Virus record (IMG/VR): IMGVR_UViG_3300010270_000394
Span: 1-64,000 of that record
Reading direction: 5' to 3' (one strand)
Source: a virus
Taxonomy: Duplodnaviria > Caudoviricetes
Length of the DNA: 64,000 nt
The translations under genes were made by a program, and so were the position numbers. The notes under the pieces were generated by a model. It was not told the DNA's origin, searched no databases, and worked only from the letters and a program-made list of their open reading frames with translations. Shown here in pieces: positions 1 through 64,000 of this stretch (the stretch's first letter is position 1; every line of letters starts with the position of its first letter).

Positions 1-204
1 TCAAATTGCGTTTTGTTTATCAAGAAATTTTGAGAACATTTCGCGCTTAAACAAAGCACGATTTCCGCTCCAAAGTATGTATTCCGCTTCCGGATTATCA
101 TTTGCAATGCGGCGCAATTTCTTTTCTCCAATGCGAAAGTATTGCGCAGCTTCCTCAACAGAAAGCGCGTATTGTTTCCAAAATGGAATATCCGTAAAAA
201 TCAC
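1..204 (-). CDS. xis: Excisionase (Tn916 Xis-like HTH)
   Basis: IPFWKQYALSVEEAAQYFRIGEKKLR...ALFKREMFSKFLD pattern typical of the Tn916-type excisionase family. Confidence 0.8.
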   Translation of the reverse strand: MIFTDIPFWKQYALSVEEAAQYFRIGEKKLRRIANDNPEAEYILWSGNRALFKREMFSKFLDKQNAI

Positions 205-233
205 CTCCTTTCTCTACTTGTATTTATTGTTGT

Positions 234-1022
234 TTAGGGCTGATAGATTTTCATAAACTCGTCGAGCGTCATGCAGTTGTCTTTGGCAAGGCTGGTTGCA
301 AAATACGCACGATTGTACGGAGTGGTAAGATCAAAGACTTTATAAAGATACTCGAAAAAGTCACTATAATCGTTTATCAGGTTTTCCTTTGGAGTCAACG
401 GCGAATAGGAATACATTGGATGTCCGTTGACCATGATCAGATTTTCTGTAGCGCCTTCCAACGTACAATGTCCGGTTCTCCACCAGCCCCATTCCTCTTT
501 CCAATCCTCGTCACTGATAAAGTCAATCTTTTCAAAATCTTCAGGCATCAACTCCCACACTTCATAATCAGGATGCTTTTTGGAACGATACAGACAACTT
601 GCATAAATATGGAGATCACTGAACGCCTTATCCAAACCATTGCCGCCAACAATCATAACAGACGGATGAATTTCTTTTTTCACTTTTGCAATTGTATCTT
701 CAGCTTTTTCAAGCTGTTTATTAAGCTGACCGATTTGGTTGCTCCAATAGTGCATATCTTTTTGGAGCTTTTTGATGTACTCACGGGCGCTGCGGTTATC
801 ACGCAATTGTTGGTTTTCAGAAAGATAAAAGTTTTCCCAAAAGTATCTGCCGTCCGTGCTGTAAGTATCGGCAACGCAATCTCTTCTGATACTCTGCAAT
901 GTCGCGTCCGGATTCTTTTTGAAATAGATGAAATTGCGATCTTCGTAGACAACTTTGAACTTATTTTTGCCAATGAGAATGTGTTCTGGACTGCGAACCG
1001 CTTCGTAAATATATTTAGCCAT
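234..1022 (-). CDS. Hypothetical protein with central coiled coil
   Basis: 262 aa ORF with GGAGG RBS, co-oriented with neighbours. Confidence 0.7.
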   Translation of the reverse strand: MAKYIYEAVRSPEHILIGKNKFKVVYEDRNFIYFKKNPDATLQSIRRDCVADTYSTDGRYFWENFYLSENQQLRDNRSAREYIKKLQKDMHYWSNQIGQLNKQLEKAEDTIAKVKKEIHPSVMIVGGNGLDKAFSDLHIYASCLYRSKKHPDYEVWELMPEDFEKIDFISDEDWKEEWGWWRTGHCTLEGATENLIMVNGHPMYSYSPLTPKENLINDYSDFFEYLYKVFDLTTPYNRAYFATSLAKDNCMTLDEFMKIYQP

Positions 1023-1236
1023 TGTCGTCCTCCGTTATCATAGTTTTCCAAAACTTTTGCTCATATCCGATGTTATATGCTTTGAAAATGATCGGCACAT
1101 AACAGCACCAAATAATTGAATCCTCAATTGAAGGATAGATTGATCCATATAATCCAAGTTCAGCAAGTCGCCATAAAACCGCAATAATGATTTGCATAAT
1201 AACCAGCCATATGTAAAACTCTCTTGGTTTGTTCAT
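1015..1236 (-). CDS. Small membrane protein
   Basis: Two hydrophobic segments, GGAG RBS. Confidence 0.65.
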   Translation of the reverse strand: MNKPREFYIWLVIMQIIIAVLWRLAELGLYGSIYPSIEDSIIWCCYVPIIFKAYNIGYEQKFWKTMITEDDNG

Positions 1237-1247
1237 TGTAATTCTCC

Positions 1248-1592
1248 TTATTTAGCCAAACAATAGTTTGTAAGGCTTTTTCCTCTTACAGAACGGCGAT
1301 ATTTGGTATATCTTCTTGCAAAATCACCATCGAACATTCTGATCCTTCCTTTATACCAAAATGTTTTGTACCACGGCAGTTCTGTTTCTTCGTCGTCAGA
1401 AAAGTCGAAACTGTGAAACGGATTGCTCCACATGAAATGACACCACTGGAAGTTTCCGTTTTCTGTAATGCGTGGAGGACAAAAGTAAATCGTTGTTGTC
1501 TTGGGATATTTCAATTTTTCTTTGAGAGCTTCCAAAAGACAATTAGATTTGTATGGTTTGCTGATGTAAACGAATTTTTTACCGTTTTCCAT
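1248..1592 (-). CDS. Hypothetical protein
   Basis: ORF; start placed at MENGKK after GGAG RBS. Confidence 0.6.
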   Translation of the reverse strand: MENGKKFVYISKPYKSNCLLEALKEKLKYPKTTTIYFCPPRITENGNFQWCHFMWSNPFHSFDFSDDEETELPWYKTFWYKGRIRMFDGDFARRYTKYRRSVRGKSLTNYCLAK

Positions 1593-1605
1593 ACGATTTC
1601 TCCAA

Positions 1606-2118
1606 TTAATTATTTGACGTACTGCCAATTCCACCGACACGGGATGTCGTTACTTCCTCTTCCTCTGCGAGTTCATACGGCATGATAATTCCTTGAGCAA
1701 AAGCGTCACCTCGATTGACTACGAGAGTCTTGCCGTCACGAATTTTGCTGTCATTGGTAATCTTGATCCAGATATGACCTCCATTGCTCGGATTTCCGTA
1801 ATAGTCGCTATCGACCACACCAACCGTATTGTCGAGCTGCAAACGGTATTTGAATCCAAGACTACTGCGTGGGAATATCAGAAGGACTCTGCAATCGTCC
1901 AACTTGCATTTGATTCCTGTCGGAATCTTGGCGGTTTCTCCGGCTTGGAGCTTAAAGCTCACCGGCGAAAAGAAATCATAACCGGCGCTTCCCTTTGTGC
2001 CGCGTCGTGGAGTTGGCAGTTCGTCGTAAGATAGAAAATTAGTAAATCCGTTTTTCGGCGTGAAATCGGCAATCTGCTTTTCATATTCAGCGCGGGAAAC
2101 TTTTTCAAATTTGTTCAT
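1606..2118 (-). CDS. dut: Trimeric dUTPase
   Basis: Motifs SAGYDF, RSS, GVVDSDY, AQG, RVGGIGST. Confidence 0.95.
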   Translation of the reverse strand: MNKFEKVSRAEYEKQIADFTPKNGFTNFLSYDELPTPRRGTKGSAGYDFFSPVSFKLQAGETAKIPTGIKCKLDDCRVLLIFPRSSLGFKYRLQLDNTVGVVDSDYYGNPSNGGHIWIKITNDSKIRDGKTLVVNRGDAFAQGIIMPYELAEEEEVTTSRVGGIGSTSNN

Positions 2119-2203
2119 TATATTTCTTCCCTTCTTGGTTTAATTCGTCACAATTGGTTTGGCATTCTTCCGGAGTGGTAAACAAAGTGTTTCCGCTCCA
2201 ACG

Positions 2204-2749
2204 TCAAATTTGTTGTTGATTAAGTACATAGTTTTCTCTCCCCATTTTGTATTGCTCTACTATTTGATAACTCTCATTGTTGTTATTTCTCCAAATCTGA
2301 ATCGTTTTCCATCTACCGATTTCAAACGTAGACGGACGTTCAAGACTATCAAAAATTCTTTTCATTTCGTCGGGTGGAATGACGCGATTTCTTTGCGCGT
2401 TGTTTGCCATGCAGAGTTCCGGATCAGCCTCAATATAAATCAAATGATGTTCAAACGATGGAAACCAATCCAAAAATTCCGTGCGTTTGCTGATTGTCGG
2501 AGAATTGGTATCAATCAGCACATCGCGTCCTTTGAGTTCCGCAAGATGAATCGCTTGGAAGAACGCGATCCAAACGTCAAATTCATCCTCATGACGTTTT
2601 TCACTTCCGTTGAATACCTTGTAAAAATCATCAATACATAGATATTGAATTTCACGATGGTTGATTTCTTCCAAGATTGGTATTGCTCGTTTTGCGAAAG
2701 TTGTCTTTCCAGCTCCACTTGCGCCGGACATAAGATACATATGTACCAT
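2204..2749 (-). CDS. P-loop kinase (AAA_33/polynucleotide kinase-like)
   Basis: GASGAGKTT Walker A, IDD, IDTN, NAQRNR lid; start at MVHMY. Confidence 0.75.
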   Translation of the reverse strand: MVHMYLMSGASGAGKTTFAKRAIPILEEINHREIQYLCIDDFYKVFNGSEKRHEDEFDVWIAFFQAIHLAELKGRDVLIDTNSPTISKRTEFLDWFPSFEHHLIYIEADPELCMANNAQRNRVIPPDEMKRIFDSLERPSTFEIGRWKTIQIWRNNNNESYQIVEQYKMGRENYVLNQQQI

Positions 2750-2934
2750 TAATCTTTCTCCTTGATGTAAAGCCCACAATGACACATTCCGGTTTCCTGT
2801 TCGCGGAATTCTTTGCACATACACTTGGTATCTTCCGTTTGTTCTAAACGACAAGGACAGTAACCACCGTTTTCCTGAAGGGCTTTTCTGACCTCGGCAA
2901 CGTGTTCACTGTCCGGATTTGTGACAATTTTCAT
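2749..2934 (-). CDS. Ferredoxin:thioredoxin reductase catalytic-subunit-like protein
   Basis: GYCPC...CMCKEF...CHCGLY cysteine pattern. Confidence 0.8.
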   Translation of the reverse strand: MKIVTNPDSEHVAEVRKALQENGGYCPCRLEQTEDTKCMCKEFREQETGMCHCGLYIKEKD

Positions 2935-2950
2935 TTTTTGATGATCCTTT

Positions 2951-3433
2951 CTATGAAATTTGCTTTGCATATTGATTTTCTGATACAAGTTCGATGCCAA
3001 GCACATCATCAAACCGATGCTTCTGATTGGGAATGAATCTTCCAAATTTGACGATTATGTTGTTTAGTTTGGTGAGTTTTCCAAGATGCTCCTGCACTTC
3101 GTTTTCATTGTATCCGGTGTAAATTACAAACGGACAATCTTCGTCATTCGCACGAAAATATGAAATTAAATCAACAACTTCGTCGATCTGCAAAAAAGGT
3201 TCAAGACCCCCAATGACAACAGCCTTTGTAATTTGATTTATGTGGAACTGTTTGTAGATCGTCTCATTCGGAATCTCCCGCACGGGAGAGGATATAAGCG
3301 GCGCGTTTTGGCACACACTTATATCCAGTCCCGCTTCGGTGCAACATTTCCAATCGCACATTGCGGTTATGATAAACATGGACGGTCGTTTGTAGTTGAG
3401 AAAATCTTCCGCAACGATGTCCTTGATCCTCAT
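2951..3433 (-). CDS. nrdG: Anaerobic RNR activating enzyme (radical SAM)
   Basis: CDWKC...C cluster motif, GGLEP, IYTGY, SENQ; adjacent to nrdD. Confidence 0.88.
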   Translation of the reverse strand: MRIKDIVAEDFLNYKRPSMFIITAMCDWKCCTEAGLDISVCQNAPLISSPVREIPNETIYKQFHINQITKAVVIGGLEPFLQIDEVVDLISYFRANDEDCPFVIYTGYNENEVQEHLGKLTKLNNIIVKFGRFIPNQKHRFDDVLGIELVSENQYAKQIS

Positions 3434-5406
3434 TACATCACGCTATCCTTTGAAAGAACGTTGTACCACTTACGGCGATTGAATTCGCGCTTGCGAATTT
3501 TCTGATAGTTGCTCACTGGCGTATAGAATCCGACGACTCGCGCGTAGGTATCTGCTTTGGGTTTTCCGCAGATCGGGCAGTTTTCCGTTCCGATGAATGC
3601 GTGTTTGTCCTCGCATACGCTGATCTTGGTTGTGAAAGCAAAGTAGATTACGCCATGAGAGGCGACGTAGTTGAGCATATCCCACGCGGTTTCGGAGTTA
3701 GGGAAGCGGTTCTCGATGTTAATATGGGCGATGCAGCCGCCGCCGCACTGCTTATCAAACAGATTACCAAGACGGCATTTCTCCGCAATCGTGCATTTCT
3801 CAGTCAGCGGAATCCACTGATTCGAGTAAATGAAATATTTGTCCTGCTCATACAGCAGATTATCGGCTTGGCAGATGACACCGGCGCAGTTTTCGGCAGG
3901 AATCATTTCGAGGTTGTAACTGAATTCATTCGTGAAGTTATCCTTTACGTCATTGATGACATTAAGGATGTTGGTTGCAAACGAAACAGCCTCGTCCGAA
4001 TAGCTCTTGTTTCCAAGTTCGTCTGTCTGGATCAGTCCAAACAAATCCATAACCTCGTACATACCAATTGCTCCGACCGTGCAGAACTGCTTTTCAAGTT
4101 CCACAGCGCCATCCGTATAGTTTGGGAGCAATCCCTTTTCGATGTTGCGCTTGAGGATATGGCGCATGGAATAAAGTGCTTTGCAGTCAAGCGTTACGCG
4201 GTCACGCAGAATCTTGAGATACTTCCCCTGATCGAATTCGCTCTCATACGCGATACGAACAAGATTGATCGTACTAACGCGGCAAGAACCGATGGAAAGC
4301 GCAGTACCGCCGATGGAGTTGATAAAAGCATCGAGTTTGTTGGTGTCGGACAGAAGGCGGCAACAGTTGGAGAGCGTTCCAACATTGTCACTGACAAAGA
4401 AGTTGGAATCAGACCACTTGATGTTATGATCGCTGCACCAACGGGCAAAGTCCTCGTCCACAAACTTTCCGTTCTGATACAGCAGAGAATAAGTCAGCAC
4501 CGGATAGGTGAACATATTGACCTCACGGATTTCGCTGACGACATCCATGAAAATCTTCTGACACTCGATCAAGTCCTCAATGTGGTCAATGGCAAGCGTT
4601 CCGTCAGGGAATTCAACGCCGCCGAACAGGGCTTCCAGATACGGACGGTCAAAGATGGAAATGTTTGTGAAAGCAGACTGGTCAATTCGCAAGAACGGCT
4701 GATTGAGACGGTAAATCAGCTTTTGGAATGACTGCCGCAGATGATATTCCGGACTCTTGATGTAATATCCGTCCTCAACGTCCTTTTTCCAGAAATACCA
4801 CGCCCAAATCAAAATATTTGGCATTCCGACCGCGCCGCTCTGACGGTTTGAGAGGAATGAAACAAATTCGATCACGTCATCAAAATACGTCGTCAGGTGC
4901 TTGGGTGCTTGGTTGTTATAGACCTTATGGCTCTTTACAACCTGTTCGTCGTGGTCGTAATACGAAACATCACGGTTCAGGAAAAACAAACCTTCCGTAG
5001 CAAGCCGCGTAAAGTCATTCGCCCAGCAGTACGGGAAATAACTTGCGGTCGTGCTGTCATTGAGGTAAAAGCCCTTGGAAAATTCCTGCTCCAACCACGC
5101 CTTTGCCGTGCGGAGTCCCCACTTCTTTTTCATTTCATAGAAAATCTTGTTGAGTCCAAAGAGCTTATCTTCACTCTTGGCTTTCTCCGAAATAAAGCTG
5201 CGAATGTCTTTGTGATTGGCATTGGCATTCGGATCAATGCTTGCGTCGGCAACGGTGTCGTGGTCAATAAAATTCTCAATGAACTCCGAAAAATCGAGCT
5301 GGCTCGGATGGACACCGTTGATGTACTCAAAGTCCTCTCCATACTTTTTCTTCAAATCTTCAAGGCATCGCTCAAAATCCTTGGAAAGATTCAACTTAAT
5401 ATTCAA
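3433..5406 (-). CDS. nrdD: Class III anaerobic ribonucleotide reductase (no ATP cone)
   Basis: SNCCRL, PAEN, CPICG zinc site and RVVGFY glycyl-radical motif. Confidence 0.95.
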   Translation of the reverse strand: MNIKLNLSKDFERCLEDLKKKYGEDFEYINGVHPSQLDFSEFIENFIDHDTVADASIDPNANANHKDIRSFISEKAKSEDKLFGLNKIFYEMKKKWGLRTAKAWLEQEFSKGFYLNDSTTASYFPYCWANDFTRLATEGLFFLNRDVSYYDHDEQVVKSHKVYNNQAPKHLTTYFDDVIEFVSFLSNRQSGAVGMPNILIWAWYFWKKDVEDGYYIKSPEYHLRQSFQKLIYRLNQPFLRIDQSAFTNISIFDRPYLEALFGGVEFPDGTLAIDHIEDLIECQKIFMDVVSEIREVNMFTYPVLTYSLLYQNGKFVDEDFARWCSDHNIKWSDSNFFVSDNVGTLSNCCRLLSDTNKLDAFINSIGGTALSIGSCRVSTINLVRIAYESEFDQGKYLKILRDRVTLDCKALYSMRHILKRNIEKGLLPNYTDGAVELEKQFCTVGAIGMYEVMDLFGLIQTDELGNKSYSDEAVSFATNILNVINDVKDNFTNEFSYNLEMIPAENCAGVICQADNLLYEQDKYFIYSNQWIPLTEKCTIAEKCRLGNLFDKQCGGGCIAHINIENRFPNSETAWDMLNYVASHGVIYFAFTTKISVCEDKHAFIGTENCPICGKPKADTYARVVGFYTPVSNYQKIRKREFNRRKWYNVLSKDSVM

Positions 5407-5408
5407 TT

Positions 5409-5618
5409 TTAGCCCTCCTGTTCATTGATCCACTTGTTTGCTTCCGAAAACTCCATGCGTTTTCCGTTTACTTCAAGAACAGGAACGCGCGTAAAGTTCA
5501 TCGTTTGCATCTGCTCACGATCTCGATTCTCCGTGTAAGCAATGTTCTTGGCTTCGAGTTTTTTCTTGAGAACATTGCACTGCGGACAACCTGTGCTGTA
5601 AAGTGTTACTTCGCTCAT
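5409..5618 (-). CDS. nrdH: NrdH/glutaredoxin-like redoxin
   Basis: YSTGCPQC and VPVL motifs; next to nrdD. Confidence 0.8.
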   Translation of the reverse strand: MSEVTLYSTGCPQCNVLKKKLEAKNIAYTENRDREQMQTMNFTRVPVLEVNGKRMEFSEANKWINEQEG

Positions 5619-5629
5619 GTTTTTTCTCC

Positions 5630-6175
5630 TTATAACAGAATTTTTCCAATTTCCTGCCAATTGTGAACGCGGATCAGTCCTGCGGCTTCGGCATTGTACG
5701 CCGCGTTGTGCGGCTGCGTGTAGAGGATTCCTTGATACTCTCCACCGGCAAAATTGTGAATGCCGTCGTCAATCAGATATTTTCCGCGAAGCAACTGCTT
5801 ATTGGACGCGATGATGAACTGTTTCCAGCGAAGGAACGGATACAACTCCAAAATTCTGTCAATTTTGGTATCACACGTCTGATAATTGGTTGCCGTTGCG
5901 ATGTGCAAGTCATACTTCTCGTTTAATTCCTTTAGAATGTCAAAGCAATTCGGCATGGCAGATAATTCCGTCCAAAATTCTTTCTCAAAAATGGGCGCGT
6001 AAACTTGCTCTTTTGTCAGTTCAGGAAAGAACATCGTCATGTCCCAATCAATGATCTGCTCTTTTTGAACGTTAAGTCCAAAGCGTCGATTGAGTTTTCT
6101 TACCCAACATTCAACGAGATTTTCAATGACATCATCCGCGTCACAGAGCAGGACTTCTCTGTTTTGTCCGTTCAT
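5630..6175 (-). CDS. 5'(3')-deoxyribonucleotidase (HAD)
   Basis: CDADDV, ATA, LIDDG, PHN motifs. Confidence 0.85.
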   Translation of the reverse strand: MNGQNREVLLCDADDVIENLVECWVRKLNRRFGLNVQKEQIIDWDMTMFFPELTKEQVYAPIFEKEFWTELSAMPNCFDILKELNEKYDLHIATATNYQTCDTKIDRILELYPFLRWKQFIIASNKQLLRGKYLIDDGIHNFAGGEYQGILYTQPHNAAYNAEAAGLIRVHNWQEIGKILL

Positions 6176-6717
6176 TCGATCCTCCTGAAATCGTCATCCA
6201 TGCCGAGATAAATCTTGAGCATGGTTCGTAAATCTTCCAGACTACCGTTATTGAAAATCGTGTAGTCGAAATCGTAATTATCCAGTGCGGTTTCTGACGG
6301 ATGACGCTGCTGCTCCGGTGTGAGAGGACTATCAAAGTTTTCACGCGTGATCCGGAGAGAAGAAACGTCGCTGAATTCCAATTTCATGCGGTCAATTTCA
6401 TTCGGAAAACGGCTGTCAGGAATCAGAACATAGTCCCATTCGCCGTCAAAGAAACGAAGAATGTCAACGATAAAATCTACCCAAAACTCCGGATACTGCT
6501 TGCGAACAACATCCGTTCCGACGTGCTGAAGAATCGTTCTGCCTTTTTCATCCTTGTTGCCGTCCCAATTGAAAAACGTGCGGCAAACATACTTGACAAG
6601 ATCGCCGTAGTGACAAATCAGAACACGCTTTCCATGCGCTTCGAGCAATTCTTTGAGAATAGCGGCGCTGGTATCTTTACCGTGCTGCGCCTTTCCGGAA
6701 ATACAGATAATTTTCAT
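6172..6717 (-). CDS. Deoxynucleoside monophosphate kinase
   Basis: SGKAQHGKDT, RTILQHVGT, DSRFPNE, HPSE. Confidence 0.85.
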   Translation of the reverse strand: MKIICISGKAQHGKDTSAAILKELLEAHGKRVLICHYGDLVKYVCRTFFNWDGNKDEKGRTILQHVGTDVVRKQYPEFWVDFIVDILRFFDGEWDYVLIPDSRFPNEIDRMKLEFSDVSSLRITRENFDSPLTPEQQRHPSETALDNYDFDYTIFNNGSLEDLRTMLKIYLGMDDDFRRIE

Positions 6718-7385
6718 TACGCCGCCTCCGGAAGCTCAATATCATCAAAGAGGACGGGAATCATATACTTGAATGCACGGAGCAATTTCGTTGCAATTTC
6801 ACGCATCTGTGGATGTGCTGCCGAAGAACAACGCAGCTTAAAGAAGTGCCGCCACTCTCGAATGTTCATTGTGATGCAAATTTCAGTCTTGGTGGAATTG
6901 TTCAAAACGGAACGCGCGATCTGCGGTGTTGCACCGAGTTCCAGCATCTTGAGATAATACTTCTCCGCTGCCGCACACGCTTCCTGCCATGTCAAATAGA
7001 TTTCGTCGAACTTTTCCGGAGGCAGCTTGCTAACAGTTGCGTCGTTTTCCATGCCGCCGCGAATGTCTATGTACGTTACGCCGCCAAACTTATCTTTACC
7101 ATAATTGCAATATCGTGTACTCTCCTGCGCGTAGCTGGCGATTCGATGGCGAACTTCCTCATGCGATACGCCGCGATCATTGATCAGGCGAACCGTGATG
7201 TTGAAATGCTCAATAACAGCCTCATGACCGCGTTCCAGAATCTTCTTTGCAAATGTAATGCAGGAATCATCCGTGATTTTGTCCTCGCTCTTATAACAAG
7301 TTCTGCCAACCGCCTCAATCGTCTTGAGAATTTCCATACCGTCAATTGGAGTCATAATCTCAAAAGAAGGTTCAACAATGTTCAA
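6717..7385 (-). CDS. thyX: Flavin-dependent thymidylate synthase
   Basis: GHEAVIEH, RHRIASYAQESTRY signature, HPQMR. Confidence 0.95.
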   Translation of the reverse strand: MNIVEPSFEIMTPIDGMEILKTIEAVGRTCYKSEDKITDDSCITFAKKILERGHEAVIEHFNITVRLINDRGVSHEEVRHRIASYAQESTRYCNYGKDKFGGVTYIDIRGGMENDATVSKLPPEKFDEIYLTWQEACAAAEKYYLKMLELGATPQIARSVLNNSTKTEICITMNIREWRHFFKLRCSSAAHPQMREIATKLLRAFKYMIPVLFDDIELPEAA

Positions 7386-7421
7386 AATTTTTCCTCCGTT
7401 CTTGTAATTGTTGTTATTTGT

Positions 7422-7601
7422 CTACATTTCATGCTTGTATTCATCAAAACAGAATTCGCACAGGTATCCGTTTTTTCCTTTTTCCTTGATCTTGTGCATT
7501 TTACCATGAGACGATCCGCAAGCCATACAAACTGCTTTGCTTGGCTGTTTGCGCGGTTCGTCCTGCGTATAATCCTGTTTCGGTGCATTCTTCGGTTTCA
7601 T
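7422..7601 (-). CDS. Small zinc-binding protein (59 aa, below ORF-track cutoff)
   Basis: Own translation MKPKNAPK...CMACG...LCEFCFDEYKHEM with GAGG RBS. Confidence 0.55.
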   Translation of the reverse strand: MKPKNAPKQDYTQDEPRKQPSKAVCMACGSSHGKMHKIKEKGKNGYLCEFCFDEYKHEM

Positions 7602-7729
7602 AGTTTACCTCTTTCATTGTTTGTTGTTGGATGCCGATTTCAAAATTTATCCGTATCACATCCTTTACAAATTTGATTTGCTTATGTTATACTCTGTTTG
7701 CCAATTTGATTTTGAAAGGAGTTTCCACT

Positions 7730-7978
7730 ATGGCAAAGGCAGAGGACAGCAAGAAAGCAACTCGCCGCACTGCGGATGAACGTATTGCGGAAATTGACGC
7801 AAAAATCGCAGCTCATAAGGAAACAATCAAAAAACTGGAAGCAAAAAAAGAATCTATTCTTCATCCAAAAGCGCGTGTTTCTAAGGCAGCGCAGTACAAG
7901 AGCCTGATCAACCAGCTCAAAAAGCAAGGGAAATCTCCGGAAGAGATTGCAAAAGCATTTGGATTAACACTTGAATGA
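7730..7978 (+). CDS. Small basic coiled-coil protein with C-terminal HTH-like helix
   Basis: AAGGAG RBS, AT-rich upstream region, followed by terminator; lone plus-strand gene. Confidence 0.7.
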   Translation: MAKAEDSKKATRRTADERIAEIDAKIAAHKETIKKLEAKKESILHPKARVSKAAQYKSLINQLKKQGKSPEEIAKAFGLTLE

Positions 7979-7985
7979 GAAATTG

Positions 7986-8014
7986 CGGACTGTCGATGAT
8001 GGCAGTCCGCTTTT

Positions 8015-8016
<2 letters not shown>
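7986..8016. terminator. Intrinsic terminator between convergent genes
   Basis: GCGGACTGTC-loop-GGCAGTCCGC followed by a T run. Confidence 0.8.
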
Positions 8017-10269
<2,253 letters not shown>

Positions 10270-10318
10270 TTATTGTTATGTGAGGTAAAATTATGATGCC
10301 CCACTGCATCGCAAGAGT

Positions 10319-10347
10319 ATTATACTTGTAATTCTACTTATTGTCAA
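10319..10347 (-). promoter_or_regulatory. Consensus sigma-A promoter with repeat-motif variant in spacer
   Basis: TTGACA-ATAAGTAGAATTACAAG(17)-TATAAT upstream of ligA. Confidence 0.85.
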
Positions 10348-10350
10348 GTC

Positions 10351-10881
10351 CTATCTTAATTTTTGACGCAAAAAATAAGTAAAGACTCCGTAGAGGAAAT
10401 ATCCTGAATAACGAGGATCAGGCATAAACATCAGTTCCAGACCGTAGCGCTGGTTGAATGTATGCAAACTTGCCAGATATGCTTTGTTGGAAAATTTCGT
10501 ATCATATTTGCCTTCTACCACGTCCGCATAGCTGCCATTTTCAATCAGCAAATACTTTTTGCCAGAGAATGTCGCCATTTCTTCCTCAAAACGCGCTCTG
10601 TTCTGTGAAAAATTTCCGCTGAGTTCTTCCAGACTGCCTTTACGTTCCACCATAATTTCATGGTCAAAGTAAAGATCGCGTTCAATATTCAACTCCGGAT
10701 TCTTGGGAACATAAAATGAATAATCACCGTTTTGGAGCGCCTTTGTTTTATGCGGAATTTTCTTTTTATCCAGCCAATCCAAAATATGCTGATTTTTCTG
10801 CTCTCGCGTATCTGTCAGAATCACAATGGACTTGACCAATTCATCCCGCTCTTTGTCGGTGTATTTATATAAGTCAAGTAT
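10351..10881 (-). CDS. ERCC4/XPF-type nuclease (resolvase-like), probable ATA start
   Basis: DTREQ, GDYS, VERK motifs; frame open upstream to ATA behind GAGAGTGA. Confidence 0.85.
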   Translation of the reverse strand: MLDLYKYTDKERDELVKSIVILTDTREQKNQHILDWLDKKKIPHKTKALQNGDYSFYVPKNPELNIERDLYFDHEIMVERKGSLEELSGNFSQNRARFEEEMATFSGKKYLLIENGSYADVVEGKYDTKFSNKAYLASLHTFNQRYGLELMFMPDPRYSGYFLYGVFTYFLRQKLR

Positions 10882-10887
10882 GGCGTA

Positions 10888-11145
10888 TCACTCTCTTTCC
10901 ATTATTGAATTCAAATGTTCTCTGCCTTTATCTGTAATTACAAAACGCGCATCCGGATCAAAATAGTTTTCTTCAGCGTCCTTGAGCGCAGCTTGGATAT
11001 TCTTCATATCCATAGTTTTTGAAACAGTTTTGATTTCTCCATTGTGATAAATGTCACAGCAAAGCGTAATCTTGACGGCGTTTTCAGGAATAAAAATTAC
11101 AGCACGTTCCTCGTTTAACTCAAGTGATTCTTTCTTTTTGCTCAT
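10888..11145 (-). CDS. Hypothetical protein
   Basis: AAGGAG RBS, co-oriented ORF. Confidence 0.65.
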   Translation of the reverse strand: MSKKKESLELNEERAVIFIPENAVKITLCCDIYHNGEIKTVSKTMDMKNIQAALKDAEENYFDPDARFVITDKGREHLNSIMERE

Positions 11146-11249
11146 ATGTTAGCTCCTTCTTTATAAAATTGAGGCATTTTGACAACATACTGTCAATTAG
11201 ATCAATGATATTGTCAAAATGCCCCTGTTTTTGTCAATAATATTTGATG

Positions 11250-11525
11250 TTAAGTACCGTCCCTTACAGCCTTCATTCTTGCGGACATTTCTGCTCTTTG
11301 TTCGTCCGTCAACTGTCTCGGAAACGCGACTTTGAGCCAACGCTTCGGGATTTCATATTCCGTATATTCATCTGTCCGTTTGATCACTTTAATGTCAGGA
11401 TGATCGGCAAGTCTGCGATCAATTTTTCGCATTAGCGATTTGTCGTAAGTGTAAATTGATGCTGTCTTTTCTTCGTTGTTCCAATTGATAATTGTTTCTT
11501 GTTCATATTTTGTCAAGTTTGGCAT
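11250..11525 (-). CDS. Phage hypothetical protein
   Basis: LTKYEQETIINWN...ASIYTY...EIPKRW; AAGGAGG RBS. Confidence 0.7.
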   Translation of the reverse strand: MPNLTKYEQETIINWNNEEKTASIYTYDKSLMRKIDRRLADHPDIKVIKRTDEYTEYEIPKRWLKVAFPRQLTDEQRAEMSARMKAVRDGT

Positions 11526-11542
11526 TTTAGTTGTAATCCTCC

Positions 11543-12486
11543 TTATGTCGGTACACCGATATAATCTAAAACTTCTCTCATGCCAAGTCCACCGGAGTTC
11601 CAAGGTTTCATGCAGTATTCATAGAGTTGCGGATGTGTTTCTTTCAAACGCTGAAATCGGTTTGGTTCTTTTTCAAGATGACAGCCAAAACCACAAAATA
11701 CGCATCCAGTTCTATCACAATCTGTTGTTTTCCATTTATCTTTTTCATCTTTTATGATTTCTCCGTAAACAGAAGCATATGGTATTTTATACTTTTGTAA
11801 GTATTCCAATACATCTTGCTCCGTCCAAAAAGACATTGGTTTGGATGATGGATTCTTTGCATCGAACGAATTGCATCCGTAATTCAGCCATTGCGATCTG
11901 CGTTGCTTGCTTTCCGATGCCATTGTTCCGATAATCGGTTTAAGTCCGCTTTCCCGTTCAAACTTATGCAAGGGTTTTTTCTTCATGATATTACAACATC
12001 TTGAGGATACTTTGAATGGTGCTTCTGTCAAATACGACCATTGCTGACAATTAAATTCAGAAGGCTTTCCGTTATCCTTTTTGATATTTCCGTGCAACAG
12101 ATTCCAACGCAATGTTCCGGGATTTGCGTATTCAATCACATTGGCAATCTGCTTACTGACAAGCGGGTATCCATATGTTTCAATGACTTTACGGAAACTC
12201 ATTTCCGGTTTAAGAACTATTACATTTTCTCTTGATTTTGCAAACTGTCTGACTTCCGGATATTCCAAACCGGTATCTACAAATACAGCAGGAGCATTTG
12301 GATAAACTTTTCGTACTAAATCAAGAAGTACAGTTGAGTCTTTTCCTCCTGAAAATGACACAAAGACTTGCCCCCCCACCTTTGCCCGAACTCAATAATT
12401 CGAGTGAGAGAAACGCGAATTTTCTTATCCAAAGTCCATGCTTGCATCATTTTCAAATCCTCTGCGGTAAACTTCGCGCTGCTCAT
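11543..12486 (-). CDS. PAPS-reductase-family protein 1, frameshifted at G7 tract (G8 restores)
   Basis: AGGAGG-ATG at 12486 reads MSSAKF...QRWGG; one extra G joins it to QVFVSFSGGKDS...CC...RTGCVFC. Confidence 0.85.
12371..12377 (-). repeat. Poly-G tract TG7CAA (out of frame)
   Basis: C7 on plus strand at the frameshift point. Confidence 0.9.
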
Positions 12487-12878
12487 GTTTCCTCCTTTTG
12501 ATTATAATGTTTTATTCTGATCAGCAGTCGATATTTACGCGCGGTTTCGATCATATGCTTTGTTCCGGAACTCTTTCCGTCCCAAAAGGCAACCAGCGCG
12601 TCAGCGTTTTGCGCCATTTCCAGATTGCGGACAAATCCGGCAGATTTTTTGTAGGTATTCCAATCTGCCGGATAATAACGAATTTCATATCCGCGTTCCT
12701 CGGCGTATCTTGCACCGAGAGTATCCGCACCTCGCGCCGCTCCACAGATAACGACAACTTTGTAAGTGATCCTTGACAAAAAATAATCTATAGACCGCTT
12801 CAAATAATCGTAGTCATTAAAGTCTCGTCCACCGGCAATAATGACGCGAAATTCTCTATTCTTAGTTTCTGTGTTCAT
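12483..12878 (-). CDS. SLOG/YspA-like (DUF2493) protein
   Basis: IAGGRDF, GAARGAD, AGFVRN, FWDGKSSGT. Confidence 0.85.
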   Translation of the reverse strand: MNTETKNREFRVIIAGGRDFNDYDYLKRSIDYFLSRITYKVVVICGAARGADTLGARYAEERGYEIRYYPADWNTYKKSAGFVRNLEMAQNADALVAFWDGKSSGTKHMIETARKYRLLIRIKHYNQKEET

Positions 12879-12879
12879 T

Positions 12880-13137
12880 TTACGACATCAGAACAGAAAG
12901 TCCGATGAACTCTCCAATGCCACATTCTTTGATTCTGTTATTTGTGCGTTCAACGTTGCAGATGTGTAAAATTGTATTTCTTTTTATGGAGTTGACAAAC
13001 AGATTCATCTTGGCATCTACGCAATATTCACCGACTGTTTCCGATGTTTCGGGAATATCCGGCAATTCTTCCGTAACCTCTCCATAAAACAACTCGCCGC
13101 AGTTTTTACATCGGTATTTTGTCAGATAATTACTCAT
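12880..13137 (-). CDS. Small zinc-ribbon hypothetical protein
   Basis: YRCKNCG...HIC; GGAGGTG RBS. Confidence 0.65.
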   Translation of the reverse strand: MSNYLTKYRCKNCGELFYGEVTEELPDIPETSETVGEYCVDAKMNLFVNSIKRNTILHICNVERTNNRIKECGIGEFIGLSVLMS

Positions 13138-13271
13138 GTTTCACCTCCACATGGTATTCGGCGCATCCAAGCAACAAATACTCTTCAACGGTCATTGTGC
13201 AATCAACGTATTCTTCGCGTTCATCATCATAAAGAGATACTTTGATCTCCTGATCCAGAGCAATGTATCGT

Positions 13272-16200
13272 TTATCCGTCATTCTCTTTTTCACCCTCTC
13301 GAATGAACGACCACTTTTTTAAGATTGCTTCTTTGTCGTTATTGTCCTGCTGCCAATCGCCATTGTCGTCTTTTGACCAACGACCTTCATTGGAAACCTC
13401 AATGGTTTTGATGATGTCACCAACTTGGATCGGAGCTTCATCATACTTCTTGCGGCGTACTTTGACAGTTTCCGTTGATCCGTCACTCAAGCGATAAAGC
13501 GTCAATTTCGGATTTTTGTACTTGCATTCATACTCTTGCACGAAAGCATAGTCAGGAGACATATCATCCATAATGGTCTTGACATATCCGATGTTGTCCA
13601 GCTCATACTTGAGGCGCATTCCAAACGGAATATCAACGTCCTCTAAGTCCTCCCAAATCTCTTTGAGCGCTGCGTTGTAGTCAAAATTACGATAGAGTTT
13701 GTCCGTCTCGTCGGAATATTTCATGATGTACTTTGCAAATTCTTCTGGAATCTTATCTTTACTGAACTGCGTCCGTTCATAAAGCTGATCCAAAATTTCA
13801 ACAAAGCGTTTGATCTTTCCAATGGTTGCAAAGTCATCAAAATATCCGATCTCAATAAGTGTATTGACTTTCGCGCTATTCAAACTCTTTTTCTTTTTCA
13901 GGTCTTTCCAGAGTTTATAAAAACTGACGTATTTTTTCTGTCCCAGCGCATAGAGATCGTTCGCGCAGCTCTGCGACAAGCCTTTGATAGACAAAAGCGA
14001 CGGATAAATCACGCCATTTTCCGGATCGGCAATAAATTTGCGATTGTCCAGTCCAAAACGATAATCTCCCTCGCGGATTCCAAAGGCACGGTTCATTTCC
14101 TGCTTGAGTTCCGCAACCTTGTCCTTTTTGCCTTTGTCGGAGTATGTCTGCATGAGGACTTCGTAGAATTCATACGGATAATGCGCCTTGAGATAGGCAT
14201 TATAGAGACTATCGAGCGCCATACAGTAAGCGTGTGCGCTGTTGAAACCATATCCGCAAGAATCTGAAATGATTTGCCAAACTCGCGCCGCATCATCCGC
14301 TGCCTTATCTGCCGGTGTTCCATCTTTCATGATTTGATCGCGGAATCCGGTGATAAAACGCTCCTTGAGAGGACGAACCTTTTCCGGATGCTTCTTGGCA
14401 ATTGCCTTGATAATGCCGTAGCATTCATCAATGGGAAATCCGGCATAGTTCAGTGTGTTCATGGTTTGCTCCTGATAAAGAATGAACGACTGCGGCATTT
14501 CTTCCGTCTGCAAAATCTTATCAAAAGCCGGAATATCATAAGAAAAGTTCTCGCGGTTTTCCAGTTTCGAGTACATGGACTTGAACGCCGGACGAATCGC
14601 CGCGATGAACGCAGACAACTCGGAAACATTCTTTGGCTTGTACTTGGTAACTTTGCGTGTGGTAGAAGTTTTTTCACACTGATTGACACCGATGGTATAT
14701 CCTTTTGCGTAAATGTCCCAAGTTTTCTGATCATTTCTGACCAAGTTCATCAATTCATTAACGGTATAGTGTTTGATTCCGATTCGTTTGAAAATCAAAT
14801 CATTTAACAAAACAACGTCAACTTTGAGAATATCGTTCTTTAGAAACTTGTAATTTTCCGCAATCGCTCCGTCAATAACTGCGGTGATGTATTCTTTCTT
14901 GGTTGTTTCACTTTTGCATTTGATCAAGCCGATTTCCTCACGAATACTGCCGCTATACAATAGATAAGCGCACGGCGCTTTTTTCTTATCCATGATGATG
15001 CCCTGATACTTTTGGCTTGCGTCAATGTAGGAACGGTATTCTTCGTCTACATAATCATAGACGCTGATTTCCTCGCGTTCGTCATCATCTGCGTATTTCA
15101 TGGCTTCGTCGTAGCGCTCAATCTGACTGGAAATTGTGTTGGCAAGGTCAAAATCCATGTTCTGCGACCGCGCATAGAGCTTAAACGCGCTCTTTTTCTT
15201 GCACGTTCCAAACGCAATCATCGGTACGGCGTGATCCGCGCCGAGAATGGTTTGCTGCGCTTCTGCGGCAATGTCGGGAGTTCCCCAATTCAAATCAATA
15301 TCTGGTAATGATTTAGTTTCAAGAATTCTGCTTTTACTGATGAATCTCTCTGGATAGAGCTTGATCGGACTTTGGAAACGGTCAACTTTAGAAAACCCAA
15401 GCAACGTGTTTGTAAAATATCCGACTGCGCTGCCACGTCCGGAATCAGTCAAAACGCCGCCGTTTTCCAATGCAAGTTTAACGATATAGTAGTCAATCAA
15501 AAAGTAATCGCTCATGTTGGTATCTTTGATGACTTGTACCTCGTTTTTGACACCTGAAAAGTATTCATTGTATTCTGCCGGATCAACATTTTTGGTATAA
15601 CCCTTGAACAGACGAGAAATGAGCTTGCTGTATTCCTTGTTGCGCTCTTCCTGCGTCAATTTCGGGAGCAATACGCCGTCAACCGTATGCTTTCCGTCAA
15701 AAAGCGTTGGAAGTTTGATGTCTTTTGTAAAAATCGGATTTGGCGTTCCGTCAGGCAGCGTTTCATATCCTTCAAAATCAAGCAATAAATCCGTGTTATC
15801 CATTGCACGTTGAATCTGCTTTTTTGTGAAAATTCCCTGATCCAAAAATCGCTGCATGGTCGTTTCATCATCCGGATAGTCCATATACCAATTATCTTCA
15901 TCCTCGTAATGGACGTTTTTGGCGGCGAGAATGTAATCTCGTTCCTTGGACTGCTCCGGATAGATATAATGACTGTCCATGCCGACTATCATTTCAATGT
16001 CATACTTTTCGGAGAGTTCCAGAATATGACGGTTGAGTTCTTTTTGCTTGTCCGTGTTGTGATACTGGATTTCCAAAAAGAAGTTCTCTTTGAAATGATT
16101 TCGCAGCTTGAGAACAATGTCGTCAATGTCATCATAGCGCCAGAACGCAACGCAAGCCGTTGTGATCATCACATCATCAGGCGGGAGTGAAAGCAAGAGT

Positions 16201-16553
16201 TCCAGATCGACACGCGGACGGAAATAATAGCCATCCTCATTGGCAACGGAAAGAACACGGTTGATTGCCCTTCGTCCCATTTCGTTTTTCGCCAACATGA
16301 TTACATGACAATTGGAACGGTCTTTTTCATGACGATCACGAACCCAATATGCTTCTGCTCCAAAGATAAATTTGAGATCATACTTTTTTGCGAGTTCAAA
16401 TGTTTCAAAATAATAGCCTTGCCATCCGTGTTCTACACTGGATATTAATTTATGTCCGAGTTCCACGGCTCGTTTTGCGTAGTCCTCATTGACAGCAGCG
16501 GAATCAGCAATGTAGATATTGCTGTAACTTGTGTGACGATGATAATTTTGCGT
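13272..16553 (-). CDS. dnaE: DNA polymerase III alpha subunit (DnaE-type), probable ACG start
   Basis: PHP domain (NYHRH..., EHG, DSHY), GRGSA, PDIDL, YGFNSAHA; PHP N-terminus lies upstream of the ORF-track start. Confidence 0.93.
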   Translation of the reverse strand, partial: TQNYHRHTSYSNIYIADSAAVNEDYAKRAVELGHKLISSVEHGWQGYYFETFELAKKYDLKFIFGAEAYWVRDRHEKDRSNCHVIMLAKNEMGRRAINRVLSVANEDGYYFRPRVDLELLLSLPPDDVMITTACVAFWRYDDIDDIVLKLRNHFKENFFLEIQYHNTDKQKELNRHILELSEKYDIEMIVGMDSHYIYPEQSKERDYILAAKNVHYEDEDNWYMDYPDDETTMQRFLDQGIFTKKQIQRAMDNTDLLLDFEGYETLPDGTPNPIFTKDIKLPTLFDGKHTVDGVLLPKLTQEERNKEYSKLISRLFKGYTKNVDPAEYNEYFSGVKNEVQVIKDTNMSDYFLIDYYIVKLALENGGVLTDSGRGSAVGYFTNTLLGFSKVDRFQSPIKLYPERFISKSRILETKSLPDIDLNWGTPDIAAEAQQTILGADHAVPMIAFGTCKKKSAFKLYARSQNMDFDLANTISSQIERYDEAMKYADDDEREEISVYDYVDEEYRSYIDASQKYQGIIMDKKKAPCAYLLYSGSIREEIGLIKCKSETTKKEYITAVIDGAIAENYKFLKNDILKVDVVLLNDLIFKRIGIKHYTVNELMNLVRNDQKTWDIYAKGYTIGVNQCEKTSTTRKVTKYKPKNVSELSAFIAAIRPAFKSMYSKLENRENFSYDIPAFDKILQTEEMPQSFILYQEQTMNTLNYAGFPIDECYGIIKAIAKKHPEKVRPLKERFITGFRDQIMKDGTPADKAADDAARVWQIISDSCGYGFNSAHAYCMALDSLYNAYLKAHYPYEFYEVLMQTYSDKGKKDKVAELKQEMNRAFGIREGDYRFGLDNRKFIADPENGVIYPSLLSIKGLSQSCANDLYALGQKKYVSFYKLWKDLKKKKSLNSAKVNTLIEIGYFDDFATIGKIKRFVEILDQLYERTQFSKDKIPEEFAKYIMKYSDETDKLYRNFDYNAALKEIWEDLEDVDIPFGMRLKYELDNIGYVKTIMDDMSPDYAFVQEYECKYKNPKLTLYRLSDGSTETVKVRRKKYDEAPIQVGDIIKTIEVSNEGRWSKDDNGDWQQDNNDKEAILKKWSFIREGEKENDG

Positions 16554-16588
16554 AAGATCACCCTCTTACTTGTAATTTATCTTATTTA

Positions 16589-17737
16589 TCAAAACAAATC
16601 TGCATCCTCGTCTTTGTCGCGCTTACGAAGTTCCCATTGATCGTTGAAACGCTTCAGATGAATACAGGAATTACGATAATTACAAAGATTATTGCAGAAA
16701 AACGTGTCCTCTGCCTCGTTTCCTGCGCCGTTGATTCGCGTAAACTCGCGCGGTTTCCATTGACTTTCATCGTTGGGATCAAGCCCCTCAAATCTATCTG
16801 CCATTGCATTTAGATAAGCAATTGTCTCATTCACCAACTCGTCAGAAAGCTCATATTCGCGCACATACGGCTTGATCGTATAGTTGTTTCTCACTTGTTC
16901 CGGCAAAACATCTAAACTGTTCTTCGCCAGTGCATCTTTGAGCATAATTTCAATGTCGATCTCGTCATATCCGAGTTCTTCCAAATCACGTTCCAGATGG
17001 GTTTTCAGTTCAGAAATGAGCTTACCACGATTGACGACCTTTACAATCTCGTCCTTTTTCTTGGAATTCGCGCGTTTATAGCCCATGAACCTGACTTCAC
17101 AATACTTGAGCATAATCCACGCAACGCGGCGTACATCAAAGCCCTCCGCTCTCTTAGCGAGTGCATAGAAAATAAGCTGCCGTCCGTGGTGAAGCAATTC
17201 ATCTTTCTTGAAATTGGTTGAGGTTTTCCAGTCGTAAATGTCAATTGAACCGTCAGTATTTTCGCGGATCAAGTCGATATATCCCTGCACATAGCGGTCA
17301 GTTTCCTTTCCTTCCTCGTCAATAGACTTCGGCAAAGGGTAGATGACCAATTCTTCCGTGCGGAACTTTCCGTTTGGCGGCGTAAAATTGGAGCAGAAAT
17401 GCTTCATGTCAGCTACCCAATTATCACGGATGGAATCACCACCCTTAAAATCCTTGGGAAAATGAATGTCGAGCATATCGAGGTCAAGCAATTCCTCATT
17501 GAGTGTATCCGGCAGCTCGTCAGCAGTTGCTTCACCATTGATGATCTGCTCCAACTTGTCATGAATCTTTGTACCAAGAATGCCGTAAATTCCATTTTGT
17601 CCTTTGTTGTGTAAAATGTAACTCTGATACGCCTCATATAAGCATTCCTCAATGGTATTGCATTTAGAAATGCTGTAAACGTGCTTTCCGGATTTGAATA
17701 ATGCCTGAATGCGTTCGTCTTTATCTCTTTTTGCCAT
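16589..17737 (-). CDS. PD-(D/E)xK (RecB/Cas4-like) exonuclease
   Basis: SIS...C, GTKIH, GYIDL, DWKTS, QLIFY, C-terminal Cys cluster. Confidence 0.85.
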   Translation of the reverse strand: MAKRDKDERIQALFKSGKHVYSISKCNTIEECLYEAYQSYILHNKGQNGIYGILGTKIHDKLEQIINGEATADELPDTLNEELLDLDMLDIHFPKDFKGGDSIRDNWVADMKHFCSNFTPPNGKFRTEELVIYPLPKSIDEEGKETDRYVQGYIDLIRENTDGSIDIYDWKTSTNFKKDELLHHGRQLIFYALAKRAEGFDVRRVAWIMLKYCEVRFMGYKRANSKKKDEIVKVVNRGKLISELKTHLERDLEELGYDEIDIEIMLKDALAKNSLDVLPEQVRNNYTIKPYVREYELSDELVNETIAYLNAMADRFEGLDPNDESQWKPREFTRINGAGNEAEDTFFCNNLCNYRNSCIHLKRFNDQWELRKRDKDEDADLF

Positions 17738-17761
17738 AATCGTCCTTCCTTGTAATTTGAT

Positions 17762-18790
17762 TTATTTCAGCCAAACAACGTGCTTTTTGATCAGTTCTGC
17801 AAACGCTTCTCTGCCGAGATCAGACGGGCTTGCCTTGCTGCCCTTGGGAAGTATCTCATTTTCTCTGTCAAATACATAACCGACCTGGTTATGAAATACA
17901 GAGTTATTCAGCCGCAGTTTTTCTGCTTGTTCTCTGACTTTTTCTTCTTCCAAGCCCTCGTCATACGCAAGGATGATCTTGTTCGTCATAAGAGCCTTCA
18001 GATGCTTTGCCTGAATGTCGCTTACATCGCATCCACACGTCGCAAGTCCAATGTTGCTTCCCATTGAGCGGAGCTGCATAACAAACTTTTCCGATTCTCC
18101 AACAACTACGATGTTCTTTTGCTGGATTGCCTCGTAATTCCTATGATAACCATAGAGCGTATAGGTGCGAGAGCATGGAATCAACGGAAGCCAGCGTTCT
18201 TCTTTGGCACATTTAGAATCGTTCAAGCGTCCCATAATGCCGCAGAGTTTTCCGTCAAGTGTATATTCCGGAACGGTGATCCGGAGTGTTTCAAGATCAA
18301 AACCGACATTGAAATATTCCTGTGATTGAAAATCAATACCGTCACGAAAAAACATAAGATTGTACTTGTTCGCGTATTCATCCAAAATGGATTCGTCGTA
18401 AGTTTGCATAGAGAATTCCGGTTCTTGTATTTCTTTCATCAAACCTTTGTAGAATCCGGCAAAAGGATAACGAATTTTTTTGTTGAACTGCGATTTTTCC
18501 AAACCAAGTTCATCCGCGATATAGGTTAAAGACTCTCGGAATGAACAATCGCGTGTCGTCATAACGAGAGTATAAATGTTGCCGTGCGTATTGATCGAAA
18601 ATCCGTCAAATTTCAAAGTATCCAGCTTCAGGCGCATTGCCGTTGGATTGTGACCATCCTCTCTGCTGAACCGCAGTTCGTTTTTGCCTTGCCGGTAACT
18701 GATTTCCGTATAGCCCATAGATTCAAGGAGGGCGATACAGTCATCCACATTATTTGACAGATAATTCGTCAAAGATAACGCATTGATAAT
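17762..18790 (-). CDS. DNA primase (TOPRIM), probable ATT start
   Basis: RITVP...GIMGR, LYG, VGESEK, AYDEG; follows helicase. Confidence 0.85.
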   Translation of the reverse strand: MINALSLTNYLSNNVDDCIALLESMGYTEISYRQGKNELRFSREDGHNPTAMRLKLDTLKFDGFSINTHGNIYTLVMTTRDCSFRESLTYIADELGLEKSQFNKKIRYPFAGFYKGLMKEIQEPEFSMQTYDESILDEYANKYNLMFFRDGIDFQSQEYFNVGFDLETLRITVPEYTLDGKLCGIMGRLNDSKCAKEERWLPLIPCSRTYTLYGYHRNYEAIQQKNIVVVGESEKFVMQLRSMGSNIGLATCGCDVSDIQAKHLKALMTNKIILAYDEGLEEEKVREQAEKLRLNNSVFHNQVGYVFDRENEILPKGSKASPSDLGREAFAELIKKHVVWLK

Positions 18791-18811
18791 GAGTATCGCC
18801 CTCCTATTGAT

Positions 18812-20287
18812 TTATTTATGCTCATTGAATACGGTGCAGTAACCGATCTCGCGCCACCGGTTATAACGACCGTTGAATTCATACAGCACTTGGATTTTGT
18901 CGTCGTCATTTCTTGTTTTGTCCAAAAATACGACGATGTATTTTTTGTCACGATCCAACTGGATTTGCTTGCGGACATTGGTGTACTTTCCAGAGTCATC
19001 CTTGGTCAATTGATACGGTTTGACATCAAATTTATCTCCGTTAAACTCGTCGTCCCAAAGCTGCCGAGCATAGACCATTTCGGAAAATACTTCCTTGATC
19101 TGTTTTGCATTTGATAGGCAGCTTGCGTCCAAATATCGCTTGTTGAGCGTGTGAAGAGCAAGCTGATAAGTACAAATCAAAGAAATGTTCTCACGGCTGG
19201 TAATCTGGAACAGTTTTCGACTATGAATTAAAAGCTGCTGCCACATTGCTTCGTCAATCTCGTCCTCCGACTTCATTGTGTCAAACATGATGACCTGATA
19301 CCCCAACTTAGAGAGCTTTTTTATGATACGTTTGACTTTACTCATATCCGTATCAAAAATCTTCACGAATTTAATGTTTCCATACTTTTCCTGTGAGATT
19401 TTCTTTGCTTTCCGCAACATTTCCCACTGTTCATCCGTGAATTTTCCAATCTTTATCTTCTTGCGCGTCAAGCCCCAATAATCCAGTTCTTGTGTGAGAA
19501 TGTGAACCAGCAAGAGCTGTTTAAAATCTTTGGAACGCTGTTCGTTGCTGATTACAGCGCATTTTACACCATCCTCAGTCATTGGAAGGATCATATTTTC
19601 AAACGTAAACGACGTTTTACCTACGCCTGAGTAACCGCCAAACATATACATATCTCCAAGCGGCGTTCCAAGCGTCAGGTAATTCAGTATGGGACAATGC
19701 GCCGCGTAACTGATTCCCTGCGTCGATCCTTCGTCACACTCTGCCAAGAATTTATCGTCGATCTCAAGCGTTTCAATCTCAATGTCATGCGTGTTTTTGA
19801 TACTGACGCTGTTGAGAATATAGTCGTAATAGTCGTAGACTTCCTGATTCGTCATTTTGGCGAATTTTTCCATATTCTCGACAACATTGAATCCTTTATC
19901 GTGGAGCGTCATAAGCGTATTGAACTTTGCGATTTTATCATAGTACGCATCCACATTGTCCGGATTGACAAGAGAACACAATTCACTGACCGTCGCGTAA
20001 CCGCCCAGCTCGTCAAAATGCTTTTTGACAGTTGGTTTGTTCTCCAAAAACGTATAAATCGTGACATTATCAAATGATCTGAACCCTTGATTGTGCATCT
20101 GACGACCAAGATTGAAATAGAAAACACCGTCATCCGTTTTTAAGGTTTGATCGTCGCCGACGTTAATCCGAGAAAAATCGTCAAACAAATCAGGCTGTTT
20201 CCAAAGGCAGAATATAAACGTCGCTTCCGCGCTGTCTCGTCCTTTGGTCAACTCTTCCGGATAATCCTTGAGTTCCATGACGATCAT
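18812..20287 (-). CDS. dnaB: Replicative DnaB-like helicase
   Basis: GYSGVGKT, SNEQ, FDTMK, YQL, KTRND motifs. Confidence 0.9.
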   Translation of the reverse strand: MIVMELKDYPEELTKGRDSAEATFIFCLWKQPDLFDDFSRINVGDDQTLKTDDGVFYFNLGRQMHNQGFRSFDNVTIYTFLENKPTVKKHFDELGGYATVSELCSLVNPDNVDAYYDKIAKFNTLMTLHDKGFNVVENMEKFAKMTNQEVYDYYDYILNSVSIKNTHDIEIETLEIDDKFLAECDEGSTQGISYAAHCPILNYLTLGTPLGDMYMFGGYSGVGKTSFTFENMILPMTEDGVKCAVISNEQRSKDFKQLLLVHILTQELDYWGLTRKKIKIGKFTDEQWEMLRKAKKISQEKYGNIKFVKIFDTDMSKVKRIIKKLSKLGYQVIMFDTMKSEDEIDEAMWQQLLIHSRKLFQITSRENISLICTYQLALHTLNKRYLDASCLSNAKQIKEVFSEMVYARQLWDDEFNGDKFDVKPYQLTKDDSGKYTNVRKQIQLDRDKKYIVVFLDKTRNDDDKIQVLYEFNGRYNRWREIGYCTVFNEHK

Positions 20288-20292
20288 CCTCC

Positions 20293-20799
20293 TTACAAAT
20301 CATCTTCATCCAAGAATCTACCAATGTCTTTGCCGCGTTTCTTTGTTCCGAGTCCTGTCAAATCCTCGCTTTCCACTGTGACACGTTTTGTTTCACGTTC
20401 CTGCTTTTGCCGAAGCAGAACGCGACGGTTGACATCAGCAATCGAGCCTTCCACAATCTTGAACATATAAGAGAGCTTGCCGTATTCGCTGGAAAACTCC
20501 TTATTTTGCAGCCAATAGTGGATGTCACCGGCACAGATTTTGAACGCTTCCAGAATGACATCATTATCGTAATAATCCAGCTTTTTAAGCAGTTTGGGGA
20601 GCGAGGACGGAAACGGTTGCCCGTCCCCGTACCCCAAAAACTCATAGCAGATGTATTCGACAAGCTGCTTATAGGACTGCTTGATTTTTTGATCCGCGTC
20701 GTAAACCGCCTGATTCTTGTAGTAACGGTTTCCGATTTTAATGAATGTGTCGGAAGTCCCGATTTCACCGGTGATAGCACATTTTACTTTTCGTGCCAT
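20293..20799 (-). CDS. Hypothetical replication protein (possible helicase loader)
   Basis: Position immediately upstream of helicase; function inferred from synteny only. Confidence 0.6.
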   Translation of the reverse strand: MARKVKCAITGEIGTSDTFIKIGNRYYKNQAVYDADQKIKQSYKQLVEYICYEFLGYGDGQPFPSSLPKLLKKLDYYDNDVILEAFKICAGDIHYWLQNKEFSSEYGKLSYMFKIVEGSIADVNRRVLLRQKQERETKRVTVESEDLTGLGTKKRGKDIGRFLDEDDL

Positions 20800-20812
20800 A
20801 TCCGACCTCCAA

Positions 20813-21952
20813 TCAATCAGCCGCGTTCAAAACCTCAACGATCTGCTCAAGAATCACCGTAGGAATGTCATTTGGATTCTTGAAATTCGGAATATCATGC
20901 TTTGCCATGATTTCCTTGACCTTTGCCTTGGTATCCTTATCAGATTCCGAGAACTTGTTCTGTACCACGATCATCAGCTCCGCGTTGCGATCCTCGTCAA
21001 CCTTGTTCTCTGCATCACGCTTGAGCTTTTCGGCGACTTCCTTTTCCTTTGCCTTACGCGCCGCCTTGAGTTCCTTTTCGGACTGCTCAACGGTCTTGTC
21101 GCCCTTGGCGTGTTCCTTCAGGATCGCATCTGTCAGCGCCTTGATAAAAGCATCTGCGTCAAGAGGAATGTTGTCAACGATGTCGGCAAAACGAGACTTG
21201 GAATCAACACTGTAATTATCGTCGCGGAAAGAAATGCGGCGGGACTCGCTCATGACCTTGCCCTTGACCTCTTCCTTCTTGGTGACGGCGTTCTTCTTGC
21301 CGGTTTTCTGCTGCGCGATCTCGCGGTCAATGTATGCAACGCCGAGAAAATGAAGTTTAGTCTTGAGCGCGTTGAAATAACGCTGACTCATATTGGTTGT
21401 CAGGATGGAATACGTTTCGCCGGTTACGGGATCGTCAATATCGCGCTTCTTGGTATGACCGATGGCGATAAAGCTGACACCGACTTCCTTGAGTTCCCAC
21501 AACTTATCAAGAACAATCTGAATTGCTTTATCCTCGCCAGCCATAAAACCGCCGAACGCTGCCTTAATAGACGTGATCTTAGGTTTATCCGGATTTGCCT
21601 TATTGTGCATCCGAATGACTTCCGGCTCTGCGATCTCAAGAAGCTGATCGAACGTATCCAGAACGACTACGCGCAAATCCTTATAGTCCGTGAGCTTGTT
21701 TTCAATGATGTCGTCGCAGACCTCCTTGAACTTCGCCCAATTCGGAATCTTCTCGGAAACAATGCCGTTGATTGCGTCGTGTCCGTCCTCCTTGCCGATG
21801 TCAAATGCAATGTAACCATCCTCGCCAGCCAGCTTTTCGCAAACTTCCTTAATCAGCGTTGACTTACCAATGCCGCTTTCGCCAATCAGACCGATGTTAT
21901 ATGCCAGCGGATCAATGCAGATTTCCCGCTTCTGTCCGAACTTTCTTGCCAT
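20813..21952 (-). CDS. AAA_24/Sak4-like ATPase
   Basis: GESGIGKST, VVLDT, GFMAGE, IGHTK, SKSRF. Confidence 0.85.
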   Translation of the reverse strand: MARKFGQKREICIDPLAYNIGLIGESGIGKSTLIKEVCEKLAGEDGYIAFDIGKEDGHDAINGIVSEKIPNWAKFKEVCDDIIENKLTDYKDLRVVVLDTFDQLLEIAEPEVIRMHNKANPDKPKITSIKAAFGGFMAGEDKAIQIVLDKLWELKEVGVSFIAIGHTKKRDIDDPVTGETYSILTTNMSQRYFNALKTKLHFLGVAYIDREIAQQKTGKKNAVTKKEEVKGKVMSESRRISFRDDNYSVDSKSRFADIVDNIPLDADAFIKALTDAILKEHAKGDKTVEQSEKELKAARKAKEKEVAEKLKRDAENKVDEDRNAELMIVVQNKFSESDKDTKAKVKEIMAKHDIPNFKNPNDIPTVILEQIVEVLNAAD

Positions 21953-21958
21953 AATTGA

Positions 21959-22159
21959 TCAGTCCTCCTTTTTTTCCGTGTTGTTCGATTTGTGCTTACG
22001 CGCGGCTCTCGCGGCTTTCTTCTGGATAAGCTCGTTACGGTGCATCTTGTCATAACGATGATGACGATTCCAGAAAAACAGATTGCGACGCTGCTCACGT
22101 CTGCCCGGTTCGGTGATTGTCTTGATCCACTTCATTGTCAAATCACTCTTAGAAATCAT
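21959..22159 (-). CDS. Small basic hypothetical protein
   Basis: GAGG RBS, fills the gap between neighbours. Confidence 0.5.
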   Translation of the reverse strand: MISKSDLTMKWIKTITEPGRREQRRNLFFWNRHHRYDKMHRNELIQKKAARAARKHKSNNTEKKED

Positions 22160-22478
22160 CGTCTACCTCCCCATTGCCGTTCTGTGTATTGGTTTGAGTC
22201 GTATCCGTCGTGTCGTTGTCAACGCGGCTGTTCCAGATTCCCATAGCTTCCTCAAATCCATTCTTGATGAACTTGGGATAACCATTTTCCAGAACAAGAC
22301 GGCTTTCACGCTTAATTGAGATTCCGCACTTGGAGCAACCGATCTCATAACTCGCACAAAATTCTCCATTACCCTTATGTGCATTGGAAAACTCGCGGAA
22401 ATACGCTTCCTGTCCGCAGAACGGACAGGCTTTCAAATCAGGCTTTGGATTGATCATTTTCCTCATTCCTTTCATCAA
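22149..22478 (-). CDS. Lar-like restriction alleviation zinc-finger protein
   Basis: LKACPFCG...CSKCG...WNSR pattern. Confidence 0.75.
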   Translation of the reverse strand: MMKGMRKMINPKPDLKACPFCGQEAYFREFSNAHKGNGEFCASYEIGCSKCGISIKRESRLVLENGYPKFIKNGFEEAMGIWNSRVDNDTTDTTQTNTQNGNGEVDDDF

Positions 22479-23662
22479 AACAAATCTTCATCGTCAACGC
22501 CGTCATTCTTTTCATCCTCGTCAAACGGCGGCTCGTCCTCGTCAGCGTCCTCGTCCTCTTTCTTGCTCTTGGTGGACTTGGCAGACTTCTTTTCCTCAGA
22601 CTTCTTGGACTTGCTCTTGGCTTCCTCAAGCGTCTCGTCCATCGGCGGATCGTAAATGCGCTCGTCAAAGTCCTCCTGATCCTCGTCTGAGAGTTCCAGA
22701 ACACCGTCCGCGTAGTCGCCTTCGAGCTTCGGATCAAACAAACGGAACTCGTCAATACGATCTCCGAGAATACCGCCGCGCGGTTTGAAATCATCCAGCG
22801 TCTTGATTCCAAGTTCGATCTGCTCCTTCTGTGCGTCAGTCAGCATAGATTCATCAAAATCCGCTTCCTCCGCGCCGCGCAGGAGAACCATTTCCCAAGG
22901 GATGTGAACCATCTTCTTGTTTTTGACCTTGAGATACTTGAGCTTATAGTCAAGCAGCTTCTTGTGGCGCTCATTATCAAGATCATACTTGGCAGCGGAA
23001 AAGACGGTCTGGATCGGAACGAATTTCCTGCCCTCGTCCTTGTTGATATACTGCTCAATATACGCATCGAGCGTCATCTTCTTGGTATCGTCAAAGTCCA
23101 CGTCATCAAGGCTCTTCTTGTTATAGAAAAGTTCTGCCGTAATCATCAAACGGCTCTTGCGATCCTCCGGCGCGGCAAACACGTTCTGAATACGGAACTT
23201 GGAATAATACTGCTTCTTCTTGGCGTACCAATCACGGGTAAAGTTGCCGGTAACAACAACACGACCGTCATACTTGGGAAGCCATTCCTTGAGGTGCTTG
23301 ATCATGTCATACGCGGTAATAAACTCCTGACGACCGCCAAAGTCCTCACCGAGATCGACAATGTACTTGCGGTAGTTAGCAACGGCAGAAATATTATCCT
23401 CGTCAAAACGATCATCCCAATCGACATCCATCTTATTGTTGTCGGAATCAAAAGTCTTGATGACTTCCTGCTCACTGTCAAACGCTTCAACGAACGCCAT
23501 GTTGTTGTCGCTCTCCTTAACGCCGAACGTCATGGAGATCATCTTTTTCTTCTTTTTACCGTCCTCCTTGGTAAACTCCTTAAAGAACGGACGCTTTGCA
23601 TCCTTCTTCTCCTTGGGAATGACCGGAGTACCGACAAAATTGAATCTTGCTGTGTAACTCAT
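22475..23662 (-). CDS. Putative ssDNA-binding protein
   Basis: Long acidic tail ending DDEDLF, position upstream of the Sak4-like ATPase. Confidence 0.65.
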   Translation of the reverse strand: MSYTARFNFVGTPVIPKEKKDAKRPFFKEFTKEDGKKKKKMISMTFGVKESDNNMAFVEAFDSEQEVIKTFDSDNNKMDVDWDDRFDEDNISAVANYRKYIVDLGEDFGGRQEFITAYDMIKHLKEWLPKYDGRVVVTGNFTRDWYAKKKQYYSKFRIQNVFAAPEDRKSRLMITAELFYNKKSLDDVDFDDTKKMTLDAYIEQYINKDEGRKFVPIQTVFSAAKYDLDNERHKKLLDYKLKYLKVKNKKMVHIPWEMVLLRGAEEADFDESMLTDAQKEQIELGIKTLDDFKPRGGILGDRIDEFRLFDPKLEGDYADGVLELSDEDQEDFDERIYDPPMDETLEEAKSKSKKSEEKKSAKSTKSKKEDEDADEDEPPFDEDEKNDGVDDEDLF

Positions 23663-23681
23663 AATCTTTTCATCCTTTCTG

Positions 23682-24254
23682 TTACTTTTTTACTGCATCA
23701 AAATCGAGTTCCAAAAACTTGCGCGAGGCAAGATAATCACAAAGATGAACAAATTTTTGAATCTTCGTGCGAGGCTTCGGAAGCGTCACCTTAGAATAAT
23801 TTGCAGTACACCATTGTCCCATATGCGTTGCAATCGCGTGGTAAACGATCTGCTCCTGCTCGTCGGTCAGCAAACCGCCGCATTCAATGTTGCATTTCTT
23901 GATGAAATTCGCGCCAAGAAGCGGATGCTCGAAAACCGTATGCTGTCCCTTGCCGTTTCCCTGCTTGAGTCCGTCATGCGGAACAATCGCGCACAAAATC
24001 AAATCCTGTTCCTCTTCCGTAAAATCGAACATTTCCAGATTAAATAACTCATGCGCGATAATAGCTGCCGCTTCGGTATGGCGCACCAATCCACCATCGC
24101 CAAGTGCGTATGAAGGATGATATTTGCCAGAGGACGAAGCGGGTACAACGAAAAAATACTCCGGCAGATTGTCAATGACATAGCGCAGGAACTTCTTGAT
24201 CTTTTCGTCGTGCATCCAGTCCAGAACAAAATCAAAACTATGTCGATCAGCCAT
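23682..24254 (-). CDS. HD-domain phosphohydrolase
   Basis: PASSSGKYH, GGLVRHT, PHD, HP, HMG, HLCD. Confidence 0.85.
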   Translation of the reverse strand: MADRHSFDFVLDWMHDEKIKKFLRYVIDNLPEYFFVVPASSSGKYHPSYALGDGGLVRHTEAAAIIAHELFNLEMFDFTEEEQDLILCAIVPHDGLKQGNGKGQHTVFEHPLLGANFIKKCNIECGGLLTDEQEQIVYHAIATHMGQWCTANYSKVTLPKPRTKIQKFVHLCDYLASRKFLELDFDAVKK

Positions 24255-24648
24255 TGTTTTCACCCTCATTGACAGTTTCGGCGGGAGCATCGGTCTTAGG
24301 CTCGTTCTGCTCCGCAGTTTCCTCGTTAATTGTCTGCTGCGCGGTCTGTTTCTCGTCAAATTCCTTTTGCTTATTGATATGAGCGAGGACGGTTTGACGC
24401 AGGACAGATAATTGACGCTGCGGGTTCAATTTGCTGTTCTTGTTCAGCGTTTCCATGACTATGCCGCACATTGCCTTCATGCCAGCGGAAATGCCAAGAA
24501 CATAGGCGCGTTTCATCGTGGCGTTGAGAACCTTTTCCATTTCGGACTCCGGCTGCGCGGGATTCGCCGGAGTTTCGGGAGTTGCATTCTGCTTGAGCGC
24601 TTCATCAACTTCATTCTGATCCGTTTCCAGTTCAATGATCTTTGCCAT
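24247..24648 (-). CDS. Hypothetical protein
   Basis: GAAGG RBS, preceded by the repeated motif. Confidence 0.65.
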   Translation of the reverse strand: MAKIIELETDQNEVDEALKQNATPETPANPAQPESEMEKVLNATMKRAYVLGISAGMKAMCGIVMETLNKNSKLNPQRQLSVLRQTVLAHINKQKEFDEKQTAQQTINEETAEQNEPKTDAPAETVNEGENNG

Positions 24649-24681
24649 TCGTTTACCTTCTTTCTTTACTTGTAATTATTG

Positions 24682-25565
24682 TTATAAACCCATGAAAATG
24701 TGTTTTATAACCTCTTTTGTCCATCCGTTGCCGCAGAGAGAACGCCGTACATTGTCACTAAAACCTTCTGTAAAGCCATCCGGCAGTGTTTGAAGTCTTT
24801 CGTACTCAACAGGCGTAAGTTTACGAATTCTTCCAGAATCCAAAACTTTTTTCTCCTGATAACCGCCATTTACACAAGTCAGCGTCGCGCATTTGAACGC
24901 CGGATTATACACTCGCTTGAGCATATCATGTGTGTTGACTTGCAACGTGGCGATTACTTTCTTATCGTCTCCATGAAAGATAAATGGTTTGTTGTAGTAA
25001 TCCTTTTCAGGAGCATTATCCACCATAATATCTTTCAAAACAGTGCTGTTGTACTTTGGCAGCGGAGCTATCGGTATATTTGTCCAATACAGACGTTCAC
25101 GATCTTGAGCTGAGAAGAGGTTACTGTTGATTAGAACAGGATTGCCCCCCCAAGTTCAGCGGTGATCACGTTTTCATCCTGTTTGCTCTTTGGAACGACG
25201 TTCTCCAACATATACCAGCGCGGTTTGATTTCATGAACGGCTCTCGCGTACTCAAAGAAAATCGCAGATTTTCCATTTAGTCCGGAGCAAATCGCGTCAT
25301 TTTCCTGCCGCACGACGGAAAGACTTTGGCAGCACGTTCCAGCAATGACAAGATCAAAACCGCGAAATTGCGAAAAATCCGCTCCAAATACATCGCCGTG
25401 ATGAACCACTTCCGGAAAATGCTTTTTACTCAACGCAATTGCCGGTTCATAGATTTCGTATGTATGGTATTCGTCAACGGGGATTCTAAGTTCCTTGAGA
25501 GCAAACAGACCGGTTTCCAGACCGCCGCAAATTGAGAGAACTTTCAATCCCATATCGTCACTCAA
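24682..25565 (-). CDS. C5-cytosine DNA methyltransferase 1, frameshifted at G7 tract
   Basis: Motif I (SICGG), IV (GTCCQ), VI (ENV); after +1 G (or -2 G): NPVLINSNLFSAQDRERLYW, RKLTPVEYERLQ, GNGW. Confidence 0.88.
25145..25151 (-). repeat. Poly-G tract TG7CAA (out of frame)
   Basis: C7 on plus strand at the frameshift point. Confidence 0.9.
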
Positions 25566-25974
25566 CCTCTGAACTGCTCAGAATTGCATACTTACGGTTA
25601 TCTCCGTCGAAAATGAACTTTTCGATGTTATTCATGAATTCAAAAACGTTGTCAACAGCACGAAGTTCGTTGCCTACGATCTCATAAACATCAATGCCGT
25701 GATTCAACGCAAACAGAACTTCATCAAAAACTCCATGACCAATCATTCCAGATACAGTTGAGAAAATCAGCACGTCACAAGTATTGATCGTCTCAAATGC
25801 GGTTTCCATGATGACAGATTCCGGAGCATCCTGCGGAAGAGAAATATGCGGATTGATAATTGTCAAATCGTCAACAGTTGAAAACGCTGACGCAATCAAA
25901 CTCAGTTCCCATTCCTCAATTTTTGTTCCGTACTTCCATCAATGGTGTGAATAAAACACCTTCATACGTTCCAT
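25558..25974 (-). pseudogene. Nucleoside 2-deoxyribosyltransferase-like gene with in-frame TGA at 25939-25941
   Basis: MERMKVFYSHH*WKYGTKIEEWEL continues in frame into IINP...CDVLIF...GHGVFDEV. Confidence 0.6.
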
Positions 25975-25988
25975 ATTGCATCATCCTT

Positions 25989-27277
25989 TCAAAATAATTT
26001 ACAGCCTTGATCTTTGAATTCTTGAATCTGTTTATCCCATTTTTCCTGATCCCATCCAAATTCACGCATCAAGCACTTTTTACATTTGAATTTTTCCGTG
26101 TTGCGCCCAAACATTTTCATGTTCATTGCCAGTGTATTTTTGTCTTTGATTTTCAGCGGTTGACGGCGATAATTCAGACATCCATTTGCACAATACTTGT
26201 TAAAATACTTATGTGCAACTTCTAAATCCAAACCATTGTACTGCGCGTATTCCGCAATGACTTCCTCTGTCGGTTCTGCGCGGTAAACGCCGCCTGTCCA
26301 TGCTTTATTGACGTATTCTGCAATCGTGCAGTTCATAATCAGCCATTTATTGTTGCGGATGAAATCATTTCGCACGATCTCCCGCCAGCGGTTAAATAAA
26401 TATGGATACCAATAGCGATCCAGAACCCAAGTGTATTTTGTGTAGTTCGGACAGGCGATCCCGCAGCCTACGCGATCATATCCGTAACGGTATTTATCGT
26501 TGATCTCGATTCCTTCCGAGAGAATATAAAGCCAAACGTCGAGTTCCGTCCATTTGCGAATCGGCAAAACAGCAATCCAATCACGATTCTCCCACTTGTC
26601 GTTTTTCCAAATGTCTTGATAGTTGGAACGCCGCGCGGATTCCTCGTTTCGCATTCCAAACAGGAACAGCAGCTTTTCATCAGCAGAAAAATACTCAATT
26701 GTCGGTGATTCCTTGTAGTAAGTACAACAGAACCGATTCAAGCGGCTTGGAAGCGTTTGATACCGCTGGATATAGTTATAAAATCCACCGTATTTTGGAT
26801 TTGGAAGGATGTGTTTGAAATCATTTCTTGCCGCCATCCGATTACTTTCTTTAACATCAAGCGTTGTTACATTGAAATATGTTTCAAACGTCAGTCCTGC
26901 CTTTTTTGCAAGATTGAGAACAACCATGCTGTCCTTTCCGGTGGAGTTTGTGTTGATAATTCTACGATCTGTCTGTAATCCGATCTGACGCAATAAAGAA
27001 ATGCTTTCTTGCTCAATTTCACTTAAATGCTCACGGTTTCTCCGAATTGTATCCTTCCATGTTTCAAAATCGGTTTCGTCTTTGTTCTGTTTGTGTTTTT
27101 TAATCGTAACATTCAAATCATCATCAACGAAGATTCGGAATAATGAAACGATTTGCCCCCCAGCTTAAAGGCTTTTACCAAATTATTGTCCATCCAGAAT
27201 GTTTCTTCACGAAACCATGATGTATCACAACCGTTGTCATTCAGGAATCGGATGTACTCAGGAAAAATGGGCTGCAT
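25989..27277 (-). CDS. PAPS-reductase-family protein 2, frameshifted at G6 tract (G7 restores)
   Basis: GGAGG-ATG at 27277 (MQPIFPEY...AFKLGG); downstream STGKDS, RFCC, GMRNEESARR, RVGCGIACP. Confidence 0.82.
27156..27161 (-). repeat. Poly-G tract TG6CAA (out of frame)
   Basis: C6 on plus strand at the frameshift point. Confidence 0.85.
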
Positions 27278-27285
27278 AATGCCTC

Positions 27286-27570
27286 CTAATACAAATCTTC
27301 GCTGTAAAGTTCATGTTCTCCGTGTTCTGCCTTATACGCACAATTTGTAACTGAAAGTTGACCACAATTCATTGCGTGATCAAACGCATCCTCTCTATTC
27401 AAAAATTCTCCGGTATGCGTTATAAATCCTTCCGTGACGTGTTTCTTGTAATTTGTGTTATTACACAAATTGAAAAGAATCTCATAACCGCTTCCATGAC
27501 GAAAACACGGCACAATCGTTTCTTTGAAATCTTTACATTGTTCAATCTTCAATGCTGCACAAATGATCAT
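27286..27570 (-). CDS. Phage hypothetical protein
   Basis: IICAA...RH...GFIT..GEFLNREDA...LYSEDLY pattern. Confidence 0.75.
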   Translation of the reverse strand: MIICAALKIEQCKDFKETIVPCFRHGSGYEILFNLCNNTNYKKHVTEGFITHTGEFLNREDAFDHAMNCGQLSVTNCAYKAEHGEHELYSEDLY

Positions 27571-27769
27571 TGGTCATCATCCTGTCGTGATTTTTCAATA
27601 ATACAAACACCAGTTTGCTGTGCTGTGATCGTAGGACAAATCATGCCTTCCTCTTGCACTCGTCCTCGTCTTGTTTGACTGTTTGGATACGACAAATCAA
27701 CTGCCCCCCCACTTTACAGCGGATGTAACCTTTCTTTGTCGCTTGTTTGACATACACATATTCATCCAT
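27567..27769 (-). CDS. Stand-alone C5-MTase target-recognition-like peptide, frameshifted at G7
   Basis: KQATKKGYIRCKVGG plus 1 G gives AVDLSYPNSQTRRGRVQ...CPTITAQ; restored stop overlaps next ATG. Confidence 0.72.
27704..27710 (-). repeat. Poly-G tract TG7CAG (out of frame)
   Basis: C7 on plus strand. Confidence 0.85.
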
Positions 27770-28082
27770 GCGCTTCACCATCTGTCTGAAGTTTTTCCAG
27801 CGCTTTTTCAAATGCTCCGATTCCGGAAAAGAACGATCCAACAACCATGTTCTCAAACAAGTACGGCATTGCGTCGTATAGGTTTTTCATGATTTGTTCC
27901 AGAACATCAACAACAATGCTGTTTCCTGCTTGTTTGTAGAGTTGCGAATCGCTTCTGTCTCTTCCGTTAAAAAGCTGCCGGTTCATCGCCTGTTTTGCAT
28001 TTTCAAAATCTTTATCGTCAAATCCCATAAAACGCCAGCATTCCTTTGGAGTCAATCTGCGGACTCGGATATTACTCACCAT
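27762..28082 (-). CDS. C5-MTase 2 small subunit carrying motifs IX, X and I
   Basis: RRLTPKECWRFMGF, YKQAGNSIVV, then SFFSGIGAFE at the C-terminus; AAAGGTGG RBS. Confidence 0.85.
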   Translation of the reverse strand: MVSNIRVRRLTPKECWRFMGFDDKDFENAKQAMNRQLFNGRDRSDSQLYKQAGNSIVVDVLEQIMKNLYDAMPYLFENMVVGSFFSGIGAFEKALEKLQTDGEAHG

Positions 28083-28992
28083 GCGTTCCACCTTTCGTTT
28101 CGTATTCAATTACGCCTGTCATCTGCTGGTTTCCAAAACCTTTGTAATCTCTTGCAAGTAAAGCAAGCGACGTATTGGTATAACCGTCAAATTTACTTCC
28201 CTTGTTGCTCAATTTAGCGCCCACCTTCGACCGACACCAAATCCCATGTGTGTCTGTCTGTCGATCCCCGTCCACCGGATCGGATCGTATTTCCGACTTT
28301 ACGGCTTGCGCTGGGGGGGCAAATCCTTCAGATACAAGTTGCGTTATTTTTTCATCAGAAATGTAATATTTTTCGTCAACTTCATCTTCCAATAAATCAG
28401 GAAGTTCATGTATCAAAGGAATCGGTTCTGGAAATTTGAATTTTTTGTTGTCTAATTCTTTTTTGATGATGACGCAATAAATACGCTCACGATTTTGCGG
28501 AATACCATAGTCTTTCGCATTGAGAACTTTCCAATAAACGTTGTATCCATAATCTTCCAATTCTTCCACGAACAGATCAAACATTGGTTTGAACCTTACA
28601 GATACGATGTTCTTGACGTTCTCATAAATTGCAAATCTCGGTTGCTTTTCTCTTAGGAAGCGTAACCATTCAACCAAGAGCGATGAACGAGTTTTCTCAA
28701 GGTTGCCCCCCCCGCATTTAGGGCATTTGTCTCTTTGCGAGTAATGCACTTCCAGCGGATTATAGGTATGACCACACCGTTTGCACGTCCACATCGCGCC
28801 CTTCTGTTTTCCGGCAACGGAAAAATCCTGACAAGGGCTGCCGCCGAACATGGTGTTGAAATCAGGGACTTCCTTTTCATTCACTTTGGTAATATCTCCG
28901 ATATTCAGTGAAGGATCGACGTGATGCACGGCAGCATAGCTTACCGCAGCACTTTCATCAAACTCGCAAAACAAAGCAGTATTGAAATCCAT
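28072..28992 (-). CDS. C5-MTase 2 large subunit (motifs II-VIII, zinc-ribbon insertion, variable region)
   Basis: FCEFD, GDI, GGSPCQDFS, ENV, PQNRER; no motif I at the N-terminus. Confidence 0.9.
   Translation of the reverse strand: MDFNTALFCEFDESAAVSYAAVHHVDPSLNIGDITKVNEKEVPDFNTMFGGSPCQDFSVAGKQKGAMWTCKRCGHTYNPLEVHYSQRDKCPKCGGGNLEKTRSSLLVEWLRFLREKQPRFAIYENVKNIVSVRFKPMFDLFVEELEDYGYNVYWKVLNAKDYGIPQNRERIYCVIIKKELDNKKFKFPEPIPLIHELPDLLEDEVDEKYYISDEKITQLVSEGFAPPAQAVKSEIRSDPVDGDRQTDTHGIWCRSKVGAKLSNKGSKFDGYTNTSLALLARDYKGFGNQQMTGVIEYETKGGTHGE
28313..28319 (+). repeat. TG7CAA tract in opposite orientation (C7 in coding strand) at start of the variable region
   Basis: ctgggggggcaaa on plus strand. Confidence 0.85.
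28706..28713 (-). repeat. Poly-G tract G8CAA (in frame)
   Basis: Encodes CGGGN. Confidence 0.85.
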
Positions 28993-29015
28993 GTATATGT
29001 ACCTTTCTTTTTGAT

Positions 29016-29135
29016 TTACGCCGGAACGGGATAATACTGCGGAGAACAGCACGTCAGGATCATGACAGCAACCGCAAGAATCGTCGCAATACAAATCCAG
29101 CGCAATGTTTGTTTCTTAACTGTCAAAGTGTTCAT
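29016..29135 (-). CDS. 39 aa signal-peptide/lipoprotein-like peptide
   Basis: AAGGAG RBS; MNTLTVKKQTLRWICIATILAVAVMILTCCSPQYYPVPA. Confidence 0.5.
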   Translation of the reverse strand: MNTLTVKKQTLRWICIATILAVAVMILTCCSPQYYPVPA

Positions 29136-29153
29136 AACACACTCCTTGTAATT

Positions 29154-29882
29154 TTACTTATGTGGAAAAATGTATAGTTGTTCCATAATATCGAGACGAG
29201 AAGCGTTGTCGAGCGTCCGTTTAACGGGCTGCGACCAAATGGATTTCCAGCTCTCCGGCGCTGTCTGTTCCGATACCAACACAATATTATTCTTAGATTG
29301 TTCTTCAGCCCATTTCCAAAACTCACGGTGATTGAATTGATCCTGATACCCTGTCGTATTTTGATACGGAATATCACAATAGATTACGCTTCCGCTTATA
29401 TTTGGATCGAGCTGCCGGTAATCTGCCTCGCCGAAATGAATGTCATGCAAGGCTGGTATTTGCGCAAGTAGATTTCGTTTTGCCTCGTCATAATAGTTGC
29501 GTTTCGTTCCGATCTTTGTTGTAATTGTTCCGGCTCTGCCGCCGAAAAACTTTCCATTGTACGAGGCAAGGAATCCAACAGCACCTATGTACCAATCCGG
29601 AAATCTGCCGTTTTGCTCCTGATATGATTTCCGAACGGCTGCGTATTCTTCTTTGCTGATTTCTTCAGGCAACGTATTGACTTGATCTATGTGATTAAAC
29701 AATTCGATCAGATAATGATTGATGTCGTATCCAAATTTTTGCTCACATGAAATTTTATCAATTACGTTTGCCCCCCCAACAAACGGCTCAATGTAACGCT
29801 TGGCTTGCGTTTCGTCTATGTAAGACTGGATGATCGGTACGATGTGCTTTGCAATACGGGACTTTGAACCGACGTACTTAAT
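29154..29882 (-). CDS. Dam-family (D12 class) adenine methyltransferase, probable ATT start, in-frame G7 tract
   Basis: KYVGSK, EPFVGGAN, YCDIPY, VSE; GAGGTG RBS before ATT. Confidence 0.88.
   Translation of the reverse strand: MKYVGSKSRIAKHIVPIIQSYIDETQAKRYIEPFVGGANVIDKISCEQKFGYDINHYLIELFNHIDQVNTLPEEISKEEYAAVRKSYQEQNGRFPDWYIGAVGFLASYNGKFFGGRAGTITTKIGTKRNYYDEAKRNLLAQIPALHDIHFGEADYRQLDPNISGSVIYCDIPYQNTTGYQDQFNHREFWKWAEEQSKNNIVLVSEQTAPESWKSIWSQPVKRTLDNASRLDIMEQLYIFPHK
29771..29777 (-). repeat. Poly-G tract TG7CAA (in frame)
   Basis: Encodes VGGA of the SAM-binding motif. Confidence 0.88.
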
Positions 29883-29888
29883 ATAGCA

Positions 29889-30388
29889 TCACCTCAATTT
29901 GATCCAGAATCCCAAGTCAGAGAGGGATTTGATTTCGTTGTCATAGTTTTGTTCCGTGAAAACGACGACTTCACTTGGAAATGGAGCTGCGTCTTTGTCG
30001 CCAAATTTCAGCCGTCCTTTCACGAAACAGATGTATTTTGCGTTTGGAAAAATGAATCTGTGTTGTGCTTTGGTATCCGTCCGTGCCGGAATCAACATGA
30101 CGGTTGTGATGTGATTTTTCCGACTTTCCTCACAGCACTTTTCAATCCAATCTTCCTGTCCGGAATGCTCTTTTGTTCTTTTGCCATAAGGAGGATTACA
30201 AAAAACTACTTGCCCCCCCAAGTTTTTGACAAACCATCATCCGATTCGGTATAATACTGTTCGCATTTATGGTTTGTCTCGTCAGCGCACGGATCAAGCG
30301 TGAATCGGAACGCTCCGTCAAGACGATTGAAAAACGCTCTCGGAGTCGCCCAATTATTATTGCCCGTGCTGAGTAAAACAGCGTCCAT
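29889..30388 (-). CDS. Phage N6-adenine methyltransferase, frameshifted at G7 tract
   Basis: WATP, FTLDPCA, DGLSKTWGG plus 1 G gives QVVFCNPPYG, LIPARTDT, GRLKF, APFPS. Confidence 0.9.
30213..30219 (-). repeat. Poly-G tract TG7CAA (out of frame)
   Basis: C7 on plus strand at the frameshift point. Confidence 0.9.
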
Positions 30389-30415
30389 GCAATTCTCCTT
30401 TTCTTGTAATTGTTG

Positions 30416-32611
30416 TTATGTTCCGGAAAGTAAACGCGATTGGAACATATCACGAAGTTCGATGATATGCGTTGGATGATTTTCCTGATTGTAAAGTTCC
30501 TGAAGGAAACCATAGAACTGATTTTCAAACGGCGTAACCAAACCGCCCATCCATTTGTAATGACCGCTGCGGAATACGGACTGTGCAACGCCGCGCAGTT
30601 TCTTCCACTCGGTATAATACCAGCTCTTGACCTTGACCATAAAACCAACGCTGTCCTCGACAACAAAGCCTTCAATCTCATGACCATCCAGCAGATAATC
30701 TTCCGCAGTTACATCAGCATACCACGCCTTAAATTCAGACCACGTTTGCAACCGTGCTGCAAGTTTCTTAGGTTGGAATCCATAGCGAGAGGCAACCATG
30801 AGAACCATATCATAAGAATACTTCTCAAAGTTAAGTTGGTTTTTAACAATGTCCAGCAGAAACAAATTTGACTGATCATACTTGATGATATGGGGATCAC
30901 GCTCCATATCAACACACTCAAATACAAGCGTCGCGTTCTCATTTTTGAGGAAGTTCTTCAATTCATGATAATTCATAACGCGCTTCTGGAACGCCTCGCG
31001 CATCCATCCGGCAAATTCTCCCGTAGGATCAGACTTGCTTGTGATGAAAAAGTCGTCTTTTTCTGCGTCATAAGATACCATGCCTAGGAATCCGTTTTCC
31101 TTGACATATGCCGTGACAGGAAACGTCAACTTATGCTGAAGCATGGGAAATTTGGTTTCGGGACGCTCGTTGACCTTAAAAAACTTTTCGTAACTGCGGC
31201 AGATAACTTTTCCTTCCGCTGTGTTGATGAATAAACCACGCGCCTTAATCGTCTGCGCATTCCACTGTTTTTCATAAAACGCATCGCGCGTAAAGTTGAA
31301 CGAAGAAATATCGCCGAAACGCTTTTCCATGATGTAGCGGTTTTTCCGCATCTTATCGACGACTTCCATTACATCTTGTTCGCACTGTTCGTACTGCTCC
31401 GGAATCTCCTGCTTAACCTCGCGGAATACCTTATTTGACAGCTCAACGGTATGAAATCCGGTTTCATCAAGCGTGACGACGCGAAGATTACCACCAAACT
31501 CCACCTTACCTTCCAGATTGAAACAACGCTCCGACATTCTGACAGGAGAATCTTCGGTGTTGCGATGACCGAAAATCTGATAACAATTGTTCGGCATTGT
31601 GTTATCCCACGTCTGCGCGACCTGTTCATATTCGGAATATCTGCCAACGCCGCGAATCATCTGATCCGTTGCAACCTTAGTCAAATCGGAAGAAGGATAC
31701 GGCAGCAAACTCAAACCGGCGTGAGTAACAAGAACTGTCTTGTCACCATAAGTATAATAAGCACACTGACCAAATTTCCGGTAGAGCATACGAACCATCT
31801 TCGGATCGACTTCCGCTTTTTCGAGTTCCTTTCGTGTCACCTTTTCAAACTCCGGCGAAAGCGACGTACCGCCGTGCGCCCAATACCAAAGCCAACGTTC
31901 ATGATTTCCCTCAAGCATAATGACGTTCGACTTATCCATGATGCTGTAAAGAAACTGGATAACAGCAACATTCTCCATGCCGCGATCAATATAGTCTCCG
32001 CAGAAAATATACAGTTCGTCGTCCTTTAGTCCGTCTTTCAAATACTCCTGCAAGATAGTGTTACATCCGTGAATGTCTCCAATGTGATGAATTTTCTTAT
32101 AGTTGGAGAAATCCAAAGGATGAATCCAGATGCTTTCTAATTCATCCGGCATAATCCTCTTAACTCCGGCAGGAATCGGCTGCGTCGCAAAACGCGCGTA
32201 CATACGCTCGATTACTTCATCCGGAACGATTTTGTAGGACGTTCTCATATGATTACGACGTTTGCATTCCTCAATCGGAACGTCCGTGAAATCAACGCAG
32301 TACATACGATAGCGGTAAGTCTTTGCCAAATCCTTGTAGCGGTTGATCTCCTGTGTTTTGGAATTCGTCGCGTCAACGACAACAAACTCTCCGCGCTTCA
32401 TGCGCTCTTCCAGAATGTCAAACAACAGATTCCAAACTTTTTTGTCGTTGCTTTGCGAAATCTGCATTGTACCGTCCGGCATCTGAACCGGCGACTGGAT
32501 CATCAAGCGGATGTTGTCTGCGGAAATTGAATATTGTTCCAGATTGTTGTCTTTGATGAACGTGGACTTACCAACGCCGGGTGCGCCGCGCATCAACAGT
32601 AAAACTCTCAT
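30416..32611 (-). CDS. Polynucleotide kinase / metallophosphoesterase / RNA ligase fusion
   Basis: GAPGVGKS; GDIHG, GDYIDRG, GNHE; KENG, EGFV, KVK ligase motifs. Confidence 0.92.
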   Translation of the reverse strand: MRVLLLMRGAPGVGKSTFIKDNNLEQYSISADNIRLMIQSPVQMPDGTMQISQSNDKKVWNLLFDILEERMKRGEFVVVDATNSKTQEINRYKDLAKTYRYRMYCVDFTDVPIEECKRRNHMRTSYKIVPDEVIERMYARFATQPIPAGVKRIMPDELESIWIHPLDFSNYKKIHHIGDIHGCNTILQEYLKDGLKDDELYIFCGDYIDRGMENVAVIQFLYSIMDKSNVIMLEGNHERWLWYWAHGGTSLSPEFEKVTRKELEKAEVDPKMVRMLYRKFGQCAYYTYGDKTVLVTHAGLSLLPYPSSDLTKVATDQMIRGVGRYSEYEQVAQTWDNTMPNNCYQIFGHRNTEDSPVRMSERCFNLEGKVEFGGNLRVVTLDETGFHTVELSNKVFREVKQEIPEQYEQCEQDVMEVVDKMRKNRYIMEKRFGDISSFNFTRDAFYEKQWNAQTIKARGLFINTAEGKVICRSYEKFFKVNERPETKFPMLQHKLTFPVTAYVKENGFLGMVSYDAEKDDFFITSKSDPTGEFAGWMREAFQKRVMNYHELKNFLKNENATLVFECVDMERDPHIIKYDQSNLFLLDIVKNQLNFEKYSYDMVLMVASRYGFQPKKLAARLQTWSEFKAWYADVTAEDYLLDGHEIEGFVVEDSVGFMVKVKSWYYTEWKKLRGVAQSVFRSGHYKWMGGLVTPFENQFYGFLQELYNQENHPTHIIELRDMFQSRLLSGT

Positions 32612-32641
32612 AGTTCTTTCCTCATTTCTTCTTGGTTAGTC

Positions 32642-32712
32642 ATCCTTCCAATCTACGCCGCGCCGCCCTCGGCTTTCGCCTCGAACGCCTTTGGCGTTTA
32701 GATTGGAAGGAT
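32642..32712. promoter_or_regulatory. Branched hairpin downstream of candidate DGR variable region
   Basis: 14 bp inverted repeat ATCCTTCCAATCTA/TAGATTGGAAGGAT enclosing two GC-rich mini-hairpins. Confidence 0.65.
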
Positions 32713-32725
32713 TTTAAGAGCAACT

Positions 32726-33526
32726 TTAGGAAGCGAAGCCGGGCGCAACGCCAATGCTAGAGCCGGAGGAGTTGTCGTTCGCGCTCCCGTTGGTGTACAC
32801 AAAGCAAAAGTACGTCGAGGCGGACGCATTAGGAGAACGCAGCCACATCCAACGTTGATCACCGTCGTCGTCTACCATGCCATACGGAACATTCTCCTGA
32901 CGGAACAACTCATACCAATGACCTTCGCCGCCGTTGGAATAAATCTTGCGACCGAATTGCTCCTGCTCCGACATGAGCCAAACCAAATCCTTTGTCTGGA
33001 TCAGGTTTCCGTTCTCATTCGCGGTCAGCTTCCAAACGGGCTTAATGATCGCGCGGAGTTCATCAGACATAAGATTGTAGAATTCTCCGTTGAGCGTATA
33101 ACGGCAATCCGTCTTTTCCCATCCGCACGGTTCGCTGTCTCTCCGCATTACCATGTCGTCTTTGTAGACACGCGCCATGCCCCAAGAGATCGGCGCTTTG
33201 CCGCTGTCATCCGCAAGATCGTCATGATCAAAGCCAAGAATGCGATACTCCGCAACGTAGCCATTTTTCATGTAATCTTTCTTCGTCGCGCCAAGCGCAA
33301 AGAACTTACGCGCGTTTCCAGCAAGACCGATCTTGTTGATTACACTCCACGGAATGTTGTCAAGGTTCTTCAGCGGAAAATTCATCGCGGCAAACGCAAA
33401 ATCGGCGATTGTTCCAAAATCCGAATTCACATCCGGAAAGGAAATCGTCACCGTATCACCGTCTTGTTTAAACTGCATAGAAGGAAAGCGCTTGATGATT
33501 TCAGAATCAATTACAACCTTACTCAT
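32726..33526 (-). CDS. DUF6273/C-type-lectin-fold protein, probable DGR target
   Basis: RILGFDHD, LMSEQE, WMWLRSP...FCFV...GVAPGF C-terminus rich in NNC codons. Confidence 0.78.
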   Translation of the reverse strand: MSKVVIDSEIIKRFPSMQFKQDGDTVTISFPDVNSDFGTIADFAFAAMNFPLKNLDNIPWSVINKIGLAGNARKFFALGATKKDYMKNGYVAEYRILGFDHDDLADDSGKAPISWGMARVYKDDMVMRRDSEPCGWEKTDCRYTLNGEFYNLMSDELRAIIKPVWKLTANENGNLIQTKDLVWLMSEQEQFGRKIYSNGGEGHWYELFRQENVPYGMVDDDGDQRWMWLRSPNASASTYFCFVYTNGSANDNSSGSSIGVAPGFAS

Positions 33527-33608
33527 TTATCCATAATCCTTTCTAAAATATTGTCGGACACTCTGCCAAGCATCGGATTTTTCCTTGAGGAATTTTCCGA
33601 TACTTGAC

Positions 33609-33634
33609 AGAATGCCCGACGTATCGGGCATTCT
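33609..33634. terminator. Stable hairpin 3' of the large RNA (terminator or processing site)
   Basis: 11 bp perfect stem with UACG loop on the minus strand; no clear U tract. Confidence 0.55.
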
Positions 33635-33643
33635 ATATCGTCA

Positions 33644-34038
33644 ATTCGCTGCGCAACAGCCTTGTGGTTCGCTGTCGGGCAAGCATAACAATCCCAAACC
33701 ATATACCAAGGATTTGATGCAGATTTGCTCTTTTTTACTTAATAATTGAGCTTTGAAGATTCAAATGAACTTTGAGAGTTGAGCATTGAACCTTCAACTT
33801 TCAGCCTTGAACTTTACAGTAGATTTTATCTTTTCGATCTTCGCCGTTTCAATATTACGGCTAACGAAAAGATTCTTTTCTTCATATAAGTATTCAAAAA
33901 TCCAATATTTTGAATCATTATAGAGGGATTAAAAGTCCCACTGTAATCAAAGGCAGCGGCGTTTTTATTGTTTTCGTCTCAGAACGCCGCCATAAACTCA
34001 GGCGTGTTATGGTTTACAGTTTTCGTTACGCAGCGAAT
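33644..34038 (-). ncRNA. Candidate ~395 nt large structured RNA
   Basis: 14 bp terminal stem, second long-range helix, several local hairpins, heptamer array, no convincing ORF. Confidence 0.7.
33746..33813. repeat. Degenerate 7 nt tandem repeat, 9 units plus one partial
   Basis: ttgagct ttgaaga ttcaa atgaact ttgagag ttgagca ttgaacc ttcaact ttcagcc ttgaact. Confidence 0.8.
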
Positions 34039-34048
34039 GGATGATCGC

Positions 34049-34687
34049 TTAGTATTCGATCTCGATGGTGGTAGTCGCGTTCGAGACAGACAGCGCCGCA
34101 TCCACCTCCGGCATAAAGGCGTTGATCTTGTCGTCCAGTTCCGCGATCTTCTTCTCAACGGCAAGCGGATCAATCAACTCCATCGTGTTCGCCTTGATGT
34201 AGTTGTTCATCGTGGAAGTGTATTCCTCGCTGCCCTTCTTGACCTCGCCACCGGCATTGAGTCCAGTAACAAACGCTTCTGCCTTGGACTGAAGAGAATC
34301 GTTGTTCTTTTCGAGCGCCGTCTTTGCCTTGCCGAGCTGAAGCGTCAGCATATCGCGGAGCTGGATATAATGCTCCATGCCGTGATTCTTCATGTCGATG
34401 GCTTCCACGACGGTCATCCTCTCGCCGCCGATCTCAACCTCCGTCTTGGCATTGGAAAGCGTGACGGCGCGTTTGATCGCATTGCGGCGCTTGATCAGGT
34501 CAGATGCCTTGTCGTAAGATGCCTTGGCAAGCTCTTTGAACTCGTCGGCAGACTTACCGCTGATCTTGTCCTGATTGTTCTTCTTGGTCGTGATGTAGCT
34601 GCCACTGGTGATGGCGTTGCTGATCCGGCTGTCAAGAACCTTCAGCTCCGCAAGCGCCTTATGGACGGTCATAGTCTCAGTGTTCAT
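34049..34687 (-). CDS. Coiled-coil protein resembling the DIP1984/DUF6847 family
   Basis: TVHKALAELK..., SNAKTEV...MTVVEAI, EVDAALSVSNATT; AAGGAG RBS. Confidence 0.75.
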   Translation of the reverse strand: MNTETMTVHKALAELKVLDSRISNAITSGSYITTKKNNQDKISGKSADEFKELAKASYDKASDLIKRRNAIKRAVTLSNAKTEVEIGGERMTVVEAIDMKNHGMEHYIQLRDMLTLQLGKAKTALEKNNDSLQSKAEAFVTGLNAGGEVKKGSEEYTSTMNNYIKANTMELIDPLAVEKKIAELDDKINAFMPEVDAALSVSNATTTIEIEY

Positions 34688-34784
34688 GTTTGTTCTCCTT
34701 TTCTGATCTTTGATTTTTACTTGTAATTCTTGTTATTTGTTCCGTTTTAAGAGGGCATAACTGCCCTCCAAAACGGTAAGCAAA

Positions 34785-35708
34785 TCAGGTGTAGATATAG
34801 TCCCTAAACTCACAATACTCGTCGTACTTGTTGTAAAGATAATACTTGCTGCGCGGAACTGAGTTGTCCACCGGAAAGAACTTGCTGAGTGTTTCCGAAT
34901 CCGTCCGGCTGACTTTGCCATTTGCAAGCTCGTATTCATGCAGACGATAGCATATGCCGGAAAAGTATATGCTGTTCCAGTGGAATTTCTTATCCACTTC
35001 TTTCGCAAGATCATTGACCGAAATCGTGAAACGCGCAATGCTTTTCTTGCTGATCTGTCCGGATTTGTAAGTTCGGAGCAGATAGATCGAATCCTGATAG
35101 GTAATCACTGTACCGCCAAATTTGTTTGATTCATAGCTAGTTGCGTATTTGTAATCGCGGAACATTTCAACGGCAACGGGCGGCAGAGTAAAGATTTCTC
35201 CGGTATTCGGATTTGTGAGCGTTCCGGCGTTCTCGTCGAAATCGCTCTTTTTGACACAAACCGCGTCATCGAGTTTTATTCCGAGCCAAACCATTGTTGC
35301 GGCGACTTTAAACGTCTCAAACTCACTTCGATTGATCAGAACAACGTTCATTGCCTGAAAGAGATCGTTATAATCCGCAAAATAGTAAACGTCATAAATT
35401 CCGGCGCGGCTAATGTCCTCATATCGGATGTCCTGCAACTCACGCAACGGAGCATCCGTTCCGTATCCTTCCTCTTTCATCCAAAGCATGAAATCAATCA
35501 TTTTGGACTTGTATGGATAGAACGTATTGCTGGACGTAATTTTCGCACGGGCAAATACGTCGATAAAATCCTGCCGTTTCATTTCATCATACGGAACGTC
35601 GCTGTTAAACAATTGCCGCAGATTGGAATGGACTTGCTTTTGGCTTTGTTCATTCATCTTGACAGAGGATTCTTCGATGTATCGCGTCAAAATCGCTTCG
35701 TCGATCAT
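34785..35708 (-). CDS. Tyrosine-recombinase-fold protein, MrpR/YopR-like repressor candidate
   Basis: Integrase-like size and pattern (WLGIK...VKKSDF, YLLRT, SIYFSG) lacking catalytic R and HxxR. Confidence 0.6.
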   Translation of the reverse strand: MIDEAILTRYIEESSVKMNEQSQKQVHSNLRQLFNSDVPYDEMKRQDFIDVFARAKITSSNTFYPYKSKMIDFMLWMKEEGYGTDAPLRELQDIRYEDISRAGIYDVYYFADYNDLFQAMNVVLINRSEFETFKVAATMVWLGIKLDDAVCVKKSDFDENAGTLTNPNTGEIFTLPPVAVEMFRDYKYATSYESNKFGGTVITYQDSIYLLRTYKSGQISKKSIARFTISVNDLAKEVDKKFHWNSIYFSGICYRLHEYELANGKVSRTDSETLSKFFPVDNSVPRSKYYLYNKYDEYCEFRDYIYT

Positions 35709-35775
35709 ATCATTCACCCTCAAGCATAATAACAAATTATCGGCGATTTGTCAAGCACTTTGTAATTGTTTTTAT

Positions 35776-36126
35776 TCAGGCACAAGAAAGACCAAGACTT
35801 ACCAGCATGGCACGATTGATCTCGTCCATTTTACTGTCACTCACTCTGCCAACGAACCGAATTAACCGGCTCTTATCAATGGTCTTGAGTTGTTCGAGCA
35901 AAACGGTGGAATCCATTTTCAGGTTTCCTTCTCCGCTCTGAATATCAATATGTGTCGGCAAACGCTTTTTCAGCTTGGAGGTCATGACGGCAACGATGAC
36001 GGTTGGACTGTGAAAATTTCCGACATTGTTCTGCACGATAATGACCGGACGCATACCGCCTTGTTCGCAACCATAGGCGGGACTCAAATCGGCGTAATAA
36101 ATATCTCCCCTCTTAATAGTTTTCAT
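35776..36126 (-). CDS. mazF: MazF/PemK endoribonuclease toxin (no adjacent MazE)
   Basis: RGDIYYADL, EQGGMRPVIIVQNNVGN, LEQLKTIDKSRL. Confidence 0.92.
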   Translation of the reverse strand: MKTIKRGDIYYADLSPAYGCEQGGMRPVIIVQNNVGNFHSPTVIVAVMTSKLKKRLPTHIDIQSGEGNLKMDSTVLLEQLKTIDKSRLIRFVGRVSDSKMDEINRAMLVSLGLSCA

Positions 36127-36168
36127 GGCGATTTCTCCTTGCGAAGTTTGTCAATCCTTGTAATTGTA

Positions 36169-36197
36169 ATTATAGCAAAGAGGGGCAGAAGAGTCAA
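36169..36197 (-). promoter_or_regulatory. Sigma-A promoter of mazF flanked by motif copies
   Basis: TTGACT-17-TATAAT; motif at 36203-36218 and a partial copy at 36158. Confidence 0.75.
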
Positions 36198-36231
36198 GTA
36201 ACATAACAACAATTACAAAAATAATTTTTAC

Positions 36232-36975
36232 TCAAACCGCTTTTCCGTAAGCTGCGATTGCCGCTTTGTAGAAAAGCATCTGATACTTCGACAAGGTTTC
36301 CGGCGCGATTTCCTCCATCATTTTCTGCTCATAAATGAGTTTTTCCGTAATGGGTTTCTGCGCCGCGAGATCATACACACCGGCGAATATCCTGTTTTCC
36401 GCACAATGAAACGGGACTTTGAAATAAATCGTGCGCGGAATTTGCAAGGACTGGCGCTTTCCGTCCAGATAAACGTTGATGATCCGCTGGATTTGATATT
36501 GCTCAAGTTCGGTAAGTTCGCCGAGCAAATATGGATCAATGACCAGCAAGGCGGCGCTTTCGTCCATCATGATCTTATTCAACCGACTGCCGAAAAATTC
36601 TCCGTCCATCAAATCGGCAATCTGTTTCCACTCGCGCGGCGCTGCTATCGTAAGCTGCTCCGGCTTTTCATGCAGGGCGCGAATGGTATATGTACTAAAA
36701 TTAGTACGGACGGTAAAGGTGTTGTTTGCTTCCGCTTGAAAGCTGATCACCTTACCGTCCGTAAAGCATGGCACGGCGAACAGTTTTCCGAACTCGATGA
36801 ACCGATCCTTGCGGAGTGTGATCTTCGTTGCATGGAAAGCGGCAGCTCCATTGACCTGAACGCTGAATAAGTCGTAGTTGCTCAACAACGCCGCCATCGT
36901 CAGCAGTTTGTTTTCCTCGGTCGAGATTGGGAACTGATTCATCAATGATTCCAACTTGTTCGTCGTAACATTCAT
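36232..36975 (-). CDS. Hypothetical protein divergent from XRE repressor
   Basis: AAGGAG RBS before MNVTTNK. Confidence 0.65.
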   Translation of the reverse strand: MNVTTNKLESLMNQFPISTEENKLLTMAALLSNYDLFSVQVNGAAAFHATKITLRKDRFIEFGKLFAVPCFTDGKVISFQAEANNTFTVRTNFSTYTIRALHEKPEQLTIAAPREWKQIADLMDGEFFGSRLNKIMMDESAALLVIDPYLLGELTELEQYQIQRIINVYLDGKRQSLQIPRTIYFKVPFHCAENRIFAGVYDLAAQKPITEKLIYEQKMMEEIAPETLSKYQMLFYKAAIAAYGKAV

Positions 36976-37142
36976 GACCGTATTCTCCTTTTTTACAGCA
37001 ATTTCTTGTTGACTTTGATAAAATCTTGCTTTATACTGTGCTTGAAACCGTATTATTTTACTGCTCGAAAAGAAATATACCATACTATTTTATTGTTGTC
37101 AATACCAAAAACAAGAAAATTTTATCGTTGTGAGGTATTGTT

Positions 37143-37505
37143 ATGGACTCCACATTATATATTAGGATCAAAGAACTCTGCAAAGGCGAAGGAATCACGC
37201 TTAAAGAACTCTGCGAGATCACCGGCGTAAAAGAAACAAATCTGAACAAATGGAAAAACGGGACTTCCCCTTCCATTGATTCGATCCGTCCGATTGCAAA
37301 CCATTTCCATGTTTCTCTGGACTATTTAACCGGCAACAGCGACATTCCGCAGAACGCCGACGCAATTCTCCAAGACGCTGATATTATTTCACTTCAACGC
37401 GCAAGGCTGCGGCTTTCCAAAGAGGATGAAGCGCTTTGGAACAGCTCAATGGAAATGCTGCGACGCACATTTGACCGCGCTTTCGGCAAAGAGGAAAACA
37501 AATGA
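37143..37505 (+). CDS. XRE-family HTH repressor (ImmR-like)
   Basis: RIKELCK..GITLKEL...KWKNG.SPSID...VSLDYLTG. Confidence 0.9.
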   Translation: MDSTLYIRIKELCKGEGITLKELCEITGVKETNLNKWKNGTSPSIDSIRPIANHFHVSLDYLTGNSDIPQNADAILQDADIISLQRARLRLSKEDEALWNSSMEMLRRTFDRAFGKEENK

Positions 37506-38203
37506 TCCGTTACGGTTTGGTTCACAAAGAGGTTTTACATATCTACAAAATGCTCGATCCGGTTGCTTTTCCAATCGAACCGTGCAATTTATCGTACATT
37601 TTTCCAAATCTCCGCATGATGACCTACCAGCAATACGCCGATTGGAACGATTGCTCCATTGAGCGTGTTATCCAGACTTGTAAAAGCAAATTCGGCTGTA
37701 CGCACTACGATCCGGTCAATGACAGGTATCTCATTGTCTGGAACGATGATACGGCAGATAACAATGTGCTTGGACGGCAGCGCTGGACAAAAGCACACGA
37801 ACTCGGTCATGTTGTGCTGAAGCATTTGCCGATGACTGCGCAAAAAAAGATGTCGCGTGACGGATTTTACAGTAAGCATGACGACGAACTTGAGGAAGAA
37901 GCAGATTTGTTTGCAGCTCTCCTACTCTGTCCGTGGGCGCTCTATCGGCAGCTCTATATTGATTCTGCCGCAGATATAGAAAACATCTTCGGGCTTTCCG
38001 AAATGGCGGCGAATATCCGTTGGCAAGACTATCTACGCTGGCGAGGTTGCCGACGAGCGCCGGAGGAAAACACTTGGGCTGACAGAATGCGGAGCATTAT
38101 CCAATTGAGAAAACGTGCAGGACATTTGGAACATCCACCGTTCCGTTACAAAGGCTTCCGAAACAGCACGATCATGGTTTGGAAAGACGCGGAGAACTTT
38201 TAA
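37502..38203 (+). CDS. ImmA/IrrE metallopeptidase antirepressor
   Basis: RQRWTKAHELGH, EEEADLFAALLLCP; coupled to the XRE gene. Confidence 0.9.
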   Translation: MIRYGLVHKEVLHIYKMLDPVAFPIEPCNLSYIFPNLRMMTYQQYADWNDCSIERVIQTCKSKFGCTHYDPVNDRYLIVWNDDTADNNVLGRQRWTKAHELGHVVLKHLPMTAQKKMSRDGFYSKHDDELEEEADLFAALLLCPWALYRQLYIDSAADIENIFGLSEMAANIRWQDYLRWRGCRRAPEENTWADRMRSIIQLRKRAGHLEHPPFRYKGFRNSTIMVWKDAENF

Positions 38204-38214
38204 TAAAAGGCTGG

Positions 38215-39432
38215 TTATGCGCCAGCCTTTTCTTTTTGCATCTGCTTGATGATTCGGTCGATCTCCCGCGCCACCAGCACAAAATCATCCTCTATATAAC
38301 CCTTGGTCGTCATCGCCGCCGTTCCGATCCGAATACCGGACGTGAGCTGCGGCGAACGAGTTTCATTCGGAATACAATTCTTATTCAGAGAAATATCGTG
38401 CCGATCCAGACGTTCTTGAACTTCCTTGCCGGTCAATCCGGTCTTGGTAAGGTCTATCAAGAACAGATGATTGTCTGTCCCTCCGGTCACAACATCGTAT
38501 CCGAGACGAATAAACTCGTCGCACATGGCGCGGCTGTTGCGAACCACCTGACGGATGTAAGTTTTGAACTGCTCCGTACAAGCCTCTTCCGCTGTGACCG
38601 CTTTTCCGGCGATGACGTGCTGCAATGCGCCGCCCTGCGTACACGGAAATACCGCGCTGTCGATCTTCTTGGCAAGTTCAGGCTTGCAGAAAATCAGACC
38701 GCCTCTTGTGCCGCGCAAGGTTTTATGCGTGGTCGTCGTGATCACGTCCGCAAGTCCAAATGGCGAAGGATGTTCACCGGCAGCAACCAAACCGGCGATA
38801 TGCGACATATCCACCATGAAATACGGGCGCTGCATCGCGGTCTTGTTGTAGCACGAATAATAATCGTCAATGATCTTGTTGATCCGACGAAAATCAATGA
38901 TTCTGCTGTACGCGCTTGCTCCGGCAAGAACCAGCTTGGGATGATGTTCATGCAGCTTATGGTACAAGTCATCGTAGTCAATCCTACCGTCCGCGTCCAC
39001 GCCGTAAAATTCCACATTGAACAATTTTCCGCTGAAATTTACCGGCGAACCGTGCGTCAGATGACCTCCATCGTTTAGGCGCATGGAAAGGATCGTGTCG
39101 CCGACGTTCAGGAGCGCCATATATGCCGCGAAGTTTGCGGACGATCCGCTGTGCGGCTGAACATTGACATGATACGACGTGCCGAACACTTCACTCCACT
39201 TCTGGCAGCAGTATTCTTCCAGCTCGTCTACATACTGACAACCGCCGTAATATCTGCCGCAATTTCCAGTCATACGATATGCCGGATAACCTTCGGAGTA
39301 TTTGTTTGTCAGGCACGATCCGACCGCCTTCATGACGTTTTCGCTGACAAAATTCTCGCTGGCAATCAACTCAATTGTGTTGCACTGGCGAATATGTTCT
39401 TTCTCGATAATCTCAAATACTTTCGATTCCAT
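38215..39432 (-). CDS. glyA: Serine hydroxymethyltransferase
   Basis: ELIASEN, NKYSEGYP, GGHLTHG, TTTHKTLRG, GGTDNH. Confidence 0.97.
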   Translation of the reverse strand: MESKVFEIIEKEHIRQCNTIELIASENFVSENVMKAVGSCLTNKYSEGYPAYRMTGNCGRYYGGCQYVDELEEYCCQKWSEVFGTSYHVNVQPHSGSSANFAAYMALLNVGDTILSMRLNDGGHLTHGSPVNFSGKLFNVEFYGVDADGRIDYDDLYHKLHEHHPKLVLAGASAYSRIIDFRRINKIIDDYYSCYNKTAMQRPYFMVDMSHIAGLVAAGEHPSPFGLADVITTTTHKTLRGTRGGLIFCKPELAKKIDSAVFPCTQGGALQHVIAGKAVTAEEACTEQFKTYIRQVVRNSRAMCDEFIRLGYDVVTGGTDNHLFLIDLTKTGLTGKEVQERLDRHDISLNKNCIPNETRSPQLTSGIRIGTAAMTTKGYIEDDFVLVAREIDRIIKQMQKEKAGA

Positions 39433-39563
39433 TACGCGCTTTCCCTTTCCTGTTCTTCAAGTTCATGATATGCTTCAGATACGGTGTCCGCAGAGAGGAT
39501 AAAATTGCCGGAACTATCACGGACTTCAACGTGTCCGTTAATGTGAAAGATGGCGTAGTTCAT
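39432..39563 (-). CDS. Small phage protein
   Basis: GGAGG RBS; HINGHVEVRD..GNFILSADT. Confidence 0.6.
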   Translation of the reverse strand: MNYAIFHINGHVEVRDSSGNFILSADTVSEAYHELEEQERESA

Positions 39564-39592
39564 AATATCCTCCATTATTGTATTTCTTGTTA

Positions 39593-39664
39593 TGGCGGCA
39601 GATGCCGGAATCGAACCGGCGTTTCCGTGTGAACCACAGCGTATTACCACTATACGAATCCACC
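39593..39664 (-). tRNA. tRNA-like gene with shortened anticodon arm (Glu-TTC if 4 bp stem; identity uncertain)
   Basis: 7 bp acceptor, D arm with GG, GGTTCGATTCC T arm, encoded CCA; arm CTGTG-GTTCA-CACGG. Confidence 0.7.
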
Positions 39665-40070
39665 GTAGAGGCTGCCGGATATTGCAATTCTCCAACAGCA
39701 TACCCTTGTCTGCCGTCGAAAGTGTTTATGGCTGTACGGGCGCATAAACAGCATTTCAACGTACTTCCTGCACTTGGGATGGCAAGGACTCCCTCGATAC
39801 TCTTCATAGACCGAAAACACTTATCCGCGATATAAGACTCACGCGATAACGCTGCTAAAACTCTCACAGCTTTGAAGGATTTTTCCATTGTGCAGATGGC
39901 GGCGTTCACTCTGCCGTGCTATGGATAACAGCTCGACGATGTATCCGGAAGGAGGTGAGACACATGGATTCGTCAAGAGAAAGGAGAACAAGATGTCAGA
40001 ACAAGAGAAGAACCGTCTGATCTTTTTTGATGATTTGTCGCTCGGCAAAGCGATTCGAGCTGCTATCCAG

Positions 40071-40146
40071 TGGTGCGTCAGGAGAGGATCGAACTCTCGA
40101 CTTACAGATTAAAGGTCTGTTACTCTGCCAACTGAGTTACTGACGC
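40071..40146 (-). tRNA. tRNA-Lys(TTT) with C33
   Basis: Full 76 nt cloverleaf, loop CCTTTAA, CCA end. Confidence 0.9.
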
Positions 40147-40152
40147 ATATAG

Positions 40153-40226
40153 AACAGAAGGCAAGAATCGAACTCGCGCATAGCAAGCCGTTTATGCTTG
40201 CCGTGTTACCACTTCACCACTTCTGT
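40153..40226 (-). tRNA. tRNA-like gene with aberrant extended anticodon arm, no encoded CCA
   Basis: Acceptor, D and T arms intact; GCAAGC-ATAAACG-GCTTGC. Confidence 0.6.
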
Positions 40227-40230
40227 TCTT

Positions 40231-40321
40231 TGGCGCAAGAGGCAGGATTTGAACCTACAACGGAGTTGATCAGACTCCACCGCTCACTTCGCGGCGCGTT
40301 TAACCATTTCGCCACTCTTGC
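40231..40321 (-). tRNA. Type II (Ser-like body) tRNA with non-canonical anticodon loop
   Basis: Long variable arm GGAGT/ACTCC, G73-CCA, loop GAAGTGA without U33. Confidence 0.7.
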
Positions 40322-40409
40322 GTATGGCGGCTGCGTCCCCGAAAACAACCGTCATACCGAAAAGGAGGGAAAACTTTCCAAAACCGGTTAAAAACCGAGA
40401 ATTGGCAAA

Positions 40410-41189
40410 TCAGGAAATCTTTGTCGCATTATCATCGTTGGTAAGCGCTGGAAATTTGAAATCCTTGAACCGCTTGAGCTGCGACTTGCTCAATCGCGGA
40501 GAAACAATCTTGAAATTCTTGATCATGTGATCCGAAACGACCACTACCGGAATTTGAGTCATTCCCATCATGCGATAGATCAGATAACTTGTATAACCGT
40601 CAAACAGCGTTCCATCGCTCTTGATGAAGATTTCCGTATCACACTTGCCGTTCTTTTTGAATTCTTCCAGACGACGGTTGAGCTTTTCCGTGTTCGGAAT
40701 CGTCCGCGCAAATGCCTCCGTGATATGGATTTTCTCTGCACCGATATTAAGACGCGGGAGATTCAGGAAAACGCAGTCACACGACGCGGCAGCTTTATCG
40801 ACATAGAGTTGATTCGCCTCAAACTGAAGGACTTCTCCGACTTCCGTTTGAACAAAAAACATAGCGATTTCGTCATCCATTGTCTTATCGAAAGTCATCG
40901 AAATAATCTTGCCGCACTTGACACCGTAGATCAGGTAGTTCGGCTTGAGTCTGCCCTTGCCGCCACAATGCGGACATTCGTGTTCTGCACTGATGATCAC
41001 AGGCTTTTCCGGATCGAACATATTCATCACCATTGCATAGCGGAACTGCGGATCGGAGAACTCATATTTGTTCAAGCTCCGGTAGAACTTCTTTTTGCCA
41101 GTCCCCTCACAGAGCCAACACGGTACGCTGGATTGACGCGCAAGATAAAAAACGCTTTGTCCGATTTCAAAATCAGTTTTGAACTCCAT
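40410..41189 (-). CDS. Hypothetical protein with CxxCxGxG zinc finger and ParB-like C-terminus
   Basis: CWLCEGTG, CPHCGGKG, LFDGYTSY. Confidence 0.65.
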   Translation of the reverse strand: MEFKTDFEIGQSVFYLARQSSVPCWLCEGTGKKKFYRSLNKYEFSDPQFRYAMVMNMFDPEKPVIISAEHECPHCGGKGRLKPNYLIYGVKCGKIISMTFDKTMDDEIAMFFVQTEVGEVLQFEANQLYVDKAAASCDCVFLNLPRLNIGAEKIHITEAFARTIPNTEKLNRRLEEFKKNGKCDTEIFIKSDGTLFDGYTSYLIYRMMGMTQIPVVVVSDHMIKNFKIVSPRLSKSQLKRFKDFKFPALTNDDNATKIS

Positions 41190-41263
41190 AGCGAATCCTT
41201 TCTTGTAAATGTTGTTATGTTGTCTTTAGGAATGCCGGTCATCACCGGCTCTTTTCACTTGAC

Positions 41264-41292
41264 ATTATACTTGTAATTCTTGTTATTGTCAA
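41264..41292 (-). promoter_or_regulatory. Consensus sigma-A promoter with the repeated motif as spacer
   Basis: TTGACA-ATAACAAGAATTACAAG-TATAAT. Confidence 0.88.
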
Positions 41293-41431
41293 GAGCTTTT
41301 TTGAAAATTTCCGAAAAATTCTTCAAGATCGGTTTTTCACGGCGAAACGGGCAATCACGCAAACACATGACGCAGCGCTGTCCGCAGGAATGATCCGCGC
41401 TTGGATAAATACCGGCGACCGGCTGCATGGT

Positions 41432-42073
41432 TTAATCTCCGTATGGGCTTCCCCACTGGAAATCCCACTCAACACGATAGCCGTCCGAATTGAACTTATA
41501 GAAATGATTATGTACGCCGTCACCGTAGAAATACTCATAATCCACCGGCAACACACGACCGACATCCTCCGAGCCGTTACGCTCCGCGTTCCAGCGTTCC
41601 AGAACGTCATAAGAAAGTTCAAGCAGATCATCCCACACGGGAGAGCTGGAACGATAGGCAAACTGGTTCTGCTGCGTCAGAATTTCCGCAATGGTATCGG
41701 GAAACTCCGGATCATCAATGCGATTGAGCGCCGTCCAAACAACAGCGGCTTTCTCTGCTTTGCTCGGTACGCCGCGACATTCCGCATACATTAATTTTGC
41801 AAGCATGATCGCGTCATCATCCGTATAATACTTGACAGGTTCAGGCTCGGCTTCCGGCTGCGGCTCTTCCAGTTCGATCATTGCAGAACTGTACTGTACG
41901 AGACTTTCCATTGTCGGCATGGACTCCTGCGCCGCCTTCAGCTCGTCTACCTGTGTCTGCAAAGACCGAATCTTCAAGTTGTTGATCATGATTCCGGTCA
42001 TGAGGACTGCCATAAATACCATAATAGCAAGCACCTCATAAAAGATTTTACACTGTTTTCTTCGTTCTGTCAT
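41432..42073 (-). CDS. SleB/Hydrolase_2-family cell wall hydrolase with N-terminal TM helix
   Basis: LAKLMYAECRG, VVWTALNR, FPDTI, NQF. Confidence 0.82.
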   Translation of the reverse strand: MTERRKQCKIFYEVLAIMVFMAVLMTGIMINNLKIRSLQTQVDELKAAQESMPTMESLVQYSSAMIELEEPQPEAEPEPVKYYTDDDAIMLAKLMYAECRGVPSKAEKAAVVWTALNRIDDPEFPDTIAEILTQQNQFAYRSSSPVWDDLLELSYDVLERWNAERNGSEDVGRVLPVDYEYFYGDGVHNHFYKFNSDGYRVEWDFQWGSPYGD

Positions 42074-42103
42074 TTTTCCATAGTCTCCTTCTTGTAATTA
42101 TTG

Positions 42104-42964
42104 TTATTCAAGTCCAATGAGACGATTAATATACTCCGGCTGTTGATGAAAAATCGGAATATCATAATCAATTACCCACTTGTTGCGAGTGAGAACGTTT
42201 TCTCCATCGGTCTGTGCAACTCCATTATGGACAATCGGCATTGGCTTTTTGATGCAGCATACGCCGCGCTTGCTCCGCGTTGTATAGTTGTTCCAGTTGA
42301 TTCCCTTCTCCACGAAAAGCATTTCCTGAATATCGTTACAGGATTTTCCATGAAGCTGCTTGTGAGAGAAATTTGCCTGACCGACCATCTGAATACTGTT
42401 GCGCGTTGCGTCCTGTTGCCGCCATTCCAGCACATTCATCACGTCATCGCACGGAACGTTAAATACGCGGGAATCAAACAACGCTCCGCGATCCAACGCT
42501 TTATTGTAAGCGACGCATATACATTCCTCTACTGCAAACGTGTTTTCCGGATAATCCATTTTCATATCAAGAATACGTTCGTTATGTGACGCAACACATT
42601 TTGCAAACGCACGATTGAATGCCAAAGTCGCCATCGACGCGGAAATACTGGTAATTTTTTCCACATTATAGTCAAACCACGCATCCGAGGTCAAAGTCTG
42701 ATAGTCGATCAGAACAAGCGTGATCTCGTCAGACTGTGTATAGCCGAGGACGCAGCCCTGAATGTTCTCGCAGAGATATTTCATCGTATCTTCCATCGCG
42801 TTCATCAAAACAAAATCAAACGGTTTTTGAAAACCGCGCGTGAACGTGTGAAACGCCTTGCCGTCCAGACGGATAATCACCGGTACGCGGCGCGTCAGGA
42901 ACACCTTCGGCACTGCTTCATAGGTTTTCATCCGATCTCCAAGACTGTCGTGCTTATTGCTCAT
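42104..42964 (-). CDS. tRNA(His) guanylyltransferase Thg1-like
   Basis: RMKTYE, RLDGKAFH, YTQSDEI, FDSR, WRQQDATRNS. Confidence 0.93.
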   Translation of the reverse strand: MSNKHDSLGDRMKTYEAVPKVFLTRRVPVIIRLDGKAFHTFTRGFQKPFDFVLMNAMEDTMKYLCENIQGCVLGYTQSDEITLVLIDYQTLTSDAWFDYNVEKITSISASMATLAFNRAFAKCVASHNERILDMKMDYPENTFAVEECICVAYNKALDRGALFDSRVFNVPCDDVMNVLEWRQQDATRNSIQMVGQANFSHKQLHGKSCNDIQEMLFVEKGINWNNYTTRSKRGVCCIKKPMPIVHNGVAQTDGENVLTRNKWVIDYDIPIFHQQPEYINRLIGLE

Positions 42965-43196
42965 AGTTTTCCTCACTTTCAAATCCAGCAATGACACATT
43001 GCATTATTTGTTGCTCTTTTTTCTTTTGTCGATATAGATTTGCTTGTCGCAGTTGATTTTTCTCTGCGTCATGCAGCATTTTCACAAGAATATCAATTGC
43101 TTCTTCCTCGTCTTTATTATTGTATCCAACGTGAAAATTCTCCATCGCTTCAATCGCCATGTTTAACGCAACAATTTTCTTTTTACTCAAGTACAT
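42954..43196 (-). CDS. Hypothetical protein
   Basis: GAGG RBS, co-oriented. Confidence 0.55.
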   Translation of the reverse strand: MYLSKKKIVALNMAIEAMENFHVGYNNKDEEEAIDILVKMLHDAEKNQLRQANLYRQKKKEQQIMQCVIAGFESEENYEQ

Positions 43197-43388
43197 GGTT
43201 ATTCCCTCACAGCGAAGCGATATACAAATTAGCAACTTGTTTCATAGTCAAATCCTGAAAAAGCCCATCGTCTTTTGCCGCTCTCGCAAGTCCAAGAATG
43301 AACCCATACAGCAAATATAGTTTTTCGTTATCTGTCACATTCAATCACTTCCTTGTAATTATACTTATTGGAGTAAAAAACACTACTC

Positions 43389-44207
43389 CTATTCGTATTG
43401 CTGAAGCATATTCTCCACCTTGGAGATTTGCGCCTGATCCATGATGCGACCGCCGCGATTGAGCATCAGGAAGAGGTTGAGAATGTCCTTTTTCTCCGCG
43501 TTGCGAACTTCCGCGACGGAAATATTGTGATTCTTGAACGTGCATTTATCCGTTCCGGAAAGCTGCGAGAAGGTCTTGCCGCGATAGGTGATCCTGTCCT
43601 CGTAGAATTCCAGAAGCGTATTCAAGCGCTGCTTGCCGTCCAGAATTTCATAGGAATATCCGTCTGCTTTCCAATCCGTATCGCTGCGATGGATCAGGAC
43701 AAATTTTCCAATGTCGATGTTCTTGAAAACGCTGTCCAAAAGATACTCTTTGTCCGCGCCGTTCCAAACAAAGTCACGCTGATAGTCCGGATTCATCTGG
43801 ATTCCAAAGAAATAAGCGCGATGAAGCAGGGATTCAATGGTCTGATTGTTAAAATTCAGGCGAATATCGTCATTTTCCGTGAATTTCGTGTCCTCAATCG
43901 CTTCGCGGGAGCGGACTTCCATCCATCTTGCAAGGCGATAGGTGTTATAAGTATAGGGGTGTCCGTAGTTGTTGTTCGTCGCTTCGCAGTACAGAAGATA
44001 GGCTTTTCCATCTGCAAGAACTTCTTCCACGACCGCGCTGTTGAGCGCTCCAAAAAGAACCGAATCTCCAACATTGAAATAATACATCGGTTCTGGCGTG
44101 AATTTGATCTCCTGCTCCAACTCACGATAACAATGCTGTTTTTCCTGCGCGAGTCGTTCTTCCGGAGTAAGCGGTTTCTTTTCAACTTTTCGTGCCATTA
44201 TTGCCAT
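43389..44207 (-). CDS. DUF262 (GmrS/ParB-like) domain protein
   Basis: PDYQRDFVW, ILDGKQRL, FLMLNRGG. Confidence 0.85.
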   Translation of the reverse strand: MAIMARKVEKKPLTPEERLAQEKQHCYRELEQEIKFTPEPMYYFNVGDSVLFGALNSAVVEEVLADGKAYLLYCEATNNNYGHPYTYNTYRLARWMEVRSREAIEDTKFTENDDIRLNFNNQTIESLLHRAYFFGIQMNPDYQRDFVWNGADKEYLLDSVFKNIDIGKFVLIHRSDTDWKADGYSYEILDGKQRLNTLLEFYEDRITYRGKTFSQLSGTDKCTFKNHNISVAEVRNAEKKDILNLFLMLNRGGRIMDQAQISKVENMLQQYE

Positions 44208-44518
44208 CCTTCCTTTGCGCGGCGTTGTATAAAATCTTTCAAATCCTGCAAAGCGATTTCGGATTTTTCCTTACACTCAAGAATATAATCGTCGTCAATC
44301 TCGCCTGTTCCGATTCTATTTTTCCATCGCTGATAGGTGCAAAGACTTGTCAAAAATTCCTGCGACTTAAAGATGATATATTCACAATCCCGCACACCGA
44401 CACGATATATTCCGACATCTGTTACAACAGGACTGACTTCCGGAACTTGTTTCATCAAATCTGCAAGTTCCATCAGTTTTTCCATTTCCACTTGCGTCAT
44501 GTAAATTTCCTCCCGCAA
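44198..44518 (-). CDS. Hypothetical protein
   Basis: Tightly packed co-oriented ORF. Confidence 0.55.
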   Translation of the reverse strand: MREEIYMTQVEMEKLMELADLMKQVPEVSPVVTDVGIYRVGVRDCEYIIFKSQEFLTSLCTYQRWKNRIGTGEIDDDYILECKEKSEIALQDLKDFIQRRAKEGWQ

Positions 44519-44682
44519 CGCGGACAGTAATCCACATTGAACCGAATCGTGTAGTCATGTGCCGTGACAAGAATTTCTCCGTGACTATCCACAAAGGCGT
44601 TATTTTCGTTGTTCGCCCAAAAAAGTGCAAGATCACCTTGACAGCATGAACAGTTCGGCTTGTTTTCTGAATTTTCCATCAC
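44497..44682 (-). CDS. Small zinc-finger protein
   Basis: CSCC...YCPRCGRKF. Confidence 0.65.
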   Translation of the reverse strand: MMENSENKPNCSCCQGDLALFWANNENNAFVDSHGEILVTAHDYTIRFNVDYCPRCGRKFT

Positions 44683-45044
44683 AGCACCGCTTTCAGTTCA
44701 TTGATGATGATGCTGAACGCATGGGAAACTTCCACGCTGATTTTTCCGTCGATCCTTGCGTCTCGAATCTGCGTAGCTATGCGCTGCAACTGCTCCTGAT
44801 CATGACAGGCTGCGAGATCAGTCAAAAAGTCTTTCATTTCGTTCATGATTAATCTCCTTTCAACTTATCGAACATATTGATTGCATAAACAATATCCAAC
44901 AGTTCGTCACGCACCTCAATGATTTCTCCGTTTTCGTAGTCATCCGCTAATTTCCGGAGCATGGCAGTAATTTCCTCGTCGTCCAATTGTCCTTTGACAG
45001 TCATGTACTTCATGTACTTGCTCATGATGATTTCTCCATTTCCA

Positions 45045-45332
45045 TCAATACTGATCTTCTTTGGTACAGATTTGGAAAATAAGAATGTCAATTCCTGTGT
45101 TTGCAATATGATATGGCTTGATACCACGAACTTGTGAAGCGAACCACCTGCCGTCCCTATACGATTTTCCGGAAACCTGATCGTCAAAAACAACTGTTCC
45201 CTTTGAACAATCCGGCGTATCGTCATTGGAAAGTTCATAAGAATTGGGATAGTCAACGATCCGAATGTACTCATTGCCTCGAATGATATAAGTGATCGTT
45301 TCGATCGCGACTTTACTTGCGATACGTTTCAT
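45045..45332 (-). CDS. Hypothetical protein
   Basis: AAGGAG RBS. Confidence 0.6.
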   Translation of the reverse strand: MKRIASKVAIETITYIIRGNEYIRIVDYPNSYELSNDDTPDCSKGTVVFDDQVSGKSYRDGRWFASQVRGIKPYHIANTGIDILIFQICTKEDQY

Positions 45333-45396
45333 TGTTTTTCTCCTTTTTCAGTAATCGTACACACAAAAGCGAATTGTGTGAATGAATTCTCCAAAA

Positions 45397-46770
45397 TCAG
45401 CTCTCAAACAATAAGCCCTTTGCTATTTCCAGCAACGCTTCCCGTTCGTTCGGAATTATATCATCAATAACCAATGTAAGCAAGTTTTTCAGGCAATAGC
45501 CAATCTGCCGTCCTTCCGAAGCGCCAATCGCTATCAGATCACGTCCATTGACTGCCAAATCCTTGAGCTGGAAACAGTCTTGATCCGCTTTAATTTCCTC
45601 AATCAACGCAAAGATGTCATTTTTCCAAATTCTTTCTGTTTCCTGCGGTACTTGCGCCTTTTTGTCCGCGTCCTGCACTTCCAGAAGGCGTTTGAACTGT
45701 TCCTCTCCGAGATTGTTGAGTCTGCGGCGCACAATTGCCTTGCGCGGCGGCGTTTCCATGTCGTGAAAGCGGACGAGCTGCGTCACCGCATCCACGGTTT
45801 TGTTGTCATAGCGCAGTTCGCGCAGTCGTTTTTCCGCGATCTCCGCGCTGACTTCCGCGTGTCCGTAAAAATGACCGATTCCGTTCTCTATACTGAAAGT
45901 CTGCGGTTTTCCGAGATCGTGAAACAAGAGCGCAAGACGAGTAATCAAGTCCTGCGGCGCTTCCGAAATCGCCATGACGGTATGATGCCAAACATCCAAA
46001 TAGTGATGCGGATTGTGCTGCTGGAAGTTTACAGTTTGTGAAATTTCCGGCAAAAAGACGGAAAACACCGGAGCGCCGTACAGAATGATTCCATAGGCAT
46101 ATTGCGACACAAGAATTTGATTGAGTTCCGCTTGAATCCGCTCAGACGATACGTTCCGAAGGAGTTCTTTATTCGTCTGGATCGCCTTTGCCGTTTTTGT
46201 TTCCAATCCAAAACCGAATCTTGCCGCGAAACGCAAGGCGCGAAGAATACGGAGAGCATCTTCCTGAAAGCGGTCGTTCGCGTTTCCGACGCACTTGATA
46301 TAACAGTCCTCTAAATCGCGCTGACCGTGGAACGGATCAATGATTTTTCCGTCAAGTCCCGCCGCCATTGCGTTCATGGTGAAGTCACGGCGCTTCAAAT
46401 CTTCCGTCAAATCTCCGGTAAACTCCACCGAATCCGGATGGCGATGGTCTGAATAGTCTCCGTCCTTCCGAAATGTCGTGATCTCATAGGGTTCGCCGTC
46501 CAGCATGATCGTCAGCGTTCCGTGCTTGAGTCCGGTTTCAATGACTTTGTATTCAACAAAGACTTCCTTCATCTGCTCCGGCTGCGCGTTGGTACAAATA
46601 TCCCAATCGTGCGGCGTAATGCCAAGAATACTGTCGCGGACGCAACCGCCGACCACATACGCCTGATAACCGGATTTTTCCAGTTTTTCCATCAGCAAAC
46701 GCGGCGACTTTGGAATGTCGATTTTGGTTTTCTTCATGAGATCATACCCTTTCGGTGGCAGTTTCGCCAT
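45397..46770 (-). CDS. cca: CCA tRNA nucleotidyltransferase with HD domain
   Basis: VGGCVRD, DWDI, RRDFTMNA, EDALRILRALRF, HDLGK. Confidence 0.93.
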   Translation of the reverse strand: MAKLPPKGYDLMKKTKIDIPKSPRLLMEKLEKSGYQAYVVGGCVRDSILGITPHDWDICTNAQPEQMKEVFVEYKVIETGLKHGTLTIMLDGEPYEITTFRKDGDYSDHRHPDSVEFTGDLTEDLKRRDFTMNAMAAGLDGKIIDPFHGQRDLEDCYIKCVGNANDRFQEDALRILRALRFAARFGFGLETKTAKAIQTNKELLRNVSSERIQAELNQILVSQYAYGIILYGAPVFSVFLPEISQTVNFQQHNPHHYLDVWHHTVMAISEAPQDLITRLALLFHDLGKPQTFSIENGIGHFYGHAEVSAEIAEKRLRELRYDNKTVDAVTQLVRFHDMETPPRKAIVRRRLNNLGEEQFKRLLEVQDADKKAQVPQETERIWKNDIFALIEEIKADQDCFQLKDLAVNGRDLIAIGASEGRQIGYCLKNLLTLVIDDIIPNEREALLEIAKGLLFES

Positions 46771-46814
46771 TTTCCCAAGATTTGTACCCGTTCGGGTGCT
46801 TCTTGTAAAATGAC

Positions 46815-47915
46815 TTATGTTCTGTAATCAAAAACGCAGTTTCCGCGCGGTCTTTCATTTTCAGGCTTCGGATAGTAACCAAACCAAGTTTTCCAAGTTG
46901 CGTTCATGACTACGGATGAATTGACCGCCATGACAAACTCTTCGATCTGCTTATAATCCGGTTTCGGCGGCAAGGATGTGTTTTCCTTCGCGTAGTGCAA
47001 ACGCTTTTCGTATTCGTCCACCATTTGATAGAACTCGTCGCGGAACGTGCCGTCCGGTTTCTGGAATTCTCCGGCGCGGATGGACAAAAGAAGCGGGATG
47101 TCGTGTTCTCTGTATGTAATGATTTCTTCCTTTTCCAGAATATCCAGACACATGAGATAGAGACGGATCAAGTGCATGGCGTGTTTGTTCAAATGCGCGT
47201 CGTCCTTCTTGTGGTTTCTCCGGTTGATTTTTCCGTAGTCCTTGACGATGTTGTTGAGATCGCTCCAAATGTTTTTATAGTCGCGGAGCGGATAATGCTT
47301 CAGGTTCACGTCCACAAAGATTTCCGAATCCAAATCCTCATGCTCCGATTTGTCCACATAGAGTTCCATGCCGCCGTTCTCGAATTCTCTGTATCGTCCG
47401 TTGAATTCCAACATGGATGCCTGACAGGAGGACAAAATCTGCGCTTCCTTGTCCATCTGCGCGAATCGGTCACGCGCAAGCGCGGCTTGCAGTCTGCGGA
47501 GCTGCTGCATGGCGTAACCGCCAAAGGACGCGACTGCTTTCTGCGAGAGAAAGAGCTTGCGTTTTTCCAACATCTGCCGTCCGATGGGAGAAAAGAAGAT
47601 GTAGGAATCCGGTCTGCAACCAAGCATTTCAATTACGTTTGGATTGCAGTTTTCCAAGAGAGTTATCAGCTTATTAAAGGAATACACAACGGTATCCGTC
47701 TGATTATCTATGACCTGTTCAAAGTTGGTTCTTCCAATCAAATCACTCACGGAATTTAGCGCACAACCGCGCACGTCCACGTCCGATCCTTCCACATTTG
47801 TTCCGTAAGCGTGACTACCGCCGAACGTCACAAAGAGCATGGTTTCTCCAAGATGGGGATTTGTCTTGAGGAAGTCATATTCCGGCTGCGAAACAACATT
47901 TTGAATATCAATCAT
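46815..47915 (-). CDS. Phage nucleotidyltransferase (Pol-beta superfamily)
   Basis: GGSHAYG...SDVDVRG, NPNVIE, KHAMHLIRL, IRAG. Confidence 0.88.
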   Translation of the reverse strand: MIDIQNVVSQPEYDFLKTNPHLGETMLFVTFGGSHAYGTNVEGSDVDVRGCALNSVSDLIGRTNFEQVIDNQTDTVVYSFNKLITLLENCNPNVIEMLGCRPDSYIFFSPIGRQMLEKRKLFLSQKAVASFGGYAMQQLRRLQAALARDRFAQMDKEAQILSSCQASMLEFNGRYREFENGGMELYVDKSEHEDLDSEIFVDVNLKHYPLRDYKNIWSDLNNIVKDYGKINRRNHKKDDAHLNKHAMHLIRLYLMCLDILEKEEIITYREHDIPLLLSIRAGEFQKPDGTFRDEFYQMVDEYEKRLHYAKENTSLPPKPDYKQIEEFVMAVNSSVVMNATWKTWFGYYPKPENERPRGNCVFDYRT

Positions 47916-48600
47916 AGTTTCGTCCTCGTATCGTACTTGATTTCCGCAAGCTGCTCGTTCGCTCTCTGCAATTCTCCACGGATCAGCCGCGCTTCCGCAA
48001 GAAGGTCTTTCAATACAACGGTGAGTCTCGTCAACTGTTCTTCCATATTCTGTCCATTTCCTTTCTGATCATCTGATCCATATAAGTTCTGGCTTCCGCA
48101 AAGGTCATCCGGCGCGGCGCTTCATACATGGTAATGTCCTTTCCGACTTGAACCAAACCATGACGAAAATCCTCGCGTGTTTCGTCGCTGTATCTGTCCA
48201 CCCACATCATCGGCGTGTCCAAGTGGCGCTTGTTTCCGTATGTTGTCCATTTGATTTCCTTGCGCCGCTCCGCAATATAGTCCTCGACATCGCAAAGGTT
48301 GAACGTTTTTCCGTCCGGAAGTCTGACTGGATATTCGTTGCGCTCTAATTTTTCCAGAATGTCAAGCGCGTCTTGATACGGAACATCTGTTTTTCCGGCA
48401 AACTGGAATCTGTCGCGCTTGCAACCATGCAAATATTCAAGTTTTTTGTTCCATTCGGCTTGCTCTTTCTGTCTGCGTTCCGCGTCAAAATCTGTATGAA
48501 TCAGCGCCCAAACACAGACGATGAATCCAGCAAAAAGGAGTAGCGTAATTATTACAGTGATTACGTTCATAATCTCTCCAAAGCAAATAATGATATTTGC

Positions 48601-48629
48601 ATTATACTTGTATTTGTTGTTATTGTCAA
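48601..48629 (-). promoter_or_regulatory. Consensus sigma-A promoter with the repeated motif as spacer
   Basis: TTGACA-ATAACAACAAATACAAG-TATAAT. Confidence 0.88.
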
Positions 48630-51600
48630 GAGGAAATTGCGCAATTTTCCGCATTTCTCCGTTCCAGCTTGCGGGATTTGAGTGTTTCACGCTGCTTCCA
48701 GAACGGATGATCCTCGTATTTCTGCAAGTGACGGCATTGCTTTCCAAGGCAACCGCGCATTTTCATTTCGTGCGCCGTCAAAACACCGTCATGCAAGGCG
48801 CAATAGGCAACCGCGCTTCTCGGCTTGCCGCCGTAAATTGTCTTATTCATCCGTTTATCCTTTCTCCTGTTCAGGATTTATTATAGCGCACGATCAATTT
48901 CATATCGCGGATTCCGGCGCTGCGGCTGTACCATTCTTTGCCGTTCATCCGGATCGCGTAGTTTGCTTTGATCTGGCATTTTTCCAGCGCCATGCGCCGC
49001 TCTTCCGGCGTGAGACGGCGCACCGTGATATTGTGGCACTTCATGTACTCTGTTTTATTTAGGTTCATGGGTTCAGCTCACCTTCCCAATAGGCATATTT
49101 CTTTCGTCCGATGCAATCAAAATCCAGCATGGACAAACTCGGAAGCTCGATGCCGCAACTCTCTTTGATCGCCGATTTCAACTTGCGATAGGAAACGTAT
49201 TCCGGCAAACCGCCGACCATTTCTCCGTTGATCGTCACATTCGCGTAATAGCTGCCGTCATGATCCTTGACAATCTCCACGCGATACGGCTTCCGAGCCG
49301 CTGCTTCTCTGTTCTGGCGCTGTTCCTGCTTCTGTTGATCCACGATTCCGAAAACTCCGGCGTTCGGATGCTCGGAAAGATGCTCATAAAGCGTCGTGCG
49401 CTTCGGATGATTGATCTTGTCGATTAAGCTGTTCATGATTTTTCCTCCATAATCTGTTCAACTTTTGTATTCGTTACATAAAAAGCTCCATCTTTTATAA
49501 TCTTTTCTTCGCCAAGAATACGCGCTTTCCGTTCTGTATTTGCCTTAACCTCAACAGTTTTATATCTGGACGCATCCATGTTGATCTCTGCTGTAACTCT
49601 CCACTTTTTAATATGATTTCTCATGCTATTTTCTCCATTTCTCTGAATCCATTGACATATTTTCCATTTTCACGCACTCTACTTAAACGTAATGCAGAAA
49701 TAATGCCTTCCGTATCATCGTCAAATGATCCGTCACGTTCCGCATACTGTTTAGCTTGCTCCGGAAAAACCGATCTGAGATTTTCTTGCTGTCGCTTTGC
49801 GTCAAAGTATTGCCATACGTCAAATGCCGGATTATCCGCAGTTTTTAGATAATCAATGAACGCATCACGGATAATTTGCGTGATTTTTACACCAGAATAA
49901 TACTTTTTCTCCGTTCCGGTATAATTAGACATAAACTGAATAACGGACTGCATCGCATTTTGTCCTTCAGGCTGTTTCAGTGCATAGATGATACCCAATG
50001 TCATATCATTCATTTTAATTCCTCCGTACAATTTTTCAGACATTGTTCTGCCTTTTCCTTCGCTGCCAACTCAAGCAAAGTATTCCGCGCATGATCCAGC
50101 TTTTGACCAAGCGGAGAATATGGCGTAACTTTCATCCGACGTTCCATGAGAATAGCGGCTGCAAATTCCAAATCCGTCAGATTTCCAAGTTCTTTTATCG
50201 TCCATCTATCCATTGTTTGATCCTCCTTCAGAAATTGAATTTGTTGTAAAGGTTCTGCAAAATTTCCAAAACCAAATGGACGTTCTGGCTCGTTTCTTCG
50301 TGGATCACAGCGCAAGCGTCCGTATCCATTGCGTCCAGCATTTCCATATAGGCATGGAATTTTCCAATGCTATGCTCCGCATTGAGTAAGCGCGTAACGC
50401 GCATTGTGCCGGTTTCAAACTTCCACTTCCGCGCCTCATTCAACGCATCCTTCGCGTAAAACCGGCATTTCTCCATGATCTGTTCTTTGTTCATGATTCA
50501 TTCCTCCACAAATTCATAACGCGGACTGTATAAGCTGCCTTCTCGTCTGATATAGTGTCTACGGCGTTTGAAAGTAATGTACTGCTTTGATCCGTCATCC
50601 TTTATCGGACAAACCTTGCGTATTTCTCCATCAGACACAAGTAATTTTCCGTAAGGAAAAATGCGTCTGTTTCCAAACATGGGAATGGTATAGTCGATGA
50701 TCTTTTCAATTTTCATTTCTATGTCCTCCGTCAGATTTCGACGTGTTCAAAATGTCCATCCGATCCCCAAAATGTCCAGCCGCTTTCCGTCTGATTTTCC
50801 ATCAGAATATTTCCGTCATAGTCTCCGACGTTTCCATGAATAGCTTCCAGATTAATCTTGTATTTCTTGATAAATTCCAACGCCGTCATTATCGTATCCT
50901 CCTATGCTGCGCGACAATCTCTAATGCAATTACTCAAATAAGAATACAAATAATCAAGATCGTCGCTGTAATTGTTCATTTTTCCGTTATGATAAGTAAA
51001 CCGTGATAGATTCTTCCATTTCTCCGGCAATTTCTCCGGTTTTTCCACTTTGATATATAACCAAATGTGCTTCATGCCGCGCTCGAATTTCTCAACTGAA
51101 ATGCGAAGTTTTCCACAATTCGTATCAATCCAATATGCACCATAATTATCTTTTTCTGCGTCATATCGCGTCGCTAATGCTTCTACGCGCTGACAAAAGC
51201 GGTCATATTCTGCTTTATAAACCATTGTTCCGTCCTCCTTTACACAACCGGCAAAAATGCCTCTTTTATGTCATAATGTTTCGTGACTTCTCCGTAGAAA
51301 TAGCCGTCTCCGCAAGCGCCGGTTTTTCCGCTTGACTTATAATATTTCTTTGGGATTTCTCCGCATTCAATCAACGCATTGAACGCTTCGTGAATCTCGC
51401 CACGCATTGATCCGCGCCGGAATGAAAACTCCGTCACAAACTCAATATCATTGTTCCGAATGCGAAAAATGTTTCCGTAAGTATCGTAACGCTTCGTTTT
51501 TCCTATTACATAAATGTATCTTTTCATTGTTCGTTCCCTGTCCTTTCCGGCAAGCTGCCAAATCTGCTTATTCTTACGAAATGATCTCCGCGCCGTTTAA

Positions 51601-53135
51601 CTTACTTGACGGCTGCGCGTAAATCGTCTGCTTCGTCTTTACGTCCTGAATGGTAAAGTTGACCGATCTTCCGTCCGCGCTTTGGATCACGTTTGTCACC
51701 ATATAGCAATCGCCATAGGCAAAACGCAAATAATCTCCTATTTTTACAAAACGCTTTGTATCTTTGTTCAGTTTCATTTCCAATCACCGTATTCAATCGT
51801 ATTGTTCGGATACTTGCGGTTGAATCTCCAAAACGTTGCCGGTCTTGCTCCTGCGTCATCCGTTGTAACGATCATTTTGTCATAGGAATTAAACAGACGA
51901 TTTGCAATCCTGCTTGCCTTCGCCTTGAGTCCGGCAAGTGTGTTTGCCTCGATCTGCTTTCCGTAAATCTCGCCGTAAAACATGGTTCAATCCTCCAATC
52001 TGCCGATTTCCTCAATCAGAATTCCGTCAAAGGGATATTTGCCAAACCATTCATTGAAACGATACAGAACGCCGTTTCTTGTCAACAAACGGTTGAATTC
52101 GATCCCTTCCCAAACAATGTCTTGATAGTTCTCCAAATCCAGAACGTTGACGCTCTTATATCCATATTGCGCCGCAATATCGAAAGCTGCCGGATTCTTT
52201 TTGCCGCTTCCGGCAAGAGACGTGATTTTTCCGGTTCTCTGAATGACTGCTTTCATGGTCTGATCCTCCCTAATGCGAATTGTAATAGTAGATTTCCGGT
52301 CTGCGTGATACGTTGTATATCCAGCTTCCGCAACGCACCAAAAGCGCGTCTTTTCCGTAAAACTGTTCGCGCATTCCCTGAACGCTGCCGGTGACGTGGA
52401 AACATGGGAAACATCCGTCCACTAATCGCTGATCCTTGACGTACAAGGTTTTTACTCTTCGCGTTCCGCGCATTGTTCCAGCCTCCTTAATACTCGATTT
52501 CAAACTTCCAGCAAAGAATTCTACCGATTGCAAGGCGAATATCATCTTCGTTATACGTTCCTTCGTCCATCCATCCGCTTGATTCTTCAACGTCGCTGCG
52601 GATCGTCAGGATAAATTCATCATGATCAAGCAATTTTCCAACATAGTCGCTGCTGATTGACTGATTCAAAATGTTCCGCACTTCTTCCTTGAAAATGTCC
52701 AAGTCAATATGCAAATCATTCATTTCACACTTGATAAAGGAATAGTTGTCGCAAGATAAACGCATTGTTCCTCTTTCTCCGTCATCGTTGACGGCTAACT
52801 TCCATTTACCGGATTCTGCATCAAGCGAAAATTCCTCTATGTTGTCCAGACGATAAAAGCTATCTGTATTCTTTTGGTAAAATTCTACGATCATTTGTCC
52901 GTCCTCCTTAATACAAGTCCTTCCATGCCTGAATGATCGCGTTTCTCCGCGCCTCGTTATCGTCTGTGTTTGTTCTGTACGTCTCGCCTTCTTCGCGGAA
53001 ATACGTTGTGATTTCTCCAATGAATCCATCATCCAGCTTCACGCGCATAAACGCGCTTGTTCCGTAAGTATGTTCACAAAGTTTCGTTGCCATTGCATCA
53101 GTCCTCCGTTTTGTTGTCTGGATTCTCCGGCGCGG

Positions 53136-54206
53136 TCAATCGACCGCTGCCGGATTCTCCATGTTCTCAAGCTGTATCTGTTCCGCTTCGTCCTCGCCGG
53201 ATTCTTCCGCATCATCCGCGCCGTCATCCGGCGTTTCCTCCGCAAGCTGGCGCATGATCCTCTGGCGCGTCTGGACGGCGTTCGGCTTCGCGCTGCCAAT
53301 CGTTACGCTTGTGTTGTAGTCCTCGTTCGTGGACGGTTCACCGGAAAAGAACGTTTCCAGAATGTCCTTGATCTCGTCGCGCGTCTTGCCGTTGTTCAAT
53401 GCCTCATAGATGAAATAGGCGCAAGAGACAAAATGCGTTCTCGTCGTGATTTTCTTGATCATCTTCTTGTCCGTCATTTCTCCGACAATCATCTTGAACG
53501 CCAAAAGCGCCGTTTCCAAATCGTCCATAACGCGCTGATCCACCGTGACTTCATTCGCCCATTCGCGGAAAGACTTTGTAGAGAAGTCCGGCTTTTCCTC
53601 CGTTGCCATGTGGTAAAGCTGCATTGCAATGACTTCATCCATAAAGCGCTTCTTTGCCGATTCCGTGACGGCGTTCTGGATCGCATCGTGCTTTGCAAGG
53701 TTCTGGAATTTTCCGATCTCCGGCGTATTCACGCGCGTCAACTCAATGCTCGAAAGCGGCTTGCCGTTGTTCAAGCGCCGGAAAAACTCTCTCACTTCCG
53801 ATTCCGTCATATCCTCGTAATAGTAGATAGTCAGGTTGTAGTCCTTGATCCGATCCTTCGCCCAATCCGGCAACTGTTCATAGTACAAACCGGTGAAATT
53901 ATTGCGGTTTCCGTCATCGTCGTAAACGTCCGGAATATCCAGCGAAAGCGCAAACTTTCCGCTCATGTACTCCATGATCGCGTTGCAACGCTGCTTGCCG
54001 TCCAGACTGTCATAAATGCCGTTCTCGTCTCGCGTGAAGTACATTGCCGGAATTGCGTAACCGTACATCATGGAATGGATCAAAAGACTTTTCCGCGAAA
54101 CGTCCCAAGTATAGCCGCGCTGTACGGCGTTATCAAAGTTCAGTTTCCCCTTCGTCATCTGATTGATCAACGCCTTCGCCGTCCAGTTAATATTAAATCT
54201 CTGCAT
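53136..54206 (-). CDS. DUF262 (GmrS/ParB-like) domain protein with acidic tail
   Basis: VQRGYTW, LDGKQR, FRRLNNGKPL. Confidence 0.85.
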   Translation of the reverse strand: MQRFNINWTAKALINQMTKGKLNFDNAVQRGYTWDVSRKSLLIHSMMYGYAIPAMYFTRDENGIYDSLDGKQRCNAIMEYMSGKFALSLDIPDVYDDDGNRNNFTGLYYEQLPDWAKDRIKDYNLTIYYYEDMTESEVREFFRRLNNGKPLSSIELTRVNTPEIGKFQNLAKHDAIQNAVTESAKKRFMDEVIAMQLYHMATEEKPDFSTKSFREWANEVTVDQRVMDDLETALLAFKMIVGEMTDKKMIKKITTRTHFVSCAYFIYEALNNGKTRDEIKDILETFFSGEPSTNEDYNTSVTIGSAKPNAVQTRQRIMRQLAEETPDDGADDAEESGEDEAEQIQLENMENPAAVD

Positions 54207-55194
54207 TGTAATTTCTCCTTTTCGTTGTAATTGTTGTTGTGGTTTCCTGATTCTTCCGTTACGCTGCCGGCAATGCCGCAAAGAGCGGTTCTCCGGTTTT
54301 CCGATCCTGCAACTCGTAAATATCGCCGTCAAACACAACCTTGCATTTGCCGCGCTTGCAACTGATCCCAAGGCGCTTTAATGCGTTCAGAAACGCGCGT
54401 TTGTGATTCTCCGATCCGGTCTTAAAATCTCCGATATGATACGATTCATTCCACGTCCAGCCTTCTTCGCTGTTCCATGCGTCGATCTGTCTGATCTCAT
54501 ACTTGAATTTATCCATTGTTTCAATGCTCCTTCCATTATTTCATCCGGTTTTTAACAAATGCAATTCTCGTGAAACTCTCGCAAGAGTCCATAGCGCCGT
54601 CCGATCCGCTCAAAGTAGGATTGCCAATCCGCTAATTCTTCGTAACTGTAATTGTGGTTTTCAAAATCAGCTTGCCAATCAATAGCCTTCTGTCGCGCGG
54701 TTTCCTTGTGCCGCTGATAGTTGCTCATTTTTCCATGCCATCCTTCCTGAATAAATCGCTAAACGATTCCGCTTTCAATGCCTCTTGCGCGTCCTCCGTC
54801 ATTTCGATATATTCCTTGATATAGTACATACAACTTTCAAAGTTTGCGAATTCTTCCAAAGTTGAGTCCACAAAACCGGTATAACCTTTAATCCGGAAAC
54901 AAACTTCAAACGGATTCTTTTTTCGCTTATGACATTTCACAATGATCTTGAATTTTCCAAAATCCAGCATTGCAACCGTTTTCATGCTCCGTCATTCTCC
55001 CTTCATGCTTTCGCAAATCTTTGTGTTTAGGCGCTGCAATTCTCCGATATAGTCTCTGATCGCGTCAATAGACTTCCGATCCGCAATCAGCTTTTGCGCC
55101 TGATAGCAACCTTCCAGCGCCTTCAAAATGCAATCGCTCATAAGATGCTTTTCATGCTCCGAAAACACAACCATTTTTCCATACTTCCTTTCGC

Positions 55195-55944
55195 TCATGC
55201 CGTCCGGTAACTGTAAATTGTCTGCGTTGATACGTTGTCGATCATTTCAAGCTGCGTTTCCTCCGGTTCGATTCCAGCCCATTCACAAACGATCCTTTTA
55301 TAATCGTCATCGTTCCGCGCTTCCGAATCCGCTACAATATATCCATAGCAACGATCTGTTTCCGTATATGTTGCTTCTTCGTCCTCGTCCTCCGGCGCTG
55401 CGTAATTCTCAATATCAATCACGCAAAATTCTTTCGCGCAACCTAACCACACTTCGCCGTACTGCTTTACGCCGTCTCTGTAATGCTCCGGACAATAAAC
55501 CATTTCTACATAATCGCCTTGACAATAACCGCTTGCGCTGTCTGCTTTCCAGATAACGCCGGTTTTGATCGTCAGGAATTCCGCAATATCGTCTGTATGG
55601 TTTACGTCCGCATTCTTTGACCATTCCTTCAGCAAATGGCACTTGCGGCTATTATAGGGAATTCCGGCTTCCGTCATAACGTCTTTATAACCGATCCGTT
55701 TTCCGTCATAGTCCACGATCCCTTCCGCAACATCCGCGAATCCGTCAAGAATCGTTTCCGCTTGTCTCTGGATCGCTTTGTACGTTTCAATATTAAAGCC
55801 GCTGATTCTTCCCCAACCGTCATTTGAAATAATGAAAAGGTTGTTGTTCCAATCTCCGCTTGCTTCCGTCAAGCCGTCATTGTCAAAATAAAATTCAAAG
55901 TCGCATTGATCCGGCGCAATCTCTCTAATGATATGGTTGATCAT
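55195..55944 (-). CDS. Acidic hypothetical protein
   Basis: 249 aa ORF, AAGGAG RBS, SGYCQGDY motif. Confidence 0.7.
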   Translation of the reverse strand: MINHIIREIAPDQCDFEFYFDNDGLTEASGDWNNNLFIISNDGWGRISGFNIETYKAIQRQAETILDGFADVAEGIVDYDGKRIGYKDVMTEAGIPYNSRKCHLLKEWSKNADVNHTDDIAEFLTIKTGVIWKADSASGYCQGDYVEMVYCPEHYRDGVKQYGEVWLGCAKEFCVIDIENYAAPEDEDEEATYTETDRCYGYIVADSEARNDDDYKRIVCEWAGIEPEETQLEMIDNVSTQTIYSYRTA

Positions 55945-58900
55945 TTTTCTGTTCTCCTTCCTTAACCGTAAAATTTCCAGACTTCAAAACAAGCCGTTAT
56001 TTCATCAATGACCGGATCAAGAATGCCGTCCGGCGCTTTGTGGTAACGCTTCATCCATGCTGCATAATCCGCGCAACGGTCAAGCGGCAATTCCGGCGTT
56101 TGTCCGTTCCTGATTCTTTCGCATGAACGCTTGATTTGTGCAAGCCGCTTTTCCGTTGTCATTGGTTGCCGCTCCTTCCTCTATGCGCCGTTTCGCGCCG
56201 TCTGTACTGCGTTTTTGAACGCTGTATAATTTTCGTCCGTTTCATCTGCTATGCGTTCTTCCGCTGCGTCAATCTCTGCAAGGATCGCTTTTGAAAGTCT
56301 CTTGCAACGTCTGATTGTTTGTCCGCTTGTCCATGAGTTGATATATACTTCGCGGATCACAAAGTTATAATGTGTTTCGTCCGGCGCAATCAATACGCAA
56401 TCGCCATTGCCTAATGTGCCTTCCGCAAGCTGCTTTAACTCATATCCAGCTTGCAAACATTCATTGATCAATTCTGTCGTTCCGGCAATATCATAAATAT
56501 TTGTAACGCGCCGTTTTCCGCTCAACATTTCCTTAACTGTACTTTCATATCGTTGATCAATTACTTTAATCTTTGCCATTTGTCGCGCCGTCCTTCCTCT
56601 GTTTTGTAATTGTTGTTATGTCCGTTTTGATCCTCTGTTGTGCCGCTGCTGATACACTAGCACAATATAACAACAATTACAAGTAGCTTTCGCAAATTTC
56701 TGTATTCGCCGTTTTGATGTTTTTTCCAGAATGGATTATTATTTGTAATTGTTGTTATGCGTCGAAAACTTCCAGCGCCAAAACAGACAAGCCCAACAAA
56801 AGCAAGTTGACGCAAGCCCAAATAATAGCCGTCCAGAATTCCGCGCCGGTTGTACTCTGTTCGGCTGCGCCTATATTGCCGATCATCAGGACGAAAAACA
56901 AAGGGATCATATATCCGGCAATCGTCCGCGCCGTTTTTAAAAGTTTCATGTTGTGCCGTCCTTCCTATATCATAGCAATTAGGGAAAATTCCAGCTTGCT
57001 AATTGTTCTATATTTCGGATCGCGCCAATTTGCCAAATCTACGCGCCATTGTTTCAGAATTCCGCAAAGGATCACAACGACTTCCGCAAGCTGCAATACG
57101 CCGTTTTCTATGTCCTCTAAATATAGGTTATATTCGCCGTTTGGATCATTGCGCTGCATGAATGCAAGCGCCTTCTGTAATGTCTGTTTGTCCTGATTTG
57201 TCATTATCCGCGCCTCTTTTCTAGTCAATTTTCCGGCGCTTTGCCGTCCGTCCAGCGTTCAAAATGCTTGTTGTGCTGCACAACCGCGCCATAAAGAAAA
57301 CCGGCGCAATAATCCGCATTTTCGCAAAACTGAATATAACTTGATGTGAATTCTTCCGGCTTTACGTCCGGATCACGAAAAATCAAAATTGCGCCGTCTT
57401 GCGTCTTATAAAACGCCGGATCAAAAAAGTTTGCCTTGAATGCGTCAAGATACTTTTCAATTCTTGCCGCTTCCGTTGCCGTAAATTTGCGGCTATCGTT
57501 CATAACGATCATTTATAAAACCGTCCTTCCGTCATTTTTTCAGAATGCCGCACAACCGCATTTTTCGCGCCGTCAAGCGCTTGATTTGCCGCGCCGGTAT
57601 TCTGTACGCCGTCAAGCTGCAAGCCGTCCAGCGCGGCAAATTACGCCGTTCTTATGCGGTCAAATCGTCAACTTCTCTAAAGCCGTTCTTTTCTAACTGT
57701 TTCCGCAATTCGTCATAGTCGCGGCTTTTAATTTCGATCCCTTCCGTTATCATGTGTGGATCAAGTCTTGTATACGTCCGGTTGTCCGTATCGACTGCAA
57801 TATATTTTCTATTTCCGTTGACGTTTCGCGCCGTCTTAAACTGCATAATCATAAAATCAACCTTCCTTCCATTCATCAAGAAATTGTTTTGTAATATCCG
57901 TTTCTTTGTATCCGTTGTTATGCGCTGCAAGCGCAATTATTTTTGATACTGTATAGCCATTTTTCCGCGCCGTTTTCATGCCGCGCAACGCAAGCGCGTT
58001 TAATTCGATTGCATGAAATAGCAACTTTTCCGCGCCGTCTTTCATTCCGTAGACTTTCGCAAGGTTGTATTGTCCGCGAACGTTTAACAATTTTTCCATG
58101 CTGCAACCGTCCTTCCGTCAAGCTACGCCGTCTTTCCGGATCGCGTCAAGCAACTTTTCAACTTCCGATTTGACCGGATCAAGAACGGAATAATCACAAC
58201 CGTATTTTGCAAGGTACTTTTTCAGTTGTTCGGAAGTCGCGCGATATTCCGCGCCGTATTCGTTTTCAAGCGCCGTATTTGCAAAATCAAGAAAAGCATT
58301 CCAAATAATAGCATTCAAAGAACGGCGCTTATAATTTGCGGCAATATCGCGCAAAATGGACTTTTTGCCGCTTCCGCGATTATGCCTATATACAATATCA
58401 AACTGCATATAAATTTGATCGTTCAAATAGTCCGCATTCAACTTCATGTTTCCAGTATTCAAAAAGTAGCTATCCAGCGCGTTAAAAGTGTAATTCTGAT
58501 TAGTCATTGCAATATGCCTTCCCTTCTTAAATATAGCCGTATTTCATCCAGCGCCGCGCAAGTTTCCGCGCGTCTTTGATCGTATCAGCGCCGCAAATTT
58601 GCACATATGCGCCGTAAAAATCGTTATAGTATAACAAGCTATACTTTGCGTTAAAACCGTTGCGCGGCTTGAGATTAAGCGCGAATTTTACGCCGTCAAT
58701 TGTGAATTCTCTACTACTCATTTTTACGCCGTCCTTCCGTCCATTGCGAAACGTGCGCCAAAACTGAAATAAACGTTTTTCTTGCTAATTTCAACCGGAT
58801 CAAGATATTTCAGGTTTAACCGCTGCACTTCGACTTCGCGCAATGTGTATAACTCATTTGCTATATAAATATCGCCGTTGTGAATTTTTAGATTTTTATA

Positions 58901-61178
58901 TTTATTGTCCGCTTCAGGTTTAACGCGATAATATAACATTTTTAACGCCGTCCTTCCCTTTACATTTTGTTTCAAGCTGCTATTCTGTTTTGCCGTTGTT
59001 TTGCGGTTTATCCGGCGCGGCTTGCTATCATTTCCGGCGCTATTGTACCGGCGTAACAAGCCGCGCGGATCACGTCTTGATCAAGCTGCATTTTCGCCGG
59101 TAACTTCGGCAATAAACGCGCGGATCAATGCGGACAACTCTTCTTTTGCTTCCGTCCAGCTTGTTTTATTTTCAAGAATCTTTTCCGCGCGTTTATCGTA
59201 TTTCTTGCACGTTTCATAATCCGGCTTGATATTGCCAATAGGCGCATAACCGGTACAAATGGCAACATTGTCAAAAGCGTAAACGTCATATTTCCAGCCT
59301 TCAACGCGCGTATTATACGCAACCGCTTCTTCACATTTCAAAAGAAACTGCAAGTTTGCATATCCTACTTTGATAATCTTGTTATATCCGGCGCGGATCG
59401 CTTTATCAGTCGTTTTATATTTCATTGTTTTATACCTTCCTTTTCAAATATTTGTAATTGTGGTTATGTTGCGCGGTTAATCGGTTGTATCAACTTCGCC
59501 GGTTATCATCATTGTTTTAATTCCGGTTAATTCATTTTGCAAGTAGCGGATCGCATAACGTTCTAATTGATCAAGCTCTTTTTTAGTGTATTGCTTGAAA
59601 TTGTACGCCGCGCGGCAATAATCTTTTATATAACTATAATCATAAGAGAATAAAAACCGGTTGACGTTCTCTTCGCAATACTCATAAACTTTTTTAATTT
59701 CTTGCGACTTTGCAAAATGTTCGTTTTTGTGGTTAACGGTTGCGTTGATCGCTTTTGTTTGCCGGATCGCTTCATTAACGGCGCTGCTGCTATAAATTGC
59801 GCGTTCAATTTGCATTTTGTTTCACCTTCCTTTAGTGGTATTTTGTCAAGTCAAGTATTTGATTTTTCAGGAATTTTCTAAAAACCGTGATACAATCTTC
59901 CGGATAAAAATTTTCTTGCGTAAAGTAGTAGCTTGTTATGATCGAAAGAATACTATTATAAATTGCCGGTGGAATTGCGGCTTGCTTGCTTGCGTCTTTC
60001 TTCATTGTTTCAAGTGCCGTTTGATAGCTGATTAAAACTTCGCCGTTTTGCGGATTATCGACCTCAATAAAATTTTCGTTGCCGTAACTAATACCATGTT
60101 CAACGCCTTGATCATCATTCACAATATAGCCGATATTTTCGGGGATATAATCAATTATTGCGTATTTCTTGCCTTTTGTGAAATAGTCGGAATTTTCGAT
60201 TGCTACTAAATACTTCATTGCGCTGCACCTTCCTTTACTTGTTTTTGTTGTTATGGAATAGCGCTTTTTTGCTAGAAAAAACGCTTTAGAAAAAACTGTT
60301 ATCACGGCGAAGGACTGATAACTACCCGTTGTTGTACTATACGCGCCAACAACCGCGCGCCGTTGTTTTGTTGTTACTGATACACTAGCACAACATAACA
60401 AGAATTACAAGTATTTTTTGCAAATTTGTTTATGAAGGAAATTAAACTATTTTGCGGAATGGATTAATTTTTGTAATTGTTGTTATTTGCTATTATATAT
60501 GTATATCAATGGCGCGAAAAAGAAAACGAAAAACGATTGACAATTAACTGTTATTTTTGGGCTGGACAAATCAACAGCGCCGCACAAATAAGCGCCGCGC
60601 CGCGCTGGACAAATTGAACGCCGGAAGGCAAGTTGTTATGATCCGCGCGGCTTTTGCGGTTATTTTTGGTTGCGTTGCAGCTTGAAGCGGTTATGATCCG
60701 CGCCGTTTGTTTTGTTCGGTTTTTGTGGTTTACAGAACAAAAGCCGCTTTTGCAAGGAATTTTTGCCGCGCGTCGATCCTATCGGAATTGATCGCGCCGC
60801 GCCTTGATCCGGTACTTGATCCGCGCCATATATGCCGGTATGGTTTACATTTTGCGCCGGTGGATTTTTCGCGCCGCGCTTAAAGTACATCTACTCAAAA
60901 CATACACCAGCCCACCAATCCAGTCTCCCGCCCACCATTCTCCCGCAGCTCCACACACTCTCCCAATGCTCCCTCCCCCATCGCCGTCCACATCGCAGAA
61001 CTCCCCTCTTTCAAACCACTATCCAGATTTCATCAAACGGCAGCATCCCATGCTCCACCGTATCACTCCGCAGATCACCAGCCAACAAAATGACCTTTTA
61101 CCAGCGTCTTTGTCGTGTTTGCTGTCGATGACAGACAAAACACGGGTAATTCTCCATAAGTAAAATTACAAATTTATC

Positions 61179-61207
61179 TTGACAGCGCGAAAAAATTTTG
61201 TTATAAT
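61179..61207 (+). promoter_or_regulatory. Consensus sigma-A promoter of the recombinase operon
   Basis: TTGACA-17-TATAAT; motif copy at 61266-61281. Confidence 0.85.
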
Positions 61208-61287
61208 GAGCATAGCGAAAATACCTGTGGAGTGGTTCTTTTTGTTGATTTCGCTGCCGTCGTTTATAACAAGAATTACAACTTACT

Positions 61288-62136
61288 ATGGAGGTAAGCA
61301 CGATGAATACAAATACTGCGAAGAACTATAACGAGGTTCAGGTCAATATTGCGCCGTGGTTGGAGTCCTTTATGCGGCGGCAGACGGGGGATGGGTTTGC
61401 ATTTCATACCGACGACGGACAGTTCCAAATGGGGCTAAATCAAACCAGTGTCGGTAATACTGCCGCAGAGACACAACTTAAAGTTGCGCCGCCTATTATG
61501 GACGTACAGTATCAGCAGGGGCAGAAAAAGACGCATAATCCAACTGATCCTATTTACTCACTGGAAGATGTGGAGCGGTTCAAGGAATACTTTCTCAGCC
61601 GCAAGGGACATAAAAACAATAACATCCGCGACTATGCGTACTTTGTGTTCTCTCTTAATGTGTCGCGCCGTGCGGGGGATATTCTGGCGCTCCATGTGTA
61701 TGATGTTCTAAATCCGGACGGATCGTTCAAGAGCCATGTTGTGTTTGACCATGAACAGAAAACCGGCAAGAAGGCGACGGTGCTGATCAACAGCAAGGCG
61801 CGGGATGCGTTGGCGATGTATTTCAACGCTTGGGGCAACTACCGGATGTCTGATTGGCTGTTTCCGAAGTCGAATAACAAAACAGAGCCGCAGACGGTGG
61901 ACGGTATGAGAAGAATGCTCCAACGTGCGGCAGCGGCGCTTTGTGTGGATATGCACATGGGAACTCACTCGCTGCGCAAGACAAATCCATACCACATTAT
62001 CAGTCAGAGTACAGATACCGAGGACGAGGTAATGGTGTCGCAGTTCTTGAACCATAGTAATATCAAGACGACGTACCACTATATTAACCGCAGTCAGAAC
62101 GAAATGGATCAGTTCGTAGAGACGCACGGGCTGTAA
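61288..62136 (+). CDS. Tyrosine recombinase (catalytic-domain type)
   Basis: RAGDIL, EQKTGK, HSLRKT, LNHS, TYHY catalytic residues intact. Confidence 0.92.
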   Translation: MEVSTMNTNTAKNYNEVQVNIAPWLESFMRRQTGDGFAFHTDDGQFQMGLNQTSVGNTAAETQLKVAPPIMDVQYQQGQKKTHNPTDPIYSLEDVERFKEYFLSRKGHKNNNIRDYAYFVFSLNVSRRAGDILALHVYDVLNPDGSFKSHVVFDHEQKTGKKATVLINSKARDALAMYFNAWGNYRMSDWLFPKSNNKTEPQTVDGMRRMLQRAAAALCVDMHMGTHSLRKTNPYHIISQSTDTEDEVMVSQFLNHSNIKTTYHYINRSQNEMDQFVETHGL

Positions 62137-62147
62137 GGAGGGCGAAT

Positions 62148-62369
62148 ATGGAAATAAAGCGGTGTCCATTTTGCGGTTCGGAAGATACACACTTGGATTT
62201 TTCCGGAACTGGAAACAAACCATACATCAATGAAAAAGGATTTGTAGTAAACACGCCGTTTACCTATATTGTGATGTGTTTGGACTGCGGTGTGAGGACA
62301 ATGGAGTTTTTAGAGCCGCAAATGGCGGTTAAGGCGTGGAACAGGAGAGCAGCGGCGGCAACTGCCTGA
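62148..62369 (+). CDS. Lar-like restriction alleviation protein
   Basis: KRCPFCG...CLDCG...AWNRR. Confidence 0.8.
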   Translation: MEIKRCPFCGSEDTHLDFSGTGNKPYINEKGFVVNTPFTYIVMCLDCGVRTMEFLEPQMAVKAWNRRAAAATA

Positions 62370-62743
62370 CGGCAGATTGCCTTGCTGTTGTGTCCTTGCC
62401 TACGGCAAGTCCACAAAGAAATTCAATTTTTTATTATTCGTGGTGAATTTTCAGAGGTTATAAGTCAAATTTGTTGCGTTTTTGAGATTGACAAAAGTTG
62501 CTAATTTTGAAAACAGGCTGAAAAGCTCTGACAGCAGGAGTTTTTGGCGGCATTCCCCTATGTACCAAAAGCCCATAATAAGATATATATTTATTATGGC
62601 AAAAAAGTACATAGGCAAAAACCCGCAAAGCCGCATGAATAAAGGGTTTGAGGCACATCGAGCCGGAGAGCAACTTTTGTTTCAAATTTCTTGAGCTGCA
62701 AAAAATGATACTTGGCGCATACATTCATGGAGGGTTTTGACAA

Positions 62744-63529
62744 ATGAAAAAACACGTTACTTTTCGGAGCGCGGAAGCAAGTGAGTTTTACCGTGAAATC
62801 AAGAACGTCGCGGAGAATCGTCCGATTTGGTCTGTATGGTCTGACTGGATCGAGGCTTCGGCGCTGGTGATCTCCATAGCGTCGGAATTCAGACTAAACG
62901 TTCGTGCGGCGAGAGTCAAGCGGTTTCAGGAATTGCTTGATTCGTATAAAGAGAACGAGCAGATTTCGTTTGACCGAATGTTCGATTTGATGGTTGAAGC
63001 ATTAGAACGTCAGCCGGAGCAGGATTTCCTTGGCACGATGTTTGAGACGCTTGGATTGAGCGATCATTGGAAAGGTCAGTTTTTCACGCCATACGATGTG
63101 TCCTATATGATGGCGACGATCAATTTGATGGATACGGATGTGGTTCTGGAACATCAGACATGGACGGATGTGTTCGATCCGTGTTCCGGCGCGGGAGTGC
63201 TACTGATCGCGTCGCGGAATTTTCTGCTGAAGAAGAAAATCGGATGTGACCGTATATTGTTTGTCGGGCAGGACATCGACAAGGTTGCAGGACTTATGGG
63301 ATATATTCAGATTTCACTTCTTGGCTGCGCCGGATATATTGCCATAGGAAATTCTCTTACTGATCCGTTGACATGGAACGGAACAAGTTTGATCCCAAAT
63401 GAGAATGAACACTATGAACTTTGGTTTACGCCGATGTACCGATCCCCTGTTTGGGAATATCGCCGTGCCAAAGAGTTGTTGAAATTAGAAGCGGCAAATA
63501 ACAACAAATACAAAGATAACGCAGATTAG
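62744..63529 (+). CDS. N6 DNA methylase-like protein
   Basis: DFLG, GQFFTPY, DPCSGAG, GQDID, GNSL. Confidence 0.8.
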   Translation: MKKHVTFRSAEASEFYREIKNVAENRPIWSVWSDWIEASALVISIASEFRLNVRAARVKRFQELLDSYKENEQISFDRMFDLMVEALERQPEQDFLGTMFETLGLSDHWKGQFFTPYDVSYMMATINLMDTDVVLEHQTWTDVFDPCSGAGVLLIASRNFLLKKKIGCDRILFVGQDIDKVAGLMGYIQISLLGCAGYIAIGNSLTDPLTWNGTSLIPNENEHYELWFTPMYRSPVWEYRRAKELLKLEAANNNKYKDNAD

Positions 63530-63544
63530 GAGTGGTTGTAAATC

Positions 63545-63880
63545 ATGAGCAATGTTTACATCGAGCTTGATAAGGCAGTTACGGAATGCAGGGAAATCGC
63601 GGATGAATACGGCAGTTCAAAGCGAATATCTGATAGGCAGACGTGCGCCGGAATCAATACGGCGATCAGAGTTCTTGAGAACATTCCTGCCGCAGATGTT
63701 GTTGAGGTGATCCGATGTAGAGACTGCAAATTCAGCCGTGAGGACGGCGGTTACGAATATAACGGACAAGCGGAAACACATCTGAATTGCGTCCATTGGT
63801 TGAGACAAAATCATGGAACTGCCGTTGTGAGAAAAGACGGTTTCTGTTCCGAGGCAAAAAGGAAGGGCGACAATGGCTGA
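63545..63880 (+). CDS. Phage hypothetical protein
   Basis: IPAADVVEVIRCRDCK...DGFCS. Confidence 0.7.
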   Translation: MSNVYIELDKAVTECREIADEYGSSKRISDRQTCAGINTAIRVLENIPAADVVEVIRCRDCKFSREDGGYEYNGQAETHLNCVHWLRQNHGTAVVRKDGFCSEAKRKGDNG

Positions 63881-64000
63881 TGGATATATTTTGAAATCGG
63901 ACGTAAGGCGAGAATTAAGGCTGCGGAGGTATTTTGAAACGGCTGATCTCTTAACGGCGACGGCAGTTATTGATTATCTCCCTGACGCGGATGTGCGTGA

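Follow-up and report, generated by a model that had tools for sequence, protein, structure and literature searches.

Why are the long G runs of one phage genome gathered in genes for DNA modification, and what happens to those genes when the runs change length? A first-pass annotation proposed that the runs are switches that toggle modification genes into combinatorial states. We examined the window, a 64,000-bp stretch that corresponds to positions 1–64,000 of the 100,981-bp record IMGVR_UViG_3300010270_000394. Counting runs over the window recovered the same eight positions that had been reported as its only G/C runs of at least 6: 12371 (7), 25145 (7), 27156 (6), 27704 (7), 28313 (7, with G on the + strand), 28706 (8), 29771 (7) and 30213 (7). 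The rest of the record adds two, a G6 at 73885 and a G6 at 80957, both lacking a CA flank. Seven runs of at least 7 are seen, against 0.65–0.95 expected in 101 kb under Markov models of orders 1 and 3. Modification genes make up 5.8% of the record and contain all seven (P ~2e-9). Hence, the genome-wide count for which the first-pass annotation had called finds such runs enriched 7–10-fold, and in modification genes only.

The reported sequence context also holds in large part. On the G strand, every one of the eight tracts is followed by CA (CAA at seven, CAG at one). The 5ʹ T is present at seven of the eight window tracts, with C at the other, but it does not extend to relatives as a rule, since they have T or C. 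Frame analysis agrees that five tracts (12371, 25145, 27156, 27704 and 30213) each need one more G to restore the gene, and that those at 28706 and 29771 are in frame. The in-frame (ON) lengths are backed by intact homologues and, at 12371, 25145 and 27704, by +1 alleles in other samples. All eight tracts had been placed in methyltransferase or PAPS-reductase genes; they do lie in modification genes, except that the tract at 27704 is in a small module resembling a target-recognition domain (TRD) rather than in a full methylase. Tract variation was read from consensus contigs, namely those of four bovine-gut runs (X1–X4), metagenome contigs and IMG/VR relatives.

Two of the genes encode putative adenine methylases. 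A D12-class N6-adenine methylase (29154–29888, minus strand; PF02086, 4.5e-16; dN/dS 0.07) is ON, and its G7 tract (29771–29777, minus strand; T..CAA flank) is read in frame within the SAM-binding motif FVGGAN. The tract is 7, 8, 6, 8 and 6 long in the window, X1, X2, X3 and X4, respectively, and the homologous site ranges from G6 to G11 in 23 contigs. A Dam-type adenine methylase of family PF05869 (29889–30415, minus strand; dN/dS 0.09) lies in two frames, with profile positions 9–59 and 61–124 on its two pieces. Its G7 tract (30213–30219, minus strand; T..CAA flank) leaves it out of frame (OFF), and G8 would turn it ON (..TWGGQVVFCNPPY). The homologous site varies from G7 to G11 in 23 contigs.

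The C5 cytosine methylases are more elaborate. Methylase “b” (24682–25577, minus strand; dN/dS 0.07 across the clade) is split at its tract into an N-terminal piece, which holds the motifs as far as ENV, and a C-terminal piece, and PF00145 matches both halves. The G7 tract (25145–25151, minus strand; T..CAA flank) is OFF and G8 would be ON (..ELGGGNPVLINS..); run X1 carries this +1, and the homologous site is G6–G8 in 16 contigs. Methylase “a” (27762–28992, minus strand; PF00145, 4.5e-48) is encoded as two chains. Chain 1 (28072–28992) is without motif I; in chain 2 (27762–28082), motif I (FFSGIGAFE) comes after motifs IX and X. The translation thus contains motifs I, IV (PCQ), VI (ENV), VIII (QxRxR), IX and X, though divided between the two chains and with motif I at the end. 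A G7 on the plus strand (28313–28319; C7 on the coding strand; T..CAA flank) marks the start of the variable region of methylase “a”. This tract is probably a frame selector too, since three other samples (X1, X2 and X4) carry +1. A C8 here might select a second recognition module; the alternative frame after the tract gave no match in phage records. A G8 tract (28706–28713, minus strand; C..CAA flank) is in frame within a Zn-ribbon insert (CPKCGGGN), and is G9 in X1 and G7 in X2. Finally, a small ORF contains a G7 tract (27704–27710, minus strand; T..CAG flank) that is G8 in X1, X2 and X4 alike. The G8 frame gives ..VGGAVDLSYPNSQTRRGRV.., a peptide that is TRD-like and matches annotated C5 methylase genes of Streptococcus (5e-3) and Staphylococcus (7e-3) phages. 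We suggest that this ORF is a small free-standing module resembling the TRD of a C5 methylase.

The core of methylase “a” aligns with multispecific or split C5 methylases of Firmicutes phages (phi3T/SPbeta type; Javan129), which likewise have separable recognition modules, and the enzyme of Streptococcus phage Javan129 is split in a similar way. The enzyme described here differs from them in being permuted, with motif I after motif X, and in having a Zn-ribbon insert and G/C tracts at its module borders.

The two remaining genes had been called PAPS reductases, a name that closer analysis does not support. The proteins do not reach the curated cysH, CysD or APS reductase families (best scores of 28–49 bits against cut-offs of 154–400), and their membership consists of the PF01507 superfamily domain and phrog_424 only. 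Their best match in a defence library is BrxP, with E-values of 4e-26 (the orthologue of gene 2 in contig G1), 1e-22 and 1e-13; the domain alone aligns, over positions 75–359 of 779. BrxP belongs to type 4 BREX and SspD to the Ssp phosphorothioation system. Since these proteins match BrxP and SspD, a role in DNA modification fits. Gene 1, a BrxP/SspD-like PP-loop gene (11543–12501, minus strand; PF01507, 3e-22), also matches phrog_424 and, in PADLOC, BrxP (1e-13) and SspD (8e-9). It occupies two frames as sequenced. Its G7 tract (12371–12377, minus strand; T..CAA flank) is OFF, and G8 would be ON, joining 41 upstream codons to the PP-loop (..WGGQVFVSFSGGKDS); run X2 carries this +1. Gene 2 (25989–27310, minus strand; PF01507, 1e-21; dN/dS 0.09) has an N-terminal extension containing a G6 tract (27156–27161, minus strand; T..CAA flank) that is OFF, with G7 as the ON length; the intact homologue in G1 reads through the tract (..KAFITGGQVV..). 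The tract is G5 in X1 and G8 in X2, and neither length restores the frame, such that gene 2 is OFF in both samples as it is in the window. Among relatives, there is one PAPS-like gene for which 5/5 contigs are OFF. Given such constant OFF states, some of these genes could be rarely needed.

Do the tracts truly differ in length, or do the contigs carry sequencing or assembly errors at homopolymers in genes that are in fact intact? The fact that five window genes are each exactly one G short is the pattern expected of systematic under-calling, and several related contigs have low coverage (2–5x by their names). However, the same sites range from G6 to G11 in contigs from many independent studies and assemblers: all 21 metagenome contigs with at least 67% D12-methylase identity (L020–L040) and two IMG/VR relatives show such lengths at homologous sites. 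Between the window and the X1–X4 contigs, over 19 kb, 10 of the 12 indels listed (of 15 in all) are at tracts. The X2 contig, at 57x, departs from the window at eight tracts, and in both directions. The closest pairs are the most telling. G1 and L034 have no mismatches in 6,888 bp, five tract indels and no other indel; L032 and L034 have one mismatch and five tract indels; and G1 and L032 have two mismatches and five tract indels in 10,256 bp. None of the A/T runs of at least 6 in near-identical pairs (7–9 per pair) has changed, and differences of up to four bases (G7 versus G11) are atypical of consensus errors. Thus, changes in tract length far outpace base substitution, and we regard homopolymer error as extremely unlikely. 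We looked among the contigs for the outcome that the first-pass annotation had named as contrary to its reading, namely tracts that are all in frame and do not vary in length, and did not find it; the comparison among related phages that it had proposed gives the range of G6–G11 across 23 contigs. In 59 more distant loci (L041–L099) there are almost no tracts. DPPY, NPPY and MT-A70 methylases of relatives also carry them.

These length changes toggle reading frames. Our frame analysis of 140 tracts found both ON and OFF lengths at sites, and the matrix of ON and OFF states differs in nearly every contig. The gene is ON in 8/23 contigs for the PF05869 Dam methylase, 14/23 for the D12 methylase, 6/16 for PAPS-like genes and 10/16 for C5 methylases. 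Over all methylase and PAPS-like sites, ~42% are ON, which is close to the 33% expected if length is unselected; hence, consensus states alone are no proof of selection for switching. OFF alleles make up about half of the total, and for some genes every contig seen is OFF, as might be expected if the tracts were neutral hot spots in dispensable accessory genes, with the frameshift as the first step of gene loss. We consider this very unlikely. Values of dN/dS for the tract-bearing genes are 0.07–0.10 and fall in the same range between two OFF alleles, and the ORF halves on either side of the tract are intact in all contigs. The genes are thus under strong purifying selection, even when OFF, which argues, indirectly, that switching is reversible and that the gene is maintained. 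Neutral hot spots also sit poorly with the conservation of tract sites across lineages that are 65–78% identical in DNA, and with the 7–10-fold excess of tracts in one functional class. Moreover, the tracts are the product of synonymous codon choice: in outgroup phages, EPF(V/C)GG(A/C/L)N is encoded with GGT, GGA and GGC codons, with no tract.

A further alternative is that DNA length matters little, and that programmed recoding, by ribosomal frameshifting or RNA-polymerase slippage, yields the full-length protein. Homopolymer runs are able to support transcriptional slippage, and G7 is the commonest length regardless of which length is in frame. Programmed frameshifts have also been proposed for a reverse transcriptase spread over three frames, in a gut phage whose gene neighbourhood is similar (Benler et al., PMC8008677). 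Nonetheless, it is the DNA itself that varies and sets the frame. Both +1 and −1 OFF states occur at one site, such that no single fixed recoding event rescues both, and three sites combine an antisense run with the same flank. Programmed recoding is therefore another improbable explanation.

We conclude that the Y-G(6–11)-CAR tracts are very probably hypermutable contingency loci that switch DNA-modification genes. Four features that characterize simple-sequence-repeat contingency loci are found here: a tract within the reading frame, fast length change, ON/OFF switching by frameshift, and maintenance of the gene. The core of the first-pass reading is likewise supported by the tests of length, of ON/OFF state and of purifying selection. 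We propose that DNA slippage, which we infer to occur during replication, would add or drop single Gs in a run, each change restoring or breaking the frame of one modification gene. Those switched would be two adenine methylases, the C5 methylases and recognition modules, and the BrxP-like PP-loop enzymes. With ~8 independent switches, the lineage would keep yielding genomes with different active modification sets, and DNA made in one cell would then bear different marks. Some progeny could escape restriction systems that cut unmodified DNA, and others could evade systems of the Type IV or DpnI-like kind, whose target is modified DNA. Such bet-hedging, between restriction on the one hand and modification-dependent nucleases on the other, is, by analogy with T2 agt (PMC12633550), a plausible selective reason for the switches.

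What is the significance of the conserved 3ʹ flank? The flank had been read as a DNA-level signal, and this is borne out: CAR persists whichever of the three codon phases it falls in, and also where the run lies antisense. At one homologous site it persists even though one lineage reads GG-Q there and another reads GGG-N. The comparison of frames and strands clearly points to a real DNA-level feature, one that has no place in a simple slippage model. CA-flanked tracts co-occur within genomes (35/121 in CAA-seeded loci versus 1/40 in control-seeded loci), and in other lineages of phages that carry poly-G arrays, TA or TT is the preferred flank. The conserved flank may make a slippage hotspot, but tracts without the CAR flank change length too. 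Among 14 independent sites, we found no convincing motif longer than Y-G(n)-CAR.

Three explanations for the flank were considered and set aside. The first is an amino-acid cause. Downstream of Gly-Gly, the flank encodes Gln where it forms a CAR codon. Elsewhere it yields Ala, for which GCA is the only codon used and the next codon starts with A or G, or Gly, for which only GGC is used and the next codon starts with AA or AG. GCA AAY is the ancestral sequence for just one site, that of the D12 methylase. The second is an antisense promoter, with TTGCCC as the −35 box and the run as a variable spacer; by inspection, there is no −10 box at the right distance. The third is a primase site. The primase of phage SP6 recognizes 5ʹ-GCA-3ʹ, and a primer could be laid on the run. 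A 349-aa ORF beside a DnaB-like helicase has a weak match to a CHC2 zinc finger (E-values of 2.6e-4 and 0.015, below the cut-off), and searches of this ORF for a DnaG core, a Prim-Pol and a PDB relative found none of them. In addition, tracts in antisense orientation are just as variable as the rest, and hence a strand-specific model is not favoured. The presence of CAR in all codon phases, the co-occurrence of CA-flanked tracts and the different flanks of other lineages suggest a more speculative possibility, namely that the 3ʹ flank acts in cis as a signal through which some lineage-specific factor steers or adjusts slippage at particular G runs. The phage would then have a targeted mutator for its anti-restriction genes rather than passive instability, and we think this rather unlikely. 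Candidate factors would be the phage’s own replication proteins (a divergent primase or a DnaE-type polymerase) or a motif-binding nuclease. In either case, a lineage-specific flank gives a concrete handle on whether sequence can direct repeat instability.

A megablast search of the cluster against GenBank phages gave no match, and a scan of GTDB genomes with the D12 methylase alignment found no relative; hence, we make no host assignment. A Bacillota host is no more than hinted at by Shine-Dalgarno-like sites and by best methylase matches, which are to phages of Bacillus and Streptococcus. The methylases that phages encode are usually regarded as a fixed means of countering restriction. In this clade of ~110–145 kb gut and rumen phages, nearly every DNA-modification gene would be under its own mutational switch, and up to ~2^8 modification-enzyme genotypes could be produced again and again. 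Should the methylome follow the genotype, as we infer, this would be a viral counterpart of bacterial phase-variable restriction-modification, and would help to explain the persistence of one lineage among hosts with conflicting restriction systems. There are also practical consequences. Annotating “frameshifted” methylase genes in phage metagenomes as pseudogenes is unwarranted, and host range, or methylation-based host linking, would depend on tract state for such phages. Phage “PAPS reductase” genes are common and are usually labelled as sulfur-metabolism auxiliary genes; their co-switching with methylases points to a role in DNA modification or counter-defence.

Systems of this general kind are already known: bacterial phasevarions, polyG tracts of Campylobacter phages, and the T2 agt contingency locus described in a 2025 preprint. 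In phasevarions, simple-sequence repeats inside methylase genes likewise turn genome-wide methylation ON or OFF; repeat-driven, phase-variable mod/hsd methylases are found in Haemophilus, Neisseria, Helicobacter, Campylobacter and Streptococcus suis (PMC5909438, PMC4889913). Those genes are chromosomal restriction-modification components whose switching rewires host gene expression. In contrast, the genes described here, of which each genome has many, encode orphan phage methylases and BrxP-like enzymes that presumably have a protective role, and we do not class the system as a phasevarion.

In T2, an A-run in agt slips at high, reversible frequency and switches glucosylation, and agt variants escape TgvAB (modification-dependent) or McrBC (modification-sensitive) (Gomez, Barrick and Waters 2025, bioRxiv, PMC12633550). 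The likeness to T2/T4 contingency loci is a homopolymer inside a phage DNA-modification gene. However, the T2 runs are A-runs in an AT-rich genome, occurring in every gene class without enrichment (PMC12633550), whereas the G-runs described here are rare in the genome, are made by synonymous changes, lie in modification genes only, number up to ~8 per genome and share a common flank. The T2 switch has been demonstrated experimentally; those described here are known from sequence alone.

Campylobacter Fletchervirus phages have hypermutable polyG tracts (Sorensen et al. 2021, Cell Rep 35:109214, as cited in PMC12823448 and PMC10877375), and there, too, several tracts per phage genome create phenotypic diversity. 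Going by the cited titles, the Fletchervirus tracts gate receptor-binding genes, and thus host range at adsorption, whereas those described here gate DNA-modification genes. A separate observation concerns an unrelated IMG/VR contig, L208, which has Gp10_C-like paralogues with G8–G9 tracts and looks more Fletchervirus-like.

A run count of the window reproduced exactly the eight G/C runs of at least 6 listed in the first-pass annotation, at 12371, 25145, 27156, 27704, 28313, 28706, 29771 and 30213. Read on the G strand, all eight are followed by CA (seven CAA, one CAG) and preceded by T in seven cases and C in one, as had been noticed. The IMG/VR record is 100,981 bp long, the window being its first 64 kb, and beyond the window it holds two further G6 runs (73885 and 80957), both without the flank. 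Across the whole record, seven runs of at least 7 were observed, where 0.65-0.95 are expected from order-1 and order-3 Markov models fitted to the record. All seven lie within six modification genes that make up 5.8% of the record (P ~2e-9), confirming the proposed enrichment in genes of this class.

The Pfam families around the tracts are two PAPS_reduct-family genes, C5 methylases (one split by the tract at 25145, and a larger complex at 27.6-29.0 kb), a D12 adenine methylase and a PF05869 Dam methylase. Three-frame translation upheld the claim that five loci are each mended by one extra G: at 12371, 25145, 27156, 27704 and 30213, +1 G joins two open halves, restoring the textbook motifs WGGQVFVSFSGGKDS, ELGGGNPVLINS and TWGGQVVFCNPPY; no change is needed at 28706 and 29771, which are in frame. 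Read in the G8 frame, the peptide after 27704 matches genes annotated as cytosine methylases in phages of Streptococcus and Staphylococcus. The label of PAPS reductase stood only in part: the Pfam assignment holds and the genes are members of phrog_424, but they fall below every curated cysH/cysD cut-off, and among defence-library entries they match BrxP of type 4 BREX best (E down to 4e-26), with SspD matching too. The tract cluster brackets a replication module that encodes a DnaE-type polymerase, a PD-(D/E)XK nuclease, a DnaB-like helicase and an AAA_24 protein.

Of the 21 public runs listed (11 studies, mostly bovine-gut metagenomes), 19 contain some or all of the stretch. Contigs from four of those runs (X1-X4) were compared with window positions 11500-30500; among the indels listed, 10 of 12 fall on tracts, with both gains and losses, the variation being between consensus contigs and not raw reads. 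The tract at 12371 is G7 in the window and X1 and G8 in X2; that at 27156 is G6 in the window, G5 in X1 and G8 in X2 (X3 and X4 gave no value for either). At 25145, X1 has G8 and the window and other contigs G7. The tracts at 27704 and 28313 are both G7 in the window and G8 in X1, X2 and X4 (no value in X3). At 28706 the lengths are 8 in the window, 9 in X1, 7 in X2 and 8 in X3 (no value in X4), and at 29771 they are 7 in the window, 8 in X1 and X3, and 6 in X2 and X4. In the X1 and X2 contigs, 382 bases at 12743-13126, adjoining a YspA/SLOG-family gene (12486-12887), are swapped for 359 unrelated bases.

Searching IMG/VR and metagenome contigs with the D12 methylase yielded 23 relatives whose protein identity is 67-77%; they come from metagenomes of the human gut and elsewhere, on contigs of up to ~145 kb. 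All 23 carry G6-G11 tracts (1-8 per contig, and at least 3 in all except the shortest); 59 more distant loci have essentially none. Clustering 140 tracts by their flanks recovered homologous sites with scattered lengths: the Dam site is G7 in 13 cases, G8 in seven, G9 in two and G11 in one, and lengths at the D12 site span G6-G11. Nor were tracts found fixed in frame among close relatives. The IMG/VR relative G1 differs from the metagenome relative L034 by five tract indels, with no mismatches and no other indels over 6,888 bp; L032 and L034 differ by five tract indels and one mismatch, and G1 and L032 by five tract indels and two mismatches over 10,256 bp. Tract mutation is thus far faster than base substitution. 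None of the A/T runs of at least 6 (7-9 in near-identical contig alignments) was altered, which, alongside the five tract indels, excludes a sequencing artefact affecting homopolymers in general.

Are the frameshifted genes switches or genes in decay? The pattern of in-frame (ON) and frameshifted (OFF) tracts is different in almost every contig, with ~42% of methylase and PAPS-like alleles in frame. Decay is disfavoured on three counts. Four tract genes have median dN/dS values of 0.07-0.10, which also hold for OFF-OFF allele pairs, so the genes are under strong purifying selection. Both ORF halves are open in every contig. Finally, the EPF(V/C)GG(A/C/L)N motif is shared by outgroup phages, which spell it with GGT/GGA/GGC codons, indicating that the run in this clade was built through synonymous changes. 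Together, these results fit reversible contingency loci, not pseudogenes. We infer that tract length changes by replication slippage, and bet-hedging would be the purpose of the switches.

The conserved flank had been suggested to mark a slippage hotspot. Within the clade, CAR (CAA or CAG) follows 74% of runs of at least 6, versus 6-8% of G3-G4 runs and none of 16 G5 runs, and is present at 14 of the 19 independent sites whose run is at least G7 (P ~2e-12 against the short-run background). An amino-acid effect is rejected as its source, since the flank is read in three ways after Gly-Gly: as Gln (CAR), as Ala (always GCA) plus a codon starting with A or G, or as Gly (always GGC) plus a codon starting with AA or AG. 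A homologous C5 site reads LGG-Q-I-P (ON = G7) in one lineage and LGG-G-N-P (ON = G8) in another, yet keeps G(n)CAA in the DNA. The motif is on the antisense strand at three sites, where lengths vary too. Tracts lacking CAR also vary (the Pnkp site described below and a site with G9/G10-CTT), so slippage can occur without CAR. Across IMG/VR, a scan counted 113 stretches with TT-G9-CAA versus 34 with the permuted TT-G9-AAC. Other tracts were CA-flanked in 35 of 121 cases in CAA-seeded loci versus 1 of 40 in the control set, and some unrelated contigs favour other flanks (TA at 9 of 13 tracts in L148, TT at 4 of 5 in L193). From these comparisons, the flank looks lineage-specific.

Among the relatives, similar tracts also gate methylases of the DPPY, NPPY and MT-A70 classes, additional PAPS-like genes, in one of which the PP-loop SGGADS is itself tract-encoded, and a small coiled-coil protein. 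Their Pnkp-RNA-ligase gene, which resembles the T4 Pnkp/Rnl1 tRNA-repair pair, has a G6/G7 tract flanked by TTG or CTT instead of CAR (763-769 in G1, 323-328 in relative L010); in 2 of 18 contigs this gene is frameshifted. The corresponding position in the window (31.8 kb) has no tract. The T4 pair counters host anticodon nucleases. In relative L022, a MazF/PemK-like toxin gene begins ~8 nt downstream of a G7 (3388-3394; G6 in L027), which is probably the ribosome-binding site of that gene and not a coding tract.

Repeat-driven ON/OFF methylases are classic in bacteria, as phasevarions. In Campylobacter phages, polyG tracts gate receptor-binding proteins, according to Sorensen 2021 as cited in PMC12823448. 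An A-run in the DNA-modification gene agt of phage T2 was shown experimentally to be a contingency locus, whose variation lets progeny escape TgvAB or McrBC (PMC12633550, 2025 preprint). Full-text literature searches and a 2026 prokaryotic-methylase review (PMC13076061) yielded no phage methylase array of this kind. Its distinctive features are selected G tracts, built synonymously and restricted to a single functional class; about eight switches in each genome; BrxP-like enzymes among the switched genes; and a conserved, lineage-specific flank. The layout of the window resembles that of the Quimbyvirus of Benler et al. (PMC8008677), with a hypervariable gene accompanied by a tRNA ligase and several methylases.

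Two unrelated contigs carry tract arrays of their own. An IMG/VR phage contig (L208, 7078-10805) has tandem small Gp10_C paralogues (baseplate/receptor-binding head), each having an associated G7-G9 tract with CAA or CTT as its 3ʹ flank; this array appears to be a receptor-binding counterpart of the methylase array. L148 (GC 52%) has 14 G7-G10 tracts in 7 kb (5745-12679), most with TAT or TAA as the 3ʹ flank; a PAPS_reduct-family gene contains the first two, and many others lie where there is no ORF of at least 70 aa.

In the window, C5 methylase "a" (27762-28992) is split and permuted. Chain 1 begins past motif I and has a Zn-ribbon insert past the PCQ motif; chain 2, whose SD and ATG start overlap the chain 1 stop, has motifs IX and X, then motif I (FFSGIGAFE). 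Next comes a free-standing TRD-like mini-gene (27570-27886). The 349-aa ORF adjoining the DnaB-like helicase (17765-18811) may encode a divergent primase: its CHC2 zinc-finger match is weak and below cut-off, and it has no PDB relative. Another anti-restriction gene could be the small ORF at 22152-22487 within the cluster, whose Lar restriction-alleviation match is weak (E 3e-5, below cut-off). The ORF adjoining Pnkp-Rnl (32729-33526) matches DUF6273 (E 1.5e-13).

Follow-up and report, generated by a model that had tools for sequence, protein, structure and literature searches.

The methyltransferase locus described here, on the minus strand of a 101-kb phage genome, probably encodes a multi-polypeptide, circularly permuted, multispecific C5 DNA methyltransferase in which homopolymeric G and C runs gate the target-recognition domains (TRDs); activity, m5C transfer, and association of the subunits are inferred. 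The architecture, the conservation of reading frames, the natural run-length variants, and the selection acting on each module are shown. Since the modules sit in different frames joined by slippage-prone runs, it is likely that run length decides which DNA sequence the phage methylates, a reading for which there are no methylation or expression data from any member of the group. The DNA examined was a 64,000-nt window (IMG/VR record IMGVR_UViG_3300010270_000394, positions 1 to 64,000; Duplodnaviria; Caudoviricetes). All coordinates refer to this window, and all features described lie on its minus strand. The 56 related loci compared with it are from IMG/VR phages and Oscillospiraceae prophages.

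The large subunit is an open reading frame (ORF) of 306 aa (28075..28992, stop codon 28072-28074) that carries motifs II and IV, a zinc ribbon, motifs VI and VIII, a bypass linker, and TRD2, and matches PF00145 in Pfam with E=8.6e-48. It starts with MDFNTALFCEFD at motif II (28936-28977) and has no FxGxG sequence. Motif IV reads GGSPCQDFS (28810-28845), motif VI has the ENV of YENVKN (28609-28635), and motif VIII has the QNRER of QNRERIY (28477-28506). The four-cysteine zinc ribbon inserted between motifs IV and VI (28702..28791) has weak Pfam matches to Zn_ribbon_8 and HypA, and its cysteines are invariant in an alignment of 29 sequences. Relatives keep both the N-terminus of the large ORF, MDF(N/K)TALFCEFD, and its C-terminal end point. 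Inside the zinc ribbon is a G8 run (coding strand, CGGGN; 28706..28713) that is in frame in this assembly and is likely to be an on/off switch for the catalytic subunit. Relatives have the equivalent run elsewhere, some 32 bases past motif IV (-181 relative to ENVKN), as G7, G8, or G9.

The small subunit ORF of 106 aa (27765..28082, stop codon 27762-27764) carries motif IX (28020-28067), motif X (27900-27941), and then motif I, FFSGIGAFE (27798-27845), with a PF00145 match of E=1.2e-11. Its ATG is six bases after an AAGGTGG ribosome-binding site and overlaps the large ORF stop. All of the catalytic motifs are intact (FFSGIGAF, GGSPCQDFS, YENVKN, QNRERIY, RRLTPKECWRFMGF, and QAGNSIVV), and the motif set of a C5 DNA methyltransferase (PF00145), with I, IV, VI, VIII, IX, and X, is complete across the two ORFs. 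The arrangement meets the definition of an M.AquI-like split enzyme, that is, motifs distributed over two separately translated polypeptides, and the large ORF ends at the same point in about 50 relatives with 63-79% identity. Of the 150 best representative-cluster hits listed, approximately four-fifths, by visual estimate, span the junction from motif X to motif I. Homologs that are single chains of 434-490 aa also have the II...X-I order; for example, P0086, P0089, and P0111 all have the order II-IV-Zn-VI-VIII-TRDs-IX-X-I, as in the window.

The HhaI-like two-domain fold was assessed, and found, on the single-chain homolog P0089 rather than on the window's own proteins. The AlphaFold model of P0089 (pTM 0.65, core pLDDT mostly 70-95) has M.HhaI as its best PDB match (E=1.4e-16, TM 0.61 normalised to the target), and the C-terminal motif I is a confident strand and helix, with block means of pLDDT of 74-92 over residues 451-480 and of 54 for the final block, where residue 481 is included. 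Over its TRD region (residues 232-394) the model is unreliable, with pLDDT of 25-42. The circular permutation is real, as shown by the single-chain homologs, and structurally sound as far as the predicted fold can tell. With its break between motifs I and II, it is a natural permutation type absent from the 2018 REBASE survey (PMC5944983), in which all 27 natural permuted cases have the break in the variable region and IX-X before I-VIII (PMC5944983). The original prediction had claimed that the large ORF begins at motif II and lacks motif I, that the next ORF carries motifs IX and X followed by motif I, and that the enzyme is both permuted and split, and it had proposed HMM searches or structure prediction of the two subunits with each module. 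The four claims held: the first two in the ORFs themselves, permutation by the uninterrupted homologs of the same order and the match of the P0089 model to M.HhaI, and the split by the end point shared among about 50 relatives. PF00145 matches both ORFs, and the HhaI-like model is that of single-chain P0089, with its TRDs at low confidence.

Downstream of motif VIII, a C7 run (coding strand; G7 on the plus strand; 28313..28319) acts on paper as a three-state selector: C7 leads to TRD2, C8 to a hidden TRD1 and then a stop, and C6 or C9 to an early stop. TRD2 (LLARDYKGFGNQ, KLSNKG...LLARDYKGFGNQQMTGVIE; 28105..28215) is joined to the catalytic core in the present C7 state, and it is present in 54 loci with pN/pS 0.165. 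The hidden-frame TRD1 (PPSASRKVGNTIRSGGRGSTDRHTWDLVSVEGGR plus stop; 28214..28318) overlaps the bypass linker of the large ORF. In all 56 loci the TRD1 frame is conserved and open after the C run, one base off TRD2. The pN/pS is 0.31 in the TRD1 frame, 0.97 in the bypass frame that is read in the window, and 1.50 in the third frame; because the value for TRD1 in its own frame is 0.31 as against 0.97 in the read-through frame, TRD1 is under purifying selection while the frame actually read here is not. All of the states occur naturally. The homologous run is C7, C8, C9, or C10 in relatives, which are in the TRD2 state at 20 loci, the TRD1-then-stop state at 6, and the early-stop state at 25, and database proteins match the three states at about 295 aa (TRD2), 260 aa (TRD1), and 229 aa (early stop). 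The TRD1 frame is the one read in P0002, the closest relative of the window, and in P0037, P0042, P0047-49, and P0053.

TRD3 is encoded separately. Its ATG at 27769 overlaps the TGA of the small ORF, and as read with G7 (OFF) the gene (27641..27769) gives MDEYVYVKQATKKGYIRCKVGG and then an out-of-frame tail. The G7 run (27704..27710) separates MDEYVYVKQATKKGYIRCKVGG from the C-terminal half, AVDLSYPNSQTRRGRV...CPTITA (AVDLSYPNSQTRRGRVQEEGMICPTITAQQTGVCIIEK...) plus stop (27567..27713, coding 27713-27570); G8 restores the frame and would join the halves into a TRD3 of about 68 aa. In relatives this run is G8 in frame at 10 loci and out of frame at 1, and the shifted forms are G9 at 11 loci and G7 at 4. 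TRD3 has pN/pS 0.16 (22 unique sequences) and its own start codon in 18 of the 19 distinct sequences examined; relatives that carry it have a short ORF after motif I. The same module is found in frame between TRD2 and motif IX in the single-chain P0089 and P0111. Each of the three TRD-like modules of the window has a T[LIV] core; they lie neither in one polypeptide nor in one frame, and TRD3 is located after motif I. A search of PDB chain sequences with TRD1, TRD2, and TRD3 gave no meaningful match for any of them. In 57 of 58 relatives, motif I is followed by 50 aa or more in the same ORF, and the distinct sequences listed identify the extension as a conserved TRD with a G run. TRDs outside the canonical VIII-TRD-IX position are therefore the rule among relatives, as comparison shows; that they function there is inferred.

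The original prediction had also described the variable region. Its claims that C7 reads through to module 2, that C8 gives a hidden recognition module and then stops, and that a third module is a separate small gene with its own G7 run all held, the former in 56 of 56 loci with all three states natural, the latter by an independent start, pN/pS of 0.16, and a run of 7, 8, or 9. The three-frame comparison of homologs it had proposed was run and found the hidden frame conserved (0.31 vs 0.97 and 1.50); a lack of homologs for the hidden-frame peptide, which would have refuted it, was not the outcome. Its suggestion that module 2 has its own start did not hold as a conserved feature: the possible AAGGTGG...TTG start exists in the window, but separate translation of TRD2 was rejected as conserved, with several relatives having no start codon near the hidden-frame stop. 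A GACA repeat that it pointed out is present as (GACA)3 (28262-28251), where it encodes the conserved T-D-R-H, and its significance was not supported. A second slippage site at this repeat was rejected, as relatives encoding the same peptide have 0-2 copies, and the repeat is a by-product of codon choice. The overall reading, a multi-peptide enzyme whose specificity is set by run length, is mostly supported by the relatives; the motifs methylated and the action of TRD3 in trans remain inferences.

Long G/C runs are in excess and clustered beyond chance in the 101-kb genome, which has 9 runs of length 5, 3 of length 6, 6 of length 7, and 1 of length 8; eight of the ten runs of at least 6 are in DNA-modification genes. 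The distribution is bimodal with a peak at 8-9 in 609 kb from 50 relatives (122 runs of length 5, 4 of 6, 22 of 7, 171 of 8, 111 of 9, and 15 of 10), and in five relative genomes 41 of 58 runs of at least 7 are inside a modification cluster of 8-10 kb. Contigs at least 98.5% identical form 12 clusters, and in 10 of these the members differ in run length; near-identical contigs differ in run lengths only, independently at each run, with such lengths within clusters as G7/8/9, C9/10, G8/9, G7/8/9, and G8/9 (L003, L017, L024, L025, L030, L031). The requirements for a contingency locus, a frame-setting run in a coding region and a length polymorphic among near-identical genomes, are met. The runs are probably both selected and hypermutable, although high-frequency, reversible switching within a clonal population is inferred. 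Runs in the window are mostly 7, shorter than the 8-9 of relatives, and five of the eight in its genome need exactly one extra base for frame; a homopolymer-compressing platform, if one was used, could conceivably make the stated ON/OFF states wrong. Roughly half of the consensus states seen in nature are OFF or dead, a pattern that fits phase variation but also a relaxed need for the enzyme. A near-identical genome was not found by exact C-run flank patterns in IMG/VR and JGI metagenomes, and a megablast search of 50,697 phage records with the 6-kb cluster gave no match. Prophage copies are found in Dysosmobacter segnis, Hominicoprocola fusiformis, and other Oscillospiraceae. A TRD array maintained by recombination cassettes (a shufflon) was considered and rejected: direct and inverted repeats between 24.6 and 30.5 kb reach at most 30 nt and are mostly 14-24 nt, the strongest being the flanks of runs.

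Several known systems share parts of this design. The Bacillus phage enzymes M.SPRI, M.Phi3TI, and SPbeta MtbP are likewise phage orphan C5 enzymes with short tandem TRDs in the variable region, and the best database-phage matches to the large ORF are phi3T and SPbeta, with 32-34% identity over 81%. The Bacillus phage enzymes are single chains with the canonical order I-X and all TRDs in one frame and jointly active, whereas the enzyme described here is permuted and split, with G/C runs gating TRDs that sit in different frames or genes. The SPR/phi3T definition of several TRDs between motifs VIII and IX of one polypeptide is not met in the window, but is met in P0089 and P0111. M.BssHII, M.Alw26I, M2.Eco31I, M.Esp3I, and M2.BsaI also have motif X before motif I; however, the window does not fit the M.BssHII-like type H/J, since only motif I has moved to the C-terminus (II-VIII, TRD, IX, X, I). 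M.AquI is split near the variable region, and engineered permutants and fragment pairs are active (PMC5944983), while the alpha gene of M.EcoHK31I contains, in another frame, the coding sequence of the beta chain (PMC2836561). The division of the present enzyme is comparable to the two-polypeptide activity of M.AquI and M.EcoHK31I, but these have fixed composition and one specificity, without homopolymer runs, alternative TRDs, or permutation. In NgoAV, the length of a poly-G run in hsdS alters the sequence recognised and not only ON/OFF state (bioRxiv 10.64898/2026.01.10.698759). As proposed here, homopolymer length in a specificity gene changes the target in type I NgoAV and in the phasevarions of mod/hsd genes with simple sequence repeats; those are bacterial N6-adenine systems of types I and III working through HsdS truncation, while this is a phage C5 enzyme with alternative-frame TRDs and several runs per gene. 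Hypermutable poly-G runs are found in receptor-binding genes of Campylobacter Fletchervirus (Sorensen 2021 as cited in PMC12823448), and phage contingency loci have been described for T2/T4 in work that also mentions poly-G in a Bordetella phage BPP-1 methylase gene (bioRxiv 10.1101/2025.10.21.683753). Slippage runs in Fletchervirus and T2/T4 give heritable, reversible diversity in phage populations, as proposed here, but act as ON/OFF switches of receptor-binding or other genes rather than being concentrated in DNA-modification genes and selecting modules. No description of these methyltransferases, or of run-gated TRD choice in C5 enzymes, was found in the literature searched.

One rival reading is that the runs are only ON/OFF switches or points of decay in an enzyme with one specificity (TRD2), TRD1 and TRD3 being remnants of a single-chain multispecific ancestor. 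In its favor, TRD1, TRD2, and TRD3 share a frame in single-chain relatives, which would allow the offset arrangement to be derived and broken; the chain in the TRD1 state stops shortly beyond the module, and roughly half of the loci have TRD3 OFF. Remnants should drift, yet pN/pS for TRD1 is far lower in its own frame than in the read-through frame, that of TRD3 equals that of TRD2 at a synonymous divergence of 0.57-0.72, and the +1 offset, the open hidden frame, and the TRD3 start codon are kept across lineages, which leaves this explanation unlikely. It is also improbable that the alternative frames are reached mainly in expression, through RNA polymerase slippage or ribosomal frameshifting that would give several isoforms per genotype. 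Slippage is known at G or C runs of 7-10, CCC (Pro) and GGG (Gly) codons permit tRNA re-pairing, and a +1 offset between TRD1 and TRD2 that stays constant across 56 of 56 loci looks programmed. Against this, run length varies, and all three phases are found among near-identical genomes, a pattern that marks mutational phase variation and would not be expected of a tuned recoding site. Slippage in expression and by mutation are not mutually exclusive, and a 2026 preprint on Mycoplasma mod genes reports combined DNA, RNA, and ribosome slippage (10.64898/2026.04.01.715767).

Least credible is the view that sequencing or assembly errors at homopolymers have broken up an ordinary multispecific methyltransferase gene, or that the gene is a decayed pseudogene. 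The mending of five of eight runs by a single added base is what under-calling predicts. However, neither the split dividing the large ORF from the small one nor that setting off TRD3 from the small ORF is at a run, both being stop/start overlaps, and relatives share both the large-ORF end point and the start of TRD3. The TRD1/TRD2 offset requires two compensating shifts, only one of which is at a run, and errors cannot create an excess of long G/C runs over runs of 5-6. The same design is present in more than 50 independent assemblies, isolate genomes included. A/T runs of 6-7 break no genes, as is evident from ORFs of 657-1064 aa elsewhere.

The preferred explanation, run-gated choice among TRDs, may be set out as follows. 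The owner would be a temperate phage of roughly 100 kb from gut Oscillospiraceae with a functional enzyme, whose catalytic core would be shared by two subunits, II-VIII and IX-X-I, with coupled translation. Downstream of motif VIII, the C run would join the core to TRD2, to the +1-offset TRD1 where the chain ends, or to nothing; the G run in the catalytic half would turn the whole enzyme on or off, and that in the stand-alone TRD3 gene would switch TRD3. Replication slippage, perhaps with a contribution from transcriptional or translational slippage, would then give phage or prophage subpopulations with differing m5C specificities, and the likely benefit would be bet-hedging, with protection from host restriction enzymes weighed against exposure to methylation-dependent restriction. 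That the enzyme is active, that each TRD has its own motif, that TRD3 is used without being covalently joined, and that there is an ecological benefit are all inferred, as is the state of this assembly (core ON, TRD2 selected, TRD3 OFF), which is judged from sequence alone and depends on run lengths. A bolder reading, judged less likely than not, is that one core draws on a pool of interchangeable modules fused after motif VIII or motif I, with TRD3 as a free trans-docking peptide of about 68 aa; slippage occurring independently at the separate G/C runs would then give a single phage lineage combinatorial specificities. To our knowledge, there is no experimental precedent for a TRD of about 68 aa acting without a covalent link.

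In current gene calls these genes appear as pieces of about 229, 260, and 295 aa. If correct, the permutation adds a new natural C5 topology with the break between motifs I and II, and the modules would be natural evidence that TRDs function when attached outside VIII-TRD-IX; they may also be a source of ready-made parts for split or programmable methyltransferase tools. Should motifs differ between the TRD states, the enzyme would be the first case found of specificity switching controlled by run length in a C5 methyltransferase and in a phage, and it would explain strain-level methylome variation in gut metagenomes, which bears on methylation-based binning and host assignment. Orphan methyltransferases of phages are commonly viewed as fixed anti-restriction tools. 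A large gut prophage lineage, with hosts that include the culturable Dysosmobacter and Hominicoprocola, instead appears to make its methylation pattern stochastic and modular, and the bolder reading, if true, would make this a programmable form of epigenetic bet-hedging against restriction and methylation-dependent defence.

The large ORF (28992-28075, minus strand; 306 aa) starts five residues ahead of motif II. It goes on to motif IV and a four-cysteine zinc ribbon, which includes a G8 run; motifs VI and VIII follow, then a C7 run, a linker with little conservation, and the target-recognition module TRD2 (LLARDYKGFGNQ). The stop of this large ORF is overlapped by a 106-aa small ORF with the motif order IX, X, then I. 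The ATG of the minus-strand TRD3 ORF overlaps the small ORF stop, an overlap also found in the related locus L001; this ORF reads ATKKGY...GG up to a G7 run and, in another frame, AVDLSYPNSQTRRGRV...CPTITA. Every sequence element listed in the original prediction was found in the window. The zinc ribbon (28702-28791, minus strand) is inserted between motifs IV and VI, adjoining the catalytic loop; it is common to the family and its cysteines are invariant in the 29-sequence homolog alignment (A1), while its role is unknown. In P0013, a large-subunit homolog, motif IV is interrupted between its catalytic Cys and Gln (GGSPC|...|CQDFS) by an intein with Hint domains PF13403 and PF14890.

A search of 5.8 billion proteins returned at least 8,000 candidate homologs, the best 120 being 52-91% identical. 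Three of these (P0086, P0089, and P0111; 434-490 aa) are uninterrupted single chains whose elements run II, IV, zinc ribbon, VI, VIII, TRD1, TRD2, (TRD3), IX, X, I, and FxGxG is absent from their N-termini. The AlphaFold model of P0089, built on the 29-sequence alignment, has a confident core in which the C-terminal motif I forms a strand (456-460) and a helix (465-481), with block mean pLDDT of 74-92 over residues 451-480; its best structural match is M.HhaI (E=1.4e-16, TM 0.61 normalised to target). The closest relatives (63-79% identity) all begin at motif II, and their large ORFs all end a few residues past GNQQMTGV(I/M)E with a different tail in each. Because the start and end point are shared, the split is old and maintained; permutation and split are family traits rather than damage. 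When all 1.84 billion cluster representatives were scanned with the small ORF, 1,204 proteins passed E<=1e-10; about four-fifths of the best 150, estimated by eye, span the X-to-I junction, and lengths go from about 100 aa, for stand-alone small subunits, to more than 800 aa. All 27 natural permuted C5 enzymes in the 2018 REBASE survey are permuted within the variable region, so a break between motifs I and II is a topology unrecorded there, and no report of it was found in the literature searched. In the same paper (PMC5944983), engineered permutants whose new N-terminus lies between motifs II and III show high activity, and C5 methyltransferase fragment pairs are able to complement.

The C run of the large ORF determines which module follows. 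In the window, C7 leads into TRD2, C8 would read PPSASRKVGNTIRSGGRGSTDRHTWDLV... and then stop (TRD1), and C6 or C9 would give an early stop. In relatives, C9 leads to TRD2 (20 loci), C7 or C10 to TRD1 and a stop (6), and C8 to an immediate stop (25), and protein databases contain products of all three states: about 295 aa (TRD2), 257-264 aa (TRD1), and 229 aa (early stop). The closest relative of the window enzyme, P0002 (91% identical), reads ...GFAPPPISRKVGNTIRSGGRGSTDRHTWDLVSV, the TRD1 state. The hidden-frame peptide is conserved as I-S-x-T-V/I-R-x-G/S-G-R-G-S-T-D-R-H-x-W-D-L-L/V, and in 56 of 56 loci its stop falls within the first codons of TRD2, which lies one base further on. Across 29 unique sequences, the hidden frame after the C run has a pN/pS of 0.31, against 0.97 for the frame continuing into TRD2 and 1.50 for the third; therefore selection targets the hidden TRD1 peptide, and the read-through frame is only a tolerated linker. 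The original prediction that this peptide is a methyltransferase module would have been refuted by a lack of homologs in methyltransferase variable regions; such homologs are present, and the claim held. The proposed separate start of TRD2 (AAGGTGG...TTG) failed, as it is not conserved and several relatives have no start codon in range. The (GACA)3 repeat that was also pointed out is present, but it represents the codons of the conserved T-D-R-H, and the repeat itself is not conserved.

P0089 and P0111, both single chains, have the TRD3 module in frame after TRD2 and ahead of motif IX. In the window's subfamily the module always follows motif I as a short ORF. It begins with ATG, GTG, or TTG, 6-11 (mostly 9-10) codons ahead of ATK(K/Q)G, and several relatives have a ribosome-binding-like sequence upstream. 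Its G run is G8 and in frame at 10 loci, with one more G8 locus shifted, and shifted at G9 (11 loci) and G7 (4); two lineages no longer have the run and keep the reading frame. The C-terminal half of TRD3 has a pN/pS of 0.16, matching the 0.165 of TRD2. In 57 of 58 relatives the motif I ORF extends past the window's stop point through a linker of about 30 aa into a canonical-looking TRD (GYINDYNGDANRVYD...ARALKAEAGGGGAKTGWY) in which the GGGG loop is a G run, and more TRDs may come after; TRDs outside the VIII-IX position are thus normal in this family. The window has the minimal version, with TRD1, TRD2, and TRD3 only, the smallest module set seen. In relatives, up to four or five extra TRD-like modules stand ahead of motif IX and behind motif I, such as CIDANYYKG, CPCVNSAAGMGGGQ, ARTLAAEAGGGGAKTGWY, VPTLAARDYKDP, and CPTLRAQIHGNPP (e.g., L001 at about 6,900-8,200, and L003). 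These two loci were examined in detail, and most of their extra modules have a G or C run of their own inside or next to them.

The 100,981-bp genome has 65, 9, 3, 6, and 1 G/C runs of lengths 4 to 8, respectively; pooled over 609 kb from 50 relatives, the counts for lengths 5 to 10 are 122, 4, 22, 171, 111, and 15. Base composition and sequencing error cannot produce this second length peak, and the runs are selected, hypermutable sites. Among near-identical contigs (>=98.5% identical after run collapse), lengths vary independently from run to run; for example, loci L003, L017, L024, L025, L030, and L031 show G7/8/9, C9/10, G8/9, G7/8/9, and G8/9. Five relative genomes have 58 runs of at least 7, 41 of them inside the 8-10-kb modification cluster, and eight of the ten window runs of at least 6 are within methyltransferase, TRD, or PAPS-reductase genes. 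Window runs are one base short of the in-frame length in five of eight cases and are also shorter than those of relatives. If the assembly platform compresses homopolymers, the states read here (core ON, TRD2 selected, TRD3 OFF) may be one base out. The design holds either way: each ORF junction is an overlap of stop and start, and no run lies at the TRD1/TRD2 offset. Cassette recombination of TRDs was also considered, and no long repeats that would suggest it were seen. All eight genome runs (12371, 25145, 27156, 27704, 28313, 28706, 29771, 30213), the one oriented opposite to its gene included, have a common flank, T-G(n)-CA, with T before the run in seven, and an identical 15-mer, TTGCCCCCCCAAGTT, occurs in two unrelated methyltransferase genes (25142-25156, 30210-30224). 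Flanks in relatives are more diverse, with T or C after the run.

The virus is a single record of 100,981 bp (44.8% G+C), of which the window covers the first 64 kb. The enzyme belongs to a minus-strand DNA-modification cluster (24.6-30.4 kb) that also contains a second C5 methyltransferase (24685-25565), a PAPS-reductase-family gene (25989-27277), a D12-class N6-adenine methyltransferase frame (29157-29891), and a PF05869 Dam N6-adenine methyltransferase (29892-30388), all on that strand. About 50 large phage contigs of IMG/VR carry relatives of the enzyme, and prophage copies are present in Dysosmobacter segnis, Hominicoprocola fusiformis, and other Oscillospiraceae/Clostridia genomes. The second C5 gene, the Dam gene, the PAPS-reductase-family gene, and another of that family (11543-12501, minus strand) are each split at a G run, and one added G would rejoin each (G7 to G8; G6 to G7 at 27156). 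The D12-class frame follows directly, in frame, the TGA stop (29889-29891) of the Dam gene and has no ATG, GTG, or TTG until 29702, and the route by which its N-terminal 60 residues are translated is not apparent; its G7 run (29771-29777) forms the glycine codons of EPFVGGANV. In the homologs P0024 and P0026, no stop separates the upstream N6-adenine methyltransferase ORF from the C5 large subunit, and the fusion proteins measure 433-482 aa.

Phase-variable methyltransferases, multispecific phage C5 enzymes, split and permuted C5 enzymes, and poly-G runs in phage genes are each already known singly, and NgoAV hsdS is a known precedent for a run-dependent change of specificity. The literature searched contained no report of these features combined, of alternative-frame TRDs gated by runs, or of a free-standing TRD gene.

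The architecture, its conservation, its natural variants, and the selection on it are shown. Large and small subunits would reconstitute an HhaI-like enzyme, as in the split C5 enzymes M.AquI and M.EcoHK31I (PMC5944983, PMC2836561); this activity is inferred, without functional data. The C-terminus of a TRD normally joins at motif IX, and the small subunit starts exactly there. Any TRD-bearing piece could then complete the small domain: a large subunit with TRD1 or TRD2 at its end, or perhaps TRD3 as a free peptide, whose use in trans is likewise an inference. Run slippage would alter which piece is made, and, besides the DNA-level variation, slippage during transcription or translation may contribute; that the pieces confer distinct motifs is also inferred. 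Methylation shields from type II restriction yet draws methylation-dependent nucleases, and bet-hedging would be a reasonable purpose of such switching, a benefit inferred from general knowledge.

Follow-up and report, generated by a model that had tools for sequence, protein, structure and literature searches.

A widespread structured phage RNA that follows a small helical protein gene in diverse large phages, including T5

Introduction

Large, covariation-supported non-coding RNAs of unknown function are rare, and each has opened new biology (GOLLD, ROOL, OLE, HEARO, RAGATH-18). GOLLD and ROOL are intricately folded, associated with phages or prophages, and often found beside tRNA genes (Kretsch et al. 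2025, PMC12286853). They have no fixed protein partner and form RNA-only multimers. A much smaller motif, RAGATH-27 (Rfam RF03100), comes from a set of 224 candidate RNAs (Weinberg et al. 2017, PMC5737381), and its Rfam model consists of a conserved single strand (UUCAYUG..CGAAAAC..AAAC.AUAA) plus one hairpin. Other structured RNAs work with a protein. Bacterial Y RNAs (YrlA) are modular RNAs whose 5' and 3' ends pair in a closing stem, and they are genetically linked to a protein gene (Ro60/Rsr) and sometimes to RNA-repair genes (PMC4201824). The tmRNA, which is also encoded by some phages, has paired ends, a pseudoknot next to a single-stranded central tract, and further structured domains in about 360 nt. 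In TRAP-type recognition, short triplet or tetramer cores are repeated at a fixed spacing in unpaired RNA, and in the trp leader these are each read by one subunit of a protein oligomer.

Here we examine a non-coding gap in a phage genome (Duplodnaviria; Caudoviricetes). The window is the whole stretch of DNA that was analysed, 64,000 nt (positions 1 to 64,000 of IMG/VR record IMGVR_UViG_3300010270_000394). A first-pass annotation made from the sequence alone had proposed that a 212-aa gene, labelled DIP1984/DUF6847-like, is followed by an ornate RNA of about 395 nt, and that this RNA is processed, co-transcribed with the gene, and bound by its protein. We find that the observation itself is confirmed, and that most of the listed features are present in the sequence and are not due to chance. 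The interpretation is supported only in part.

Results

The RNA and its parts

The 212-aa gene and the next gene (32726-33526) are separated by 522 nt, which fold at -167.7 kcal/mol (z = -7.6 against shuffles). The features identified, all on the minus strand, are as follows.

34049-34687: gene for the 212-aa helical protein (phrog_1491; predicted fold like PDB 3kdq), the constant upstream partner of the RNA
33644-34038: the structured RNA, about 395 nt, from the 5' arm to the 3' arm of closing helix P1
34024-34038: P1 5' arm, pairing with 33644-33658
33644-33658: P1 3' arm, directly preceded by the near-invariant GGCUG; CAAGGC precedes the 3' arm in the protein-selected loci described below
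34004-34023: conserved single strand J, which begins AAAAC (completing the CGAAAAC motif with the last two P1 bases) and continues to AAAC; bases 34011-34005 form the 5' strand of pseudoknot PK2
33955-34003: H-type pseudoknot PK1, with S1 34003-33997 / 33982-33976 (two mismatches in the window), S2 33991-33983 / 33963-33955, and an A-rich loop 3
33820-33954: lineage-variable middle region, with local hairpins here and tRNA-like modules in some relatives
33722-33819: heptad-periodic AAAG array (consensus about UUYAAAGWUU) without conserved pairing
33659-33717: 3' domain, with Pa 33711-33707 / 33664-33660, Pb 33701-33697 / 33669-33665, and Pc 33695-33693 / 33679-33677; the Pc loop bases 33690-33684 pair with J (PK2)
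33610-33633: 11-bp UACG-capped hairpin just after the RNA, with no U tract
33545-33627: alternative hairpin of about 25 bp, overlapping the 11-bp hairpin and ending before the ribosome-binding site of the next gene

The two hairpins that follow the RNA are mutually exclusive. The 11-bp hairpin is kept with base changes in relative L001, while the longer one, which comes from the minimum-energy fold, is not conserved there.

Conservation of the fold

We next aligned the RNA with twenty diverged relatives (alignment A2); covariation downstream of homologs of the protein had been named beforehand as a test of the proposal. Across 41 pairs, 95 per cent of 819 pair cells are paired and 25 pairs show compensatory changes. 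None of 500 shuffles reaches this, and slid controls give 32-43 per cent. Invariant G-U pairs, which would be A-C mismatches on the other strand, show that the RNA is read in the sense of the upstream gene.

The 14-bp helix proposed in the first-pass annotation (34038-34025 / 33657-33644) is present within the 15-bp P1 and is the best-supported helix of the family (99.3 per cent paired, with changes on both sides in 7 of 14 pairs). The proposed stem 33956-63 / 33983-90 is S2, and the proposed stem 33660-68 / 33705-11 is conserved helix Pa. All seven S1 pairs covary. Pa is 100 per cent paired, Pb 90 per cent (3 of 3 pairs covary), Pc 85 per cent, and PK2 92.5 per cent (5 of 8 covary). PK2, a second long-range pseudoknot, had been missed. 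An unconstrained pseudoknot search was too noisy in this AT-rich sequence, but a topology-constrained search showed that the crossing topology of PK1 recurs in most lineages (mean 14.2 bp against 7.9 in shuffles). A covariance model of the 3' domain (R1) scores 99.7 bits in the window.

Two proposed elements are not conserved. The second long-range helix (34008-15 / 33696-703) pairs in the window's own clade only, with 68 per cent of cells paired and no covariation, and the conserved pairings PK2 and Pb use the same bases instead. The stem 33828-36 / 33865-73 lies in the lineage-variable middle region, which has no conserved columns in A2 and where relatives carry YrlA-like or tRNA-like inserts.

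The proposed heptamer array is real. AAAG spacings peak at 7, 14, 21, and 28 nt, with a median of seven copies against about two expected, and RNAalifold predicts no consensus pairs in this region. The AAAG core is not absolute, however, as the Vibrio and Lactococcus versions have degenerate (UUAAG-like) repeats.

Relationship to RAGATH-27 and other Rfam families

The first-pass annotation could not assign the RNA to a named family, but one does match. The first 86 nt align with model positions 1-86 of RAGATH-27 at 39.8 bits (E about 1e-3), below the curated gathering score of 76.1 bits. The conserved 5' strand is matched at high posterior probability, and the model's single 7-bp stem (GGCGGCG / CGCCGC), which is S2, is formed. 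Three relatives in the same alignment pass the cut-off (L016, 97.1 bits; L060, 92.1 bits; L005, 77.2 bits), and A2 aligns the window with all three from end to end with shared covarying helices. RAGATH-27 is therefore the 5' end of this larger RNA, and the window's copy is a divergent member.

At gathering score, Rfam models matched only two tRNAs in the window. GOLLD and ROOL did not match at this threshold, nor were they among all matches with E up to 10 in 33400-34200. Permissive hits to mir-1329, snoRNAs, and aspC are chance matches on hairpins or AT-rich sequence, with mir-1329 falling on the 25-bp hairpin. There was no YrlA hit in the window region, though tRNA-like inserts of two relatives gave sub-threshold YrlA hits (L209, 44.5 bits; L060, 36.3 bits). 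ARAGORN found nothing in the window region, and so neither tRNA-like ends nor a tag reading frame of tmRNA type. A search of the 101-kb phage record for a TROVE domain (PF05731) found no Ro60 gene, while the controls were positive. We also considered Phage K lnc001 and lnc002, abundant non-coding RNAs beside tRNA genes (PMC9241854), as possible relatives, but found no protein homology, no heptad array, and no covariance-model hit. A blastn search of the RNA against 50,697 phage records returned nothing; the family is too diverged for plain DNA search.

Linkage to the protein gene

The linkage was tested from both sides. Every viral contig found by an RNA pattern that also has the closing helix carries a homolog of the protein ending just upstream, 10-35 nt from the RNA start. 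Conversely, all sixty-six distinct viral loci chosen by the protein alone carry the RNA, although in two (L190 and L193) other DNA has been inserted and the RNA sits a few hundred to about 1000 nt downstream. As a negative control, which does not prove absence from prophages, the RNA pattern was scanned over cellular genomes; none of the 120 hits has either the helix or the protein. A protein search of cellular genomes gave one Deinococcales MAG contig, with a weak RNA hit at the expected place.

The same architecture follows 30-38 per cent identical proteins in T5 (NC_005859 43140-43496, minus strand, about 360 nt, with protein T5.085) and T5-like phages, Bacillus Deep Blue, Lactococcus 949, Clostridium D-1873, Vibrio AG74, Pseudomonas phiPsa381, Klebsiella VLCpiM5a, and Erwinia Deimos-Minion. 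In each, the covariance-model hit is the top hit of that locus and lies at the expected place. The T5-type RNA is held by 451 GenBank phage records. The RNA is unannotated in every isolate record examined, including the curated record of T5, which lists eight other ‘stable RNAs of unknown function’.

Same-strand tRNAs lie within 1.5 kb in forty-seven of sixty-five loci, and sixteen tRNAs lie directly upstream in Deep Blue, though the window's own tRNAs are 6 kb away. Because the RNA starts 10-35 nt after the stop codon, there is no room for a promoter of its own, and intrinsic terminators or tRNA genes follow the 3' arm. Where a tRNA follows, it starts 2-10 nt after the 3' arm.

Metatranscriptome matches

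A 421-nt contig from a bovine rumen metatranscriptome covers 33626-34045 and spans just the RNA, ending inside the 11-bp hairpin. Contigs from sheep runs also lie only inside the RNA. These matches hint at a discrete species, but contigs show neither strand, ends, nor abundance, and RNA libraries can contain DNA. We do not count the lack of contigs over the flanking genes as evidence of absence.

The partner protein

The protein matches phrog_1491 over its full length (E 1e-55; residues 3-211 on profile positions 2-210 of 211); nothing seen here supports that family's ‘tail fiber’ label. Homologs occur in 744 phage records and in 2393 clusters at 50 per cent identity. The AlphaFold2 model (pLDDT 96) resembles PDB 3kdq, which is DIP1984 (Foldseek probability 1.0, E 8e-3; VIA-align Z 10.1 over 151 of 152 residues). 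This was the only match above Z 8, and scores below 8 are background for helical proteins. The DIP1984/DUF6847-like label thus holds at fold level only. No match to Pfam DUF6847 (PF20935) was found for the window protein or for any of sixty-one family members at E up to 0.1, and the only other pointer was an Atlas lead at 0.87. Searches of Pfam, NCBIfam, PADLOC, and PDB sequences gave no family for the protein, and no RNA-binding family matched it. The family is acidic (median pI 5.6, range 4.8-7.7), but K16, R21, R67, H9, and two S-N-A-x-T motifs are nearly invariant.

Discussion

Our preferred explanation, to which we would give a probability of about 0.45, is that 34038-33644 encodes a stable, non-coding, highly structured phage RNA that is transcribed together with the upstream gene, often as part of a tRNA operon, and accumulates as a separate species of about 400 nt. 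In this view, three long-range interactions (P1, the H-type pseudoknot, and pairing between the 5' single strand and a 3'-domain hairpin loop) lock the two ends into a compact core, which displays a lineage-variable arm and an unpaired array of about 7-10 AAAG heptads. The array would be a multivalent track bound by an oligomer of the cognate 3kdq-fold protein at about 7 nt per subunit, and the resulting ribonucleoprotein would act on tRNA or RNA metabolism, or on a host defence that targets it, during infection. The analysis establishes the RNA, its fold, its distribution, and its linkage to the gene, whereas processing, binding by the protein, and the cellular target are inferred. Binding is plausible given the strict periodicity, the lack of conserved pairing in the array, and the near-invariant residues of the protein, but no direct evidence shows it; the family is acidic and its only fold relative, 3kdq, has no known function. 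The connection to tRNA or RNA repair rests on neighbourhood only, and Pnkp-Rnl in the window and RtcB in Dulem virus 39 are single cases.

A broader version of this hypothesis is possible, though less likely than not. The RNA and protein may form a previously unrecognised ribonucleoprotein shared by most tRNA-carrying large phages, from T5 to Bacillus, Lactococcus, and jumbo Erwinia phages, in which the protein oligomer coats the heptads of a doubly pseudoknotted RNA. Such a particle would manage or protect the phage's tRNA pool, or disarm host nucleases that target tRNA, and would be a new class of viral ribonucleoprotein comparable in reach to tmRNA-SmpB or Ro-Y RNA.

The best-surviving alternative, which we consider unlikely but not negligible, is that the RNA works without the neighbouring protein. 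It could be a self-assembling ornate RNA like ROOL or GOLLD, or a decoy or sponge whose heptads or tRNA-like arms trap a conserved host factor such as a ribonuclease, a tRNA-targeting defence nuclease, or a translation factor, with the protein sharing only the transcription unit or the pathway. The acidic protein without an RNA-binding fold, the location beside tRNA genes, and the metatranscriptome contigs that contain the RNA but not the coding sequence all fit this reading, and the tRNA-like or Y-RNA-like modules inserted in several lineages would suit mimicry of tRNA. However, gene order and spacing are kept at 30 per cent protein identity across hosts from Bacillota to Pseudomonadota, which is hard to explain without a direct functional tie, and no RNA was found without the protein in the viral loci searched. 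Any host target would also have to be shared by Gram-positive and Gram-negative hosts.

It is less likely that the RNA is a cis-acting 3' element that stabilises or regulates the upstream mRNA, or a processing platform for the tRNA transcript, with no function in trans. Its position immediately 3' of the same gene, the terminators or tRNAs that follow, and the mutually exclusive hairpins in the window are consistent with this. However, some 300-550 nt with two covarying pseudoknots and a strictly periodic array is far more than known 3' stabilisers need, the RNA is kept in L190 and L193 despite the inserted DNA, and the contigs suggest that it outlives the mRNA.

An antitoxin-like RNA, in the manner of type III toxin-antitoxin systems, is more doubtful still. 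A repeat-bearing RNA does sit next to a small protein gene, and weak helical-bundle matches to BAR, ESCRT-III, and Vipp1 (Z 6-7.5, within background) could point to a harmful activity on membranes. However, the repeats are 7 nt rather than about 36 nt and lie downstream rather than upstream of the gene, the protein has no ribonuclease fold and no PADLOC match, and the module sits in virulent phages such as T5, within early and tRNA regions. Finally, although the locus is an AT-rich non-coding stretch with short direct repeats, a DNA-level element (replication-origin iterons, or a packaging or recombination site) conflicts with the compensatory changes, the G-U pairs on one strand only, the Rfam match, and the RNA-library contigs.

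The RNA appears to be among the most widespread of its kind in phages, and its presence in T5 and its E. coli host makes its function accessible to direct genetics and cryo-EM. Its place in tRNA clusters and the tRNA-like inserts tie it to the current question of why phages carry tRNAs and how they evade defences that target tRNA. Literature searches on RAGATH-27, DUF6847, T5 non-coding RNAs, and phage ribonucleoproteins found no description of the full RNA, its protein partner, or its presence in T5; no searchable paper mentions RAGATH-27, and Fremin et al. 2023 list only motifs of 29-151 nt.

Comparison with known systems

The RNA shares paired ends, a pseudoknot beside a single-stranded tract, and a similar length with tmRNA, but has no tRNA-like acceptor or T arm at its ends and no SmpB-like partner, and a 7-nt periodicity is incompatible with a reading frame. 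As in Y RNAs, the ends form a closing stem, the RNA is linked to a protein gene, and some relatives carry a permuted tRNA-like module. However, the window's RNA lacks this module, is three to four times longer, and has pseudoknots and heptads that Y RNAs lack. The array recalls TRAP-type recognition, though here the period is 7 nt with an AAAG core, inside a folded non-coding RNA and with a reader that is only inferred. Like GOLLD and ROOL, the RNA is large, ornate, phage-borne, and often beside tRNA genes, but it is smaller (300-550 nt), has no sequence or structure match to either in Rfam, and has a heptad array and a constant neighbouring protein gene. The closest relationship is with RAGATH-27. 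The Rfam model of that motif stops after one hairpin, whereas the RNA continues for 200-450 nt more, with two pseudoknots in all, and the ‘unpaired’ 5' consensus of the model is in fact the P1 arm, the PK2 strand, and S1.

Genomic setting

The window is part of a 101-kb IMG/VR phage record, and the genes around the RNA lie on the minus strand. Starting upstream, they are as follows.

35776-36126 (minus): a MazF/PemK-like toxin gene (Pfam E 6.6e-34), with a strong promoter-like site at 36197-36169 and no obvious antitoxin ORF beside it
Upstream of the 212-aa gene: a gene for a 316-aa protein of unknown function
34049-34687 (minus): the 212-aa protein gene, followed by a 522-nt gap
32726-33526 (minus): a DUF6273 protein gene
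30416-32611 (minus): a gene for a 731-aa fusion of polynucleotide kinase, metallophosphatase and T4 Rnl1-type RNA ligase (phrog_8238, E 8.5e-222), two genes downstream of the RNA

Dulem virus 39 (locus L005) has RtcB about 2.4 kb downstream of its copy of the RNA. This may point to an RNA-repair theme, though it rests on these two loci only.

The gap folds far better than shuffled sequence (-167.7 kcal/mol, z = -7.6). The first-pass annotation had described a 14-bp helix joining the two ends, stems at 33956-63/33983-90 and 33660-68/33705-11, a heptamer array and a UNCG-capped hairpin, and each of these is present, the hairpin with a UACG cap. Its observation of a structured RNA in this gap held up. 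Two mutually exclusive hairpins lie between the RNA and the next gene (33545-33633, minus strand): the 11-bp UACG hairpin and a helix of about 25 bp that ends just before the ribosome-binding site. These could be a processing site or a switch, but only the first hairpin is conserved in the relative L001.

Relatives of the RNA and its linkage to the protein gene

Three IMG/VR contigs with a 67% identical protein share the downstream RNA, and their closing helix keeps pairing through two double changes and two wobble changes. A degenerate 26-nt pattern from the conserved 5' strand fetched 113 viral stretches. Every stretch with a 13 of 13 closing helix (about 85) also had a homolog of the protein ending just upstream, 10-35 nt from the RNA start, and the chance hits had neither. 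The same pattern in cellular genomes gave 120 hits, none with the helix or the protein.

Conversely, we fetched eighty loci by the protein alone, giving sixty-six distinct downstream regions. A simple test found the RNA in about fifty-six of them, and allowing mismatches found it in eight more. A covariance model found it in the last two, the gut-phage lineages L190 and L193. In these, extra DNA that starts with a ribosome-binding site and an ATG is inserted between the protein gene and the RNA, and the RNA's 3' domain is still intact a few hundred to about 1000 nt further on.

Conserved structure

Twenty representatives under 93% identical were aligned. For the structure that we wrote on this alignment, forty-one pairs in six helices were counted, and 95.0% of cells are paired, compared to 77% in shuffles and 32-43% with slid partners. 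Twenty-five pairs have changes on both sides, and 0 of 500 shuffles reach the observed values. The elements, all on the minus strand, are listed here.

34038-34024 with 33658-33644: closing helix P1
34023-34004: conserved single strand J
34003-33997 with 33982-33976: helix S1
33991-33983 with 33963-33955: helix S2
33954-33820: variable arm
33819-33722: AAAG heptad array
33717-33659: 3' domain, containing helices Pa, Pb and Pc

The 3' strand of S1 lies between the two strands of S2, and together with a U-rich loop 1 and an A-rich loop 3 this makes an H-type pseudoknot. A topology-constrained search finds it in most lineages (mean 14.2 bp against 7.9 in shuffles). A further pairing, PK2, had not been recognized in the first-pass annotation. 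Here, bases 34011-34005 (CAUAACA) pair with the Pc hairpin loop at 33690-33684 (UGUUAUG). Other lineages have UACAAUC/GAUUGUA, UAUAAUC/GAUUAUA, UACAACU/AGUUGUA, UGUAAUCG/CGAUUACA and CGUAAUUG/CAAUUACG, while T5-like and Klebsiella phages have AUCUUA/UAAGAU and AUCUUG/CAAGAU. The second long-range helix proposed in the first-pass annotation uses partly the same bases, but it is only 68% paired and does not covary. G-U pairs that never vary (alignment columns 20/528 and 13/535) show that the RNA is read in the sense of the protein gene.

Among forty-one representatives, the interior of the RNA holds a median of seven AAAG, against about two expected. Spacings peak at 7 (seventy-one cases), 14, 21 and 28 nt, with a consensus of about UUYAAAGWUU. 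RNAalifold finds no conserved pairs in this array.

Searching Rfam, we found that the 5' 83 nt match RAGATH-27 below its cut-off (39.8 against 76.1 bits). The relatives L016, L060 and L005 score 97, 92 and 77 bits, and RAGATH-27 is therefore the 5' end of this RNA. The Rfam model holds S2 only, and treats the P1 arm, the PK2 strand and S1 as unpaired consensus. No searchable paper discusses RAGATH-27, and its source paper does not mention it in the main text.

Distribution among phages

The protein has homologs in 744 phage records and in 2393 clusters at 50% identity, nearly all of them 205-220 aa long. We examined nine isolates with 30-38% identical proteins: T5-like NBEco001, T5 itself, Bacillus Deep Blue, Lactococcus 949, Clostridium D-1873, Vibrio AG74, Pseudomonas phiPsa381, Klebsiella VLCpiM5a and Erwinia Deimos-Minion. 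Each has an unannotated gap of 360-1230 nt after the gene with the same layout: a closing helix with G-U pairs, a CGAAAAC-like strand, a pseudoknot, repeats, a Pa helix followed by GGCUG, and PK2 where we looked.

Covariance models of the 3' domain were built first from gut-phage sequences only (R1) and then with four isolate-phage matches (NBEco001, Deep Blue, Lactococcus 949 and Clostridium D-1873) and several more viral contigs added (R2). In each locus the top hit is at exactly the expected place, though calibration was shortened and the E-values are therefore rough.

Table. Top covariance-model hit for the 3' domain in each locus.
Phage or contig: E-value
Clostridium D-1873: 4e-7
Bacillus Deep Blue: 1e-3
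Klebsiella VLCpiM5a: 3e-3
NBEco001: 0.04
T5: 0.07 (7e-8 with R2)
Lactococcus 949: 0.08
Pseudomonas phiPsa381: 8e-3
Vibrio AG74: 0.03
Erwinia Deimos-Minion: 0.05
Deinococcales MAG contig: 2e-3

The T5-type RNA occurs in 451 phage records, almost always with no feature annotated under it. In T5 it lies at NC_005859 43140-43496, downstream of T5.085. That record annotates eight other 'stable RNAs with unknown functions' in the tRNA region (30284-41566), including a 719-nt RNAX; all remain unexplained, and none overlaps the RNA described here. The abundant lnc001 and lnc002 RNAs reported beside tRNA genes in Staphylococcus phage K (PMC9241854; L124 796-1430 and L125 680-1833 in our retrieved sequences) are not members of this family. 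In Clostridium phage D-1873, a 'drum' RNA (RF02958) match above its gathering score (47.7 against 43 bits) lies about 430 nt downstream of the RNA (L123 3398-3505).

Genomic context and a hint of expression

Same-strand tRNA genes lie within 1.5 kb in forty-seven of sixty-five loci. In many loci a tRNA starts 2-10 nt after the 3' arm, or ends within 100 nt of the protein's start codon. Where no tRNA follows, an intrinsic terminator does, as in Deep Blue, 949, AG74 and phiPsa381. The RNA is therefore the 3' part of the protein's transcription unit, often inside a tRNA operon. By inference, RNase P could make its 3' end in the loci with a downstream tRNA.

In some lineages the variable arm itself carries tRNA-like modules. 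L006 has a near-canonical tRNA fold at 3833-3905 (Rfam tRNA 48.7 bits), also seen in the L043, L013 and L029 lineages, with an aberrant anticodon loop that ARAGORN reports as 'tRNA-???'. An Erwinia jumbo phage and gut phages have a circularly permuted module (T arm, closed acceptor-like stem, D arm) that gives sub-threshold hits to YrlA, a Y RNA-like family (L209 2053-2116, L060 6588-6650 and the same insert in L014).

Three metatranscriptome runs from two studies (bovine and sheep gut) hold contigs that lie only inside the RNA, including one 421-nt contig that equals 33626-34045 with two differences. As contigs show neither strand nor true ends, this is a hint of expression rather than proof.

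The partner protein

AlphaFold2 gives a confident model of the 212-aa protein (pLDDT 96), predicted to be a bundle of long helices with a small sheet made from the N terminus, a central hairpin and the C terminus. The only outstanding structural match is 3kdq, a Corynebacterium diphtheriae protein of unknown function (Z 10.1). No Pfam model matches the window protein or sixty relatives. The family is acidic (median pI 5.6) and keeps H9, K16, R21, R67, N79, D196, N203 and a twice-repeated S-N-A-x-T motif. Nothing supports the database label 'tail fiber protein', and in T5 the gene lies beside the tRNA region, among nucleotide-metabolism and replication genes.

Interpretation

We are highly confident that this is a real RNA family linked to this gene. 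The analysis establishes a conserved fold that clamps both ends and displays an unpaired periodic array, together with an obligate gene partnership, whereas what the RNA does, including any binding by the protein, is inferred. Our best reading, held tentatively (probability about 0.45), is a ribonucleoprotein in which the partner protein would read the heptads as an oligomer. The first-pass annotation had proposed a structured RNA bound by the upstream protein, and this interpretation is partly supported. Of the alternatives, an RNA-only assembly or decoy is less likely but survives best, and a cis-acting operon element is unlikely. An antitoxin-like RNA is more doubtful still, and a DNA-level element is very improbable.

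We found no prior description of the full RNA, its two pseudoknots, the heptad array, the constant protein partner or its presence in T5. What is already known is the 5' motif, which is in Rfam, and the general kind of molecule, a large ornate phage RNA beside tRNAs, which is known from GOLLD and ROOL.
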